The notes beneath the pieces were generated by a model. It saw only the letters and a list, made by a program, of their open reading frames with translations, did not search any database and had not been told where the DNA came from. Below, in pieces: positions 1 through 64,000 of a stretch of 64,000 bases of DNA; the first letter of the stretch is position 1; every line of letters begins with the position of its first letter. Location: assembly GCA_038997165.1 (NCBI GenBank), contig JAWBAK010000001.1, forward strand, positions 96,001 to 160,000, given 5' to 3'. The translations under genes and the position numbers were made by a program. Source of the DNA: Candidatus Aenigmatarchaeota archaeon (lineage in GTDB: Archaea; Aenigmatarchaeota; Aenigmatarchaeia; CG10238-14; SpSt-28).

Positions 1-1
1 T

Positions 2-139
2 GAAAAGATTAGAAGAATCGAAAATGAAATTGAAAGAATTAAAGGAAAGGTAGAGGAATATGTTAATGAAGTTATAAAAGAAGTAGAGGAATATGTTAAT
101 AATTCAATTAAAAAAATTGTTAAGAATAGGGGGGTTTAA
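2..139 (+). CDS. 3' end of a coiled-coil protein (truncated by window edge)
   Basis: Open frame EKIRRIENEIERIKGKVEEYVNEVIKEVEEYVNNSIKKIVKNRGV-stop (TAA 137-139); contains an 18-bp direct repeat at 50-67 and 83-100 (11-aa period). Confidence 0.6.
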   Translation, partial: EKIRRIENEIERIKGKVEEYVNEVIKEVEEYVNNSIKKIVKNRGV

Positions 140-270
140 TATTTTAAAGTTAAAAATATTAATATTAAACTAAGTAATATTACTATGGTACAATTATTTT
201 ACTCTTTTTTCATTTTAAAAAACATGAAAGAAAATGATACAGCTACTCTCGATGGGAAGGGGGGGTAAAA

Positions 271-882
271 ATGAAAGAATTACTAAAATCAAAAGTTTTT
301 TGGTTCATATGGTTAAATTGTGCTTCAAAAGAGATTAGTTTATTCGAAATTCAAAAAAGATGGAAAATAACCTCTAACTTTTTATATCATAAACATAAAA
401 CACTAAAAAAAACCTTTTTGGAATTAATGTTAGAAGGAAATTATATAGAAAAAATTAATAAAAAAGTTAAGGCAAAATTTGAATGGATAGAAGAGTATAT
501 AAAGGAATATTATAAGGGTACAATATTAGAAAGGTATAGTAATGTAATATCTAAGTTCTGTATAAAATATAACGAAATTTTCTTTGATTTTAACAATTTA
601 AAAATTCTTTTTAGAGATGAAGAAAATTGGAAAATTTTTGGAAATGAAATATTTAGATTTATATTTTTTACTCTTATATATAAAGATATCGAAAGATTTC
701 TAAAGGAGCATAGAGCAGAAAATGTTAAGATGTTAATTGATATTATTAGTTATATTTCTACTCCATTAAATATTTTGGACTACTCAAAAAGAGTTTCTGA
801 AAAAATTATTGAACACGCCAATATAATTTCTACGAAAAAAGATGTTGAAGAATTTTTCAATTTGTTAAATCTGAATAAATAA
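271..882 (+). CDS. Hypothetical protein, possible N-terminal winged-helix-like region
   Basis: 203-aa ORF with a purine/G-rich stretch just upstream; 5 bp from the next gene; no family recognised. Confidence 0.6.
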   Translation: MKELLKSKVFWFIWLNCASKEISLFEIQKRWKITSNFLYHKHKTLKKTFLELMLEGNYIEKINKKVKAKFEWIEEYIKEYYKGTILERYSNVISKFCIKYNEIFFDFNNLKILFRDEENWKIFGNEIFRFIFFTLIYKDIERFLKEHRAENVKMLIDIISYISTPLNILDYSKRVSEKIIEHANIISTKKDVEEFFNLLNLNK

Positions 883-887
883 TTATT

Positions 888-3800
888 ATGCAAGAAAATA
901 GAGTTGATATTGAAAGTTTAAAAACTAAAGTTGATGTACTTACAAAATTAATAACTAGAATAAGGGAAGATATTGAGAAAGATTTTAGCTCTTTAAAAGA
1001 AGAAGCAAAAAAAGAGCTAACTTCTATGATAGAGAATAAAGTAAAAGAATTTGATAAAGAGTTTGAAGAAGTTATTAAAAAATTTGAAGAAATTTATAAA
1101 AGTGATGTAGAAAAATTAAAATCAAAAATTCAGGATTTAGAAGCATATTCAAAGATATCATTAAATACCAAACTAGACAAAATTGATATAGAAATTAAAA
1201 AAGTAGAAGACCTATATAATTCTTTAGAAAGTGAAATAAAAAAGATAAAAAATTTTATAATTTCTTTAGAAGAGGAAAAAACAAAATTTGAAAATAAATT
1301 TAATATTATTAATTCTTTGAAAATTCAAGTTTCTAGTTTAATAGAAAAGATATCCTCACTAGATAATTTATTATCAAAAATTTCTGTTCTTACTTCTGAA
1401 ATAAAAACTTTAGAAAGTGAAGTAAAAATATTGAAAGATTTTCAAAACTTAGAAGTTGCAAAATCTAAAGAAAACATTATTAGAATTCTTAAAGAATTAG
1501 AAAAATTTGAAGAATTTATTAGGAATTTAAAAAATGAAAATGCGTCTTTAAAACTTTTTGCTGATCAATTAAATAGTATTATTGAAAATAATATTGAAAA
1601 TTTTGAAAAATATAAAATAGAAATTAATGAAAAATTTGAAAATATAAAAAACTTTTTTGATTCTCAAATAAAAAGTATAAAAGAAGAAAATTTTTTAACT
1701 ATAAATAATTTAGTAAAAAAAATCGAGGAAATCGAAAATAAAATAATAGAATTTGAAAAGGAAAAAACTAATGAAATTAATACAAAAGTAAATGAAGCCT
1801 TTGAAAAATTAAATTCAATAAATAATTATTTTGAAAATTCAATTAAGGAAATCTATAAAAATATAGATTCTCTTAAAAATGAAGCCCAAAATAAACTAAA
1901 TGTTTTAGAAAATAAACTAAAAGAAATTAATGAAAAATTAGAAGAATTTAAGACAAAAGAAGTTGAAGAAAAAATAAAAACTATTAGAAACGAGTTAGAA
2001 GAAGTTAAAATAAATATAGAAAATCAAAAAAAATTTATAAATGAATTATTAAAAGAAAATTTACAGTTATTCGAAAATAAATTAAAAGAGTTTGAAGAAA
2101 AGAAAATAAATGAGAAAATTAACTTAATAAACATTAGTTTAGAAAATAAAATTAGAAATTTTGAAGAGAAATTACAAAAAATTGATAATAATTTAATACA
2201 AATTAAAAGTAATTTAGAAAATAGATTGATAGAATTAGAAGAAAAAGAAAAAATCAATAACATAGAAAAAGGAAAAGAAATAAGTAAATTAAAAAAATTA
2301 ATCGAAAATATTATTTTGAAAATGAATAGTTTTGAAGAAGAAACCAAAAATAGTATAAATATATTAAAAAATGAATTAGAAGAAACAAAATTAAAAAATA
2401 AAGAAATTAGAGATAATTTTTTACAAAACGTTGAAAATGTAAATAAAATGTTTAGAAATATTTCTGAAAAGGTAGAAAAAATTCAGAAATTTTTTACTGA
2501 ATACGATAAAATAATAAAAGATTTTTATTCGAAAATAGAAATTCTTAATAAAAAAATAGAAGAAAACAAAATTTTTGCTAAAAATATAGAGGAATTTAAA
2601 AATGAAATGAATCTTATAAAAGAAAATTTATCTAATGTCTATGAAAATTTAAATAATAAATTTTTAGAAGTTGAAAATAAAATAAACGAAAATGAAAATA
2701 AACTCAAAACTTTTAATAAAAATATTGAAAGAATATGGTTGGAAATTGAAAATATTAAAAAAAATTTAAACAAATTTTCTATTTTTGAAAACGAAATAAA
2801 AAGAAAAATTAACGATAATTTACAAAATATTATTAATCAATTAAAAAATGAAGTAAAAGAACTTGAAGAGAAAAAAACCTTAGAAATTGATGAAAAAATT
2901 AAAAGAATTGAAAACAACCTTTCTTTAATAATTAATAATACGCAAAACATGATTGAAAAACTTAGTGAAACATACGAAAATAAAATAAAAAAATTAGAAG
3001 AAAATCTAAAAATAATTGAAATAAATATTGAAAATAAACTATCAAATATTAATAATCTTTCTGATAACATAAAGAACGAATTTAATGAAAAGATAAAAAA
3101 TTTAAAATCTGAATTAGATCTTATTAATAACGCTATTAATAATATAAAAGCGGAAATTAATAAAACTATCTCTGAAAACTTAAATTTCCTTAGAGAAGAA
3201 GTAAATAATAAGCTGAAAGAAGTTGAAGAAAAAGAAATCATGGAAACTAAAATTAAACTTGAAGAACTCTCTAAACTCTTTTCTTTAACTCAAGAAAATC
3301 TTAATAAAACTAAGGAGAATTTAAATAATATAAAAAATGAAATTGATCAAAAAATAAATGAGCATTTTGAAAAATTAAATTCAATAAATAATTATTTTGA
3401 AAATTCAATTAAGGAAATCTATAAAAATATAGATTCTCTTAAAAATGAAGCCCAAAATAAACTAAATGTTTTAGAAAATAAACTAAAAGAAATTAATGAA
3501 AAATTAGAAGAATTTAAGACAAAAGAAGTTGAAGAAAAAGTAATTACTATAGAAAATGAAATAAAAAATATTATTAAAAATTTTGAACTTTTAAAAAATA
3601 TAAGTGATGAAAATACAAAAAAAATAGAAGATTTAAAAAATAAATTTGAGGATAATATAAAAAAGGAAGCAAACATGATTAAAAGTGATATAGAAGAGAA
3701 AATTAACAAAATATCGAATAATTTAGAAAAAAAGATAGAAAATATTGAATCTCTTATTTCATTTTTATCCGAAAAAACTAATAATATAGATAACGAACTC

Positions 3801-4025
3801 AAAACATTTAATAAAAAAGAATTTGTAGAAAAATACGAATTAGAAAATCTTAAAAATGAAATAAAAATTATAAAAGAAAAAATTGAAAATCAAGAAAAAT
3901 TAATTAAGAATTTGGAAGAAAAAATTACATTAATAAAAGAGGGACTACCAAAAGAGATAAAGGATATAGAGGATATAATAATTTCTTTTAAAAATCTTGA
4001 AAATGAGTTTAGAATTATAGAATAA
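888..4025 (+). CDS. Very long coiled-coil protein (1045 aa)
   Basis: E/K/N/I/L-rich heptad pattern throughout; no Walker A/B motif, hinge or TM segment. Confidence 0.8.
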   Translation: MQENRVDIESLKTKVDVLTKLITRIREDIEKDFSSLKEEAKKELTSMIENKVKEFDKEFEEVIKKFEEIYKSDVEKLKSKIQDLEAYSKISLNTKLDKIDIEIKKVEDLYNSLESEIKKIKNFIISLEEEKTKFENKFNIINSLKIQVSSLIEKISSLDNLLSKISVLTSEIKTLESEVKILKDFQNLEVAKSKENIIRILKELEKFEEFIRNLKNENASLKLFADQLNSIIENNIENFEKYKIEINEKFENIKNFFDSQIKSIKEENFLTINNLVKKIEEIENKIIEFEKEKTNEINTKVNEAFEKLNSINNYFENSIKEIYKNIDSLKNEAQNKLNVLENKLKEINEKLEEFKTKEVEEKIKTIRNELEEVKINIENQKKFINELLKENLQLFENKLKEFEEKKINEKINLINISLENKIRNFEEKLQKIDNNLIQIKSNLENRLIELEEKEKINNIEKGKEISKLKKLIENIILKMNSFEEETKNSINILKNELEETKLKNKEIRDNFLQNVENVNKMFRNISEKVEKIQKFFTEYDKIIKDFYSKIEILNKKIEENKIFAKNIEEFKNEMNLIKENLSNVYENLNNKFLEVENKINENENKLKTFNKNIERIWLEIENIKKNLNKFSIFENEIKRKINDNLQNIINQLKNEVKELEEKKTLEIDEKIKRIENNLSLIINNTQNMIEKLSETYENKIKKLEENLKIIEINIENKLSNINNLSDNIKNEFNEKIKNLKSELDLINNAINNIKAEINKTISENLNFLREEVNNKLKEVEEKEIMETKIKLEELSKLFSLTQENLNKTKENLNNIKNEIDQKINEHFEKLNSINNYFENSIKEIYKNIDSLKNEAQNKLNVLENKLKEINEKLEEFKTKEVEEKVITIENEIKNIIKNFELLKNISDENTKKIEDLKNKFEDNIKKEANMIKSDIEEKINKISNNLEKKIENIESLISFLSEKTNNIDNELKTFNKKEFVEKYELENLKNEIKIIKEKIENQEKLIKNLEEKITLIKEGLPKEIKDIEDIIISFKNLENEFRIIE
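1800..3539 (+). repeat. 174-bp identical direct repeat (1800-1973 and 3366-3539) inside the coiled-coil gene
   Basis: Both copies encode FEKLNSINNYFENSIKEIYK...EEFKTKEVEEK; offset 1566 bp, in frame. Confidence 0.95.
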
Positions 4026-4409
4026 TTAACCTGGTATAAAATAATATTTCTTTTTACCTTCTCTTACACTTCTTACTTCACCACTTTCTTCCATTTCAAC
4101 CAAATATTCAGAGCATCTCGTTCTTGATAAGTTTAATAAATTTGCCAAATCTTGAGCAGTTAGTTTTCCATGTTTTTTTAGTAAAATTTTTATTAGTTCT
4201 TTTGTTTTTCTTGTTAAAGGAGTTCCAACGTCTTCAATTTTCATATTTCTTTTTATTATTGATATTTCTGCTTCTAAGCTCTTTATTTTTTCTTCTAATT
4301 CCAAAATTTTGTCATAAACTTTAGTTAAAAAATTATATAAATTATCAAGTTTCTGATTAATTATTCCAACAATCAATTGATTTTCATCTTTTTTTTGCTT
4401 AAAAATCAT
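4026..4409 (-). CDS. N-terminal coiled coil + C-terminal winged-helix-turn-helix DNA-binding protein
   Basis: LLKKHGKLTAQDLANLLNLSRTRCSEYLVEMEESGEVRSVREGKKKYYF is a typical wHTH with wing. Confidence 0.8.
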   Translation of the reverse strand: MIFKQKKDENQLIVGIINQKLDNLYNFLTKVYDKILELEEKIKSLEAEISIIKRNMKIEDVGTPLTRKTKELIKILLKKHGKLTAQDLANLLNLSRTRCSEYLVEMEESGEVRSVREGKKKYYFIPG

Positions 4410-4426
4410 AAATAAATTATCGAAGT

Positions 4427-4609
4427 TTATTTTAATTTCTTTAACATTGGTACACCATTTTTTGCCTCTATAACTATATATCCTGGAGGTATTGCTTCTA
4501 AAGCATCTATAGGATCTTTACTAAAATAAAAAATTAGATTTTTTCCTCTACCTATTTTCATATGTAAATACCAAATTTCCCCTTTTTTGTTTTTATATTT
4601 ATATGGCAT
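4427..4609 (-). CDS. Small basic hypothetical protein (60 aa)
   Basis: Protein-like composition (YKNKKGEIWYLH...FYFSKDP...PPGYIVIE...GVPMLKK); tightly packed in the minus-strand operon. Confidence 0.7.
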   Translation of the reverse strand: MPYKYKNKKGEIWYLHMKIGRGKNLIFYFSKDPIDALEAIPPGYIVIEAKNGVPMLKKLK

Positions 4610-4611
4610 AA

Positions 4612-6732
4612 TTAGCTAAACTTTCTTTTTATAAAAGTTTTACCTATAACTTTTTCGTTATTTTTTCTTTTTCTTGAAATGAATATAGATAATGTTATTA
4701 TAATGATAGATACTAAAATGGATATATAAGTATTGTTATCTAATATTAATACAAATTTTCCTGTTAGATAGTTATTTGATTTTAACTCTTTTTGATTAGT
4801 TATATAAAAAACAGGTATATCAAAATAAAATTCACTAATATTGTTTTTTAGCTTTAACTTTATAATTTCTGGATTAGATTTTCTAGTAAAATTAAAAAGT
4901 TTTATTTTTATAGATTCTCCAACCATAATTCTATCGATTTTTATTGTATCTACTTCGCAACCTTCAGAAAATAAATATATGTTTTCTAAATCTTTTTGAC
5001 CAGAATTTTTTATTTCTATAATTTTTTCATTTTCAAAATCAGAAAGTTCTATTGATGTATTTAATAAAGTTAATTCTATTTTTGCTTCTGTAACTATATT
5101 AATAGCTTCTCTAAAATTTACAAAAAAATCGCTTTCTGAAAAAAGTAATAAAGTATAGTTTCCTTCGATAGATGGTGAAGATAAAATTAATTCAAATCTA
5201 CCATTTTGAGTTTGTATAGTATAAACTCTTCCATTAAATGAAGCTTTAAAATTTATATCTTGAGGTTTACCTGTGCTATCTATAACTATTCCTCTTAATA
5301 GTATTTGCTCGTTTAAATAATATTTTGGTTTATTAAGTGAATATTGAATTTTTAAGCTTAATTTTTCAAAAATTCCAAAGTAACTTTTATCAAATATTTC
5401 AAATTCTATATAATTTGCTATTGTATTTTTAGTAAACAATCTAACTTCAAATTTTTTACAAGATTTATCTTTTAAAGAAATTTCTTTACAAAAAATTGGA
5501 TAAACCATTTCTTCGGAATCAATTTTTCTTTCATCGTAATATATCCTTGTAATTATTTTTTCAAATTCTAAATCTGTTTCGAAAACAAAAAAATCTAAAA
5601 TTTTTAAATTTTTTTCGTTAAGAGTTATAGGATAAAATCTTATTGAGTTATCAAAATATTTTAAATTAACGTTAATCATTCTTATTTCTGCGTTTTTATA
5701 TTTTATAGTTATATTTCTTTTTCCGGGTAAAAATAAAAATGTTTGATTTCCAGATAAAGAATATTGAAGATCATCTATTTTTAATGTTATAGTTATTGGA
5801 TTATTATCATAATCAAAAAAATTACAAACTCCAAGCTTTCCTATATTTACTGTTTTTTTAACATCTATCCAATGCATATTATATCTTACTCTAAATTTTA
5901 TTGTTGAAGCCTCTGCAGGCAAAGTTATATTAATACATATTCTATTATTACAATCAAAAAAGTTGTTTAACTTAGCATTTTCAACTTCAATACTTATGTT
6001 ATTTGAACTTAATTTATTTCCCTTAAATGAAACATCCATAGCAGCAACTACAGAACTTTCTGGATAATAAATTTTATCTTCTAAATCTACATTAGCTTGA
6101 AGAGGATTATTAATAACTAAATTTAAATTCTTAGAAAAAGTTCTAGAAAAATTTCTTAAAAAAATTGAAATCGTTTCTATTTTGTTTATCTCTTTCGATG
6201 GAACAAACTTCAAATAATAATAGTATCCAATTCTATCCAATTTAAAATTATCTGTAAAAGAGAATTTTATATCAAATTCTGAAGGATCCATAACTCTCGG
6301 CTTATTACTCCAACTCTCTTTTAAATTAAGAATAAACTTTATTGAAGTCTCTTCGTTTAAATAATTATTTGAAATTTCCAGTATATCAAAATTTAGTACA
6401 TGCAAGCTTATTCTTATGGTTTTTGATATATTAATATTTTGAATTTCATTAAAACAAATAGCTGTTACATTAAAATCTTGAGATAAATAATCTTCATATT
6501 TTAATGTTAATTGATTCTTAGGATTTATAAAAATTCTTTGCAAACCATTATCTATAGATATTACTATTTTATCTAAAATATAATCAGTAGGACAACTAAC
6601 ACTTATGTTAATATTATCACCTAAAAAAGCATCGGTAGGAAAAAAATCTATGTTTATAGATTCTTGAGAAAAAGTAAGCAATAAAAATAAAATTGAGATT
6701 AAAAAACTTTTTGTTATATAAAACTTAGCCAT
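4612..6732 (-). CDS. Secreted, C-terminally anchored multi-Ig-like cell-surface protein
   Basis: Signal peptide (LLLTFS|Q), beta-rich body, EIKNSGQKDLENI Ig/CARDB-like motif, C-terminal TM followed by RKRK. Confidence 0.75.
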   Translation of the reverse strand: MAKFYITKSFLISILFLLLTFSQESINIDFFPTDAFLGDNINISVSCPTDYILDKIVISIDNGLQRIFINPKNQLTLKYEDYLSQDFNVTAICFNEIQNINISKTIRISLHVLNFDILEISNNYLNEETSIKFILNLKESWSNKPRVMDPSEFDIKFSFTDNFKLDRIGYYYYLKFVPSKEINKIETISIFLRNFSRTFSKNLNLVINNPLQANVDLEDKIYYPESSVVAAMDVSFKGNKLSSNNISIEVENAKLNNFFDCNNRICINITLPAEASTIKFRVRYNMHWIDVKKTVNIGKLGVCNFFDYDNNPITITLKIDDLQYSLSGNQTFLFLPGKRNITIKYKNAEIRMINVNLKYFDNSIRFYPITLNEKNLKILDFFVFETDLEFEKIITRIYYDERKIDSEEMVYPIFCKEISLKDKSCKKFEVRLFTKNTIANYIEFEIFDKSYFGIFEKLSLKIQYSLNKPKYYLNEQILLRGIVIDSTGKPQDINFKASFNGRVYTIQTQNGRFELILSSPSIEGNYTLLLFSESDFFVNFREAINIVTEAKIELTLLNTSIELSDFENEKIIEIKNSGQKDLENIYLFSEGCEVDTIKIDRIMVGESIKIKLFNFTRKSNPEIIKLKLKNNISEFYFDIPVFYITNQKELKSNNYLTGKFVLILDNNTYISILVSIIIITLSIFISRKRKNNEKVIGKTFIKRKFS

Positions 6733-7439
6733 TTTTTTAGAAATAAGAAGCTTGGTTTTTTATAAGGAATACCTAAAAAATTGCTAGCAAAACTTTTAAT
6801 TTCTATTGTAAATGAAGAATAAGGATTATAAAACACATAGGGTATTCCTTTGTTTAAACTCTCCTTTATTTTTGTATCTTCTGGTAAAACAGCTAAAATA
6901 GGTATTCCTGAAATATCAAAAATTTCGTTTGGACTAATTGATTTTTTTGTATATCTATTAACTATTATTCCAGTAATTTTTATATTTTCCTTTTCAAACT
7001 CTTTTATTATTCTCATTAAGGCATATATCGAAGTTGTTTCTGGTAAAGTTAGTAAAAATATTTCGTCACATATTTTCGCTATTTCCAAATTTTTTTCAGA
7101 TATTCCTGGTTCTGTATCTATAACTAAAAAATCAAAACTCCCTTCTAAATCATTTAATATGTTTATGTTCTTATAGTTTAGATTAGAATCTCCGGTTGGT
7201 AAAACTCTTAACCCAAAAGGGGTTAAATATATTGCATTATTTATCGGTATTTCAAAATTTAAAGCTCGCGAAAGATTTAAATTATAGTTTATTAGACCTA
7301 AGGAAATAGATAAAGAATTGTTAAGATCTGTATCTATTAATAATGGATTTTTTTCAAAACATAATAAAGAGCTTGCAAAATTTATTGCAAATGTTGTTTT
7401 TCCTACACCACCCTTAGCTGAAAAAATCCCTATTTTCAT
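6714..7439 (-). CDS. minD: MinD/ParA-family ATPase
   Basis: Deviant Walker A KGGVGKTT, LLIDTDL, DFLVIDTEPG, GIIVNR, LPED..IKES; C-terminal amphipathic FLFLKKWLSFI. Confidence 0.9.
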   Translation of the reverse strand: MKIGIFSAKGGVGKTTFAINFASSLLCFEKNPLLIDTDLNNSLSISLGLINYNLNLSRALNFEIPINNAIYLTPFGLRVLPTGDSNLNYKNINILNDLEGSFDFLVIDTEPGISEKNLEIAKICDEIFLLTLPETTSIYALMRIIKEFEKENIKITGIIVNRYTKKSISPNEIFDISGIPILAVLPEDTKIKESLNKGIPYVFYNPYSSFTIEIKSFASNFLGIPYKKPSFLFLKKWLSFI

Positions 7440-7468
7440 AAAAAAATAAAATAAAGGAAAAAATATTA

Positions 7469-8386
7469 TTATACTGAAGCCACTATGAAGAGCTTTCCGC
7501 TTACTGTGCCCATTGGAACTCCATATGGAATTCTTACTTGAACTCTAAAATTCACAAACTCTGCTGGATTTAACTGAGTTGATCTTAAATAATTTGTTGG
7601 AAGATTTACTTTATCAGTAATATTATAATCCCAATATCCAAAATATGCTTCTGTTCCATCGGAATTTATGACAAAATATCCTTCTAACATATTATTATTT
7701 CCTATTGTATGAGCTACATAACCATATTCGTTAACTGCTGTTAAAGATTTTTCGTCATATTGGCTTGCGTCAGAAAAGCTTAAAATACCTGAAGAAGTTG
7801 CTGTTTTTGGAGATTTGGCAAATCTTACTTTAACATCTGATGTATTGAATTTTTTATTACTATCAGAAATTGCTAGAATAAACCAATCCTCTCCTTCATT
7901 TGTCACAACTTTTGCTGTTCTAAATAAGAAAAGTTTACATTTTGTGGAATCAAAATTATCGTTATTCATACATTCTGCTGGAAATGTCATGTATTTTGGT
8001 GGGTTATCTATTGAGAATAATCTCTGAGCTACATATTTAATATTTGATGATTCATCCTCTACCAAAACGAATTCTCCGCTTTTATGTAAGTTTGGATTGT
8101 TACTTCCCCATGGGTTTTGTGATGGCAACTCAACACTGATTTTTATGTTACTTATTGGTACGCTACCTAAGTTATAAATTGTTATGTAAGCAGAATTTGG
8201 ATTTGCTATATCTCCTGGCATACCCGAGAAACTTATTGCATCTGGAGTTACATCTATTATTACGGCTTGCTGTACTGTAACATCTACAATTACCTCGCTA
8301 GGATAGTCTTCAGAAAAAGAAACATAAAAACCTATTACTATAAAAGCTACTAGTATTGCTAGTATTACATTGCTTTTTTCTTTCAT
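7469..8386 (-). CDS. Secreted beta-sandwich protein, candidate major fibre or S-layer-type subunit
   Basis: Signal peptide, N-terminal alternating strand EVIVDVTVQQAVIIDVTP, C-terminal VRIPYGVPMGTVSGKLFIVAS, no C-terminal anchor. Confidence 0.7.
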   Translation of the reverse strand: MKEKSNVILAILVAFIVIGFYVSFSEDYPSEVIVDVTVQQAVIIDVTPDAISFSGMPGDIANPNSAYITIYNLGSVPISNIKISVELPSQNPWGSNNPNLHKSGEFVLVEDESSNIKYVAQRLFSIDNPPKYMTFPAECMNNDNFDSTKCKLFLFRTAKVVTNEGEDWFILAISDSNKKFNTSDVKVRFAKSPKTATSSGILSFSDASQYDEKSLTAVNEYGYVAHTIGNNNMLEGYFVINSDGTEAYFGYWDYNITDKVNLPTNYLRSTQLNPAEFVNFRVQVRIPYGVPMGTVSGKLFIVASV

Positions 8387-8410
8387 AATAAATATTAATG
8401 TTAAAAATTG

Positions 8411-8426
8411 ATATATATACTTTTCG
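8411..8426 (-). promoter_or_regulatory. BRE + TATA box of a probably leaderless promoter for 7469..8386
   Basis: Minus strand reads CGAAAAG-TATATATA about 26-33 nt upstream of the ATG at 8386. Confidence 0.6.
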
Positions 8427-8466
8427 CTTGCCCTTCCTATAAATTTTGATAGTTTTGAAATTTATT

Positions 8467-9318
8467 ATGAAGTCTTATATAGCTATGCTATTGACTCTAT
8501 TTTTTGCCATTTTTTATATTTCTTTCTCTCAAGTTGGTATAATGTTGTCGAGTGGAAACATAACATTAACAAATTATGAAACTTTTAGTAGCTTGAGAAT
8601 CTATGGAAGTAATAAAAGTTATATTGAAATAACACATAGAGAGGCCAATATACTTGATGTCTTATCAAACTTTAAAGGAATTATACAAAATTTCTCTGAA
8701 CAAAAAGATTGCATTAAAATAGAGTTATATAATAATTTTGTTAAAATAGAAAGTTCAAATGATAAAATTTCGTTTATAGATATTCCATTTGTTATAAAAA
8801 GATGTAAAGAAGCAGAGCCTGGATATAGAATTTTTTATATAAGTGCTAGAGAAATAAAAGATATAAAAGGAGAAAAAGATTATTCTGTAGCGATAATACC
8901 ATCTGTAGAAATACCTATATTAATGTTAGTTGAAGGTAATGCAATAAGAAAGATTAGTATATTAGATTTGAATGTGATATATGAAGAAAAACCTAAAATA
9001 AGCGTGTTGGTTAGAAATGACGGAACTGTAACTACTTCATTTAAAACTACTCTTAATATCTCTAATTATTCCTTTAGCTCGTTTGGTATATTAAAACCAA
9101 AAGAGGTTTCTATTATAAAATTTCCAATAAGTCTTGTTGGAAAATATAATGTTACTGCTAAAGTCGATTATTATAGCGATTTTTCCTTAGAAGAAAAGGA
9201 ATTAGAAATTAAAGAGTTTTATATTAGTTTTGAAGAGATTTTTGTTAACGTCTTGCCATATGTAATAGTTATTGCATCTGTTATAATTGCTATTATTTTA
9301 GTTTTAAAAAGGGTATGA
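8467..9318 (+). CDS. Secreted two-Ig-like-domain protein with C-terminal TM (chaperone/assembly-factor-like)
   Basis: Likely ATG 8467; signal peptide YISFS|Q; AEPGYRIFYI and SVLVRNDGTV motifs; C-terminal TM + KR. Confidence 0.7.
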   Translation: MKSYIAMLLTLFFAIFYISFSQVGIMLSSGNITLTNYETFSSLRIYGSNKSYIEITHREANILDVLSNFKGIIQNFSEQKDCIKIELYNNFVKIESSNDKISFIDIPFVIKRCKEAEPGYRIFYISAREIKDIKGEKDYSVAIIPSVEIPILMLVEGNAIRKISILDLNVIYEEKPKISVLVRNDGTVTTSFKTTLNISNYSFSSFGILKPKEVSIIKFPISLVGKYNVTAKVDYYSDFSLEEKELEIKEFYISFEEIFVNVLPYVIVIASVIIAIILVLKRV

Positions 9319-9833
9319 AAAAAATTGTTTTAGCAATAATACTCTTTTTTATTGTTTTGTTTTTTTCTATTTATTTAACAAATCTTAAAATTAGTAGATT
9401 CACTTCAGAAAAAGAGTATGAAATAATAGATTCCTTAATGTATATTTTGGAAATAAAAAAAATAAAAACAAATGTGACATATATTGAAAAAACAAATGAG
9501 AGCTATTTTTTAGGGATTGAAGTACATAAAGATAATTTACTTACCTTTGGAATTATTCCTATAAACTCTCCTATAGAAAGGGTTAGAAGAATTATTACTT
9601 TAAATAATTTAGAGAATTCCGTAGTTGGAGTAAAAATTTTCTGCGATGGAAATATTTGCGACTTTATAAATATTTCAAAACCTTATTTTATTTTAAAACC
9701 AAAAGAAAATAGAGAAATAGAAATAGCTGTCGAAAACAAAAATATTACTGGATATTATGAGGGATACATATATATTAACGTTTTAAAGCCAAAAAACAAA
9801 ATATGGGAAGTTATTTTATACTTTTTGTATTAA
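9315..9833 (+). CDS. Membrane-anchored Ig-like protein
   Basis: N-terminal hydrophobic segment; LTFGIIP...IITLNN...FILKPKE...GYYEGYIYI; start overlaps the upstream stop. Confidence 0.7.
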   Translation: MKKIVLAIILFFIVLFFSIYLTNLKISRFTSEKEYEIIDSLMYILEIKKIKTNVTYIEKTNESYFLGIEVHKDNLLTFGIIPINSPIERVRRIITLNNLENSVVGVKIFCDGNICDFINISKPYFILKPKENREIEIAVENKNITGYYEGYIYINVLKPKNKIWEVILYFLY

Positions 9834-10471
9834 TAAGTCTATTTTTTCTAAATTTAGCTTTATCTCAAAAAATAGTGGTTAATGTTTTAGAAAGCTTAAA
9901 TTTTTCGATAGTTAACTATACTAAGTTAGAAAATAAAAATTTTTTTAGTTACAATGCATATGTTTATAATACTGGTTCCAAAAGTTTTAAAGCTAAATTA
10001 TTTTTAGAAAGTGACTGCTGCAAAATATATTCCGAAGAAAATATATTAAATCCATCTGAAGAAAAGTTTTTTTCAATATATTATTTGTCGTTAAGGAATG
10101 AAAGTATTAACATCTCTTTAATTGTTGATGATTTAAATATTCCTATAGGAAGGTTTTTGTTTAATTTTTCAGAGATTCTAAATGTTACTGAAAAAAATTT
10201 AGATTATATATTTGAAAACGGTAAATTAAAAATCTTAGGAAACTTAGACAATTATCATTTTTTTATACTAAATCATTCTACAACGCAAAAAAAATTAAAT
10301 AAAAACTATAATGAAATTGAAATAAAAAATTTTCAATTAGAGAAAATAGATGTTTTGTTTTTTAATGAAACTGAATTCTTTATCAAAAGTTTTGAATTAA
10401 AAAATCCAAATATATTTAAAAAAGTTTTATTTGAAATTAAGAAGATCTTAACTTTAGCCTTTTCAATTTAA
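9803..10471 (+). CDS. Secreted Ig-like protein
   Basis: Signal peptide LALS|Q; VYNTGS and ILNPSEE motifs. Confidence 0.65.
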   Translation: MGSYFILFVLISLFFLNLALSQKIVVNVLESLNFSIVNYTKLENKNFFSYNAYVYNTGSKSFKAKLFLESDCCKIYSEENILNPSEEKFFSIYYLSLRNESINISLIVDDLNIPIGRFLFNFSEILNVTEKNLDYIFENGKLKILGNLDNYHFFILNHSTTQKKLNKNYNEIEIKNFQLEKIDVLFFNETEFFIKSFELKNPNIFKKVLFEIKKILTLAFSI

Positions 10472-11663
10472 AGGAGTATAAGCTTCTGTATTTGATATAA
10501 TCTCTGATTTTTTTGACTAGTATAAATATTAAAAATACTGTAAATGCTATTAATAAGATGTAAATAATTAAGTTTATTGGTATTGCATAATAAACTTTTC
10601 TTTCTGTTATCGGTATTGTTTCTAAGTAAAGTTTTGAAATTTCTATTATAGTTAAATTAATATACCTTCTTACATTCTCTAATTCTTTTAAACTTTCTTC
10701 AAAAAGTTTGAATCTAAAGAAATTTTTTGAAAATAATAAATGAGAAGACGCATTTTCTAAATAATTTTTTGCTAAATGAATATTTTTTCCTTGAAGTTCT
10801 AAATTAGTTATTTCCATGTTTAAATCCCTTATGAGTTTTTCGTAAAAATCTATTAACTTTTCTAATTTTTCTATAATTTCTGCTTTACTTACGTTTATTT
10901 CTATATCGAAACATTTTTCAATTTCCTTTGAAATTAAACAAAACGATGCTAAATAATTTTTTGGTGTAATTTCATAACTAACGTTAAGCTCTACTAAAAA
11001 AACTGCTGTTTCGTTAAAAAATAGCTTAGTTATTAATAATGGGTATTTTATTTTAAGGTTTAGCTCTGAAGAAATATTAAGTTTTAAATCATTCAATGTA
11101 TCTCCCTTGTTTATAACTTTAATAAAAAAGTTTATTACATCTCCTTGAGAAATGTTAATAACTTTTGGATAAAAAATTTCAAGCTCATATTTCTTTTGGA
11201 GTTCTGGAGGTAATGTTGGTATTGAAGGTATTGTTATTGAAGGTACTATTTGTAATGGTTTAGGATTAACTTCGATATAACCTTGGCTTTCTTTATATTT
11301 TGTTTGAGAAAAACATTTTATAGAAACGTTATAAATCCCTTTTGGTAAAGAAACCTTTGTTGAGAATTCTAAATACTGAGATGGTTCTAGAAAATATATG
11401 TTTGAAATAATTCTTCTCAAAAAATTATTGTTGTATATAAGTATTTCGGCATAGTACTCTGAACTAATACTTCCGCAATTCTCACATCTGACAAGCATAT
11501 CAAAAATTTCGTTTTCATAAACTACCGTTGGATAAAAAGCATTAATACAAATTATTTCTTTCTGATTTATTTGAAGTGATAATTGAAAAAATGCTGTATA
11601 GGAGAAAAAAAATAAAAGCAGTATTAGAAAAATCAAAAGTGTAATGTAAAATTTTATTCCCAT
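10437..11663 (-). CDS. Membrane-anchored protein: two CARDB/Ig-like domains, Pro-rich linker, helical stalk, C-terminal TM
   Basis: ENCGS and VINKGD Ig motifs, PSITIPSIPTLPP linker, TM LIIYILLIAFTVFLIFILV followed by KK. Confidence 0.75.
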   Translation of the reverse strand: MGIKFYITLLIFLILLLFFFSYTAFFQLSLQINQKEIICINAFYPTVVYENEIFDMLVRCENCGSISSEYYAEILIYNNNFLRRIISNIYFLEPSQYLEFSTKVSLPKGIYNVSIKCFSQTKYKESQGYIEVNPKPLQIVPSITIPSIPTLPPELQKKYELEIFYPKVINISQGDVINFFIKVINKGDTLNDLKLNISSELNLKIKYPLLITKLFFNETAVFLVELNVSYEITPKNYLASFCLISKEIEKCFDIEINVSKAEIIEKLEKLIDFYEKLIRDLNMEITNLELQGKNIHLAKNYLENASSHLLFSKNFFRFKLFEESLKELENVRRYINLTIIEISKLYLETIPITERKVYYAIPINLIIYILLIAFTVFLIFILVKKIRDYIKYRSLYSFKLKRLKLRSS

Positions 11664-11725
11664 TATAAAATATCTCGTTTAAAAAAGAAATAATTAAATA
11701 TAATATTAAACAATAATATTTAATA

Positions 11726-14700
11726 ATGGAGTTAAAAGAAATTGTTTTGGTTTTTTTGGTATTTCTAACATTTTTTAGCTTTTTTTCTTTTTCCCAAATT
11801 GAAACTCAAAGATTTAATCAATCGGAAAGTTCTGTAATAATAGGAAGTGCATCTACATTAAATCAAGCTGTTATAGATTCTCTTCTTAATATAGATTCTG
11901 ATGGATTGACTTGGAATATAGCAAAATCTCAAGTACCGCATAGGAAAATTAAAACTGTTGAATACTTCATTTATCAAGATATGACACAAATGGCAGCAAA
12001 TACTGAAAAATCTGGAAGCTTTACTGTTTACATTCCAGAAAAAAATCCAATAATAAGAAGCGCTATAATAGAAATAAGAAACTTAATATACAATGCTCAA
12101 ATAACAGCGGGTCAAACTGTTATTTTATCCAATGGAACTACAAACATAACACTATTAATCACTCAAGCAGGTCCAGCAGCTACTGGAGAAAATATGTATT
12201 ATACATTTTTAATTAATGCAACAGATGCCTTAAGAAATTTTATTTCTGGAAGTGGTACTTATACTTTTACTTTATACGTTAAATTAAATGCTATTAGACA
12301 AGGAGAAAATGCAAAATTAATTTTGACGTATGAATATGATAGCGATTCTCCTAGAGAAATTAAAACAATTAGATTTTTTGTTGGTCAAATAAATTCAACC
12401 TTAGCTGTAGGTTCATCTACTAATTTTACAATTCCACCATTAAATCTACCAGAAAAAAATGTAATTATAAGGGATGCTTTTTTTGAAACATATATTCACT
12501 TACAGCCAGGAGGTACTGTAGATCAAGGTATATCAATAGATTTAGATGGTGTAAACGCAATTTCTGGAACACCTATAGATAATGCTGGTGTAACCACAAT
12601 AGATTATGTTTTTTTATATAGAAACATTTTTGATACATCAACATCGCATACTTTCAATTTTAAACCAACTGCTGGTTATGCTTTACATGCAGTTGGTACT
12701 GAATTAGTATTAACTTACGAATATGATAGCGATTCTGAATTGCAATTAAAAACTGTAAGGTATTTAATTGGTCAAGATGGTGGATTATACACTACACCAC
12801 ACACAGCAACATTTTCAAGAACTATTATTATTCCAGAAGATGTTAAAAGTATTATAAGCGCTTATAATAGAGTAACTTTTTCCATAGCTTATGGTACAGG
12901 AGCCGGAACAACAACATATACAACAACAATTGGTGTAAATTCATCTGTTTCTGGAGAATCTCAACCTAGAGTTGATTATATATTGGGTTTAAGAGATGAG
13001 CAAGTAAGTCATTCAATGATTTTATATAATGCAACTGGTTTATACAGTATAACAAATGGTACAACTATAGTCTGCTCTGTTTATAGCTCAGCAGCTTCCA
13101 CAAGCTATTATACTGGAAGTAAAGGTTGCGAATTAATATTAACTTATGTTTATAATGCCTCTAATTCAACTTCATTTGTAAATAGCGTAGAATATTTTGT
13201 AGGTAGTAGTTATCATTTAGCTTTAGCATCTTCAATTAACTTTCCTTTTAGTTTTGTAATATCTGAACCAAATTATTTAATTAGAGATGCCTATTTAAAT
13301 GTATATGGATTTACTGGATCTTCTACAGCAGCTACAAATACCTTAGTTTCTTATGTTGACGTTCCAGGATATGTTTCTCAAACATGTAATTTCAGAAATA
13401 CTGGAGAAGCGAGGTCTGATTTCTGTTGGGATTACGTTGGAGATAATATAACTGTTGCAAACAGTTATACTGTAGTTTTATCTTCTAGTGTAACAAGATG
13501 GTTTGCATCAAAACTAATAGTAACTTATTCTTATATGCCATTTTATAAAGTTGAAGTTGAACATAATGCATCGATATTTTTTGAAGGTCTTCTAAGAAAT
13601 ATTAGCATAATGATTAACTTCACTTCTTCTACTCAAAGCACTTTTTCTATGCATATATATGATTTCAAAAACAATCAATGGAATAGTACTATTTGTCAGA
13701 ATTTATTAGCAAACCCAAACCAATTCTATGTTTATTGGTGTAATATAAGCAATTCAGAAGTTAATAATTTTGTTTCTAATGATAATAAAGTTAGGGTTAG
13801 ATTTTTTTCTAACGAAGATTTTAATCAAGGAGTTTTAATGGAAGAATATGTACAGTTTTTCGTTACTTATGAATTCATTAACTATGCACCAATTTTGTTT
13901 GATAACATCGAAATTCCTAACTCACCAACTACATATTTAAAAAATAGAGCATATATTTTTAAAGTTAAAGTAACTGATCTTAATGGAGAAAATGATATAG
14001 ATAGTGTTATATTTGAGTTTAATGGAATTAATCAAACTGTAAATAATTACGTTACAATAAATTCTACTACTAGAGAATATTCTATAGAAATTTATGATTT
14101 GGCTGCAAATCCATATGGATATATTTTTAGATGGTACGCTAAGGATAAAAGAAATTCTTGGTCAAATGTTGTTGAAGGAATGTATGTAATTAACAAAGCT
14201 ATTCCAGAAATAAACTTAGAATTATCTAATAGTATAGTAGATTATCCTAACGAAACAAATGCTACTTGCTATTTAATTTTAGGCGACGAAGAAAATAACC
14301 TAAAACTCTATAGAAATAATACTCTTGTTAATAGCAATAAAGATAGAGTTTCAGAAATTGCTATATTAGGCGCTGGAGTTTATGAATATTCATGTTATTA
14401 TGAAGAAACTCAGAACTTTACTTCATATTTAGTTGAAAATTTTATATTAACTATAAATAAGGGCATTCCAAAAGTATTCTTAGAAATTAATGGAATGCAA
14501 GATGATTACATAACTTATTATCCAGAAGAGATAAACATTACAGCTTGGATGGAAAACTTATATGAAGAGGGAGAAATAAAATTATATAAAAATGGGAACT
14601 TAATCTTTTCTGGAAAAAGATTTTCTGAAGTTTCTGTTTTAGCAGCTGGAGAATATTATTTTGATTTAATTTTTGAAGAAACACAAAACTATACTTATTA

Positions 14701-17700
14701 TGAAATTAGAAACAAATATCTAAGAATAAATAAAGGAATTTCTTCAGCTCAGCTAATTATATATCCAGAGTCTCCAATAACATATGGAACAGAAACTACT
14801 GCAATATGTATAGCTACAAATCCAGAAGCTGAAGCAAAATTATGGAGAAATGGAACAGATGTTACTAGTGAAAACGGAACAGCTATAATATTGCCGGCAG
14901 GAATTTGGTATTATGAATGTAATGTTACAGAAACACAAAATTACACAAGTGCCTCTGATTCTAAAATATATATAGTTAATAAAGCGTTTGTTGAAGTGAA
15001 ACTGTTTTTAAATGGAACAGAAGAAGATAGAGTTTATACTTATGGAGATTTTGCAAACATAACTGCAACTATTAATGTTTCTGATAAAGTTATTTATATA
15101 GAGGCTAATTTTAGCGGATATCCGGAAATTATAGCATATGGAAAAGATGTTGTTACTATAATAACTAATAATTTTGGTGCTGGTATCTATAATATAACTG
15201 CTTATTTTTCTGGGGATCAAAATTATACAAGTAGTTTTAAGAGTTTATTGATGATAGTGAATAAAAAACCAACAAACATATATCTGTGGATAAATGGAAC
15301 AAGAGAAAATAAGGTTTATTATGATAATGCAACAATTAATTTTACTGTTGAATTGCTAGAAAATAACGATATAGTTCGGTTATTAAGTAACTATAGCGAT
15401 GGTAATTATAAAATTATTTCAAGTGGAGTTTCTCCGTTAATAACTATTCTTAACTTAGATGTTGGGGGTATATTTAATTTTACAGGTTATTATCCTGGAA
15501 ACCTTAACTATACTGAAAGTTCTGAAAGTTGGATAGTAACCATAGGAAAAATGAATGTAAATGTAGAGATTTTACCAGCACAAAAAATAGGAATAAACGA
15601 TGTTTTTAATATAAAGGGAGTTTGTAGTTGTATGTATGTGAATTGTAGTAATGTTAATGTTGAGTTGTTAGTAGACAATGAAAGAATTTCAAACGAATCA
15701 TTATCTTTACAATTAGTAGATGGGGATAATCCATATTATTTGGAAGGAAGTTTTGATTACATAGAAGTTTTTTGGAATGTTTCAGCAAATATAATAGGGA
15801 ATTATTCTATAAAGGTTAAGTGTAACTCCTCTGAATTTTATGATAAGTTTTCTGAAGAAAAAACTATAGAAATTATAGATAATAAAGCACCTAAGTGGTT
15901 TTTAAACAGAAGCTTTCCTGAGATAGCTTATTATTCTCCGAATGCTAATTATAGATTTAGCATTGTTTGGATAGATGAAAGCGAAATAGAAGAAGTTTTA
16001 ATAGAGCATAACTTTACTTCCATAGTTAAAAACGATAGTATGATAAAAAATGGTAATGAATTCTATTTTGAAATATATGATTTGCCAGCGGGAACTTATT
16101 ATTGGAAAAGCTATGCTAAGGATATATATGGAAATTGGAATGTTAGCCACGATTTTATTTACGTTGTAAATAAAGCGCCTGTTGAAATAAAAATATATTT
16201 TAATGGAAGTGAAGAGCAAAATGTTTTTGATGTTTATGATATAATAAACGTTACAGCTATAATAAATGTAAGCAATAAAATAATTTATTTGAATTCGAAT
16301 CTTCCAAATTGGGATATAGTTGAAAATAATACAATAATAGATATTTTAGTTAACCTTAATAAAAAAGGTAAGTTTATATTTAGCTCATATTTCTTGGGAG
16401 ATCAAAATTATTCCTCGTATTATATCGAAAAAGAAATTGAAGTAGTTGATAGAATTCCGCCAAAAATTGTTTTTATTGGACAAAATAGAAGTTGGATTGG
16501 AGTAGGAGAAAGTTTGCTTATTTTTGGTAAATGGGATGACAACTATGATTTAGATTACGCTTGGTTGGAAACTAATGAAAATGGTTCTTGGGAAAATGTC
16601 TCTTATGTTAAATTGAATTTAGAAGATAATTTAATTTGGTCCAATTTTACTTGGAGAAATCCAGAAGTAATCGCTGGTAGTTGGATTAGTTGGAGAATAT
16701 GTGCTAATGATACATCTAATAATATAAAGTGTTCTCAAATATATAGTTTTTTTGTTAATGCGAGTAAGCTATGGAACATTACTTTGAATGAAAGAATTTT
16801 TTCTTCTCCTTCAATAGGAGATGTTAATGGAGATGGAGAAATTAATGTTGTTATTGCAAGTTTTAATGGAACATTATACGCTATAAGAGCTGTTAATGGA
16901 GAAATTCTTTGGATAATCAACTTACCTGGAAGAATTGTTGGAAGTCCCTCTCTTTCGCAGCTAGAAAATGAAAATTATTTGAGAATTTTCATTGGTAGTT
17001 ATGATTATAATTTATATGCTATAAATGGTAGTGATGGAAGTAAAATATGGAATTTTTCTGCTAGTGGAAGAATTGTCTCTTCAGCAGCTATAGGAGATGT
17101 TAATGGAGATAATGTTATAGATATAGTTTTTGGTTCGGAAGATGGAAAGGTCTATTGCATAGATATTCTTAATGGAAATTTAATATGGAGTTTTCAAACT
17201 AATGGAAGAATAGTTTCTTCGCCATCAATAAAGAAAATTGGAGATGAAACATATGTTTTCATTGGCAGTTATGATTATAATTTATATGCTATAAATGGTA
17301 GTGATGGAAGTAAAATATGGAATTTTTCTGCTAAGGATAAAATTGAAAGTACTCCATTAATAGATGATTTCGATAATGACGGAAAATATGAAGTTGTTTT
17401 TGGATCTTATGATAGAAATGTTTATGTTTTAGATGCTCAAACAGGAAATTTGCTATGGAACTATACAACCAATAATTGGATAACTTCTTCTCCAATAACT
17501 TTAAGAGTTGGAAATGATAAAAAAATTATAATTACGTCACATGATTCGAAGGTTTACTCTTTTAATCCAGATGGCACAATTAACTGGACTTTTACAATTC
17601 CTACAGGTGGAAGGGTTCCATATTTACCTTCTGCTTTCGATGCAAATAAAGACGGTATTCAAGATGTTATAGTTGGTGCTACAGACGGAAGAATTTATGT

Positions 17701-19354
17701 AATTAATGGATTAAATGGAACTCTAATTTGGTTTTATAATATTGGAAACTACATTTATACTTCTCCCGCAATTGCAGATCTAAATAGAGATGGAAAATTA
17801 GATGTTTCTTTTGGAGGCTTAGATAGAAATGTATATGCACTAGATCCTCCATCTTGGAATATGTTTGGTGGAAACGAAAGAAGTACAAGAATTTATGATA
17901 TCGTTCCGCCAAAGCTTATTCATTATGAAAAAGAAATAGATGGTTGTAATATTAATATTGTTTCTAAATGGAAAGATTTATCTAATCTTGAATTTGCAGA
18001 AGTATTTATAGAGAGTGAAAATTTAAAAGAAAAGTACAAAATTAAATTATTTGGCCCAGAAGATTGGGTTAATATTACATTTAAATCTTGCAATAATTCT
18101 ATTGTAAATATAAAAGTCTTGGATGAATATGGAAATGTAGAAAAGCTAGAAGATTATATAGAGATTAAAGTTTACGATAATAAACCAAAAATAATAGAAG
18201 TTAAAACTATTCCAAACACAAGTTTTTATAACAAAAATCAAGTTTATGAGATATTGGCAAAAATAGAAGATGATTATGAAATTTCGAATGTTTTGATTGA
18301 AAATGATTTTAAAGGTTATTTATCTAACGAAAGTATGTATTTAGAAAACAATTATTTTGTTTATCACATTTCTAGCTTGGAAGCCAATACTTATAAATTT
18401 AGGATACATGCATGTGATTTATCAAATAATTGCGAAAGTTCTGAATGGAATGAAATAATAATTCTTAAAGCTCCTCAAAATGTTACGCTTAAATTAGATA
18501 AAGAAACTTACAAATATGGAGAGTTTATTAAAATTAATTGCACAGCCGCTAAAGACGAAATTTCAAAAATAAAAATACTTATAAACGACAGTTTAATAAA
18601 AGAAGAAATAAGTAATGAAATAAACATCTCATTAAAGTTGCAGAGTGGTTATTGGAAAATTAAATGCATTGCAGAAGAATCTAAAAATTATTTAGAAGGT
18701 TTTGATGAAAAAACAATTGTAGTTGAAAAAAGAATTCCAAAAACTAAGCTAAAAATTAATTATAATGAAAGTGATGTAGTATTAGAATGTCCGGCTAAAA
18801 TAAGAATTGATGCATATTCTTTAGAAGAAGATGAGGATGTCGAATATTATTTATTCCTATCTTCAGAAGAATACAATGAATTTTTAGGTTATGGAAAAAA
18901 TATAAGCTTAGAATTAATTTTTGAAAATGCGAGAAACTTTAAAGTTATATATAACAATAGCGGGGGAAAAAATATTTTTTCACATCAAATAGTTAGAAAT
19001 GTTTTTATTATCGATAATAAAAGTCCTAAAAATATATTTTATAAAAAAAGCCTTAATAGAGATGATTTAATTATTACTTCTAAATGGATGGATAATTGTA
19101 GTGAGATAGTAAGAGCTATAATTACTGAAAATAGCAATGGAAATAAAGAAATTGTAGTAAAACCTGTTAATGGTTGGGTTAACTATACAATATCTAGAAC
19201 AGATTTATTCTCTACATATGGATGTAAATGGATATTAGGAAGAATATGCATAAAGGAAGTAAGTTTTGAAATAAAGGTTTTTGATTCTTTCAATAATTTC
19301 GCTATTAAAAAAGATAAAGTTAAACTAATTTTTTTAAGTTCTAGAAAAATATAG
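11726..19354 (+). CDS. Giant secreted adhesin-like protein (2542 aa): four N-terminal Thr/Gly-rich repeats, Ig-like stalk repeats, FG-GAP/PQQ-like beta-propeller
   Basis: Signal peptide FFSFS|Q; repeated SSP.IGDVNGDG and GSYD.NLYAING.DG.KIW blades; NK..L...NG...AG.Y...ETQNYT stalk repeats; many N-x-S/T sequons. Confidence 0.85.
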   Translation: MELKEIVLVFLVFLTFFSFFSFSQIETQRFNQSESSVIIGSASTLNQAVIDSLLNIDSDGLTWNIAKSQVPHRKIKTVEYFIYQDMTQMAANTEKSGSFTVYIPEKNPIIRSAIIEIRNLIYNAQITAGQTVILSNGTTNITLLITQAGPAATGENMYYTFLINATDALRNFISGSGTYTFTLYVKLNAIRQGENAKLILTYEYDSDSPREIKTIRFFVGQINSTLAVGSSTNFTIPPLNLPEKNVIIRDAFFETYIHLQPGGTVDQGISIDLDGVNAISGTPIDNAGVTTIDYVFLYRNIFDTSTSHTFNFKPTAGYALHAVGTELVLTYEYDSDSELQLKTVRYLIGQDGGLYTTPHTATFSRTIIIPEDVKSIISAYNRVTFSIAYGTGAGTTTYTTTIGVNSSVSGESQPRVDYILGLRDEQVSHSMILYNATGLYSITNGTTIVCSVYSSAASTSYYTGSKGCELILTYVYNASNSTSFVNSVEYFVGSSYHLALASSINFPFSFVISEPNYLIRDAYLNVYGFTGSSTAATNTLVSYVDVPGYVSQTCNFRNTGEARSDFCWDYVGDNITVANSYTVVLSSSVTRWFASKLIVTYSYMPFYKVEVEHNASIFFEGLLRNISIMINFTSSTQSTFSMHIYDFKNNQWNSTICQNLLANPNQFYVYWCNISNSEVNNFVSNDNKVRVRFFSNEDFNQGVLMEEYVQFFVTYEFINYAPILFDNIEIPNSPTTYLKNRAYIFKVKVTDLNGENDIDSVIFEFNGINQTVNNYVTINSTTREYSIEIYDLAANPYGYIFRWYAKDKRNSWSNVVEGMYVINKAIPEINLELSNSIVDYPNETNATCYLILGDEENNLKLYRNNTLVNSNKDRVSEIAILGAGVYEYSCYYEETQNFTSYLVENFILTINKGIPKVFLEINGMQDDYITYYPEEINITAWMENLYEEGEIKLYKNGNLIFSGKRFSEVSVLAAGEYYFDLIFEETQNYTYYEIRNKYLRINKGISSAQLIIYPESPITYGTETTAICIATNPEAEAKLWRNGTDVTSENGTAIILPAGIWYYECNVTETQNYTSASDSKIYIVNKAFVEVKLFLNGTEEDRVYTYGDFANITATINVSDKVIYIEANFSGYPEIIAYGKDVVTIITNNFGAGIYNITAYFSGDQNYTSSFKSLLMIVNKKPTNIYLWINGTRENKVYYDNATINFTVELLENNDIVRLLSNYSDGNYKIISSGVSPLITILNLDVGGIFNFTGYYPGNLNYTESSESWIVTIGKMNVNVEILPAQKIGINDVFNIKGVCSCMYVNCSNVNVELLVDNERISNESLSLQLVDGDNPYYLEGSFDYIEVFWNVSANIIGNYSIKVKCNSSEFYDKFSEEKTIEIIDNKAPKWFLNRSFPEIAYYSPNANYRFSIVWIDESEIEEVLIEHNFTSIVKNDSMIKNGNEFYFEIYDLPAGTYYWKSYAKDIYGNWNVSHDFIYVVNKAPVEIKIYFNGSEEQNVFDVYDIINVTAIINVSNKIIYLNSNLPNWDIVENNTIIDILVNLNKKGKFIFSSYFLGDQNYSSYYIEKEIEVVDRIPPKIVFIGQNRSWIGVGESLLIFGKWDDNYDLDYAWLETNENGSWENVSYVKLNLEDNLIWSNFTWRNPEVIAGSWISWRICANDTSNNIKCSQIYSFFVNASKLWNITLNERIFSSPSIGDVNGDGEINVVIASFNGTLYAIRAVNGEILWIINLPGRIVGSPSLSQLENENYLRIFIGSYDYNLYAINGSDGSKIWNFSASGRIVSSAAIGDVNGDNVIDIVFGSEDGKVYCIDILNGNLIWSFQTNGRIVSSPSIKKIGDETYVFIGSYDYNLYAINGSDGSKIWNFSAKDKIESTPLIDDFDNDGKYEVVFGSYDRNVYVLDAQTGNLLWNYTTNNWITSSPITLRVGNDKKIIITSHDSKVYSFNPDGTINWTFTIPTGGRVPYLPSAFDANKDGIQDVIVGATDGRIYVINGLNGTLIWFYNIGNYIYTSPAIADLNRDGKLDVSFGGLDRNVYALDPPSWNMFGGNERSTRIYDIVPPKLIHYEKEIDGCNINIVSKWKDLSNLEFAEVFIESENLKEKYKIKLFGPEDWVNITFKSCNNSIVNIKVLDEYGNVEKLEDYIEIKVYDNKPKIIEVKTIPNTSFYNKNQVYEILAKIEDDYEISNVLIENDFKGYLSNESMYLENNYFVYHISSLEANTYKFRIHACDLSNNCESSEWNEIIILKAPQNVTLKLDKETYKYGEFIKINCTAAKDEISKIKILINDSLIKEEISNEINISLKLQSGYWKIKCIAEESKNYLEGFDEKTIVVEKRIPKTKLKINYNESDVVLECPAKIRIDAYSLEEDEDVEYYLFLSSEEYNEFLGYGKNISLELIFENARNFKVIYNNSGGKNIFSHQIVRNVFIIDNKSPKNIFYKKSLNRDDLIITSKWMDNCSEIVRAIITENSNGNKEIVVKPVNGWVNYTISRTDLFSTYGCKWILGRICIKEVSFEIKVFDSFNNFAIKKDKVKLIFLSSRKI
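16986..17333 (+). repeat. 78-bp near-identical repeat (16986-17063 and 17256-17333) in the propeller blades
   Basis: FIGSYDYNLYAINGSDGSKIWNFSA twice; offset 270 bp; one mismatch seen. Confidence 0.9.
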
Positions 19355-19357
19355 GTT

Positions 19358-19879
19358 ATGAAAAAGAGTTATTTAGTAGCACTAATTATTTTAATTTTCT
19401 TTATCTTTTTATTTTTTAACTTTTTTATTATAGAAGAAGAAATAATATTATTTCCAAAATTTGGTAAAGATAGTGATGGTAGTTTAAGCGATGAAATAGT
19501 TGAAAATATTAAAAAAGGTTATGAAAGAGTAATTCTAAAATTTTATCCATATGGTTTTTTAGAGGTTTGGGGTTGGGAAAATCAGTTTTTTGTTAAAAAA
19601 ATTTTTGCAGTAGTAGAATGGAGAGCCGATGAAGATTTAGGAGCTGGAAATATATTTATTGGTTATTCGTTAGATGGAAAAAATTACTATGAAATTGGCC
19701 CATTCAATGCATCTAATAATTATACGAAAACAATAATAGAAATTCCTATTAAAACATTCTCTAACATAGAAAATATAAAGATTAGGTTTAGAGGAGAGGA
19801 TTTGGATTATGCAATAGATGCATATGCAGAAGTTAAAATTTATCTAAAAGTTATAAGGTATAAATTTAGATTATATTAA
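19358..19879 (+). CDS. Membrane-tethered single jelly-roll-like domain, homologous to the repeat in the next gene
   Basis: Shares DSDG, YP.G.L, GAGNI.I.YS.DG.N and RFRGEDLD motifs with 19879..21948. Confidence 0.8.
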   Translation: MKKSYLVALIILIFFIFLFFNFFIIEEEIILFPKFGKDSDGSLSDEIVENIKKGYERVILKFYPYGFLEVWGWENQFFVKKIFAVVEWRADEDLGAGNIFIGYSLDGKNYYEIGPFNASNNYTKTIIEIPIKTFSNIENIKIRFRGEDLDYAIDAYAEVKIYLKVIRYKFRLY

Positions 19880-21948
19880 TGAGAAAGTTATATAATTCGC
19901 TTTTTTTCTTTTTTATCGTAGTTATTATAGCAAATATTATACACTCTCCATTATCTGAATTCTTTCCTATGAATTGTATTGATAGTGATGGAGATTGTAA
20001 TGCAGAAAGAATAAAGTATTTAGATAATGAATATGAAACGATTGATTTATTGTATTATCCTTTTGGATATTTAATTGCTAGGGATTTTGAAATAGAAATA
20101 CCAGACGAAAACGAAATAGATTATGTAAATATTAGTGTTTTCTGGTATACTGATGTAGGTGAAGGTGCTGGAAATATCTATATAGAATATTCTTTTGATG
20201 GAACAAATTGGTATTATTGTTCTGGACCATATAGTGAAAGTTCTGAAATAGTTCATTCTTATTGTAGCTTAAGCTCAATATCTAAGGAACAATTGCAAAA
20301 TCTAATGGTTAGGTTTAGAGGAGAGGATTTAGATGGATTTCCAATGGCATTTGCTTATATAGATCAAATAAGCCTATATGTACATCATTCTTCTGCTCCA
20401 AAATTAAGAAATCAAACTACAAATACTACAAATGATTTTATTTACTTTGATCAAGCAATTGAGCTATCTATAGAAGTATTTAGCGATAATGGAATTTCTT
20501 GTGTATGGTTATCTACGAACGAGAGCGGTAATTGGATTAATTATACCGACGGAACATATAATTCTCCAATATGTTTAGATGGTATTTCAAATACTTGGGT
20601 AAAGGTTAACTTTACTTGGAAAAATTCCTCTGCGATAGGATATGTTGGATGGAAAATTTATGTAAATGACACACTTGGAAAAATAAACGTAAGTGATGAA
20701 AAAACTTTTTTTGTTCAATATAGAGTTTTTCCTATGAATTGTATTGATAGTGATGGAGATTGTAATGTAGAAAGAATAAAGTATTTAGATAATGAATATG
20801 AAATGATTGATTTATTGTATTATCCTTTTGGATATTTAATTGCTAGGGATTTTGAAATAAATTTAAAGGGAAACATTCTTATAAGAGATGCTAGTATTCA
20901 TGTTTTCTGGTATACTGATGTAGGTGAAGGTGCTGGAAATATTTATATAGAATATTCTTTTGATGGAACAAATTGGTATTATTGTTCTGGACCATATAGT
21001 GAAAGTTCTGAAATAGTTCATTCTTATTGTAGCTTAAGCTCAATATCTAAGGAACAATTGCAAAATCTAATGGTTAGGTTTAGAGGAGAGGATTTAGATG
21101 GATTTCCGATGGCATTTGCTTATATAGATCAAATTTTTGTATCATTTAATTTTTCATACGTTTATTCTTATCTAGAAGTTATTTTAACTTCTCCAAAAAC
21201 AAACGTAATAAATAATATATTCCAAAACTCTACATTTTTTGTTAATGTTTCGATTTTTTGTAGAAATGGAAATTGTACTGATGTAAAAGCTGTTATAAGA
21301 TATAATGAATCGTCTCCATATCCAAATACTCCAATTAATGAAACGTATGGAGCAAAGCCGTTTTTCATAGATGAAGAAAATCCTAATTCAATTAAATATT
21401 GTGGCAATATGAGTATGGATGAAAAATGCGATTTATATTGGATAATAAATGCTAGCGGAAACGTAAAAAGCATTTGGAAAATAGGTGTTTTAGTTTTTTC
21501 TTCCGATGGAATTTATAATCATACTGAAAACGCGACAATAAAAATTATAGGTTGCGTAATAGATGTTACTCTAACTTTTGATAAAATAAGTTTTGGTGAT
21601 GTTTTACCTAACGTTATTGGAAATCCTGCCGAAGGGAATAATAATGAAGAGTATAAAATAATAGTAAATCCAGGAAGTTGCTCAATAGATGCATATATTA
21701 AAGGTTATGATTTGTACAATGATACATACAATTCTAAAATTCCTGTACAAAATATAAAAGTTAGTAATCAAAGCAATGATTACAGCAGTTCATTTAGTTT
21801 GGATTATGAGTTTAAATTATTAATAAAAAGTTTAGCTCAAAATTCGATTAAGCCAATATTTTTTTGGTTAGATGTACCACCAGTTTTTGCTGGAATTTAC
21901 TATGGAACCATTACAATAAAAATAGTTGAAGAAGATGAATTGCCTTAA
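19879..21948 (+). CDS. Secreted protein with duplicated Cys-containing domain and C-terminal pilin/WxL-like beta-sandwich
   Basis: Two ~135-aa near-identical domains; C-terminus DVTLTFDKISFGDVLP...FWLDVPPVFAGIYYGTITIK; no TM anchor. Confidence 0.8.
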   Translation: MRKLYNSLFFFFIVVIIANIIHSPLSEFFPMNCIDSDGDCNAERIKYLDNEYETIDLLYYPFGYLIARDFEIEIPDENEIDYVNISVFWYTDVGEGAGNIYIEYSFDGTNWYYCSGPYSESSEIVHSYCSLSSISKEQLQNLMVRFRGEDLDGFPMAFAYIDQISLYVHHSSAPKLRNQTTNTTNDFIYFDQAIELSIEVFSDNGISCVWLSTNESGNWINYTDGTYNSPICLDGISNTWVKVNFTWKNSSAIGYVGWKIYVNDTLGKINVSDEKTFFVQYRVFPMNCIDSDGDCNVERIKYLDNEYEMIDLLYYPFGYLIARDFEINLKGNILIRDASIHVFWYTDVGEGAGNIYIEYSFDGTNWYYCSGPYSESSEIVHSYCSLSSISKEQLQNLMVRFRGEDLDGFPMAFAYIDQIFVSFNFSYVYSYLEVILTSPKTNVINNIFQNSTFFVNVSIFCRNGNCTDVKAVIRYNESSPYPNTPINETYGAKPFFIDEENPNSIKYCGNMSMDEKCDLYWIINASGNVKSIWKIGVLVFSSDGIYNHTENATIKIIGCVIDVTLTFDKISFGDVLPNVIGNPAEGNNNEEYKIIVNPGSCSIDAYIKGYDLYNDTYNSKIPVQNIKVSNQSNDYSSSFSLDYEFKLLIKSLAQNSIKPIFFWLDVPPVFAGIYYGTITIKIVEEDELP
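19963..21134 (+). repeat. 407-bp direct repeat (19963-20369 and 20728-21134) with a divergent 41-nt central block
   Basis: Offset 765 bp; four point differences seen outside the block 20095-20135 / 20860-20900. Confidence 0.92.
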
Positions 21949-22549
21949 TAAAAAATTGTTTTTTATAATATTTTCTATAATACTGGAGTTTAATATTATA
22001 TTTTCTCAAATTAATTTCGGAAGTTATCAATATGAAAAAATATTAGAAGTTAAAAACGAAACTCTATTAACTTCAAAAATTTTGATTTGGAATTCTGGTA
22101 AAAATGATATTGAAGTTGTTTTTGAAATAATTGAAAAACCGAAAAATGTTGAAGTGTATTTAGATAAAAAAGAGATTATATTAAGCTCTGAGCTAAAAAA
22201 CGATTACGAAATTTTAATAATAAATAATAGAGAGATAAAAGTGCTTCCAGTAAATGTATATTTTTACATTTTAAGTAAAGATGCTAGTGGATATGTTAAA
22301 ATAAGAGCTTACGCAAAAAGTTTAGAAAATGCAGAAATACCTATAAGACAAGAAAGAGAATTCCTATTTATAATAAATAAGGTTGAAGATAGTAAAAAAG
22401 AAAAAGTAGAAACCAAACTTACTGAAAAAATAATAGAAAGTGTATCGAATTCTATAAGGGAAAATCCTACAAATATTTTGCCAGTAATAATAATAGTAAT
22501 TTCTGTTTTAGCTTCGTTAATAATACTTAAAAGAAAAAATTCTGAATGA
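21935..22549 (+). CDS. Secreted Ig-like protein with C-terminal TM
   Basis: Likely ATG 21935; signal peptide IIFS|Q; IWNSGKNDIEV motif; tail NILP-TM-LKRK. Confidence 0.7.
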   Translation: MNCLNKKLFFIIFSIILEFNIIFSQINFGSYQYEKILEVKNETLLTSKILIWNSGKNDIEVVFEIIEKPKNVEVYLDKKEIILSSELKNDYEILIINNREIKVLPVNVYFYILSKDASGYVKIRAYAKSLENAEIPIRQEREFLFIINKVEDSKKEKVETKLTEKIIESVSNSIRENPTNILPVIIIVISVLASLIILKRKNSE

Positions 22550-22570
22550 TTTACTTAAGTAAATAAATTT

Positions 22571-25240
22571 ATGATAGAAATAATTAAAGCAAAAGATATA
22601 AAGAATGATAAAGAAATTCTAAATTTACTTACTCCTTATTTTAAAAAATGGTTCGAAAAAAAGTTTAAAGGAAAATTAACGTTGCCACAAAAATATTCAA
22701 TACCATTAATAAAAGAAGGAAAAAATGTTCTAATTACTTCTCCAACAGGAAGTGGAAAAACATTAGCATGTTTTGCATCTATATTAGATTATTTATTTAG
22801 ATTGGCCGAAAAAAATGAATTAGAAGATAAAGTTTATTGTATTTATGTTTCTCCTTTAAGAGCTTTAGATAATGATATAAAAAAAAATTTAGAAATTCCT
22901 TTAAAAGAAGTAAGAGAAATTGCGGAAAAAGAATTTGGAATAAATTTACAAGAAATAAGAATTTCGATTAGAACTGGAGATACAAAAGCTAGCGAAAAAC
23001 AAAAGCAATTAAAATATCCGCCACATATTCTAATAACTACTCCAGAAACACTAGCAATAATTTTAAACTCTTTAAAATTTAAAGAAAAGCTTAAAGATGT
23101 AAAATTTGTAATAGTTGATGAAATTCACGAATTAGCAAATAATAAGAGAGGTGTTCATTTATCAATAAGCTTAGAAAGATTAGAAAATTTTGTAGGAAAG
23201 AAAATTCAGAGAATTGGAATTGGAGCTACGTTAGAGCCATTAGAAGAGGCAGCGAAATTCTTAGTTGGAAATAATAGAGAATGTATTGTAATAGATGCAA
23301 GATTCGTTAAAAATAGCGACATTAAAGTTTTAATTCCTTCTAAAAATTTAATTTTCGAAAATGCGGAAGAAATAAATAAAAAAATGTATAAATTAATAGA
23401 TGAATTAGTTGAAAAGCATAGAACTACTTTAATATTTACAAATACAAGAAGTGGAGCAGAAAGAGTTCACTTTCATTTAAAACAATTATTTCCATCTAAA
23501 TATTTAGATGAAATTACTGGAGTACATCATTCTAGTATAAGCAGAGATATAAGATTTGAAGTTGAAGAAAAATTAAAAAATGGAAAATTAAAAGTAGTGG
23601 TTTCTAGTACTAGCTTAGAATTGGGAATTGATATTGGATATATCGATTTAGTAATTCAAATAGGAAGTGCTAAAAGTGTTTCAAGATTAATGCAAAGAAT
23701 AGGAAGAGCTGGTCATAGCTTGCATGCAATTTCAAAAGGAAGAGTTATATGTTTAGATAGAGATGATTTAGTCGAAAATGTTGTAATGGTTGCAATGAGT
23801 AAAAAATATTGGTTAGATAAGTTTCATATGCCAAAAAATTGTTTAGATGTTTTAGCTCAGCATTTAGTTGGAATGGCTTGCGAAAAAAAGTGGAATATAA
23901 ACGAAGCATATGAATTAATAAAGAAAGCATATCCTTTTAAAGATTTAAGTTTTGAAGACTTTATAAATACTTTGAAATATTTAGCTGGTTATTATCATAC
24001 TTTAGAAGATTATAAAGTTTATGGAAAAATTTGGCTAGATTTAAATGAAAATAAATTTGGAAGAAAAAAAGCTGCAAGAGTTATATATACATTAAATATA
24101 GGAACTATTCCAGAGGAAGTAAAAATAAAAGTTAAAACTTTAGATGGAAAATTTTGTGGATATATTGAAGAAGGATTTTTAGAAAGATTAAATGTTGGAG
24201 ATATATTTGTTTTAGGTGGAAAAACTTACGAATTTATTAAAGCTATTAGAGATGTTGCATATGTAAAAGAAGTAAAAGAAAAGAAACCAACAATTCCTAG
24301 TTGGTTTAGCGAACAATTACCACTAAATTTTGATTTAGCAATAGAAATTGGAAAGTTCAGAGAAAAAATGTTTAAAATGTTAGATAAAAAAATTAGTAAG
24401 AAAAAAATAATTGAATTCTTAAAAAAAGAATATTTTTGTGAAGAAGATGTTGCAAATGAAATTTATGATTATTTTGAGTTAGAATATAAATTTCTTAAAA
24501 AACATGGAGTAAAAAACTTTCCTTCACACAAAGTTATTCTTGTAGAAAGTTTTTTTGATGAAAAAGGTCAAAATATAGTATTTCATACATTGTATGGAAG
24601 AAGAGTAAACGATGCACTAAGTAGAGCATATGCGTATGCACTCTCAAAATATTTAAATAAAAGTATTAAAGTATCTATAAGCGATAATGGATTTATATTA
24701 ACTATACCTTTTGAAAAATTAGAAAATAAATGGTATAAATTATTTGAAATTAAAAAAATTAGAAATGAAAAAGTTAGTTTTGAAGAAATTATTAATTTGG
24801 TAAATTCTAAAAATTTAGAAAAATTAGTAAAAGATTCTTTAAAAAATACTGAATTAATAAAAAGAAAATTTAGGCATGTAGCTTCTAGAAGTTTTATGAT
24901 TTTAAGAAATTATAAAGGATATGAAATTAGCTTAGAAAAACAACAAATGAGTGCAGAAAGATTAATTAAGATTGTACACGAATTAGGTAATGAATTTCCA
25001 GTATTAAAAGAAACTTATAGAGAAATATTAGAGGATTATATGGATTTACCAAAAGCAAAAGAAATTTTAGAAAAAATAGAAAGTGGAGAAATAGAATTTG
25101 AATTTATAGAAAGCGAAGTTCCATCACCTTTTGCTCATAATTTAATTGCAATAAGTGAAAGCGATGTAGTTTTGATGGAAGATAGAAGAAAATTAATATT
25201 AAAATTATATAAAAAAGTTTTAGAGAGAATTGGAAGTTAA
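22571..25240 (+). CDS. lhr: Lhr-family SF2 ATP-dependent helicase
   Basis: SPTGSGKT, YVSPLRAL, DEIHE, SLELGIDIG, QRIGRAGH, IPSWFSE and PSPFA motifs. Confidence 0.95.
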   Translation: MIEIIKAKDIKNDKEILNLLTPYFKKWFEKKFKGKLTLPQKYSIPLIKEGKNVLITSPTGSGKTLACFASILDYLFRLAEKNELEDKVYCIYVSPLRALDNDIKKNLEIPLKEVREIAEKEFGINLQEIRISIRTGDTKASEKQKQLKYPPHILITTPETLAIILNSLKFKEKLKDVKFVIVDEIHELANNKRGVHLSISLERLENFVGKKIQRIGIGATLEPLEEAAKFLVGNNRECIVIDARFVKNSDIKVLIPSKNLIFENAEEINKKMYKLIDELVEKHRTTLIFTNTRSGAERVHFHLKQLFPSKYLDEITGVHHSSISRDIRFEVEEKLKNGKLKVVVSSTSLELGIDIGYIDLVIQIGSAKSVSRLMQRIGRAGHSLHAISKGRVICLDRDDLVENVVMVAMSKKYWLDKFHMPKNCLDVLAQHLVGMACEKKWNINEAYELIKKAYPFKDLSFEDFINTLKYLAGYYHTLEDYKVYGKIWLDLNENKFGRKKAARVIYTLNIGTIPEEVKIKVKTLDGKFCGYIEEGFLERLNVGDIFVLGGKTYEFIKAIRDVAYVKEVKEKKPTIPSWFSEQLPLNFDLAIEIGKFREKMFKMLDKKISKKKIIEFLKKEYFCEEDVANEIYDYFELEYKFLKKHGVKNFPSHKVILVESFFDEKGQNIVFHTLYGRRVNDALSRAYAYALSKYLNKSIKVSISDNGFILTIPFEKLENKWYKLFEIKKIRNEKVSFEEIINLVNSKNLEKLVKDSLKNTELIKRKFRHVASRSFMILRNYKGYEISLEKQQMSAERLIKIVHELGNEFPVLKETYREILEDYMDLPKAKEILEKIESGEIEFEFIESEVPSPFAHNLIAISESDVVLMEDRRKLILKLYKKVLERIGS

Positions 25241-25269
25241 AAATAAATAAATTTTTTTGAATTTAGTTT

Positions 25270-26427
25270 ATGAAAGGAAAAAAATTGAGTATAATAGTAA
25301 CTATTCTACTAATTTTTTTAGTATTTTCAGTAGTTTTAATAACTAATGCTGAAGAGAGAGAAAGAATAAGAAAAATAATAGAAATAAAGGAAATTAAAGA
25401 AATTGCTAAAGAAATAAGAAAGGAATGTAAAATAGATGCTGATTGTATTGATATATTTTGTCCACAAGCAATAGGAATAGATACACCAAGATGTATAGAA
25501 AATAGATGTATTTGTGGTCCAAATCCAGCTTTGAACTTAACAAAAATAAATGAAACAACAATAAGTTTATGCATTAAATTAAGATTAGAACTAAGAGAAA
25601 AAATAAAGGAAATAATTGAAAAAATAAAATCTAATAATCTTACTAAAGAGGAAATTGAAAATTTAAATGAAGAAGTAAATAAAATAAGAGAAAGATATAA
25701 AGAATGCTTACCTCAACCAATGCCAATAAAAGAAGAAGTAATTGGAGCTAAAGTTAGACAAATTGTTCAAAAATATTCTCAAGAAAAAAGAAATTTAACA
25801 GAAAGTTTTGTTGAGTCAATTAAAAATTTAAATGAAATAAAAATTGATTTAATTTTAAGTGGAAATCTTAGTGGAAAAGAATTAGCAGAAAAAATTAAAG
25901 AAATCAATGAAGAAAGAAAAAAAATAGTAAAAGATTATGTTGAAAAATTACACGAATTAAATTTAGCTAGAAAAGAAGAATTAAAAGAAGTTATTAAACA
26001 AGTTAAAGTTGAAAAAAATGTTAAAGTTGAAAACGAAATAATAAATGTTAGTAGAGTTATTGTTAAAGTAAACAATAAAGAAATTGAAATTAGACCTGGA
26101 GATAACGTTACTATAATTGTAGAAGGAGTAATAGTAAAATCTAAAGTTCCAATAAGATATGAAAATGAAAGCATTAAAGATGATGAAACAAACAAAACAA
26201 TAAATGTTACTCCAGAAAAAATTAGAGAAAAAGTAAGAGAGAGAATAAGAGAAATGCTATTAGAAAGAAAAGGAAATTTAATAATATATAATGTTAATGC
26301 AGAAAAAAGTGGAAGAATTTTAGGAATATTTCCAGTAAATTTCGAAGTTAGATATGAAATATCAGCAGAAGATGGAAGAGAGATTTCTATAAAAAAGCCT
26401 TGGTGGAGCTTTCTAGTAATTGGATAA
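25270..26427 (+). CDS. Secreted protein: Cys-rich module, coiled coil, C-terminal KPWW domain
   Basis: Signal peptide; CKIDADC...CPQ...C...CIC; C-terminus ILGIFPV...ISAEDG...KKPWWSFL. Confidence 0.75.
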   Translation: MKGKKLSIIVTILLIFLVFSVVLITNAEERERIRKIIEIKEIKEIAKEIRKECKIDADCIDIFCPQAIGIDTPRCIENRCICGPNPALNLTKINETTISLCIKLRLELREKIKEIIEKIKSNNLTKEEIENLNEEVNKIRERYKECLPQPMPIKEEVIGAKVRQIVQKYSQEKRNLTESFVESIKNLNEIKIDLILSGNLSGKELAEKIKEINEERKKIVKDYVEKLHELNLARKEELKEVIKQVKVEKNVKVENEIINVSRVIVKVNNKEIEIRPGDNVTIIVEGVIVKSKVPIRYENESIKDDETNKTINVTPEKIREKVRERIREMLLERKGNLIIYNVNAEKSGRILGIFPVNFEVRYEISAEDGREISIKKPWWSFLVIG

Positions 26428-26452
26428 ATTTCTTTCAATTTTTTATTTTTTT

Positions 26453-27647
26453 ATGAAAAGTTCATTGCAAAAAATTTTTTTTATCAATTCTACTTTTTGG
26501 ACTAATTAGCTTATTTGGAGATTTAATATATGAAAGTGCAAGAAGTATTAATGGCCAATATCTTTTACTCTTAGGTGCAACAGCCTCTATAATAGGTTTT
26601 TTTATTGGTTTGGGAGAATTTTTAAGCAACTTTCTTAGATTTGTTTTTGGGTTTTTAGCAGATAGAATTAAAAATTATTGGCTCTTTATTTTTATAGGTT
26701 ATTTTTTCTTAATTTTTGTTCCACTAATGTTTTTTGCTAATAGTTGGCAAATAGCAATTTTATTTATAATATTTGAAAGAATAGGAAAAGCTATTAGAAA
26801 TCCTGCAAGAGATACTATTGTATCTATAATTTCGGAAAGAACAAAAAGTATTGGCTTTAATTTCGGAATTATTGAATTTCTCGATCAAATAGGAGCATTA
26901 ATAGGTCCTATAATTATTGCTATATTTTTTCTTTTATATGTAGAAAATGTTATTGATAAATATAAAATAGTATATTTATTTTTGTTTATTCCATTTTTAG
27001 TTTTAATTTTTTTACTTTTAGTTACATATTCAAAAACAAAAAATTTAAAAATTAATATTAAAAAATTGAAAGACAAAAATATTCCAAAAATTTTTTGGTA
27101 TTATAATTTATTTATATTTTTAACTTCATTGGGATTTATACATTTTGCAATTTTAGGATATCATTTTAAATCAAAAAATATAGCTGAAGATCATCTTATT
27201 GTTTTTCTTTATTCTATAGCAATGATATTTGATGCAATAATTTCTCCAATTATTGGAAAAATTTATGATAAAATGAAGGAAAAGAAAAAATCTTTTTTTG
27301 ACTTATTTTTTATTATTCCAATACTTAGCATTTCTATACCTTTTTTAGTTTTTATTAATAAAATTGAAACAATAGTTCTTAGCATGATATTTTATGGTTT
27401 TGTTTTAGGAATGCAAGAAACTATAATGAGAGCTGCAATTGCAGATATTACTTCGATTTCAAAAAGAGGCTCTGCATATGGAATTTTTTCATTTGTTCTT
27501 GGTATTTCAGCATTTTTTGGTTCGACAATAATAGGAATTCTTTATGAAATATCTCTTTTATATCTGTTTATTTTTATTATAACTTCTCAAGTTTTAGCCT
27601 TAATGATGCTAATAGCAATTAGAAATAGGTTTAAGAATTATTTTTAA
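26453..27647 (+). pseudogene. MFS transporter, frameshifted near the 5' end as assembled
   Basis: MFS frame (LFGLISLFGDLIYESARSI, GFLADR, ERIGKAIRNPARD, KRGSAYG) is open from ~26457 but has no start codon before 26610. ATG 26453 joins it if one base is removed from A6T8 (26469-26482), giving 397 aa. Confidence 0.8.
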
Positions 27648-30534
27648 TATTTTCAAGAAAATTTTTTAAATCATTTTTAACTTTATATAATTTTTCTTTA
27701 AGTTTTTCACAATTTCCTTCAAAGAATTCATAATAATTTCCATCTTTTATTTTTATCTCTAAATATCCATAAGGTGTTTTCAATTTTTCTATTTCTTCTG
27801 AAAAACTATTTATTTTTTGATATTCAAAATCTATCCCTCTAAAATAAATATTTGAATTTTCAATTTTTAATTCAAATATTGGTGTTTCTAAGGAATAAAT
27901 TTTAATAGAAGAATTTATAAATTCTTTTTCTTTTTTGAAATAATTTTCAAATATTTTTAAAATAAAGTTTGAAGAAGAAATTATTCTTTGAATAATAGGA
28001 ATTTCAAAAATAAATTTTGGTTTAGTAATATTTATTTCTTTTTCATATTCAATTTCAAAATATTTAATTTTAACTAAATAATTACCTTCTTCTAATTTAT
28101 AAGAAATTCTTGAAAAACCAAAAACCTCTTTTACATCTTTTAATACAGTAAAATTATTTTTTAAGATTTCTATAGAAACATTTCTTGGAAAATCCGAAAA
28201 AATTTCTATGTATAAATTAGTATTTTGAGAATATAAATTTCTTATTTCAAAAGAATTGTCATATTTAATTTCAATTTCAAAATCCTTTAGTAAAATTGTT
28301 TTATTATTAATAAATCTTGCCGGATATAAGTTTATATAAATATCTTGAATATCATTAGAATTATTAACTAAAACAATATCATAAAATTTGGAAATGTTTG
28401 TTAAAGGAAAATATTCATTAATTTCTATAATTGAATAATTTATAGAATAATTTTTTAAAGATTTGAATTGAGGTAAGTTAATTTTTTCTTGTAATATATA
28501 AAGTAAAGAAATATTATTGTACATATTTAAAGTATAAACATCTGTATAGTTACAAACAAAAGTTGTATAATTTGTATTATTAATTTTTAAATTTACTATT
28601 GAACATATATCTTTGAAAACTAATTTAATTTTTGGATTTGAATGAATTAAGTAATTATAATATTCTTTCTTTGACTTATTAATTATTTGAAATGTTTCTC
28701 CAATAAAAATTATTGAATTTAACCAGTCTTCACTATATTTTTTATACTCTTCAGAAAAAATATAAATTAAATGTGCTGGAGTTATTCCAAAAAATTCCGA
28801 AATTTTTGAATTCCTTGCTTCTTTTAGAGATTTTGAAAGAGTAAAATTATAATCTAAAATTTTAGAAAAAATATCTAATGCGTGAGCTGAAGAAATTAAA
28901 TTTGTATGATTTTTATATCCTAATTTAGTAAAAGCTTTTAAATATGGTAAAGAGTTTTCAAAATTGTTTAGACTTGCATCAAAAACTATTTCTATAAATT
29001 GCAAGTTTGAAATATTAACCTCTTCTCTATAAGTTTTATTAGTAGGTAATATGTATTTTTCTTTTTCTGTTAAAGTAATAATAAAAAGAATAGAAGTATT
29101 ATCTAAATATTTTAAAAAATTTGATAAATTTAATATTTCTAATACTCTTATTGGATTTGTCTCTATTTCAAAAAGAAGTCTTGATATTAAATTTGAAAAT
29201 TGAAATAAATTTTTTAAAAATTTTATAGCTTCAGAAAAACTTATTTCTTCGTTGGTAGAAATAATTTCCTTAAATATTTCTATTAATTCTTGAATATTTT
29301 CATTAGTAAGTCTTTTTTCAGTTAGTCTTTCTACATTGTATTTATTATACTTTAATTTATCTCTTATTTCTGCTATAAATGGCATAAAGCCTCCCTTAAA
29401 GAAAAATTCCTTTATATCACTTTCGTTTATTATATCTAAATATGTTTGAACAATTAATGCGTTTTTTGTCAAGTTAGCAAGTTTTTTTGCTTCTATTTGT
29501 AAACTTATTTCTTCTAATGAGCAGCAAAGTCTTCTTATAGGAAGATCTTGAAATTTATCATCGTTTAAATCTGCATAAGGATAATCGCTATAAATAATAA
29601 GATCTTCTGTAATTTTTATTGGATAAGAAGGAACTTTAGAAAAATCTCCAACAATTACAATTTCCGGTTCTAATGTTGATAAAAGATTGAGAGATCTTAA
29701 TTTATCATAAGTTTGTTTAATAATTGTTTTAATTTCAAATGGGTTCGATGTATTAAGAAATATTGGAAAACAATTATATCTAGAAGAATATGTAATTATC
29801 TTTTTCTCTATGTTTGTTTTATCATTAAAATTCTTTTCTGATATCAACATACAATCATAGAAATTACGAACATTTGTCTTTACAGTTGTATTTAATATTA
29901 CTAGATTTCCACCTCTTCCGACATATTCTCCAGCAATATATGCAAGTTTTATTTCCTTATTTTCTAGATTTAACTTTTCTGATGCTTCCCAAATTTTTTC
30001 TGAAATATTATAAATTTCAACGAAAAAAAATGTTGAATTGATAAAAATTCTTATCGTATATATACAACTATAACATAATAAGACATCTGTAGTTGTTTTC
30101 CAAAAAATCCAAAGTTCATTTTTTCCTAGAGGTTTTTCACTTGTCGCTTCAAAAAAACCAAAATCAAAAGGCAATATGCTACTGAATGTTTTACTATCTA
30201 TTATTAATATTCTTTGCCTTGTTTCGGCCATACCATATGTCATATTTCCAGAAGGATCTACAACATCAATTATAGTAAATGTTGTTGTCCACTCTAATTT
30301 ACTGTCTTTTTTTATTTTAAACGTCTCAACACTTACCAACATAACATCTCCAACAAATCCTCTTAAATGAGTTAAATTATAAGAATAGTCTGAAATTTTC
30401 TTAATCTCACCACCACTATCTATTATTTCCCAATTTATATTTATTATATCAAATGTCTCAGATTTTGTATAAAATAGAAAAATAGATATAATAGTTATTA
30501 TAAAAATTAGTGAAGTTGTACTAATAAATCTCAT
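27631..30534 (-). CDS. Large secreted protein with a peptidase C25 (gingipain)-like region, probably degenerate
   Basis: Signal peptide; IVIVGDFSKVP...SDYPYADLNDD...DLPIRRL resembles the C25 N-terminal subdomain; no clear His-Gly/Cys dyad. Confidence 0.6.
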   Translation of the reverse strand: MRFISTTSLIFIITIISIFLFYTKSETFDIININWEIIDSGGEIKKISDYSYNLTHLRGFVGDVMLVSVETFKIKKDSKLEWTTTFTIIDVVDPSGNMTYGMAETRQRILIIDSKTFSSILPFDFGFFEATSEKPLGKNELWIFWKTTTDVLLCYSCIYTIRIFINSTFFFVEIYNISEKIWEASEKLNLENKEIKLAYIAGEYVGRGGNLVILNTTVKTNVRNFYDCMLISEKNFNDKTNIEKKIITYSSRYNCFPIFLNTSNPFEIKTIIKQTYDKLRSLNLLSTLEPEIVIVGDFSKVPSYPIKITEDLIIYSDYPYADLNDDKFQDLPIRRLCCSLEEISLQIEAKKLANLTKNALIVQTYLDIINESDIKEFFFKGGFMPFIAEIRDKLKYNKYNVERLTEKRLTNENIQELIEIFKEIISTNEEISFSEAIKFLKNLFQFSNLISRLLFEIETNPIRVLEILNLSNFLKYLDNTSILFIITLTEKEKYILPTNKTYREEVNISNLQFIEIVFDASLNNFENSLPYLKAFTKLGYKNHTNLISSAHALDIFSKILDYNFTLSKSLKEARNSKISEFFGITPAHLIYIFSEEYKKYSEDWLNSIIFIGETFQIINKSKKEYYNYLIHSNPKIKLVFKDICSIVNLKINNTNYTTFVCNYTDVYTLNMYNNISLLYILQEKINLPQFKSLKNYSINYSIIEINEYFPLTNISKFYDIVLVNNSNDIQDIYINLYPARFINNKTILLKDFEIEIKYDNSFEIRNLYSQNTNLYIEIFSDFPRNVSIEILKNNFTVLKDVKEVFGFSRISYKLEEGNYLVKIKYFEIEYEKEINITKPKFIFEIPIIQRIISSSNFILKIFENYFKKEKEFINSSIKIYSLETPIFELKIENSNIYFRGIDFEYQKINSFSEEIEKLKTPYGYLEIKIKDGNYYEFFEGNCEKLKEKLYKVKNDLKNFLENIKNNS

Positions 30535-30584
30535 AAATTATAAAATACTCGTAGTATTAAATCCATTTATATGGAAAATAATTT

Positions 30585-31529
30585 ATGAGTACATATTTCT
30601 TATACGTAAATAGCCCATTAAGTCCTCATTTCGTTCATTTAACCTGGGCAAAAAGTGTAAAAGCAATACCAATAAAAATACCAATTAATCCCGTCTCTCA
30701 ATATTTTACTCTAGTGAAAAGAGATGAAAAAATAATAAAATCAGATGATACTATTATTGTAGAAAGTCTTTATGCACTACCTTATTTATATCTATTAAAA
30801 AATAAAGTAAAAGTAAAAGTAATTTCAATAATAGCAGATTCTACTTTTTATCCGTCAAAATTACCTCTTAGAAAATATTTTTATAACATATTTAAATTAA
30901 ATAAAGTGGTTGATTATTTTTTTACAGTATCGAAAGAAATAAAAGAATGGATAATTAATTATGGAATAGACGAAACAAAAATATATGTAGTCAGACCGTT
31001 TTCTATACTTGATGTAAAAAAGAGACTTATAAAGAGAAAAGTCAAAGATAAAAAAATAACATTTATAGGTAATTATACTAAAATTTTTGCAGCAAAGCTA
31101 ATTATATCTGTTGCGGAGTATTTAAAAGATTTTAAATTTTATCTAATTGGAACTGTATCTAAAAAAATAAAAAATCCACCAAAAAATGTTAAATGCTATA
31201 TGAACATAAGTTGGGAAGAACTTAAAAAAATTCTTCTGTCTTCTTCAATTTATTTACATCCTATGTTTTTTGATCCATTTCCAGTTAGTGTATTAGATGC
31301 TATGAGATGTGGAAACTTTCCATTAGTTTATAGATTAGTTGGCTCTTCAGAGATATTAAGCAAAGAAAATATTTTTTATTCTCTAAACCCGAGAGAAATT
31401 ATAAGTAAAATTATAAAAGTTTATAAAAATTTGTCAACAAAAGATTTTCTAAAATATTATAAAATCTCAAAAAAATATACGAAAAACAAAAGTATAAAAA
31501 CATTTAGAAAAATTTTCAACAAACTTTAA
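30585..31529 (+). CDS. GT4-like (GT-B fold) glycosyltransferase, canonical domain order
   Basis: FTVSKEIK, ITFIGN, YLHPMFFDPFPVSVLDAMRCG. Confidence 0.85.
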   Translation: MSTYFLYVNSPLSPHFVHLTWAKSVKAIPIKIPINPVSQYFTLVKRDEKIIKSDDTIIVESLYALPYLYLLKNKVKVKVISIIADSTFYPSKLPLRKYFYNIFKLNKVVDYFFTVSKEIKEWIINYGIDETKIYVVRPFSILDVKKRLIKRKVKDKKITFIGNYTKIFAAKLIISVAEYLKDFKFYLIGTVSKKIKNPPKNVKCYMNISWEELKKILLSSSIYLHPMFFDPFPVSVLDAMRCGNFPLVYRLVGSSEILSKENIFYSLNPREIISKIIKVYKNLSTKDFLKYYKISKKYTKNKSIKTFRKIFNKL

Positions 31530-31586
31530 AATAAAAGATAATAATAGAATTTAAAAAATTAATTATAGTTTCACTTTACATATCTC

Positions 31587-31659
31587 AGCCCCGTCGTCTA
31601 GTGGCCAAGGATGCCGGGCTCTGGACCCGGAGACCCCGGTTCGAATCCGGGCGGGGCTA
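31587..31659 (+). tRNA. tRNA-Gln (CTG), no intron, CCA not encoded
   Basis: Acceptor AGCCCCG/CGGGGCT; anticodon arm CCGGG-CT-CTG-GA-CCCGG; GGTTCGAATCC T-arm. Confidence 0.97.
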
Positions 31660-32397
31660 TTTCTTAATTTTTCTTTTTAAAAACTTTAAATAAGAATATG
31701 AAAAAGAAAAATAGACATAAATCGAATAAAGAGATGAAATTATTATAAACAAAATAGAATTAAAAAGCGGGTTTTTAAAAATAACTGTAAAAAGACCAAT
31801 TAATATAAACCCTAAAACAAAAATTAATATATTTCCAATTATATAAATTAAAAACAGTCTAAGAACATTTCCTTTACTAATCTTCCAAGAAAAACTAAAG
31901 CTTTCTCTTACTTTCTTTTTATCTAATATTATTGCAAAGGGGGCTAAAAATATTCTAAAAAATATATATATACCAAAAATTGAATTAATTATAAAAGCTA
32001 TAATCCAAAGACGAAATAATTCTATTGAAAAAAATAAAGATAATAAAATAGATGGTAAAAAGATTAAAAATATAATCGCATATAGAATCAAATGTACTAA
32101 AAATACTTTAAAATAATAGTTCTTTAAACCATCTCTTATAATTTTTTTATATTCGATTTTCTTTCTTTTTATTTTTAGATGACTAGCTAAAACTAAAGAA
32201 GTAAAAATTATAGGAGTGTAAAGAAATAAAAAGATTACATAAAAAAGAGAGATAAAGCTAGAAAAATATTCTAAATAAATTGCAAGATTAAAAATTATTA
32301 GGAAAAAAAGAAATGGTAAATGTAATAACAATGAAAATAAGAATATTTCTTTATTAAATATGCTATCGATTCCATACCTTACACTCTCTGAAATCAT
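31657..32397 (-). CDS. Multi-pass membrane protein (GPDPase membrane-domain/YciC-like)
   Basis: About six TM segments; [27 protein letters not shown] motif. Confidence 0.7.
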
Positions 32398-32915
32398 ATT
32401 TTACTCACTTTTTTTAAATATTCTAAAGTGAAATTTAAATCTTTCCATTCTTTTACTTTTACCCATTTTCCTGGTTCCAATTCTTTGTAATGTTCAAAAA
32501 AATGCTTTATTTCATTTTTTAGTGCTTCAGGAATATCTTTCAAATCTTTTATAAAGCTAAATGTTGGATCTATTTTTTCACTTAATACAGCAATTAATTT
32601 TTCATCTTTTCCTTTTTCGTCTTCCATTTCCAATAATGAAACAGGTCTAGCTTTTACTATTGTACCAACTTGTAAAGGTAAAGAAGAAATAACTAAACAA
32701 TCTAAAGGATCTCCATCTTCGCATAATGTAGAAGGTATAAATCCATAATCTAATGGATAATGCATACTAGTATACAAAATTCTATCTAGCACAAATGCTT
32801 CTAATTCTTCATCATACTCATATTTCAATTTACTTCCTCTAGAAATTTCAATCACTACATATATTTCGTTTGGAAATTTATCTTTTGGGCCTGGAGGCAA
32901 TTTTTTTAGATTCAT
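32394..32915 (-). CDS. ppa: Family I inorganic pyrophosphatase
   Basis: [35 protein letters not shown]. Confidence 0.97.
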
Positions 32916-32948
32916 AAATACAATATATTTAAAGAAATAAATAAATTT

Positions 32949-33359
32949 ATGGAAGTTGAAGAAAAAATAAAAAAAGTTCCTGTTTTTATAAAAATTGAAA
33001 GATACAAAGATTTGATAGACATTTTAAACTCATTACAATTAGAAAGTTTAAAACTTAAAAATTATTTAGAAATATCGGCAAAAATAAAAGAATTAGAAAA
33101 AAATATAGTTTTAAAAGAAAAGGAAAGTGTTGAAAAAATAATAGAAAATTTGAAAAAAATTTTTGAAATGTTATTAGGAAAAAGAGAGGAATCGAAAGAA
33201 ATTAACGAATTAAAAGAAAGATTGGAAGAAGTTAAAACATCTTTAGAGGAAATATCAAAAAAAGTTGAAGAAAAAGAAAAAAAGGTTGAGGAAATTGAAA
33301 TAAAAAGTAGTGATTTAAAAGAAGAAATCGATGTAATAAGAGAATACAAGCCCAAATAA
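32949..33359 (+). CDS. Hypothetical coiled-coil protein
   Basis: [11 protein letters not shown]-terminus followed by a charged coiled coil. Confidence 0.7.
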
Positions 33360-33384
33360 ATTTTAAAAATAAGAAATTTTTCTT

Positions 33385-33624
33385 ATGAATGATTTGATTT
33401 TTATTATTGGCTTAGGTTTAATTTTTATTGGAATATTCCTTATAATTTTATCAGTATTTTTGAATAGTAAAAAAGAGGCAAAAAGTGAAAGTGGATTTGT
33501 AATAGTTGTTTGGCCTTTTTTTGTTGCTGGTGGAAATGAAAAAATCGTACCAATTTTATTGATCTTAGCTATAATTTTATCGATTATTTTGTTTGTTCTT
33601 TTTATTCTTAAAGTTTTTCATTAA
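33385..33624 (+). CDS. Small membrane protein, DUF131/TIGR00304-like (copy 1)
   Basis: IGLGLIFIGIFL...KSESGFVIVVWPFFVAGG...TM. Confidence 0.7.
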   Translation: MNDLIFIIGLGLIFIGIFLIILSVFLNSKKEAKSESGFVIVVWPFFVAGGNEKIVPILLILAIILSIILFVLFILKVFH

Positions 33625-34593
33625 TTTTTCAGAGATGTATATTTCTTTAAATTTATAATCTAAAAGTTTTTCAAAATTTTTAATTCCGCTATCTCCAAAA
33701 TTTAATTTTTTAGCAATTTTTAATATTTTTTCTTTACTATCTAATTCAAATAATTCATAAAATCCCTCTTCATAGATTCTTCTAGCAATATATAAATTTT
33801 TAAATGGGTGTTGAATAAAGACTAAAAAAATATAAAATGGATATCTCATCCAAATGTTTTTGGGTTTGTTAAAAAGAGTAGTGTATATTTCTAGCATAGT
33901 TAAATAAATTAAAAAAGATAAAAAGAAAAATAGATAACTATATCTAGAAAATTTTGAAAATAGCTTATAATACTTAAATTTTTCAGATACAGAAGTTTCA
34001 ATTCCTTCAGAAGATAAAACTGATGCATAAAGTAATTTAGCTGGAGATTGAAATGATTCGATTTTAGTATATTTTATGAGATATCTTGTATAGATATCCT
34101 TAAAAGCTTCTTCTTTTCCAGTGCTTATAAAGTATTCTTTATAATCTAATTTTTTATAATTCTTAGTTTTGACACTCATAACCCAGTGAATCATTCCTAA
34201 TGGATATGCAACGTTTTTCTTAAATAATCTAAATAAATGAACATCTCTAAAAATTTTATACGCATCGTATTTATCATTAATTAATTTTCTTAAATCTTTT
34301 AGTAATTTCTTATTTGGGAAATCATCTGCATCTAATTGAAGAATCCAATCATATTTACATTCATTAATTCCAATTTTATAATAAAAATCAGCTATTCCAA
34401 TAGGAGGTAGCCAAACTACTTTAACTTTCTTATATTTTTTTGATAAATTTTTCATTAACTTTTTTTGATTTTTATCGGTAGAACTATCTATAATTACTAT
34501 TTCATCGACATATGGATAAAGAAGTTCTACCTTAGGTTTTATTAATTCATATTCATTTATTGAAAAAATTAATGCTGAAATTTTACTTTTCAC
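33577..34593 (-). CDS. GT2-family (GT-A) glycosyltransferase (copy 1, intact)
   Basis: KISALI, DEIVIIDSSTD, CKYDWILQLDADD (DxD). Confidence 0.88.
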   Translation of the reverse strand: MKSKISALIFSINEYELIKPKVELLYPYVDEIVIIDSSTDKNQKKLMKNLSKKYKKVKVVWLPPIGIADFYYKIGINECKYDWILQLDADDFPNKKLLKDLRKLINDKYDAYKIFRDVHLFRLFKKNVAYPLGMIHWVMSVKTKNYKKLDYKEYFISTGKEEAFKDIYTRYLIKYTKIESFQSPAKLLYASVLSSEGIETSVSEKFKYYKLFSKFSRYSYLFFFLSFLIYLTMLEIYTTLFNKPKNIWMRYPFYIFLVFIQHPFKNLYIARRIYEEGFYELFELDSKEKILKIAKKLNFGDSGIKNFEKLLDYKFKEIYISEKLMKNFKNKKNKQNNR

Positions 34594-35252
34594 TTTCTAA
34601 CAACAATAATTGCATGATCCTTTTGATATGGATCTAACTCGACTCTTTCAATTATTTTTAGATTTCTTTCTTTCAAATAATTTTCAACTTCCCTATAAAC
34701 TTCTTTAGGTTTTTTAGTAACATCTATACTTCTAGATTTTATAGCTATCATTCCATAGCAATTCTCTTTTCCAAACTTTTCAATATTATCTACAAAAATT
34801 CTTGGCTCATCTTGCTGAGCAACATCGCAATAAACAAAATCTACTTTTTCTAAAATTAAAAAAGAATAAGTTTCTGGTTTTCTTGCATCTGCTAATATAG
34901 GAACTATGTTTTTTCTTTTTTCTGCTAATATCTTTAATTTTGCCAAAGGAATTTCACTAACTTCAATTCCATATATAATTCCGTTAATAGCTATATCGCT
35001 AAAATGAGAAGCAGTAGTTCCGCTAGCAATTCCTAAATATAAAATTTTGGAATTTTTAGTTATTGGAAAATTTTTTAATCCATTTTTTAGTGCAGCAGCT
35101 GGTTTAGACCTATAATGATCCCAAAATCTATATTCTTCGTTATTTATCTTTACTAATTTTTCCCCATATACACTTTCCCCTTTAACTAAATTTTTTGTAT
35201 AGTAATCATTATTTATCTTATATACACCTTCAAATATTTCTTTTATTTTCAT
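34590..35252 (-). CDS. flpA: Fibrillarin-like rRNA/tRNA 2'-O-methyltransferase
   Basis: GESVYGEK, RSKPAAA, LYLGIASGTTASH, PILADARKP, DVAQ, LDPYQKDH. Confidence 0.97.
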   Translation of the reverse strand: MKIKEIFEGVYKINNDYYTKNLVKGESVYGEKLVKINNEEYRFWDHYRSKPAAALKNGLKNFPITKNSKILYLGIASGTTASHFSDIAINGIIYGIEVSEIPLAKLKILAEKRKNIVPILADARKPETYSFLILEKVDFVYCDVAQQDEPRIFVDNIEKFGKENCYGMIAIKSRSIDVTKKPKEVYREVENYLKERNLKIIERVELDPYQKDHAIIVVRK

Positions 35253-36262
35253 TTTTCTGATAATATTTCTTTTATTCTTGCATCTAATTCTTCTTTTAAT
35301 TTTTCATTTTTTCTTTTACTAAAATAATCTAATTTAGCTGCTTTTGCTAAATAATTAGCTAAAACTCTTGAAACTTTTCCTCTTAATTTTTTTGGTGCTT
35401 GCTGAATATATGGATGAATAAATATGTATCCATGCTTAGGGCTTTTTCCTTTACCTCTTAAAAATCTAAACAATGCTTTTTCTGCTCCAACTAATTGAAT
35501 TCTTGTAGATGGACTTTTTGCAATTTTTTCTAAACTTCCAATTCCTTTTATTAGTTTTGCTGCCAATTTATAGCCAGCAAGCATAGTTAAATTTGGAGCA
35601 TATTCGCTAACAATTTTTTCTAATCTTTTTTCTAATTCATTATTAAATTCAATTAAATCTAAAATCTTTGAAGCAAAGGATTTTATAAATTCTAATAATT
35701 CGTCACTTATTTCACTTCCAACACTTTTTAAAGCTAATTCTTTATCTACACTTTCTCTTTTTGGATTTTTTGCCAGGTTTTTAACAAATTTTTCTAATGA
35801 AGTTTCTTTTTCGACATATTCTGGAAAATATATTTGATAAATTCTTCTTAATCTTTCTACCAATAAATTGATAATTTTTTCATTATCTTCTATCGCTTGA
35901 ATTAATTGAGAAATTATTCTATCTAATACTCTTTGCTCAGCCTCTAATTTTAATAATTTTTCACTAATTTTTTTACTTCTTTCAATAATTTCTTCTCTTG
36001 AAAATTTCAAATTATTTACTAGAAAATTTAAAATTGTTTCGCTAAAATCTTTTGGTTCATACTTATAACCAAATTTTGGGTATGTAAAAATAATTTCTTC
36101 GCCTAAATCTTTAATAAATTCTTTTTCAAAATCACTTAATTCTTCTTTTTTAATTTCTAAGATTAAATTTATTTGATTTTCATCAAAGAGTTTATACTTT
36201 ACTATTTCGTTTTTTTCATTAATTGCATAAATTCCTATTGCATTTATTGAAATGTATATCAT
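35249..36262 (-). CDS. nop5: C/D-box RNP protein Nop5 (Nop56/58)
   Basis: APNLT, IQLVGAEKALFR, SPKHGYIF, RGKVSR Nop domain; operonic with fibrillarin. Confidence 0.95.
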   Translation of the reverse strand: MIYISINAIGIYAINEKNEIVKYKLFDENQINLILEIKKEELSDFEKEFIKDLGEEIIFTYPKFGYKYEPKDFSETILNFLVNNLKFSREEIIERSKKISEKLLKLEAEQRVLDRIISQLIQAIEDNEKIINLLVERLRRIYQIYFPEYVEKETSLEKFVKNLAKNPKRESVDKELALKSVGSEISDELLEFIKSFASKILDLIEFNNELEKRLEKIVSEYAPNLTMLAGYKLAAKLIKGIGSLEKIAKSPSTRIQLVGAEKALFRFLRGKGKSPKHGYIFIHPYIQQAPKKLRGKVSRVLANYLAKAAKLDYFSKRKNEKLKEELDARIKEILSEK

Positions 36263-36290
36263 AAAAATATAACAGCATAAATTTAAAATT

Positions 36291-36518
36291 ATGGATACTT
36301 TGTTTTTAATAGGCTTAGGTTTAATTTTTATTGGAATATTCCTTATAATTTTATCAGTATTTTTGAATAGTAAAAAGGAAGCAAAAAGTGAAAGTGGGTT
36401 TGTAATAGTTGTTTGGCCTTTTTTTGTTGCTGGTGGAAATGAAAAAGTTGTACCAATTTTATTGATCTTAGCTATAATTCTATCGATTATTCTTTTTGCA
36501 TTTTTTCTCTTAAAATAG
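36291..36518 (+). CDS. Small membrane protein, DUF131/TIGR00304-like (copy 2)
   Basis: Near-identical to 33385..33624 (36312-36491 vs 33409-33588). Confidence 0.7.
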   Translation: MDTLFLIGLGLIFIGIFLIILSVFLNSKKEAKSESGFVIVVWPFFVAGGNEKVVPILLILAIILSIILFAFFLLK

Positions 36519-37494
36519 CTTCCTTTAATCCGTTATTTAATAGTTTTTTAAAATTTTCTAAACTATTGTTATCTAAATTTAATCTTTTTGATAATTTTAA
36601 TACTTCTTTTTTATTTTCTATTTTTAAGAATTTAAAAATTCCCATTTTGTATTGAAAATTATAAATTAAGTATTTATAATGAAAATTCTGAAAAATTTTA
36701 AAAAGAAATAGAGTCGAATATTTTATCCAATTTACATTAAATTTTTTCTCTCTTTTTATTAATAAAATAACATAAGAATAGTTTCATAGTATTATCAAAA
36801 TAGCAAAGCCAAATTTACCTAATTTGAATAAATAATTTACAAATTTTTTAATTGCATTAAAGTATTTTGGATATTCAAACCATAAATACGCATTTCTATT
36901 AAAGAAAAAAAGTATTTTTGTTCCAATCTGGTATAATTCTATAGTATTATATATAGTTACCTTTTCTATAAGATTTTCACGTCTTATGTTTCTGTACTTA
37001 TGTTCTATGAAGTATTTTCTAGGATTCAATTCTATATAATTTTTTGAAGAAGATGCCATTACCCAATGAATTAGTCCAGTTGGATATGCAACATCTTTCT
37101 TAATTAATCTAAATAGAAATTCTCTAGATTCTTTATCCCTATACTTTCTATAAATCTTATATGCATCATATTTATCATTAATTAATTTTCTTAAATCTTT
37201 TAGTAATTTCTTATTTGGGAAATCATCTGCATCTAATTGAAGAATCCAATCATATTTACATTCATTAATTCCAATTTTATAATAAAAATCAGCTATTCCA
37301 ATAGGAGGTAGCCAAACTACTTTAACTTTCTTGTATTTTTTTGATAAATTTTTCATTAACTTTTTTTGATTTTTATCGGTAGAGCTATCTATAATTACTA
37401 TTTCATCAACATATGGATAAAGAAGTTCTACTTTAGGTTTTACTAATTCATATTCGTTTATTGAAAAAATTAATGCTGAAATCTTTCTATGCAT
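36487..37494 (-). pseudogene. GT2 glycosyltransferase (copy 2) interrupted by an in-frame TGA at 36784-36786
   Basis: ATG 37494 (MHRKISALI). After the TGA the same frame continues 98 codons (...WIKY...KKEVLKLSKRLNLDNNSLENFKKLL...) matching the C-terminus of copy 1, ending at TAA 36487-36489. Confidence 0.85.
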
Positions 37495-37620
37495 GAATAA
37501 ATATAAAGAAATACAAATTTTAAAATTGCCCATAGGCTTTTGGGGCCGATCCATTTATCATTTGAAATTTAAAAAGAAAAAACTTAAAAATTTAAATATT
37601 AAAATTTGGCAAACTAATTT

Positions 37621-38667
37621 ATGAAATTTATTATAGTCAGTAGATTAGAAAAAATTAAAAATATTGATATTGTTATAAAAGTTTTTAACAAATTAAAAGA
37701 CGATGAACTCTGGATAGTAGGAAAAGGAAAATATGAAAGCGAATTAAAAAAATTGGCTAAAGCAAAAAATATAAAATTTTTTGGTTTCGTTGATGAAAAA
37801 ACACTAAAAAAATTGTATAAAGAAGCAGATGTATGTATAATGCCACATATTAATGAACCCTTTGGATTAGTTCCATATGAAATAGCAAAATTTGGTAAAC
37901 CAAGTATTATTAGTAAATTAAGTGGAATCGCGGAATTAGCAAAAGAATATAAATTTGGATTAATTTTTGATCCTTATGATGAAAATGACCTATTAGAAAA
38001 AATTAAAACTATAAAAATTAAGAAGATTTATAAGCAACTAAGTAGAAATGCCAATAATCTTAAAAAGTATATTAATCCCAATACCGAATTTAAAAAATTT
38101 TTAGAACACATACCAAAAAACACTAAAAGAATTCTAATAATTCATTCTCAGTTCATTGAAATTGGTGGAGCAGAAAAATCAATAATAGGAATGTACGAAA
38201 AACTTAAAAGAATTTATAATTGTGAAATCTATTTTGAAATAGATAAGAATTATAAAAAATGGAAAATTTTATATAAATCGAAAATAAGGAAAATTGCGTA
38301 TATCTTTAGAATTTTTAACTCATTAAGCAATTTAATTAAAAAATTTAAAAATAATGATATAGTAATTGTTTCGCTAACTGGAAATATTTTATCTATACCA
38401 GCATATTGGTCAAGCTTAATTCTTGGTAATCTCATTAATAAAAAAATTATTATTTATTTACATGAACCACCACTGAGTTCTTGGTCCATCAGAAAAATCG
38501 AAAAAATTCTACTATTTCCAATAATTTTCTTAGACATTTTATTATCGAAAAATTTACTTCGAAATAATTTTACAATAATAGCAAATTCTGATTTTTCAAA
38601 AAAATATTTTATTAAAAGATATAAAAAAGCTATAAAAGACATTATATATCCAATTTTTCACTTATAA
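37621..38667 (+). CDS. GT4 glycosyltransferase with reversed (permuted) domain order
   Basis: aa 1-~165: VSRLEKIKNID...VGKG...EPFGLVPYE (donor domain). aa ~170-348: RILIIH...GGAEK...YLHEP...IIANSDFSK...IIYP (acceptor domain). Confidence 0.85.
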   Translation: MKFIIVSRLEKIKNIDIVIKVFNKLKDDELWIVGKGKYESELKKLAKAKNIKFFGFVDEKTLKKLYKEADVCIMPHINEPFGLVPYEIAKFGKPSIISKLSGIAELAKEYKFGLIFDPYDENDLLEKIKTIKIKKIYKQLSRNANNLKKYINPNTEFKKFLEHIPKNTKRILIIHSQFIEIGGAEKSIIGMYEKLKRIYNCEIYFEIDKNYKKWKILYKSKIRKIAYIFRIFNSLSNLIKKFKNNDIVIVSLTGNILSIPAYWSSLILGNLINKKIIIYLHEPPLSSWSIRKIEKILLFPIIFLDILLSKNLLRNNFTIIANSDFSKKYFIKRYKKAIKDIIYPIFHL

Positions 38668-38729
38668 AATTCTTTTGTTCCTTAGAGTATTAAATTTAAT
38701 TTCAAATTAAAAACGTTACTGTAAAATAG

Positions 38730-39563
38730 TTAAAAGAGTTTGGATTTAAAGTATAAAATATTTATATCAAGATATTCAACTGAAACAATTCCCTTAAGAT
38801 CAAACTCATTTTTAATAAATTTCCCAAATATTAATCTAGAAATCTCTAATGAATGACATTCTATAATCCATTCAGGAATTTGTTTTATTAAATCATTATC
38901 TACAGAAACTAGAAACTTTTCACAACCTTCGCAATCTATTTTAGCTATATCTACTTTTTCCTTAATTGCTTTTTCTAGAACTTCTTTCCAACTTATACAC
39001 TTAACTTTTATTTCTTTTGGTTTGTTTACTTTATTTTTAAATAGAGATAAGCCACTAGATTCATATTCGCTTTCTTCAATTATAAATTTCATTGTGCCAT
39101 TTTCTTTACAAACTGCATAAGGATATATTTCGCAGTTAATATTGAATTTTTTAATAATCTTATTAGCAAATTCTACATTTTCTTTGATTGGTTCGTATGC
39201 TATAATCCTTTTGGTTCCGAGCTTATGAAAAAGTAAAATGCTATCCCCTATCCATGCACCAACATCTAAAACAACTTTATTTTTAAATTTTATTTTAAAT
39301 TTTAAGTAATTCCTAGCATCAGAAAATACATATCCGCTTAATAAAGAAATTTTATTATACCTATTGTTAAGAAAATGAATTAATTCCAAATATTCTTTAA
39401 AAATTCTGTGCCCATCTTTAAAATAAATCTTTCCTTTCTTTTTACCTAAGCGCAACCCTATAAAATTCAACAGATTATTTATTACATATTCCTTTTTACT
39501 TATTGAGATTAAAACAAAAATATCTCGAAATAAATTTAAAATCTTTTTACTAAAAATTCTCAT
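38730..39563 (-). CDS. FkbM-family SAM-dependent methyltransferase
   Basis: VLDVGAWIGDS, IIAYEP, AKIDCEGCE, IIECH. Confidence 0.9.
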   Translation of the reverse strand: MRIFSKKILNLFRDIFVLISISKKEYVINNLLNFIGLRLGKKKGKIYFKDGHRIFKEYLELIHFLNNRYNKISLLSGYVFSDARNYLKFKIKFKNKVVLDVGAWIGDSILLFHKLGTKRIIAYEPIKENVEFANKIIKKFNINCEIYPYAVCKENGTMKFIIEESEYESSGLSLFKNKVNKPKEIKVKCISWKEVLEKAIKEKVDIAKIDCEGCEKFLVSVDNDLIKQIPEWIIECHSLEISRLIFGKFIKNEFDLKGIVSVEYLDINILYFKSKLF

Positions 39564-39565
39564 TG

Positions 39566-40165
39566 CTACACCTTATTTTTTACTTCAATTAATTTTTCCA
39601 AAATCAAATTAACAGCTTCTTCAAATAATTCCTCTGGCTTATAAAAACTTGTTGTTTCAATATTAAAAATAAATTCTGAATCATTATAAGAATAACCACA
39701 ATTTCCTGCTTGCCATTTTGCATGCTCTTTTCCTAAACCAAGCTGAGCAATTGCTTCTAATTCTAATTCTTCATCTTCATTTAAATAAGTAATTGGAATT
39801 TTATCATATAATGGCTTAACTTTTTCATCACTACTTTTTAAATCTCCACTATAAACATATCCTGGTCCTTTTTTATAAAGATATAATTTTACTTGACATT
39901 TTACACAACCTTTTCCTTCGCAATCGCATTTATTTGGTAAAGTATGAAAATTTTTATCAAAAGTTAGTGGAATTAAACCTAATCTATGAGCAATTGCTTC
40001 ATCTGGCAAAACGCTATCGTTTTTATAAAAATCCACCCATTCAATAGCCATTGTAGGTATTTCTGCAATTATAACTCTTCTTATTATAGCTGCAATTCCT
40101 GGAGTAATTCCCTTTACTTTAAGTTTTATTTCATCTCTATTTTTTTCTATTACTTCAATTTCCAT
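39566..40165 (-). CDS. rpoD: DNA-directed RNA polymerase subunit D (Rpo3)
   Basis: IRRVIIAEIPTMAI, NDSVLPDEAIAHRLGLIPL, VYSGDL, LGLGKEHAKW. Confidence 0.96.
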   Translation of the reverse strand: MEIEVIEKNRDEIKLKVKGITPGIAAIIRRVIIAEIPTMAIEWVDFYKNDSVLPDEAIAHRLGLIPLTFDKNFHTLPNKCDCEGKGCVKCQVKLYLYKKGPGYVYSGDLKSSDEKVKPLYDKIPITYLNEDEELELEAIAQLGLGKEHAKWQAGNCGYSYNDSEFIFNIETTSFYKPEELFEEAVNLILEKLIEVKNKV

Positions 40166-40196
40166 AAACTATTTCATTTAAACTTTAAATAATTAT

Positions 40197-40312
40197 GCGG
40201 GGGTCGCCTAGCCTGGACAAGGGCGGCGGGCTCAAGATAGAATTGAGCTTTGAATAGTGATAAGAAACCCGCTGGCTTAGTGCCTTCGTGGGTTCAAATC
40301 CCACCCCCCGCA
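40197..40312 (+). tRNA. tRNA-Leu (CAA) with 30-nt intron at 37/38 (40237-40266)
   Basis: Acceptor GCGGGGG/CCCCCGC; anticodon stem GCGGG/CCCGC; long variable arm; GGTTCAAATCC T-arm. Confidence 0.9.
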
Positions 40313-40328
40313 AATTATTCAAAATTTT

Positions 40329-40808
40329 TTATATTTCTATGTTTTTAATTAAATAATAAGCTAAATATGTTTTCAAATCTTTAGATTCTTTTAGTTTTTC
40401 TACATCAAAAATTCTTATTTCTTTAATTTCTTTTCTATTAAAATCTCTAACTTTTTTCAAATCATATGCTAAGAAAAAATGAAACTTTTCATTAGAAATT
40501 CCAGGAGTAACATAAAAACTTCCAATTTTTTTAATTTTTCCAATATAGCCAGTTTCTTCTAACAATTCTCTTTTAGCAGCTATATATTCGCTTTCGTTCC
40601 TTTCTATTTTTCCAGCAGGTAATTCCCACAAATTTTTTCTAATAGGAAATCTATACTGTTTAACTAAAATTACCTTATCTTTATCTATTAAAGGTATTAT
40701 TACAACAGCTTTAGAAACTTTTATAAATTCTATAGTTTTGTTTTTTAATTCATAAACAAAAAAAGAAATTTTATTACCTTCAAATTTTAACTTTAGAAAT
40801 TTTTTCAT
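40329..40808 (-). CDS. NUDIX hydrolase (ADP-ribose pyrophosphatase-like)
   Basis: QYRFP, ELPAGKIE...AAKRELLEETGY Nudix box. Confidence 0.92.
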   Translation of the reverse strand: MKKFLKLKFEGNKISFFVYELKNKTIEFIKVSKAVVIIPLIDKDKVILVKQYRFPIRKNLWELPAGKIERNESEYIAAKRELLEETGYIGKIKKIGSFYVTPGISNEKFHFFLAYDLKKVRDFNRKEIKEIRIFDVEKLKESKDLKTYLAYYLIKNIEI

Positions 40809-41212
40809 TTTTTACCTAAAATTTCTATTATAACTTTTCTTTCTCTGCTTCTATCTAATTCGATAAGTAATATTCTTTGCCAAGTACCTCTTATTAACTC
40901 ATTATTTTTTATTGGAAAAATCAAAAATTGTTTTAAATAGGAAGATGCTAAATGTGCTGATGCATTATCATCTATAAAATTATGTCTCCAATTACCTTCA
41001 AAATCTTTTTTTATTTTTTCAATTATATCTTCTTTTAAATTTTCCTCATTTTCATTAGCTATTAAGCAAGTAGTTGCGTGTGGTAAAAATATTAAGCAAA
41101 TTCCCTCTTTAATATTTGAATTCCTTACAAAATTTTCTACTTCATTAGTTAAATCTACTATTTCATATTTTCTTTTTGTTTTAATGGTAAATTCTTTAAA
41201 AATAATTTCCAT
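40805..41212 (-). CDS. YjbQ/UPF0047 family protein
   Basis: PHAT, NENE, DNASAHL, GTWQRILLIELD. Confidence 0.92.
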   Translation of the reverse strand: MEIIFKEFTIKTKRKYEIVDLTNEVENFVRNSNIKEGICLIFLPHATTCLIANENEENLKEDIIEKIKKDFEGNWRHNFIDDNASAHLASSYLKQFLIFPIKNNELIRGTWQRILLIELDRSRERKVIIEILGKK

Positions 41213-41221
41213 AAAAATTTA

Positions 41222-42097
41222 ATGAAATTAGAAGAATATTTTGAAGAATATAAAAAGAGATTTAATAAACTAAAGAAAATTTCAGAAGAAGTTTGGAATT
41301 ATATTGATAAGAATATAGAAAATGCTAATATATTAGAATTGGCAAAAAATATAGAAGAAAAAATAAAAGAATTAGGAGCGAAGCCAGCTTTTCCTGTAAA
41401 TATTTCAATTAATGAAATCGCCGCCCACTATACGCCAGAGGAAAATTTCTACATAGATTTAGAAAAACATATGGTAAAAATAGATTTTGGAATTCATATA
41501 GATGGTTATATTTTTGATACTGCAAAAACATACTATAAAGGAACTTATCAAGAAATTATAGAGGCAACAAAAAAAGCTTTTGAAGAGAGTTTAAAAGAAA
41601 TAAAAAGCGGAAATAAAATAAATATTCCTGGAAAAATTGTAGAAGAAATTGCTAGCGAATATAAATTAAAACCTATAAGAAATTTAGGCGGACATGGATT
41701 AGGATATTTTAAAATTCATGATAAACCTAACATATTAAATATATTTTTTAAAACAGCAGAAGAGTTTATAAGTGGAATGCCGATTGCTTGGGAAGTTTTT
41801 ATAACAAATGGAAATGGATACGTAAAAGATAGTTATCCAGCTCTAATATTTGAAATCAAAAACATAGATAAAATAAATTTGATTAGAGTTGCAGAATTGA
41901 GAAAAATAATAGAACATGCTTATAAAGAATTTAAAACTTTACCTTTTGCAAAAAGATGGCTAAATTTTGAAAAAAATTTAGTTGAGTTAGCAATTAATGA
42001 AGGTGTAAAGAAAGATATAATATATGAATATCCTGTTTTAAAAGAATCTAAAAATTCTTTTGTTGCTCAATTTGAAACTACTATTATAGTAGAATAA
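41222..42097 (+). CDS. map: Type II methionine aminopeptidase
   Basis: AFPVNISINEIAAHYTP, KIDFGIHIDGY, NLGGHG, YPVLKE, VAQFETT. Confidence 0.96.
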   Translation: MKLEEYFEEYKKRFNKLKKISEEVWNYIDKNIENANILELAKNIEEKIKELGAKPAFPVNISINEIAAHYTPEENFYIDLEKHMVKIDFGIHIDGYIFDTAKTYYKGTYQEIIEATKKAFEESLKEIKSGNKINIPGKIVEEIASEYKLKPIRNLGGHGLGYFKIHDKPNILNIFFKTAEEFISGMPIAWEVFITNGNGYVKDSYPALIFEIKNIDKINLIRVAELRKIIEHAYKEFKTLPFAKRWLNFEKNLVELAINEGVKKDIIYEYPVLKESKNSFVAQFETTIIVE

Positions 42098-42529
42098 AAT
42101 TAAAATTAAATATAAAATTATTGGTTGAAAAATGTTTTGAAAATTATAAAAAAAGAAATCTAAATTTATTTTAAAATTTAATATTAAAAATGTTTCAAAA
42201 ATTATTCGAAAGAAATTTTGAAAATAAGCCAAAAATAAAAATAAAAAAATTAGCTTAAATTTTTTTCTTAATAAAAAAAACGGAAATATTAATAAAAAAG
42301 ATGAAATTTTTAAACAATCTTTTGAAATTACAAATTCTATGTTATTTATATAAATTTTTTCATTGATTCTAGTTATTTCAGAAAAATAAAAATTTAAAAG
42401 TTTTTCAATAATTATTGCATTTAAAATTTGAAAATAAAAAATATCTAAATAATCAAAAAGATAAACTAAGAATATTCCTATACTTAACGATATTAATATT
42501 TCAAAATACTTAGTAATTTTTCTTTCCAT
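42038..42529 (-). CDS. Exosortase/archaeosortase-family membrane protein (divergent)
   Basis: Multi-TM; FVISKDCL (Cys) and QNFFRI (Arg) motifs at archaeosortase-like spacing. Confidence 0.6.
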   Translation of the reverse strand: MERKITKYFEILISLSIGIFLVYLFDYLDIFYFQILNAIIIEKLLNFYFSEITRINEKIYINNIEFVISKDCLKISSFLLIFPFFLLRKKFKLIFLFLFLAYFQNFFRIIFETFLILNFKINLDFFFYNFQNIFQPIILYLILILFYYNSSFKLSNKRIFRFF

Positions 42530-43446
42530 TTGTTTTTTAAATATTCTAATTTAATTTTTCCAATTTTTTCATATTTTGATGTATTATCAAAAATTAATTT
42601 GAAGTTCCAAATATTTTCTATTTTTTTATCAGTTATTACAAATTCGACTCCTAAATTCTCAATTATATAAAATTTTTCTATTTGATTTGATACAATAGCA
42701 AAATTATTTATATATTGCTTAATAATTTTTAGGAAATCTTCATTAATTTCTTCTATCTTTAAATATGGAATTTCATTATCTTCTAACTTTAATTTCAAAA
42801 TCTCTATAACAGTTTTTAAAGCTTCGTTTTCTATTTCTAATTTTCTATCTCTTACTTCTCTAAATTCAATTATCTTTCTTTCTATTATTCTTTTATTTTT
42901 TAATTCTTCAATCAAATCTTTTAATTTTTTGTTTTCTTCTTTTAGAATTTTTATTTTTTCTACTAATCTTTTAACATCTATTGAATTATAACTTTTGTAA
43001 TTTTTTATAAGTTCTTTATTATCTTTATCTTTATTTGAATCGTTTTTTTCGATTAAGTTTTTTGTCTCAACTTTTTTATTCAATAATTTTTTTCTTAAAA
43101 ATTTCATAGCTACTATTGCTGAAAATATTGCATCTCTTTCATGCCAATTATTATAAGAATAATTCGATGTTAACTTTTGTTTTTTGCTTTCTCTTACATT
43201 TTCTTTAGGATGAAAAATTTTAACTCCTAAAGACTTTGAAATTTTTATTATTTTTTTTGGAACTTTAGCTACATCACAAGAAATTAATAAAGGCTTTCCA
43301 AATTTTATTATATCATCTATCATTTCACTTATTTTATATTCTTTTTTACTTTTTAAAAATAATACATTAAGATTTTTATCTAAAATACAAATTGCAGAAG
43401 TTGTACCGACATCAATACCTACAACTATTTCATTCTGAATATTCAT
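42493..43446 (-). CDS. DUF460-domain protein (RNase H-like fold + coiled coil)
   Basis: IVVGIDVGTTSAI, GKPLLISCDV, NWHERDA. Confidence 0.85.
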   Translation of the reverse strand: MNIQNEIVVGIDVGTTSAICILDKNLNVLFLKSKKEYKISEMIDDIIKFGKPLLISCDVAKVPKKIIKISKSLGVKIFHPKENVRESKKQKLTSNYSYNNWHERDAIFSAIVAMKFLRKKLLNKKVETKNLIEKNDSNKDKDNKELIKNYKSYNSIDVKRLVEKIKILKEENKKLKDLIEELKNKRIIERKIIEFREVRDRKLEIENEALKTVIEILKLKLEDNEIPYLKIEEINEDFLKIIKQYINNFAIVSNQIEKFYIIENLGVEFVITDKKIENIWNFKLIFDNTSKYEKIGKIKLEYLKNKWKEKLLSILKY

Positions 43447-44074
43447 AATTTATTATTTTTAAAAATTTTTTAGCTCTTTTTTCGCCCAAAATATCTACTA
43501 ACTTATGTTTTTCTGCATTAATAAAATTTTTTATTGATTTAAATTTTTTTAAAATTTTTTCTGCTGTTTTATATGAAATTCCAGGAAAATTAATTAAGAT
43601 CGAAATTACTAATTTTTTCATTTCTTCTTGATTTTTCTTAATTCTTCTTTTAGCTTTAGGTAAAACTATAAAATCTGAGGAATATTTTTTACATATTTTT
43701 ATTAATAATTTTGCAGTTTCGTAAATGTTTTCTGTAAATATTACTGAAATATTTGTAGATGCTAAAATTTTGCTTAAAATTCCATAAAAAATCTCTTTTT
43801 TATCCTCTTCTATATAACTTCCTTCTAATATTAAAATATACTTTTTAAATTCGTTTTTATTTTCTATTTGCTCAAAAATTCTTTTATCAAAAGTTGAATT
43901 TAAGAAATCATTATATGTTTTTCTCTCAATTGCAATATCCCCTATTATAAAATCAACATTTAAATTTTCTTCAATTACATTTATTTCTTTTTCATTTTTT
44001 AAAATTTCAATTATTTCTTTCTCTCTATAATCTGCAATTATTATTGGTTTTTGAACTAATAATTTTTGTATCAT
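43430..44074 (-). CDS. xpf: ERCC4/XPF structure-specific nuclease with HhH motifs
   Basis: IIADYRE, DFIIG...IERKT..DF, LILEG, FPGISYKTA. Confidence 0.9.
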   Translation of the reverse strand: MIQKLLVQKPIIIADYREKEIIEILKNEKEINVIEENLNVDFIIGDIAIERKTYNDFLNSTFDKRIFEQIENKNEFKKYILILEGSYIEEDKKEIFYGILSKILASTNISVIFTENIYETAKLLIKICKKYSSDFIVLPKAKRRIKKNQEEMKKLVISILINFPGISYKTAEKILKKFKSIKNFINAEKHKLVDILGEKRAKKFLKIINYEYSE

Positions 44075-45594
44075 TAGTTATTATTCATCAATTCTTTCTT
44101 TATATCCATAATTATTTTTCTCATTCTTTTTTCTTTATGAAATGCAGACCAATAATATGCTTCGTCTCTTGTATTTTTTGTTATTAAAATTATAACTTTT
44201 CCATGTTCTTGTCTTCCAACTCTTCCTCTTCTTTGAATAGCTCTTATTTCACTAGGAACAGGCTCATAAAATATTGCATAATCTGTTTTTGGAATATCTA
44301 AACCTTCTTCTCCAACACTAGAACAAACTAATACATTATAAATTCCATGAGCAAAATTTCTAATTACTTCGGCTTGTTCTTTTTGTGTCATTCCATCATA
44401 CTTATCTCTCTTTGCTTGTCCAACAAGCTTTGCAACTTTTATACCCTTTGATTTTAATTCATTATATATAAATTCTACTGTAGCTCTATAATTTGCAAAA
44501 ACAATGATTTTTACATTTTGATTTTGAGAAATTAAAAATTTAATTATTTCTTCTAATTTTTCTAATTTTGGATGTGGTAATTTTTTGTTAATATAATCCC
44601 TAACTATACTTTCTGCAATTTTTATTCTTATATCATTAACTAAAGCTCTTTCATATATTTTATTACTGTTTTTTAATTTTTCCAAATATTCTAAAAAATA
44701 AACAGAGCTTTGAGTTTCTATTAATTCTAACAAATATTCAACTTTAATTAATTGAAGTAACTTAAACAAGATTTCTCTAAATATTTTTTTATCCAAAATT
44801 TCTGATTTTCCTAAAAATTCTTCATAGACTTTTATTAATTCTTTTTTTGTAATATCTTCGCTATTTAATATTCCTAAATTTTTTAAATTTTTTATTAATT
44901 CATTTCTAACTTTTTCAATTTCTTCTTTAGCTCTTTTTATTTCGTTTGGTAACTCTACAGAAACAAAAATTTTTTCTATTTTTTTAATATAGGGTCTAAT
45001 ATCTTTATCGTATTCGCTTCTAATTTCAATATACTCTATATTCAAATGATTTTTTATTTCTTCAATTCTTTCTTTTTCACTTCCTGGAGAAGCAGTTAAT
45101 GCTAATATTAAAGGAAATTTTGATTGCTCTAAATATTTTTTTGCAACATATGTATATGAATATTCTTTTACACATCTGTGAGCTTCATCAAAAATTATTA
45201 AGCTAAAATCACTAAGATTTAATATATTTTCTTCTAAATCGTTTTGAATGGTTTGTGGAGTTGCAATTATTATTTTTGCAAATTTATATAAAAATTTTCT
45301 ATCTTCTTTTGGAATTTTTCCTGTAATATCAACAATTCTATTTCTATCTATTTTAAAGAGTTTTCTAAAAGTTTCTGTATGTTGTAAAACAAGTGGTCTT
45401 GTTGGAGCTAGCATCATTATTTTGCTTTCTGGATATTTCATTAATCTATTTGCGGCAACAATTATAGCTATAATTGTTTTACCAGTTCCTGTTGGTAAAA
45501 TAACTAACGAATTTCCTTTAATCGCTGTATTAGCAATATTTATTTGATATTCTCTAATTTCAATTAATTCTGTTCTTAATAGATCGCTTATCAT
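44074..45594 (-). CDS. hef: Hef/FANCM-like DEAH helicase (helicase part only)
   Basis: REYQ, LPTGTGKT, LAPTRPLVLQH, DEAHR, LTASPG, EEGLDIP, QRRGRVGR. Confidence 0.93.
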   Translation of the reverse strand: MISDLLRTELIEIREYQINIANTAIKGNSLVILPTGTGKTIIAIIVAANRLMKYPESKIMMLAPTRPLVLQHTETFRKLFKIDRNRIVDITGKIPKEDRKFLYKFAKIIIATPQTIQNDLEENILNLSDFSLIIFDEAHRCVKEYSYTYVAKKYLEQSKFPLILALTASPGSEKERIEEIKNHLNIEYIEIRSEYDKDIRPYIKKIEKIFVSVELPNEIKRAKEEIEKVRNELIKNLKNLGILNSEDITKKELIKVYEEFLGKSEILDKKIFREILFKLLQLIKVEYLLELIETQSSVYFLEYLEKLKNSNKIYERALVNDIRIKIAESIVRDYINKKLPHPKLEKLEEIIKFLISQNQNVKIIVFANYRATVEFIYNELKSKGIKVAKLVGQAKRDKYDGMTQKEQAEVIRNFAHGIYNVLVCSSVGEEGLDIPKTDYAIFYEPVPSEIRAIQRRGRVGRQEHGKVIILITKNTRDEAYYWSAFHKEKRMRKIIMDIKKELMNNN

Positions 45595-45601
45595 TAAATA
45601 T

Positions 45602-46618
45602 TTAAATTTTTACTAAATTAATTGGATTTCCATTTATAAAGCTTATAATATTTTCTAATGTAACTCTTCTAATTTCTTGAATTGCTTCGTAAGTATTAAA
45701 AGCATTATGTGGAGTAATTATTACATTTTTTTCTTTATCTTCCAATTCTATTAGAATATGATTTGCAATTAAACTTTCTAAACTTTCCCTCTCTAATTTA
45801 CCTTTTAATAATAGTTCTATTTCTTCTTTTATTAAACTTTCTCCCTCTAATACATCTAGACCTGCTGCTTTTACTTTTCCACTCTTTAAATATTTGACAA
45901 GCGCTTTTGTATCTATTAAAGCCCCTCTAGCAGTATTTATAATTATTACACCATCTTTCATTTTTTCAAAGGCTTCTTCATTAAGTAAATGAAAATTTTC
46001 TTTTGTTAAATTTGCATGAATAGAAATTATATCAGAATTTCTTAATAATGTATCTAAATCTACATATTCATATCCAATTCTTTTAGCTTCTTCATAATTT
46101 GGATAAATATCGTAGCATATAACTCTCATTCCAAAAGCTTTTGCTATTTCAGCAACTCTTCTACCAATTTTTCCAGCGCCAATAATTCCTAAAACTTTTC
46201 CCTTTAATTCGAATCCTCTCAAATTTTCTAAGCTAAAATCTCCTTTTCTTGTTCTTTCAAAACTTTCTATTATTTTTCTAGAAATTGCCAAAATTAGTGC
46301 AAAAGTATGCTCGGCAACGCTTTCTATTCCATAAGATGGTACATTAGAGACTAAAATATTCCTTTCTTTACATACCTTTAAATCTATATGATCATAACCT
46401 GTACTTCTTGTACAAATAAATTTTAATTTTTTTGCGTTTTTTAAAATTCTTTCATTAATTTTTGAATAAATAAATATACTTACTATATCTGAATTTTCTA
46501 TTAAATATGAATTTTCTTCATTTAACGGAAAATCATAAAATTCTAATTCAAATTCTTTTAGATTGTTCTTAAAAAATTCAATATCTTCGTTCGTTACTTC
46601 AAAAAAAGTTATTTTCAT
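45602..46618 (-). CDS. D-isomer-specific 2-hydroxyacid (D-lactate-type) dehydrogenase
   Basis: TRSTGYDHID, VAEHT, GAGKIG, INTARG, GLDVLEGE, ITPHNAF. Confidence 0.93.
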   Translation of the reverse strand: MKITFFEVTNEDIEFFKNNLKEFELEFYDFPLNEENSYLIENSDIVSIFIYSKINERILKNAKKLKFICTRSTGYDHIDLKVCKERNILVSNVPSYGIESVAEHTFALILAISRKIIESFERTRKGDFSLENLRGFELKGKVLGIIGAGKIGRRVAEIAKAFGMRVICYDIYPNYEEAKRIGYEYVDLDTLLRNSDIISIHANLTKENFHLLNEEAFEKMKDGVIIINTARGALIDTKALVKYLKSGKVKAAGLDVLEGESLIKEEIELLLKGKLERESLESLIANHILIELEDKEKNVIITPHNAFNTYEAIQEIRRVTLENIISFINGNPINLVKI

Positions 46619-47224
46619 TTAATTACATTTAGTATAGCCACATTCAGGATTTATGCAAGTATAACAACCTTCTTCAACTTTTAAAGTTTTCATTCCGCAT
46701 TTAGGACAAATTTGAAATTTATCATTTATATCTTCTTTAATATTAAAATCTAAATTTTTATTTTCTTCCTTTTTCTCTTTTTTTAATATTCCCATTTCTA
46801 TAAAAAATTCTTCTAAAACTTCAGCTAATTCGCAATAAAAAGATGCTATATATTTTCCATTTTTAAAATATCCAGTGCCATTTGGATCATATACACTTCT
46901 TAATTCCTCTAATATAAATGTTGGATCATCTGTTCTTCTAAATATCGCAGATAATAATCTAGTTAAAATTGCAAATTCGGCAGCTTTTGTTAAATCTTTT
47001 GAATTTAAAAAAATTTCAAATGGCCTTACTTTATTACCATCTTTTATATATCCAATCGTAACAAAAATACTATGCTTTACAAATTTACTTTTTAATTTAT
47101 ATACTTTAGCATCAATTACATAAGGTCTTTCTAAAGGTTTTGTTAAAGAAGTTTCCTTTAATTCTTTTAATTCTTTCTTATCAGAAACTTCTTTTATTTT
47201 TTTAATTTTGGATAAAACAATCAT
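46619..47224 (-). CDS. nrdJb: Class II ribonucleotide reductase small part (NrdJb/TSCPD-like, C-terminal Cys cluster)
   Basis: RPFEIFLNSK, LTRLLSAIFR, CPKCG...EGCYTC...CGYTKC; directly downstream of nrdJa. Confidence 0.85.
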   Translation of the reverse strand: MIVLSKIKKIKEVSDKKELKELKETSLTKPLERPYVIDAKVYKLKSKFVKHSIFVTIGYIKDGNKVRPFEIFLNSKDLTKAAEFAILTRLLSAIFRRTDDPTFILEELRSVYDPNGTGYFKNGKYIASFYCELAEVLEEFFIEMGILKKEKKEENKNLDFNIKEDINDKFQICPKCGMKTLKVEEGCYTCINPECGYTKCN

Positions 47225-47226
47225 AA

Positions 47227-49758
47227 TTAATTATTTTCTATTTTTATATTTTCTTCTTTTATTAAATGATAAATTGTTGTCATTCTATTATTTATTACTA
47301 AAATTTCATCTCCTCTAACTCTATAAATTTTTCCATTTTCATCTTCTATTTCAAAAATTTTAGAAGCAATTTCTTCAAATTCGCTTTTTTCTTTTATTTC
47401 TTTTAAAACTGGAAATCTACTTCCTTCTCTATAAATTGTTACACTTTTTAATCCTTTCTTCCAAGCATAGATATATAAATCAGAAATTACTTCTGGATGT
47501 ATATCTGCTGGTAAATTAATTGTGCTTGAAATACTATGATCTACATATTTTTGGGCTATGGCTTGAATTTCTACTCTTCTAAATGGATCTATATAATGAG
47601 CAGTTTTGAAGAAACAAGAAGGTAAAACTTTCTTTAATTCATTAATATCAACATTTTGTGCAATCTCATTTAAATTATTCATATCTAAATAAGCTTGTAT
47701 TGTAGAATGGAAAACTCTAAACATTTTATTTCTTTCAAAACTTTCTGTTCTTCTTAAATAATAAATCGCAAATATTGGTTCAATTCCACCACTAACTCCA
47801 ATATATACTTTTCCATTATATTCAAAACTTTTTACAATATTTGAAATGGTTCCAGTAGGTGCAATACTTAATAAGGCTAAATTTCTTATTCCATACTTAG
47901 AAATTAATCTTCTAGTTTTTTTGCTTAATGCTTCTTTGGCAAAAGGATTTTGTAAATATTTTTCGTAATCAATATCTAACTTTCCTTTTTCTTTAGCTAA
48001 TAACGCACTATATTTGTATGCATAATTAGCTATAAACCTCATTACTTTTTCCAAAACTTTTTGAGCCTCTTCGCTATCATAATCTAAAAGTAATTGAATA
48101 AACATATCTGCAATTCCCATAACTCCTAAACCAATTCTTCTAGTTTTTCTAGAAGCTTCTCTTTGCTTTTCTAATGGATGTAGAAGAATATTCCAACTAA
48201 TTACGTTATCTAAAAATCTTATTGAATGTTTAACTACTTTCTTTAATAAATTAAAATCTATTTTTGCATTTTTAGTAAATGGATATAAAACAAATCTAGA
48301 GAGATTTATAGATCCCAAATTGCAAGCACCACCATCTTCTAACGGAACTTCACTACAAGGATTTGTAGTTATTATTGGAAATCCTACATAATCGCTAGGA
48401 CTATACTTTTTCATTCTACTCCAAAACATTATACCTGGTTCTGCAGTTTTATAATTGCTTTCAACGAATTTATTCCAAATATCTCTTGCTTTTATTAATT
48501 TTAAAATTTTACCAGTTTGCTCACTTTCAAAATATAATAGAAAATCTCCAGCATATCTTATTGCTAAATCAAAATCTTCATTTTCTAATTCTATAACATA
48601 ATCTCCAAAAATATCTCTCTTATTTACATCTTTCAAATCTTCTTCTTTAATATCAACTTTATATTTTTCTTGCAAATATTTTTTCAAATCTTCAAAACTT
48701 TCAAATATTTTTTCCAAATTATATTTTTCTATATCTTTACTAGGAATTCCGTATGAATAATGAATATCTTGAATGTTTTTTACACTTTTTATTATTCCTT
48801 TATAATTTTTTCTATAAACTAATATTTTATTTTCATATTTGTTTTGTTCCTCTAAAGCATGCATGAATTCATCACTAACTTTTATGCTTATGTTTGCAAA
48901 TCTTACTTGAGTATTTTCCATTATCTTTTTTTCAATTTCTTTTAATTCTTCTTCACTAAATTTATTTGAAAACCTTAATTCTTCAATTATTTGAGAAGTT
49001 ATCCAGTTTGGTACATGTTTAGCATCTATAAAATCAAAAACATCTGGATGTTTCACATCTATACTTAACATTAAAGCACCTCTTCTTCCTTCTTGTCCAA
49101 TTAGTCCTGTAGTTAAAGAATATAATTCCATAAAGCTTACGCTACCTGTAGATTTTAATGCAGCATTATGAACTATAGAATTTTTTGGTCTTAAAACGCT
49201 AATATCAATTCCCACTCCACCACCATAAGAATACGTTCTTGCAGCTTCGTATGCTGCTTTATAAATTCCCTCTATGCTATCATCTTCTATAATAACTACA
49301 AAACAATTAGCTAAAGTTTTAACTCTATATAAATCACCAGCACCAGCTAATACTCTTCCGCCTGGTAAAAAATATCCCTCATACATTAAGTTGTAAAAAA
49401 TTCTTGCATATTTAATTGCATTTTCCTCTTTTTCTTCTGCAGAAGCTACAAAGGATGCAACCCTTAAAAATACATGCTCTGGCCTTTCTTCAATAAAATT
49501 TCCATCTAAATCTTTTAAATAATATTTATTTTTATAAATACTTTTTGCTAATTCGTTTGTTGCTAAATAATTTGGATTTGATGGTAACAAATCTTTATCG
49601 TACATTTCTAAAAGTTTGAAATAAATTTTTTTGTACTTTTCTATTCTTTCTATACTTAAAATTTTTACAAGTTTTTTTGAAGGATTATTAAACATTTTTA
49701 ACATCTTTTGAGCTAATTTTATACTTTCTTCTTTTTTTAAAGTTTTTAGAATTTCCAT
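47227..49758 (-). CDS. nrdJa: Adenosylcobalamin-dependent (class II) ribonucleotide reductase, catalytic part
   Basis: LANCFV, GGGVG, RRGALM, TNPCSEVPL, CNLGSINL, RRIGLGVMG, IAPTGTIS, SSTIN, TIYREGSR. Confidence 0.95.
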   Translation of the reverse strand: MEILKTLKKEESIKLAQKMLKMFNNPSKKLVKILSIERIEKYKKIYFKLLEMYDKDLLPSNPNYLATNELAKSIYKNKYYLKDLDGNFIEERPEHVFLRVASFVASAEEKEENAIKYARIFYNLMYEGYFLPGGRVLAGAGDLYRVKTLANCFVVIIEDDSIEGIYKAAYEAARTYSYGGGVGIDISVLRPKNSIVHNAALKSTGSVSFMELYSLTTGLIGQEGRRGALMLSIDVKHPDVFDFIDAKHVPNWITSQIIEELRFSNKFSEEELKEIEKKIMENTQVRFANISIKVSDEFMHALEEQNKYENKILVYRKNYKGIIKSVKNIQDIHYSYGIPSKDIEKYNLEKIFESFEDLKKYLQEKYKVDIKEEDLKDVNKRDIFGDYVIELENEDFDLAIRYAGDFLLYFESEQTGKILKLIKARDIWNKFVESNYKTAEPGIMFWSRMKKYSPSDYVGFPIITTNPCSEVPLEDGGACNLGSINLSRFVLYPFTKNAKIDFNLLKKVVKHSIRFLDNVISWNILLHPLEKQREASRKTRRIGLGVMGIADMFIQLLLDYDSEEAQKVLEKVMRFIANYAYKYSALLAKEKGKLDIDYEKYLQNPFAKEALSKKTRRLISKYGIRNLALLSIAPTGTISNIVKSFEYNGKVYIGVSGGIEPIFAIYYLRRTESFERNKMFRVFHSTIQAYLDMNNLNEIAQNVDINELKKVLPSCFFKTAHYIDPFRRVEIQAIAQKYVDHSISSTINLPADIHPEVISDLYIYAWKKGLKSVTIYREGSRFPVLKEIKEKSEFEEIASKIFEIEDENGKIYRVRGDEILVINNRMTTIYHLIKEENIKIENN

Positions 49759-49802
49759 AGTAGTATATACTACTAAGAATTTTTATAAATTTCTATAATA
49801 TT

Positions 49803-50780
49803 ATGGCAGAATTTGTTATATGGGCAGAAAAGTATAGACCAAATAGAATAGATGATCTAATAGATCAAGAACATGTAAAAGAGAGAGTAAAAATGTTTTT
49901 AAAAGAAAAAAATTTGCCACATATGTTATTTGCAGGCCCACCAGGAACTGGAAAAACTACATTGGCTCTAATAATTGCAAAAGAATTATATGGAGAAAAT
50001 TGGAAAGCAAATGTTTTAGAACTGAATGCTTCTGATGAAAGAGGAATAGATGTTATTAGAGGGAAAGTAAAAGAATTTGCAAGAACAAAAGCTATTGGAG
50101 ATGTTCCTTTCAAAATAATTATAATGGATGAAGCAGATGCATTAACTCAAGAGGCTCAACAAGCATTAAGAAGAACAATGGAAGATTTTTCTTCAGTTAC
50201 AAGATTTATATTATGCTGTAACTATTCTTCTAAAATAATTGAACCTATTCAATCTAGATGTGCTGTTTTTAGATTTAAAGCATTACCAGAAAAAGCTCAA
50301 AGAGAATTTATAGATAGAATTGTTAAAGGAGAAAATTTAGAAATAGATGAAAAAGCGATAGAAGCAATAATTAATATTGCTGAAGGTGATTTAAGAAAGG
50401 TTGCAAATTTATTACAAGCAGCTGCTTCAATATCTAAAAAAATTACTGCAGATATAATATATGAAGTTGCTTCGTTGGCTAAGCCAAAAGAAATTGAGGA
50501 AATGCTAAATTTAGCATTATCTGGAACAATTGAAGGATTTAACAAAGCAAGAGAAAAATTAATATATTTTATAATTAAAGAAGGTTTGGCTGGAGAAGAT
50601 TTAATAAAAGAAATTTATAGACAAGCATTGAAATTAAATATTCAAGATGATAAAAAAATAGAATTAATAGAAAAAATTGGAGAGTATGAATTTAGAATTA
50701 ATGAAGGTGGAGATGCATTAATTCAATTAACAGCTTTATTGGCTCAAATAAGTTTAATTGGAAAATCTATTAAGAAATGA
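49803..50780 (+). CDS. rfcS: Replication factor C small subunit
   Basis: [40 protein letters not shown]. Confidence 0.97.
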
Positions 50781-50977
50781 TAGATAGAGAATTATTAGAT
50801 ATTTTAGCTTGTCCAAAATGTAAAGGAGATTTAGAATTAAAAGAAATGTTTTTAGTATGTTATAATTGTAAATTGGCTTTTCCTATTTTAGATGATGTTC
50901 CAGATTTATTATTAGAAGATGCTTGGAAATTAGAAGATGCTGAAAAAAATAATTTTAAACACCAACTTCACTTATGA
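50777..50977 (+). CDS. trm112: Trm112-family protein
   Basis: [14 protein letters not shown]...C..C...FPI.DDVP.LL. Confidence 0.88.
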
Positions 50978-51749
50978 TTTTTTTATATAAATTTCTTGCT
51001 TTTTCATAACTTTTCATATCGTTAATTGGTAACCAAATATCGTGCGAAACAAATAGGCTATATAATTTTCTTTCTTTTGATAATTTAGGTAATATTATAT
51101 CTTCAAATTCTATTGATTTCGACTCATTTAAATCGATATATTCATCTATTAAATCTATTACTTCTTTTTCTAATAAATACATTCCTATAGATACAAAAAC
51201 ATTCATTAATGGTTTTTCAACAAAATCTATAATAAAGTTATTTTCTACTTTTGCAACCCCAAAAGGAAATTCAAAACCATTAGTTAATACAATTGTTCCT
51301 AAGATATCATATCTTTTTCTAACTTCTAAATGGGTTAATAATAATTTAATTGGTAAGAAATTATCTAATTTTAAATCATCTGGAAAAGATATCATAATTC
51401 TTTCTCTTTTCAAAATTCCTACTTCATATGCATATTTTAATGCTTTTCCTTTTCCCCAATTACTTGTTTTAGGATCTATGCAAATTTCATAATTTATTTT
51501 ATCTCTATAGTTTCTTTTTTCTAAATGATCTATTATTTGATCTGCATATTTTCCAAGCAAAAATATGAAATTTTTAAATCCACAACTAAAATATAAATCA
51601 ATTTCTTTATCTAAGAGCGTATAATTTTCAGAAAGCTCTAATAAAGCTTTAGGTTTATCTATATTCATTCTTTTCCCACTTCCACCAGCTAAAATTACTA
51701 CTTTTGTATCTTTAATTTCTTTATCAATTTCTTTAAAAACATTACTCAT
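50955..51749 (-). CDS. NTP-transferase / NDP-sugar synthase family protein
   Basis: VILAGGSGKRM...PKAL, FGV, FVEKP, IGMY. Confidence 0.88.
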   Translation of the reverse strand: MSNVFKEIDKEIKDTKVVILAGGSGKRMNIDKPKALLELSENYTLLDKEIDLYFSCGFKNFIFLLGKYADQIIDHLEKRNYRDKINYEICIDPKTSNWGKGKALKYAYEVGILKRERIMISFPDDLKLDNFLPIKLLLTHLEVRKRYDILGTIVLTNGFEFPFGVAKVENNFIIDFVEKPLMNVFVSIGMYLLEKEVIDLIDEYIDLNESKSIEFEDIILPKLSKERKLYSLFVSHDIWLPINDMKSYEKARNLYKKIISEVGV

Positions 51750-51784
51750 ATTATATTTATTTTTTAAATACTAATTTAAAAAGT

Positions 51785-52192
51785 ATGATATTAGGTTATT
51801 CCATAACATATTTGAATGCAGAAAAATTTGAAATAAAGGAAAATATAAATAAGCTTGATATAAATACAAATTTAAATATAAAAAATATACAAGAAATGAA
51901 AGTTCAGCAAGAGAAAAAACAACAAAAAGTATTAAAAGTAGATTTCGAATTTTTGATTAATTATGAACCTAAAATTGGAGAAATTAGAATAGAAGGTTAT
52001 TTAATTTATTCTGGAAAAAATATTGAAGAAATATTAGAAAAATGGCAAAAGGATAAAAAAATTGAAAACAAAGAATTTGAAATAGAAGTAAAAAATTTTA
52101 TATTAAGAAGGGGTGTTATAATCTCGACATTTTTAAGTGAATACCTTGCTATTCATCCACCAATACCAATACCTCAAATTTTACCTAAATAA
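51785..52192 (+). CDS. Conserved archaeal hypothetical protein
   Basis: FEFLINYEPKIGEIRIEG...W...PPIPIP pattern; operonic with downstream genes. Confidence 0.7.
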   Translation: MILGYSITYLNAEKFEIKENINKLDINTNLNIKNIQEMKVQQEKKQQKVLKVDFEFLINYEPKIGEIRIEGYLIYSGKNIEEILEKWQKDKKIENKEFEIEVKNFILRRGVIISTFLSEYLAIHPPIPIPQILPK

Positions 52193-52196
52193 TTTA

Positions 52197-52661
52197 ATGT
52201 TAGAAGAGTTATTAAAAGATTTATCATATTTGGGTTTTTTTATAGCTGGTTTAATAAGCTCTTCAACAATTTTTTTCCCTATACCATTTTATTTTTTAAT
52301 AGTAATTTCGTCAAAATTGGGATTAAATCCTTATATAGCTGCATTATTTAGTGCGGCTGGAGCTACATTAGGAGAATTAACATCATACTTTGTTGGTCAA
52401 GGTATTTCTTCTTATGTATGGAATAAATTAAAAGAAAATAAAACATACAAAAAAATGATAAAATTATTTGAAAAATATGGAAGCTGGATATTAATAGTTT
52501 TTTCTTCTTCTCCTTTACCTTTTGATTTTATTGGAATCATGTGTGGATTTTTAAAATATGATTTAAAAAAATTTTTAATAATAACATTTATAGGTAAGTT
52601 ATTTAAAATGTTAATAATAGCTTATTTTGGAGAAATTGCATTACATTATATAGGATGGTAA
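52197..52661 (+). CDS. VTT/DedA-like (YqaA) membrane protein
   Basis: Likely ATG 52197; FFPIP, GATLGELTSYFVG, SPLPFDFIGI, IGKLFK. Confidence 0.85.
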   Translation: MLEELLKDLSYLGFFIAGLISSSTIFFPIPFYFLIVISSKLGLNPYIAALFSAAGATLGELTSYFVGQGISSYVWNKLKENKTYKKMIKLFEKYGSWILIVFSSSPLPFDFIGIMCGFLKYDLKKFLIITFIGKLFKMLIIAYFGEIALHYIGW

Positions 52662-53005
52662 AAGAAATAAAGCAAGTAATAGTTATTAGAACTGATTTAG
52701 AAATGGGAAAAGGAAAAATGATATCTCAAGCATGTCATGCAAGTTTAGAAGCTTATAAATTAGCTCCGCCATATTTTAAAAATAAATGGAAATTTTTTGG
52801 ATATAAAAAAGTGGTTTTAAAAGTTTCTAGTTTAGAAGAATTATTAAAAATATATGAAGAAGCAAAAAAAGAAAAAATACCTTGTGTATTAATAAAAGAT
52901 GCTGGAAAAACTCAATTAGAAAGTGGAACTATTACTTGCGTTGCACTTGGTCCATACTATTCAGAAAAAATTGATAAAATTACAAAAAATTTAAAATTAT
53001 TATGA
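52655..53005 (+). CDS. pth2: Peptidyl-tRNA hydrolase Pth2
   Basis: KQVIVIRTDL.MGKGK..SQACHA, KKVVLK, DAGKTQ, LGP, DKIT..LKLL. Confidence 0.96.
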   Translation: MVKEIKQVIVIRTDLEMGKGKMISQACHASLEAYKLAPPYFKNKWKFFGYKKVVLKVSSLEELLKIYEEAKKEKIPCVLIKDAGKTQLESGTITCVALGPYYSEKIDKITKNLKLL

Positions 53006-53118
53006 AAAGAAAAAAGAAAAGAATAGAAAAAGAAATCGAAGAATTTGCATTAAAAGAATTTTATAAATTTATTAAGAAGATAAGAAAAAATGAAAAAAAT
53101 TTAAAGTATATTGGCTAG
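53002..53118 (+). CDS. Possible 38-aa basic peptide ending KYIG (not in ORF track)
   Basis: ATGA overlap with pth2; [41 protein letters not shown]; fills the gap to cdc48. Confidence 0.45.
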
Positions 53119-55403
53119 CCGATATATCTTTCCTTTCTCTTCTCTGTTTCCATTACTTTTCTTTTTAATCTTTCTTCGAACTTTTTATAAAATTCTATCA
53201 TTTCCTTAGAAATAGATGGTTTTACAATTTCTAATGCCTTTTCAAAATGAATTGCTTTGACTAACATTTTTTCTGGCTCTATCTTTTTTTCTATAGCTTC
53301 TCTTAAAGCTAAAATAGCAGCTTCTTTACATATTGCTTCTAAATCAGCTCCACTATAATTTTCTGTTTTTTCTGCAATTTTTTCTAAATCAACATCTTTA
53401 TCTAATGGCATGTTTCTTGTATGAATTTTAAGAATTTCTAATCTGCCTTTTGCATCTGGTGGGGGAACATAAATTAATCTATCAAATCTTCCTGGCCTTA
53501 ATAATGCTGGATCTAATATATCTGGCCTATTTGTAGCTGCAATAACTACTACATTTTTTAAATCTTTTATTCCACTCATTTCCGTTAATAATTGTGCAAC
53601 TACATTTTCTGTAACCCTCGTACCAACTTCTAATCCTCTCATAGGAGCAATAGCATCTATTTCGTCTATAAAAATAATGCTTGGAGCAACTTCTCTTGCT
53701 TTTCTAAATATCTCTCTTATTGCTCTTTCGCTTTCGCCAACCCACTTACTAAATATTTCTGGTCCTTTAATAGCAATAAAGTTTGCTCCGCTTTCGTTTG
53801 CAACTGCCTTAGCTAATAATGTTTTTCCTGTTCCTGGTGGACCATATAATAATACTCCTTTTGGAGGTTCTATACCTAATCTTTCAAAATGTTTTGGATA
53901 TTTTAATGGCCATTCAACTATTTCCCTTAATTTTTGTTTTACTTCTTCTAATCCACCAATATCTTCCCATTTAACTTTCGGAACTTCTACAAAAACTTCT
54001 CTCATTGCGCTTGGTTGAACAACTCTTAATGCATATTCAAAATCTTCCTTTTTAACGACCAATTTTTCTAGAACTTCTCTTGGAATTTCTCCTTCTTTAT
54101 AATTTTGAATTTCTGGTAAAACTCTTCTTAATGCATGCATAGCAGCTTCTTTGCATAAAGCAGCCAAATCTGCACCTACATAACCATGAGTAATTTCTGC
54201 AATTTTTTCTAAATCAACATCTTTATCTAATGGCATGTTTCTTGTATGAATTTTAAGAATTTCTAATCTACCTTTTGCATCTGGTGGAGGTACTTCTATT
54301 TCTCTATCAAATCTTCCAGGTCTTCTTAATGCTGGATCTAATGCATTTGGTCTATTAGTTGCTCCAATAACAATAACTTTTCCTCTACTTTTTAATCCAT
54401 CCATTAAAGCTAATAATTGAGCTACTATTCTCTTTTCAACTTCACCAACAACTTCTTCTCTTTTAGGAGCAACAGCATCTATTTCATCTATAAAAATAAT
54501 GCTTGGGGCATTTTTTTCTGCTTCTTCAAAAATATCTCTTAATCTTTTTTCGCTTTCTCCAAACCATTTACTCATTATTTCAGGACCATTAATAGAAATA
54601 AAATATGCTCCGCTTTCGTTTGCAACTGCCTTAGCTAATAATGTTTTTCCTGTTCCTGGTGGACCATATAATAATACTCCTTTTGGAGGTTCTATACCTA
54701 ATCTTTCAAAAATTTCTGGATGTCTTAGAGGTAATTCAACTATTTCTCTTAATTTTTGTTTTACTTCTTCTAAATCTCCAATATCTTCCCAAGTAATTCT
54801 TGGAATTCCTTTTTCTTCTATTTCTATAAATTTCGGTTTTTCTTTCAAAACTTCTATTACAGTTTCATCATCAATAACTACAATTCCAGAAGGTTCAGTA
54901 TTTACTACGTAAAAAGTTATTTGTGGAAATGGATTAAAGAAAAAGAAATCTTCTATATCTTCTCCAAAAATTGTAGATAAAAATTCGTCTCTTCTTCTAT
55001 GCACTGGAGAAGGAACTATTAAATCTCCCTTAATTACAGGCCTTTTTAAAAGGCTTTGCTTTAAATAAGAAATACTAGCTGTAAATATTTTTTCTTCAGC
55101 AGGAGCTAATATAACTTTTTTTGCAATTTTATATTCTGCTTTTCTAACTTTTACGTTTTCTCCAACAGAAACTCTAGCATTTCTTCTTGTAATTCCATCC
55201 ATTCTTATTATATTTAAACCTATATCTGCGGGATAAGCTCTTAAAGCAATTGCAGCTGTTTTTCTTTTTCCTTCTATTTCTACTATTTCCCCTTCTCTAA
55301 CTCCTATTTTTAATAAATTGTTTGAATCAATTCTAACAATTCCTTTATAGGATTCTTCTTTTGCAGTTAATTCTCCAACTCTTAATATAAGCTCTTCTGG
55401 CAT
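53115..55403 (-). CDS. cdc48: CDC48/VAT AAA+ ATPase
   Basis: N-domain plus two AAA modules ([21 protein letters not shown]); C-terminal YIG. Confidence 0.97.
53369..54711. repeat. Near-identical nucleotide blocks shared by the cdc48 D1 and D2 modules
   Basis: 53784-53889 = 54606-54711 (106 bp identical); 53369-53462 vs 54194-54287 (94 bp, one mismatch seen). Confidence 0.9.
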
Positions 55404-55455
55404 AATATTTTAGAGTTTAAGTTTTTTATTTAATAATTAGTTGTATTTAATAACT

Positions 55456-56970
55456 TTAAACCTCAATATTTACACTTCTAATTCCAACTAACATATTTGG
55501 ACAAGCATCTATACAATAAATTTCTATTTTCTTAATTATTCCTTTTGGTAAATCTGTTAAATAAATTTCTTTTGATTCTCCAGAATTAAAATTTTTATCG
55601 AGAGTAATATTTCTAGTAATTATTTTTTCATCTTCATAGATTAATTTTATTAAATATCTTTTACCTAAATCGATACCTAAATTTATCATAGTTAGTTTTA
55701 TTATTGGTGAAGTTTCTTCGGTTTGTAGGGAAATTGTTGGTTCTGGATATGAATATTTTCTAACCAACGCTCTTCCAGGATAATTTAATGTTGAATAACC
55801 ATAGTTATTGTATAAATCTAAAATTTCTTCTTGAGTTAAAGCTCTGTTGTAAATTCTAACTTCATCTATTATGCCTTTAAACCAATAAAAAGTTGGAGAT
55901 GTGGGGTAAGAAGCACCAATAGTTATTCCTCTATCGTTCGTATAAATTGGTTGAGGAGTTATTGAAGCTACTTTTTTAGAATACCATTTAAATAAACATG
56001 ATAGGTTCCTGTTGAGCTGTCATAATCAACTACTATATGATTCCAAGCATCGTAGCTAATAGGAACTGAAGCTTCTATAAGAAACCAACTTGTTCCATTA
56101 CCTAAATACCATCTTATCGTTCCTTGAGAAATAGCAAGAAAGTATGTAAATGTTCGCCCAGTTATAATAACTTCAAAATTCCCAGTATTAATGCATTTAA
56201 CCCATGCTGAGATTGCTATCTTATCTGTTAATCGTAAAGTTGGTGAATCTGGAATTCCTACATAATCATCCACTCCATCAAAACTTAAAGCTTTATTAAA
56301 CGGAGAATCTACAAAAGTAGCTCCATAAATTGTTCCATTGTTATTATTTCCACTATAATCATAAACTATATTTCCACTACCTTCATCAAAAGGTAAATAT
56401 AGAACTAATCCATCAATTTCTCTAATAAATACATTTTTAACATTAGATAAAGAATTAGCATTTGGGTTTCCATAATACAAATAAATTATTTTATTTGAAT
56501 TACTAGGAATATTTGGTATTTTTACCCAAATTTTTGTATTTTCTGTATTGCAAGTATTTGGTTCTATCCAATAATTTAATAAAGTTATTCCATCACTATC
56601 TGTAAATCTAATATCTCCACAATCACTTCTCATTTTTCCTTGAGAAATTAAACTTGCAGTATCTAATGTTACTAAAATTTGATAATCAGTTAAATTATTT
56701 CCTGAATTTTCTTTAATTTTTATTGGAATTCTATATTTAAAATCTTTATAAGCATAGCTATCAATTCTTGCTTTTGAACACTCAACAATAGATTTTATTG
56801 TTGTTTCTTCTGTTTCAGAAGTTAATTTTGAAATATATCCACTAAAATATAAATAAAGAATAGCTCCAATTCCAATAGTTATAACAAGAATTATAATTGT
56901 TGCAATATATGCAGAAATTAATTTTTTAAAACTCGAGTTTTTATATATATATATTCACGTTTAGTTTCAT
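55456..56970 (-). pseudogene. Type IV pilin-like N-terminus + DUF2341 + LamG protein, interrupted at two slippage-prone sites
   Basis: Frame upstream of 56633 gives KKLISAYIATIIILVITIGIG...YRIPIKIKENSG..LTDYQ. After the TAG at 55968 the -1 frame continues FKGIIDEVRIYNRALT.EEI...VRKYSYPEP into ORF 55456..55767. Reconstructed length about 505 aa. Confidence 0.85.
56942..56954. repeat. (TA)n microsatellite in the 5' end of the pilin-LamG gene
   Basis: tatatatatatat; +1 unit puts ATG 56970 in frame, -1 unit puts ATG 56995 in frame. Confidence 0.8.
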
Positions 56971-57020
56971 GTAATTTAAATTTATTGAAATTCATAAAAA
57001 TAAAAATTTAAATAATTTAT

Positions 57021-58778
57021 TTATTTTGATAAGCTATTTACTAAAATATTGCCAATATCTTTTTCATATTCTTTAATTTTTTTTAAGACACCAAACAAAA
57101 AATTTTTAGCTTCATTTAAAACATTTTCCAAAGAATTTTTTCCCTCTATTATTTCATCCATTTTTCTTTCAAAATCTCTAGTTAATTCTTCGCTTAGAAT
57201 TTCTGGACAATATTTTAGAAATATTTCTACTACTGCTTTTCCTAAGTCTGTTATTTTCATTTTATCTCCAATTACATATTTTCTATCATAAAGAGTTTTT
57301 ACTATTTCTGCTCTTGTAGCTTTAGTTCCTAAATTTCTAGTTTCTAACTCCTTTATTAAACTTGCTCTTGTATATCTTGAAGGAGGTTTAGTTTTTTCTT
57401 TTAATAAATTTATTGATTTTATAGGAATTTCTTCATATAAATTCAAAGTTGGTAAAATATTTTCTTCTAATTTAATATAATTTTTATATATTTTTAGCCA
57501 ATTTTCTTTAACTGTTTGATGAAAAGTATTATGAAAAATAAAATTATCAACTTTTGCAATTATTTTAATACTTTTTCTTATTGCTGGTTTATGTAAACAA
57601 ACTAAAAATCTTTTAACAATTAAATCATATAACATAATTTCTGGTTTGCTTAATTCTTTGAAATCAGGAATTTCTTCTGTAGGTATTATTGCTGGATGTG
57701 CAGGATCATCTTTTTTTCCTTCAACAATTTCAATTTTATCAAAAGATAAAATTTCCCTAACAAAATAACTATAAAATGGAATTTTACTAATGGAATTTAA
57801 TATAGGAAAAATATTTATACCTTTTAATTTTTGAGAAGAAGATCTAGGATAAGAAATATATCCTTTTAAATATAAACTCTCTGCAATTTTTAAAGTATAT
57901 TCTGGCCTAAATCCAAAAACATAATAAGCTTCTTCTTGTAAATCTGTAGTGTTAAATGGTGGTAAAGGATTCAATTTATATTCTTCTTCTTTTATTTGAA
58001 CAATTTTTATTTTCTTGTTTTTTATTTTTTCAATAATTTCTTTTGCTTTATTAAAATCTTTAATTTTCTCTTCTATGTAAAACAAATAAAATTTTATTCC
58101 ATTTTTTTCAATTTCCAATTTTATTTTATAATAAATTTCTGGTTTAAAATTTTCAATTTCTTTTTCTCTTAAATAAACTAAATATAAAGCTGGGCCTTGA
58201 ACTCTACCTATTGATAAAATTCTTTTTTCGTTTGAAACTTTTCTTAAACTAATCATTAATGCTCTCGATAAATTAATCCCCCAATACCAATCTAAATAAT
58301 GTCTTGCTAATCCTGCATTTACTTGATTAATCTCAAATTCAATAAGATTACTAAAAGATTTTATTAATTCATTCTTTGTTAACGTACTAAATTTCATTCT
58401 TTTAATTTCTTTATTTAAACCTATTAAATATTTTATTATATTCCATGCAATTACATATCCTTCAATATCATAATCGGTTGCTACAATAACTTTATTTACA
58501 TCTTTTGCTAAATCTTTTATTAATTTTGCAAATTTTTCTGCTTTATTATCTACTATTTCCCAATCGGCATTGAAAATTGGATAATCAAAATTGTTTTCTT
58601 GGGGTTCTAATTTAAATAAATGACCTAAAGCAGATACAATATAGTAAATTTTATTATTATAATAAGAAACAAAATAAGGAATTTTATTGTTAACTATTTT
58701 TTTAGCTACTGGGAATAAACTATATGCAATTTTTTTCATAGCAGTAGGTTTTTCTGTTAAAATAATAATTTTTTCCAT
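57021..58778 (-). CDS. topA: Type IA DNA topoisomerase, lacking C-terminal zinc ribbons
   Basis: TEKP, GHL, ATDYDIEG, SIGRVQ, GYISYPR (active Tyr), AHPAIIPT, LGTKATR. Confidence 0.96.
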   Translation of the reverse strand: MEKIIILTEKPTAMKKIAYSLFPVAKKIVNNKIPYFVSYYNNKIYYIVSALGHLFKLEPQENNFDYPIFNADWEIVDNKAEKFAKLIKDLAKDVNKVIVATDYDIEGYVIAWNIIKYLIGLNKEIKRMKFSTLTKNELIKSFSNLIEFEINQVNAGLARHYLDWYWGINLSRALMISLRKVSNEKRILSIGRVQGPALYLVYLREKEIENFKPEIYYKIKLEIEKNGIKFYLFYIEEKIKDFNKAKEIIEKIKNKKIKIVQIKEEEYKLNPLPPFNTTDLQEEAYYVFGFRPEYTLKIAESLYLKGYISYPRSSSQKLKGINIFPILNSISKIPFYSYFVREILSFDKIEIVEGKKDDPAHPAIIPTEEIPDFKELSKPEIMLYDLIVKRFLVCLHKPAIRKSIKIIAKVDNFIFHNTFHQTVKENWLKIYKNYIKLEENILPTLNLYEEIPIKSINLLKEKTKPPSRYTRASLIKELETRNLGTKATRAEIVKTLYDRKYVIGDKMKITDLGKAVVEIFLKYCPEILSEELTRDFERKMDEIIEGKNSLENVLNEAKNFLFGVLKKIKEYEKDIGNILVNSLSK

Positions 58779-58803
58779 ATTTTAAAATCGGATAAAATAT
58801 TTT

Positions 58804-60993
58804 ATGTATGTTATAGGAATTACTCCTGGTGCTTTTCAAATTGCTAGAGCTGCTGGTGCTGAAGTTGCAAGGGAATTTGCGGGAATAGAAGAAAAATTAA
58901 GATATGGATATACTGTTGGATGTAATTTCTTTCAAATAGATCAAGAAGTTTTTGGAGAATTTGTAGAACCAAATTTAATAAAAAGAATTTCTAGATTAAT
59001 TCAAGAAATGAATATTCAATGGGCATTACATGGATTATTAATTGGAGAAATTTATCAAACATTAGAACCAATAAATTATATTCTTTGGAAATTATCTCAT
59101 TTAGTTCTAAATAGAGATTTAATTTTTTTATACGAAATCTTGCAAGAAATAAAAAGGAGTAATTATTCAAAAGAAGTTTTTCCGCACTATACAATTTATC
59201 ATGCAAGTAGAGAATTAGTTGTTGGTTATGCCTTATTTAGAGAAAAAGAAATAATTTCAGAAATTTTAACTGCAACCCCAGAAGGTAATACAGATTGGGA
59301 TAGTTTCTTAGAAAAAAGAAAAAAATTAAAAGAATGGTTTCTAGAAAATTTATTTGAAATATTATTTAAAAGAGAAGTTTCTAGAAGATTTGCAGGTTTT
59401 ATTCCTTCTCCACTATCTCTTGCTCTAATTAATTCATTATATATTCCTTTTAAAGATAATAAAATATCTGAAGAAGACTTAAGAAAAATTTTAGAAAATA
59501 TAAAAGAAGATGTAAAAGAAATTAATATAGATAATATTGTTAATTCTTTTAATAATCTTAAAGGAATTGGAATTAAGTTAATTGATGAAAATATAATAAG
59601 AATTGAAGAAAAAGTTGGTAGTCCTTATTTAATTAATTTTTTAAGAGATATTTATCCAAAAATTAAAAAAATATTTGAAAAAGTAGAAAATTTTTTTAAG
59701 GAAAAAATTTTAGAAAACGAATTTAAAAAAGCAAAATTAGAAAGTTTGGAAAATTCTTATTTAACATATAAGCAACAGTATGAAAGAGGAATAGCAAAAG
59801 ATGCAATACTTTATGAAGATATTGTTATAGCGCTAGTATGCAAAGATGTTGAATTTGGATATTTAGATTCAAATTATGAATCCTTCTTATCAAAAAAAAC
59901 TTGTGAATTTTTAATTAAAAGATTATTAGATGGTAAAAAAATTGAAGAACATGTAAAAGAAACCTATAAAAAATTAGATGGTAAATTTGAAAAAGAATTA
60001 ATAGATATTGAAAGAGGAGAAATAAATTTAACTCCAGAATTAAATGTTTTAGCTTCAATTGTTTATTCAATTTCTCATTTTTTAGTTGGTATAGAAAATT
60101 TTCCTGAAATTTTGGATGAAACAAAAAGAAGAACTATTCATTTAAATGAAGAAGAAAGAAAAAAAATTGAAGAATTTGCAAAAAAAAGTCCATATGAAAA
60201 ATTGAAAATATTAATAGAGGAACTTAGAAAAATTGGAATAGATAGAGAAGAAGCCTTTTTTATTGCAATAGAAACTCCAGAAGCTTCTCCACCTTATGAA
60301 GGTTTAAGAAGAATATGTAGATTAAAAGATGTCTTTATTACAAGTGAGGCTTTGAACCTAGAATTTCAAATTAGATATAATACAAATGAAAAAGCCTTTG
60401 CTGCATGTATTGATACAGAACATCTATTATCCAATGCATTTAATATAAACAATGAGATAGAAGAACTAATTAAATATATTGAAAAATGGAAAAACGAAAT
60501 TTATTCAAGAATTGCAATATATCATATAGGAATTCCAAAACCATATTTTGGAACTACACACATTCCATTCGATATTGGAAGTGATGAGCAATATTTAATT
60601 TATGAATATTCGTTTAAACTAAAAAAAGCTGGATTTAACGATGAAAAGAAAAATAATTTAAAAAGATATAGTTATTTAATTTTTGAAAGAGGTGGTGGAC
60701 AACTGCCATTTCAATTTTTAAGAAGTGTAATATTAGCATTAAGAATAATTAAAAAATATTTAGAAATGAATATAGAACCAAACGAAATAGAAAAGAAAAA
60801 AGAATATTATTCTGAATTTTTTGGGTTTGATGAACAATTTATTAGAGAAAAAGAAATTATTTTTCAGCATGCACTAGAACCACTAAAAGGACTAATTGTT
60901 TGGCCAGAAGAAACACATACAATTTTAGGAAGAGAAGCAATAGAAAGATTTAGAAAAAGACCAGAAGAGTGGGCAGGAGAAGAATATAAATAA
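58804..60993 (+). CDS. Large hypothetical protein with a putative xylose-isomerase-like/AP-endonuclease-2 TIM barrel split by helical inserts
   Basis: WALHG, IYHAS, IAIETPE, CIDTEH, IYHIG, THIP, IFERGG in the order of TIM-barrel metal ligands. Confidence 0.6.
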   Translation: MYVIGITPGAFQIARAAGAEVAREFAGIEEKLRYGYTVGCNFFQIDQEVFGEFVEPNLIKRISRLIQEMNIQWALHGLLIGEIYQTLEPINYILWKLSHLVLNRDLIFLYEILQEIKRSNYSKEVFPHYTIYHASRELVVGYALFREKEIISEILTATPEGNTDWDSFLEKRKKLKEWFLENLFEILFKREVSRRFAGFIPSPLSLALINSLYIPFKDNKISEEDLRKILENIKEDVKEINIDNIVNSFNNLKGIGIKLIDENIIRIEEKVGSPYLINFLRDIYPKIKKIFEKVENFFKEKILENEFKKAKLESLENSYLTYKQQYERGIAKDAILYEDIVIALVCKDVEFGYLDSNYESFLSKKTCEFLIKRLLDGKKIEEHVKETYKKLDGKFEKELIDIERGEINLTPELNVLASIVYSISHFLVGIENFPEILDETKRRTIHLNEEERKKIEEFAKKSPYEKLKILIEELRKIGIDREEAFFIAIETPEASPPYEGLRRICRLKDVFITSEALNLEFQIRYNTNEKAFAACIDTEHLLSNAFNINNEIEELIKYIEKWKNEIYSRIAIYHIGIPKPYFGTTHIPFDIGSDEQYLIYEYSFKLKKAGFNDEKKNNLKRYSYLIFERGGGQLPFQFLRSVILALRIIKKYLEMNIEPNEIEKKKEYYSEFFGFDEQFIREKEIIFQHALEPLKGLIVWPEETHTILGREAIERFRKRPEEWAGEEYK

Positions 60994-61014
60994 TAGTTAA
61001 CATAATTATTACTA

Positions 61015-61033
61015 CCAAAAAGTATTTATATAT
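61015..61033 (+). promoter_or_regulatory. BRE + TATA box upstream of 61054 (probably leaderless)
   Basis: CCAAAAAG-TATTTATATA about 21-30 nt upstream of ATG 61054. Confidence 0.5.
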
Positions 61034-61053
61034 ATTCTATAAAATTTATTTTT

Positions 61054-63723
61054 ATGATTATTGAATTTCGAGAAAATTGTTTAAAATCTAAGGAAATTAT
61101 TGAAAAGTTATTTGAAAAAATAAAATTACTTAAAGATAGTGAAAAATTATTTGCCGAAAAACTTATTAATAACAAGAAATTAATTGAAATGACATGTCTA
61201 ATAAATGATCCAGATGTTGCCATTGAAGTAGTTAAAATTACTAGTAGATATCCAGAAATGGGTGAAGAAATTTTTGATGATTTATATGGAATTGCTGATT
61301 TGCTTTGGATGATTAAGGAAGAAGAGATTATTCCTGAAAAGGTTGAAATTAAAGATATTGTTTTTGAAATAGCTGAAACTATAAAAAATTATAAAGAAGA
61401 AGTTGCCTTTAAAATTTCTAATTGGTTGATATCTACTACTCACGAAGTTTTTGAATCTTATGATAAAATAAATAATATAGAGATTATTAAGAAGATATGT
61501 GAAGCTTTAAGAGATAAAGAGGTGATCCAAACAATTGGAAAATTTGAAGAAGAGATTGGTAGAGGAATTGTTCATGAGTTAAGTAGAATCGAATATATAT
61601 TTGAAAAATATTTTTCAAAAAGAGATAAAAATTTTGAGGATATTAAAAATATCATTATTGAAGCAGTTAAAACTATTAGAAAATATAAAGGAAAAGCTGC
61701 TATAGCAGTTGCTTATGAAATAATTGATACTACAATAGTAACAGAAGATATAAATTTTGGTAAAACAATGTGTGAAATTTTTAGAAATGATGAAATTGTT
61801 AGTATTGTTGAAAAATATGAAGAAAAATTTTCTAAATCATCTTTATTTAAAGAAGAAATTAGTGAAAGAATTGTTCACGAATTAGGTAGAGCTGCCTTTT
61901 TATTAGAAGAACATTTATTTGAAGAAAAAGACATTAAAGATTTTATTGTTGAATTTGCTAAAATTATTGGAAAGAGGAAAGGAAAAATTGCTGCAGAAAC
62001 TGCTGAAATAATTACTAAAGGTATAAAAGAAATTATTAAAGAAACTGATGATATAAATATTGTTAGAATAATAGCCGAGGCTTTAGGAGATGATGAAATT
62101 ATTAATATTTTTATAAAAAGGATTCCAAGAGATGATGAAATAATTAATATTTTTACAAAAGATGATAAAACTTTTTTCTTTTATATTAGAGACCTTGATA
62201 AAGAAATTAAAAAAATTATTAGATATTTATTAAAAAATAAAGATATTATTACTAGAGCTATTAAAAATCTTGGAATAGATGAAAATGAGTATGTTGAAAA
62301 AATTATTAAATTATTAAGTAAAAATTATGAACAACTTAAATCTATTGAAAAAAACAAAATTATTAAAAAATATGAAAAGTCATCTGATAAAGATAAAATT
62401 ATTCATATACTAAATGACATAGAAGAAAAAATCGAAAGAAATTTTAGAGAAAGAAGTGATGTTGTTTTGGAAGCATTTAGAACTATTGGAACTTATGATG
62501 GAGAATTAGGTATAAATATTGGGGAATGGATGATTGAAGAAATTCAATGTGCCCGCAGAAAAAGAGATTTAAACATACTTAAACAGATGTGTAAAATCTT
62601 AAGAGAAGATGAAGTAATTGAAATTATTAAAAAATATGAATGGAAAATTGCAAAGAATTTTATTAATTTAGTATATAGAACTTTCTATGAACTAAAAAAT
62701 AAGGATAAACCATTTAGAATGATAAAAATGTTGAAAAACGGTGGAATTGATGCACTTAAATATATAATTTCCCATCCACGATATAACATTATTCTTCCTA
62801 AAGAAATAGATCAAAATATTTATGAAATAATAAAAGAAAATTTAGATGGACTAGTTACAGATAGAAATAGTTTTTTGGCTGTTCTTATTTATTTTCTTTC
62901 AAATAAAAAATTACCCAAACCAAATGAAAATAATATAAAAGAATATGAAAATATTGCTTCAGAAGAAATTAAAAATATGTATAAAATAAATAAAAATTTG
63001 AATTTAAATCAAATGCTTGTTTTCTTTTCATTAGATAAAAGTATTGTTATTAATACTGGCTTTCTAGAATATTCCCCACATGAAGATAAAACTATATACA
63101 TGGATAAAAATGCTATTATTAAAAGAATTATAGAGTTAGTTAATAATTCTGAGGAGATTGATCCAAAGTTTTATACCCTTTCAGAAAATAGTATGAAAGC
63201 AGTTGAAAGTAAAAATCCCTTAGACTATGATGATAGAGTTCTAATTTTAAATCTATTAACTGATGTTTATCTTCCAGGAGGATTTAAGATTAAAAGGGGT
63301 ATACTTAGATACTGTGAAGATGAGAATATAATTCTAGTAGGATATAAAATAGATGGTCAAACATTAGGAAGTGCAATTTGTTTTTATGATAAAGAGAATA
63401 AAATATTTTTAGTAGATTCTATAGAAGGTCATGAAGAGTTTAGAAAGGAAGAAATATTTGAAATCGTTTATAATGATTTAAAAGCAAGAGCAAACAAAAG
63501 AGGAGCTCAAAAAATTGTATTTAATACTTTAAATATTTCTGATGTAAATGAACTTGATAAAACACCTAGAATGTTCAATGAATATTTAAAGAATAAAAAG
63601 AAATTAGAAGAAAAAGAAATTGAAATAAATATAAATACAAAGGCGTATTTAAGAAGTACTGAAAGTGATATATGGAATGTTAGAAAGAAAGTAAAAGGAT
63701 ATGTTATCAATTTAAATAATTAA
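61054..63723 (+). CDS. Helical-repeat protein with C-terminal GNAT-like domain
   Basis: Recurring E..(K/E)TI..Y....A and C..LR.DE....I.KYE motifs; C-terminus GSAICFYD...FLVDSIEG...FRKEEIF...ARANKRGAQKIVF. Confidence 0.6.
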   Translation: MIIEFRENCLKSKEIIEKLFEKIKLLKDSEKLFAEKLINNKKLIEMTCLINDPDVAIEVVKITSRYPEMGEEIFDDLYGIADLLWMIKEEEIIPEKVEIKDIVFEIAETIKNYKEEVAFKISNWLISTTHEVFESYDKINNIEIIKKICEALRDKEVIQTIGKFEEEIGRGIVHELSRIEYIFEKYFSKRDKNFEDIKNIIIEAVKTIRKYKGKAAIAVAYEIIDTTIVTEDINFGKTMCEIFRNDEIVSIVEKYEEKFSKSSLFKEEISERIVHELGRAAFLLEEHLFEEKDIKDFIVEFAKIIGKRKGKIAAETAEIITKGIKEIIKETDDINIVRIIAEALGDDEIINIFIKRIPRDDEIINIFTKDDKTFFFYIRDLDKEIKKIIRYLLKNKDIITRAIKNLGIDENEYVEKIIKLLSKNYEQLKSIEKNKIIKKYEKSSDKDKIIHILNDIEEKIERNFRERSDVVLEAFRTIGTYDGELGINIGEWMIEEIQCARRKRDLNILKQMCKILREDEVIEIIKKYEWKIAKNFINLVYRTFYELKNKDKPFRMIKMLKNGGIDALKYIISHPRYNIILPKEIDQNIYEIIKENLDGLVTDRNSFLAVLIYFLSNKKLPKPNENNIKEYENIASEEIKNMYKINKNLNLNQMLVFFSLDKSIVINTGFLEYSPHEDKTIYMDKNAIIKRIIELVNNSEEIDPKFYTLSENSMKAVESKNPLDYDDRVLILNLLTDVYLPGGFKIKRGILRYCEDENIILVGYKIDGQTLGSAICFYDKENKIFLVDSIEGHEEFRKEEIFEIVYNDLKARANKRGAQKIVFNTLNISDVNELDKTPRMFNEYLKNKKKLEEKEIEININTKAYLRSTESDIWNVRKKVKGYVINLNN

Positions 63724-63810
63724 GTAAGATTTATAAATTTTAAATACTAATTAAAGGATTTGAAGATTCTATCTTAAAAATTTATGATAAACTCTTTAAA
63801 AATAACATAA

Positions 63811-63896
63811 GGGCCGGTAGCTTAGCGGAAAAGCGCCGCCTTCGCATTTTAAAAAGAAAAAGGCGGAGACCCCGGGTTCAAATCCCGGCCGGTCCA
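63811..63896 (+). tRNA. tRNA-Ala (CGC) with 14-nt intron at 37/38 (63847-63860)
   Basis: Acceptor GGGCCGG/CCGGTCC with G3:U70; anticodon stem CCGCC/GGCGG; intron TTTTAAAAAGAAAA; GGTTCAAATCC T-arm. Confidence 0.93.
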
Positions 63897-64000
63897 GTTT
63901 AATTTATTTTACTATATTTTACTATTTATTAAAATTATTAAAAAACAAAAAAATTATGAATAAAAAATATGTTGTTGAAATGACAAAAAACTTATATTCT

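What the first reader, a model, noticed from the sequence alone, without database searches (positions are those of the whole stretch)
4026..22549. Candidate undescribed attachment-filament locus: fibre subunit + MinD + Ig-like assembly factors + giant tip adhesin
Seen: ten secreted or anchored beta-rich proteins and one MinD/ParA ATPase are arranged around two divergent promoters. Three products share a fold signature of (I/L)xF near the start, an IxxxN strand and a terminal GxYxGxIxI-like strand: 7469 (VRIPYGVPMGTVSGKLFI), 9315 (GYYEGYIYI) and the tail of 19879 (WLDVPPVFAGIYYGTITI). Established: such terminal strands occur in WxL and Csu/spore-coat-U-type beta-sandwich subunits, whose loci carry membrane-anchored Ig-like partners. 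Inference: 7469 is the major subunit (consensus BRE/TATA, no anchor), 19879 and 11726 are minor or tip adhesins, the TM-anchored Ig proteins are chaperones or anchors, and MinD positions the structure. No class III signal peptides or PilB/TadC genes are in the cluster, so it would not be a type IV system. This is a plausible host-attachment organelle for a DPANN symbiont.
Basis: partly seen in the sequence, partly recalled or inferred. Interest (0 to 1): 0.85.

Follow-up and report, generated by a model that had tools for sequence, protein, structure and literature searches.

The report
Archaeal strand-linked surface fibre gene cluster
A tiny symbiotic (DPANN) archaeon from hot springs carries a conserved set of unannotated genes that most likely builds a thin adhesive surface fibre whose subunits clip together by lending each other a beta-strand, which may be how such cells hold on to their hosts.

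Summary
The gene set is real. Ten proteins have signal-like N-termini, four also have C-terminal membrane anchors, and one is a MinD-type ATPase. They lie around two divergent intergenic regions.

It is a conserved system. Of 20 loci fetched around homologues of the 305-aa protein D (7469-8386), 13 also hold E, F, MinD and B.

D has no Pfam family. It folds with high confidence into a PapD/ASH-like Ig core. Three copies are predicted to join head to tail through an N-terminal VxVxV strand (ipSAE 0.73, best control 0.00).

The last 260 residues of K form a strongly conserved, sequon-rich module. It ends surface proteins of 270 to over 12,000 residues and co-occurs with D in 67 of 86 D-positive genomes. 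This is the layout of a tip adhesin.

The closest known systems are two 2026 preprints on donor-strand pili with membrane-tethered chaperones: Elr/WxL in Bacillota and Pam in CPR bacteria. No sequence membership was found.

The roles of E, F, G, L, B and MinD are inferred. Everything is in silico. This scan noted the same system before in four other genomes.

The parts
4026..4409 (-). A: 127-aa coiled-coil + winged-helix protein, candidate regulator
   Evidence: TrmB PF01978 6e-7 and HTH_24 1.8e-6. Homologues at E<=1e-60 only in the two same-genus loci L031 and L032, next to B; weak hits (4e-04, 2e-04) in L034 and L045.
4427..4609 (-). 60-aa ORF between A and B, function unknown
   Evidence: Listed and read. 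Not analysed further.
4612..6732 (-). B: 706-aa type-I membrane protein. Signal-like N-terminus, long beta-rich ectodomain, TM at 667-688, basic 18-aa cytoplasmic tail. Always next to MinD.
   Evidence: No Pfam family. TM scan. Adjacent to MinD and on the same strand in 13 of 20 loci. Shares modules with H, L, E and G. B-like modules occur in two giant proteins of this genome, one with a MinD paralogue directly downstream and one with a MinD paralogue about 2.6 kb away. Tails described.
6714..7439 (-). C: MinD/ParA-type ATPase. Overlaps the start of B by 19 nt.
   Evidence: CbiA 1.1e-16 and minD_arch 1.5e-38, the latter below its cut-off. Walker A KGGVGKT and an amphipathic C-terminus KKPSFLFLKKWLSFI.
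7469..8386 (-). D: 305-aa secreted subunit, candidate major fibre subunit. Signal peptide about 1-25, donor-like strand 32-39 (V34, V36, V38), Ig core with a large insertion, C-terminal RIPYGVPMGTVSGKLFI strand.
   Evidence: AF2 pLDDT 93.6. Trimer prediction 0.73 against 0.00 for the best control. Family of 201 representatives with no Pfam family. Found in 86 of 371 phylum genomes.
8387..8466 (.). Divergent D/E intergenic region with TATA-like elements on both strands
   Evidence: Sequence read. AAAAGTATATATA at 8412-8424 on the minus strand. TATAAAT lies about 22-29 nt before the ATG at 8467.
8446..9318 (+). E: about 283-290 aa (likely start ATG 8467). Two Ig-like regions plus a C-terminal TM. 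Candidate membrane-tethered chaperone or assembly factor.
   Evidence: TM at 264-290. 60 unannotated homologues; the three with a source name are labelled archaeal. Sub-threshold Pfam hits: BsuPI in 17 of 60 and WxLIP_HBD in 6 of 60. A DUF916/DUF3324 cluster scores 0.90 in the Atlas. Next to F in 13 of 20 loci.
9315..9833 (+). F: 172-aa protein with an N-terminal anchor or signal, one PapD/ASH-like Ig domain and an aromatic amphipathic C-terminus
   Evidence: LNFGIIP and GNYTGxIxI are conserved. Weak PG_0320-like_C hit at E 0.0076. C-termini listed.
9803..10471 (+). G: 222-aa paralogue of E with an alternating-hydrophobic strand (KIVVNVL) directly after the signal peptide. Candidate base or terminator subunit.
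   Evidence: hhalign E-G 99.9% and D-G 57%. An N-terminal strand of this type is seen in all 14 family members listed. A hydrophobic C-terminal stretch followed by basic residues, which I read by eye as a TM helix (no TM scan run on these), is in 6 of them.
10437..11663 (-). H: 408-aa protein with Ig-like domains, a coiled coil and a C-terminal TM. Accessory anchor.
   Evidence: TM at 357-387. Homologous to B. By the direct phmmer search, present in 5 of 20 loci: L031, L032, L036, L049 and, as a B-family gene that also hits the H profile, L033.
11726..19354 (+). I: 2542-aa secreted giant protein with Ig-like stalk repeats and a PQQ/FG-GAP beta-propeller at about 1680-2040. Lacks the Kc module.
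   Evidence: PF13570 3.7e-66. Its stalk modules are shared with Kc-bearing giant proteins in other genomes. No Kc hit.
19358..19879 (+). J: 173-aa secreted protein made of one copy of a roughly 125-aa domain that occurs twice in K
   Evidence: blastp of J against K: residues 29-152 and 283-407, E about 1e-19.
19879..21948 (+). K: 689-aa secreted adhesin-like protein. Two J-type domains, one Ig domain and the Kc module.
21166..21945 (+). Kc: conserved 260-aa C-terminal module of K. Two Ig-like domains with about 12 conserved N-glycosylation sequons. Candidate fibre-attachment module.
   Evidence: AF2 pLDDT 95.0. It ends ORFs of 270 to 12,864 aa; 137 of 371 genomes match, 93 of them strongly. 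Co-occurs with D in 67 of 86 D-positive genomes. Sequons counted.
21926..22549 (+). L: 207-aa Ig-like protein with a C-terminal TM. It follows the Kc-bearing gene.
   Evidence: TM at 181-204. L follows the K-like gene in L031, L047 and L049 as well as in the window.

Best explanation
The cluster encodes a Sec-dependent, non-type-IV surface fibre assembled by donor-strand exchange.

Proposed mechanism:
- D is exported and its signal peptide is cut at about residue 25.
- The freed N-terminal strand (residues 32-39, with V34, V36 and V38 pointing inward) inserts against the first strand (about 44-57) and the C-terminal RIPYGVPxG strand (282-305) of the preceding subunit. This gives an open-ended head-to-tail polymer.
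- Variable adhesins such as K are joined through the invariant C-terminal Kc module. This resembles two-domain tip adhesins of chaperone-usher, Elr/WxL and Pam pili.
- The membrane-tethered Ig proteins E (and F) hold subunits at the membrane before exchange.
- G carries its own N-terminal alternating strand and, in about half of its relatives, what reads as a TM helix. It caps the base and tethers the fibre.
- L and H are further anchors.
- The MinD-type ATPase C, translationally coupled to B, acts from the cytoplasm on B's basic tail to place or cluster the apparatus.
- A is a local regulator.

Shown here in silico: the gene set and its conservation, the fold of D and of Kc, and the predicted D-D interface.

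Inferred: every role of E, F, G, H, L, B and C, the tip position of K, and host attachment.
For: 1. Conserved gene set. Of 20 loci that I chose from the best D matches on long contigs, 13 hold E, F, MinD and a 700-850-aa B beside D, and 12 of those 13 also hold G. D genes often come as 2-4 tandem paralogues.

2. D is a family of its own. It has 201 representatives at E<=1e-3 among 1.84 billion proteins and no Pfam family.

4. D self-association. Three copies of D(26-305) score ipSAE 0.73 (median of 3 runs) against 0.00 for the best of 3 controls. The runs share at least 72% of contacts and the partner pLDDT is at least 88. In the tool's calibration the mark was reached by 20 of 30 solved homo-pairs and by 1 of 23 proteins solved as single chains. 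Those counts hold only roughly here, because I used my own alignment and three copies. The interface is asymmetric: residues 26-41 of one copy lie against 42-57 and 282-305 of the next, and V34, V36 and V38 are among the lowest-error contacts.

5. Conservation at the interface. V34, V36 and V38 are invariant in the close family and are the consensus of 87 sequences. Nine of the 15 near-invariant residues fall in the 87-residue interface out of 280 residues (Fisher p=0.017).

6. The Kc module. It is the conserved C-terminal end of ORFs from 270 to 12,864 aa. Across genomes: D and Kc together 67, D only 19, Kc only 26, neither 259, out of 371. These genomes are related and many are incomplete, so no p-value is quoted.

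7. G. All 14 listed family members carry an alternating hydrophobic strand right after the signal peptide, and 6 of the 14 end in a hydrophobic stretch plus basic residues that I read by eye as a TM helix.

8. Experimental precedent for this logic in envelopes without an outer membrane: ElrD/ElrE and Pam pili.
Against: - There is no experimental or expression evidence.
- The complex score is a model's own confidence.
- In the monomer model residues 31-43 are already placed with pLDDT about 94, so the strand could stay with its own subunit.
- Seven of the 20 loci lack E, F and an adjacent MinD-B pair. Neighbours tested in six of them (L038, L042, L044, L045, L046, L048) show no similarity to E, F, G, L, B or Kc (hhalign probability at most 2.5%). 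The seventh, L033, has only D, B and an H-like gene. So D can sit in other contexts.
- D was detected in only 86 of 371 phylum genomes.
- E's similarity to the WxLIP chaperone is weak and non-specific. BsuPI hits (17 of 60) outnumber WxLIP_HBD hits (6 of 60).
- D, F and Kc are not significantly alike.
- I lacks Kc.
- Cluster-linked MinDs do not form one resolved clade.
Confidence: 0.55

Rival explanations
1. This is an adhesin-display complex that is not a long fibre. Giant and mid-sized adhesins (K-type) dock through Kc onto membrane-anchored Ig proteins (L, E, G, H, B). D forms only short oligomers, an adaptor, or a surface lattice around them. The function would be surface display in the style of the original Csc/WxL 'cell-surface complex' idea.
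For: L directly follows the Kc-bearing gene in the window and in L031, L047 and L049. Kc is more widespread and far better conserved than D: 137 against 86 of 371 genomes, and 26 genomes have strong Kc without detectable D. Five paralogous TM-anchored Ig proteins are more than a simple pilus would seem to need.
Against: The predicted D-D contact is head to tail and open-ended rather than closed or symmetric. The D profile came from only 4 close sequences, so Kc-only genomes may simply hold divergent D. Tandem D paralogues resemble major and minor pilin sets.
Confidence: 0.22
2. MinD and B form a separate module that places large surface proteins in general, or acts in division or segregation. 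On this reading it sits next to the D/E/F/G genes only by linkage and is not part of fibre assembly.
For: The genome has five MinD-like genes. B-like modules also occur in a 1908-aa protein with a MinD paralogue directly downstream and in a 3109-aa protein with a MinD paralogue about 2.6 kb away. Cluster-linked MinDs do not form one clade.
Against: A MinD next to a 700-850-aa B lies beside E, F and D in 13 of 20 loci spanning several families of the phylum. C overlaps B by 19 nt.
Confidence: 0.15
3. The genes are an unrelated run of Ig-like surface proteins typical of DPANN genomes. The shared motifs are chance and the genes have no joint function.
For: Ig-like domains with hxFG / NxG / GxYxG motifs are very common. 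Similarity between D, F and Kc is not significant.
Against: Gene order is conserved across many genera. D and Kc co-occur strongly. Genes overlap or abut: C/B, E/F, F/G, J/K and K/L.
Confidence: 0.04
4. The proteins are accessory subunits of a type IV pilus or archaellum-like machine encoded elsewhere in the genome.
For: Five T2SSE-family ATPases and a weak prepilin-peptidase match exist elsewhere in the genome.
Against: None of them lies in the cluster; the nearest are about 45 kb away. In the D model the N-terminal helix is short (residues 6-17) with low confidence, and is followed by an extended segment rather than the long alpha-1 helix of type IV pilins. No T2SSE or T2SSF Pfam match falls in the cluster.
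Confidence: 0.04

Closest known systems
Elr/WxL pilus of Enterococcus faecalis and other Bacillota (bioRxiv 10.64898/2026.10.17.759780; I read the abstract and sections 6, 8, 12 and 14)
   Same: In both there is no outer membrane or usher. [quoted passage not shown] A roughly 300-aa two-domain beta-sandwich partner is held by a C-terminal TM helix (ElrE, compared with E). The adhesins consist of a variable N-terminal payload plus an invariant C-terminal attachment module (WxL, compared with Kc). A small base subunit terminates assembly.
   Different: No WxL (PF13731) or WxLIP_HBD (PF11797) match in this genome at E<=1. The only WxLIP_PGBD match is in another gene. There is no LPxTG or sortase anchoring. 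D has a PapD/ASH-like core with a roughly 170-aa insertion. This cluster adds a MinD ATPase, B, and several extra anchored paralogues. The paper reports the Elr system only in Bacillota, among 4,698 genera screened.
Pam pili of CPR bacteria, Ca. Mycosynbacter amalyticus (PMC13278184; I read the abstract and passages found by term search)
   Same: Both belong to ultrasmall episymbionts. Both have Ig-like pilins joined by donor-strand exchange, two paralogous PapD-like chaperones that keep a C-terminal TM helix (PamC/D, compared with E/G), a terminator with an N-terminal strand plus a TM helix (PamR, compared with G or L), several pilin paralogues in one operon, and no transenvelope machine.
   Different: Pam pilins donate a linker strand between two domains, whereas D donates its N-terminus. 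Pam pilins are reported as exclusive to CPR. No MinD is reported in the pam operon (0 occurrences of 'MinD' in its text).
Archaeal donor-strand filaments: threads (PMC9715654), bundling pili/ABP (PMC9245690), cannulae (10.1101/2024.12.30.630787) and tafi / DUF1102 clusters (PMC11821415)
   Same: These are archaeal, Sec- or Tat-exported, non-type-IV filaments built by strand donation. Tafi clusters also carry a small regulator, a two-domain tip protein and a TM-bearing terminator.
Chaperone-usher pili (Fim/Pap/Caf/Csu)
   Same: The mechanism proposed is the same. D's Ig core and the tandem Ig of Kc align with PapD-like chaperones, FimA/PapA, CfaB-CfaB and FimH.
   Different: There is no usher, no outer membrane and no PapD_N or usher Pfam match. 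The organism is archaeal. The match scores are in the range of generic Ig similarity.

Membership tests
Elr/WxL pilus system | Pilin and tip adhesin carry a WxL domain (PF13731) | tested here: not met
   No PF13731 match in the whole genome at E<=1. None in the 12 cluster proteins at E<=0.1. The Atlas gives WxL clusters as near neighbours of D at only 0.77, which is a lead and not a match.
Elr/WxL pilus system | DUF916 (PF06030) + DUF3324 (PF11797) membrane-anchored chaperone | tested here: inconclusive
   PF11797 has no match in the genome at E<=1. PF06030 matches only a 9184-aa ORF outside the cluster. In the E family, 6 of 60 members give sub-threshold WxLIP_HBD hits (best 1.1e-4), but 17 of 60 hit BsuPI. 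A DUF916/DUF3324 cluster scores 0.90 for E in the Atlas. E's architecture (two Ig-like regions plus a C-terminal TM) fits.
Elr/WxL pilus system | [quoted passage not shown] | tested here: met
   By prediction only. D x3 scores 0.73 against 0.00 for the best control. Residues 26-41 lie against 42-57 and 282-305 of the next copy. The contact residues are conserved.
Elr/WxL pilus system | Tip adhesins consist of a variable payload plus an invariant C-terminal attachment module | tested here: met
   Kc ends ORFs of 270-12,864 aa. That Kc accepts D's strand was not tested.
Elr/WxL pilus system | LPxTG base subunit anchored by sortase | tested here: not met
   No LPxTG in any of the 10 exported proteins.
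Pam pili (CPR) | Homology to PamA/PamB pilins and PamC/PamD chaperones | not testable with these tools
The resemblance is one of architecture, taken from the paper's text.
TasA / ABP / cannula (TasA-like jelly-roll) filaments | TasA-like (Peptidase_M73) sequence family | tested here: not met
   No such Pfam hit for D or for 87 family members.
TasA / ABP / cannula (TasA-like jelly-roll) filaments | TasA-like jelly-roll fold | tested here: inconclusive
Tafi / DUF1102 fimbriae | DUF1102 subunits, DUF5305 (TafG) and a two-domain signal peptidase (TafD) in the cluster | tested here: not met
   No such Pfam matches among the cluster proteins. A DUF1102 cluster appears only as an Atlas neighbour of D at 0.75.
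Type IV pili / archaella | PilB/PilC-type ATPase and platform in the locus; class III signal peptide with a long N-terminal helix | tested here: not met
   No T2SSE or T2SSF hit in the cluster. The five T2SSE genes are elsewhere. In the D model the only N-terminal helix is residues 6-17, at low confidence.
Chaperone-usher pili | PapD_N/PapD_C chaperone and an outer-membrane usher | tested here: not met
   No Pfam match. Only fold-level likeness of the Ig domains.
MinD/ParA ATPases | Deviant Walker A KGGxGK[ST], MinD/ParA-type P-loop domain, C-terminal amphipathic helix | tested here: met
   KGGVGKT at residues 9-15 and C-terminus KKPSFLFLKKWLSFI. CbiA 61.3 bits, above the 25.4-bit cut-off. minD_arch 132.4 bits, below the 201.75-bit equivalog cut-off. 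It is therefore a superfamily member and not a confirmed cell-division MinD.

The most novel reading that the evidence does not exclude
This would be the archaeal counterpart of the membrane-tethered-chaperone donor-strand pili that were first described in 2026 in Bacillota and in CPR bacteria. It would be built from protein families that no database describes, and it would be wired to the cytoplasm, which is not reported for the other two. A dedicated MinD-type ATPase would act on the tail of the single-pass protein B and decide where, or how many, fibres are made. That would be the first donor-strand pilus under the control of a cytoplasmic ATPase, and a candidate for the host-attachment organelle of DPANN episymbionts.
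Probability: 0.22. Interest if true: 0.85.

Novelty: new variant of a known kind. Interest (0 to 1): 0.7.

Why it matters
How DPANN archaea hold on to their hosts is largely unknown, and most of their surface genes are unannotated. This cluster offers a concrete parts list to test:
- a subunit with a predicted donor strand;
- an invariant attachment module carried by adhesins of up to thousands of residues;
- tethered Ig-like assembly factors;
- a MinD ATPase.

If confirmed, chaperone-type donor-strand pili would extend to the Archaea. Together with the Pam pili of CPR bacteria, it would suggest that ultrasmall episymbionts of both domains arrived at the same outer-membrane-free way of building adhesive fibres. 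It would also link such a fibre to a cytoplasmic positioning ATPase for the first time.

My literature searches found no paper on an archaeal or DPANN system of this kind. 'DPANN' with 'donor strand' returned 2 papers and neither concerns it. 'WxL', 'archaea' and 'pilus' returned 11 papers; by the 10 listed titles none is archaeal. 'DPANN', 'MinD', 'surface protein' and 'gene cluster' listed nothing relevant.

Tried and rejected
- Sequence searches of the PDB with D profiles (A1, A2) and E profiles (A5, A7) gave nothing meaningful: best E-values 0.15, 0.33, 0.24 and 0.007, the last to unrelated ETV6 fusions.
- Foldseek of D against the PDB gave no match at E<=1e-3.
- hhalign of D against F and Kc was not significant.
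- I looked for E/F/G/L/B/Kc-like neighbours in six D loci of a second context (L038, L042, L044, L045, L046, L048). All probabilities were at most 2.5%, with single sequences as queries, which limits sensitivity.
- A tree of 24 MinD sequences tested whether cluster-linked copies form one clade. They fall into two supported groups on an unresolved backbone, plus a third group of MinDs downstream of B. No conclusion was drawn.
- Expression: no RNA holder was listed among 21 runs. The DNA was found in hot-spring metagenome runs.
- The Atlas structure search was not possible, because no model is held for D or E.
- The VIA search of Kc was filled by domain 1 (residues 1-130), so domain 2 was not tested on its own.
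- The weak NCBIfam rows for F (Stx2f, E 0.055), L (MazF, E 0.088) and others are noise, far below their cut-offs.
- S-layer reading: H resembles a stalk protein in outline (Ig domains, coiled coil, TM; the comparison with SlaB is recalled and not tested). H is present in only 5 of the 20 loci and D is patchy in the phylum, so I did not pursue it.

Full report
WHAT IS THERE

The window is G000:C1:96001-160000 of a 652-kb, 4-contig genome. Its completeness is 94.5% and its G+C about 24%. The closest named relatives of its proteins are labelled Candidatus Aenigmatarchaeota. The DNA recurs in hot-spring metagenome runs.

Between 4026 and 22549 lie these genes:

| Gene | Coordinates | Strand | Size |
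|---|---|---|---|
| A | 4026-4409 | - | 127 aa, winged helix |
| unnamed ORF | 4427-4609 | - | 60 aa |
| B | 4612-6732 | - | 706 aa |
| C | 6714-7439 | - | MinD/ParA |
| D | 7469-8386 | - | 305 aa |
| E | 8446-9318 | + | likely starts at 8467 |
| F | 9315-9833 | + | 172 aa |
| G | 9803-10471 | + | 222 aa |
| H | 10437-11663 | - | 408 aa |
| I | 11726-19354 | + | 2542 aa |
| J | 19358-19879 | + | 173 aa |
| K | 19879-21948 | + | 689 aa |
| L | 21926-22549 | + | 207 aa |

All ten of B and D-L have an N-terminal hydrophobic segment. B, E, H and L also have a C-terminal TM segment.

Pfam finds nothing for B, D, E, G, H, J or K at E<=0.1. It finds only a beta-propeller in I and MinD/ParA families in C. 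NCBIfam adds minD_arch for C, below its cut-off.

A BRE/TATA-like element lies 26-38 nt before D's start. That pattern, which I defined after seeing it, is found 4 times in the window against 1.3 expected.

IS IT A SYSTEM?

A profile of D and three close homologues finds matches in 86 of 371 genomes of the phylum. That is 28 of the 98 high-quality genomes and 44 of 170 genera. The matches are often 2-4 tandem genes of about 300 aa. An exhaustive HMMER search finds 201 representatives at E<=1e-3.

I fetched 20-kb stretches around 20 of the best matches. I chose these for score and contig length, so they are not a random sample. I then assigned their ORFs to families built by iterated searches.
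- Thirteen of the 20 loci hold E, F, a MinD and a 700-850-aa B next to D. G is present in 12 of those 13.
- MinD and B are adjacent and co-directional in all 13.
- Two of the 13 are from the same genus as the window.
- L033 has only D, B and an H-like gene.
- The other six loci have D pairs among unrelated neighbours.

THE K TAIL

Residues 430-689 of K (Kc) are the conserved C-terminal end of proteins of very different length in the syntenic loci: 640, 1236, 1771, 1880 and 2378 aa. In one locus it is a stand-alone 290-aa secreted protein.

Across the phylum, 137 of 371 genomes match at E<=1e-5. Of these, 93 match nearly full-length at E<=1e-40. The module ends open frames of 270 to 12,864 aa.

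D and strong Kc co-occur in 67 genomes. There are 19 genomes with D only, 26 with Kc only, and 259 with neither. The genomes are related and incomplete, so the count is descriptive.

Kc has about 12 N-glycosylation sequons conserved in at least 60% of 31 sequences. Five of them are in all 31.

I lacks Kc, although its stalk repeats recur in Kc-bearing giant proteins elsewhere.

J is one copy of a domain that is present twice in K.

D ITSELF

With an 87-sequence alignment, AlphaFold2 gives pLDDT 93.6. Foldseek finds no solved structure at E<=1e-3. Its highest-probability rows are the TasA fibre (0.41) and the CanA cannula (0.38).

- TasA and cannula subunits, at rmsd near 8.

DOES D POLYMERISE?

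Three copies of D(26-305) were folded with controls.
- The median ipSAE was 0.73, and the best of three controls scored 0.00.
- The runs agree in at least 72% of contacts, and the partner pLDDT is at least 88.
- The tool's calibration: 20 of 30 solved homo-pairs reach the mark, and 1 of 23 single-chain proteins does. This holds only roughly here, because I used my own alignment and three copies.

The interface is head to tail. Residues 26-41, 67-77 and 271-279 of one copy meet 42-57, 93-107 and 282-305 of the next. V34, V36 and V38 are among the lowest-error contacts, touching residues 53, 57, 61, 103 and 284-295.

These three valines are invariant in the close family and are the VxVxV consensus of 87 sequences. 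Nine of the 15 near-invariant residues lie in the interface, which covers 87 of 280 residues (p=0.017).

An alternating hydrophobic N-terminal strand packed against the last strand of the neighbour is the geometry of donor-strand complementation. This is a prediction and not a measurement.

THE OTHER PROTEINS

hhalign shows that E, G, H, B and L share modules: E-G 99.9%, E-H 99.9%, H-B 100%, E-L 95% and L-B 90%. The H and G alignments had drifted to include relatives, so the first three values are partly circular. In contrast, D-F is 26%, D-G 57%, D-Kc 18% and F-Kc 1.7%.

They are the hxFG...NxG...GxYxGxhxh pattern of PapD/ASH-like Ig domains in general.

E has 60 homologues, none annotated; the three that carry a source name are labelled archaeal. 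Sub-threshold Pfam hits go to BsuPI (17 of 60) and WxLIP_HBD (6 of 60, best 1.1e-4). The language-model Atlas lists a DUF916/DUF3324 cluster at 0.90.

All 14 G-family members that I listed carry an alternating hydrophobic strand directly after the signal peptide. Six of the 14 end in a hydrophobic stretch followed by basic residues, which I read by eye as a TM helix; no TM scan was run on them.

B tails are basic. In most relatives they contain a short amphipathic stretch.

The genome has five MinD-like genes. One lies directly downstream of, and another about 2.6 kb from, a giant protein with a B-like module.

COMPARISON WITH WHAT IS KNOWN

In Enterococcus:
- The WxL protein ElrD polymerises through an N-terminal donor strand.
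- ElrE, a DUF916/DUF3324 protein with a C-terminal TM helix, is the chaperone.
- The tip adhesins consist of a variable payload on an invariant C-terminal WxL module.
- An LPxTG protein terminates assembly.
- The system was found only in Bacillota.

A second preprint describes Pam pili of a CPR episymbiont. These have Ig-like donor-strand pilins, two PapD-like chaperones that keep a TM helix, and a TM-anchored terminator with an N-terminal strand.

The present cluster has the same logic part for part. It fails sequence membership: there is no WxL or WxLIP_HBD match in the genome at E<=1 and no LPxTG. It also adds MinD and B.

Archaeal donor-strand filaments (threads, bundling pili, cannulae, tafi) share the principle, but neither the families nor the gene sets.

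It is not a type IV system. No T2SSE or T2SSF match falls in the cluster. The five T2SSE genes are elsewhere in the genome, and D has no long N-terminal helix.

VERDICT

The most likely reading (about 0.55) is a donor-strand fibre of D. It would carry Kc-type adhesins, be assembled and tethered by membrane-anchored Ig proteins, and have a MinD-B module acting from the cytoplasm.

The main rival (about 0.2) is an adhesin-display complex in which D is only an adaptor or short oligomer.

All evidence is computational, and no RNA data were available.

The scan had already noted the same kind of cluster in four other genomes. I did not test those notes.

My searches found no paper on an archaeal or DPANN version.

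Noticed in passing
window 19358-21948: J (173 aa) is a single copy of a roughly 125-aa secreted domain that occurs twice in K (residues 29-152 and 283-407; about 34% identity to J). The domain has no Pfam family. I, J, K and L abut or overlap like one operon.
   Followed up: partly
G000:C1:86840-93607 (just upstream of the window) and G000:C1:406100-418754: Two further giant surface proteins (1908 and 3109 aa) have B-like modules. The first has a MinD paralogue directly downstream; the second has one about 2.6 kb away. The 1908-aa protein ends in a cytoplasmic GIISxETYEELKKKYEEKL tail. The genome has five MinD-like genes in 652 kb.
   Followed up: partly
window 4612-6732 (C-terminus of B) and B homologues in L031-L050: After the TM helix, B tails carry a basic cluster. 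In most relatives this is followed by a short amphipathic stretch (for example IKNFLFDIKNFI, IKNSLLDIKEFL, MISGIKKEIM and, in this genome, VIGKTFIKRKF). This is a candidate docking peptide for the adjacent MinD. It was seen by eye only.
   Followed up: no
window 271-4025: The 203-aa protein (271-882) and the 1045-aa all-coiled-coil protein (888-4025) upstream of A are conserved next to the cluster in the two same-genus genomes. The 203-aa protein also has a homologue beside a D locus of another family (L040, 5e-24).
   Followed up: no
window 4427-4609 (-): A 60-aa ORF lies between A and B on the same strand.
   Followed up: no
G295:C1:101632-102396 and other rows: The Kc module ends open frames of up to 12,864 aa, and several of 3,000-5,000 aa. 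The module therefore appears to be a general C-terminal ending of the giant surface proteins of this phylum.
   Followed up: no
L038, L042, L044, L045, L046, L048: A second context for D-family gene pairs: they are flanked by runs of 300-435-aa ORFs that show no similarity to E, F, G, L, B or Kc. In G357 and G366, Kc-bearing giant genes still lie within about 10-20 kb. This may be a variant system.
   Followed up: partly
window 7469-8386 compared with alignment A2: Three N-glycosylation sequons are conserved in 69-85% of the D family (columns of residues 77, 84 and 125) but absent from this genome's D, which has only 2 sequons. K has 21 and I has 84.
   Followed up: no
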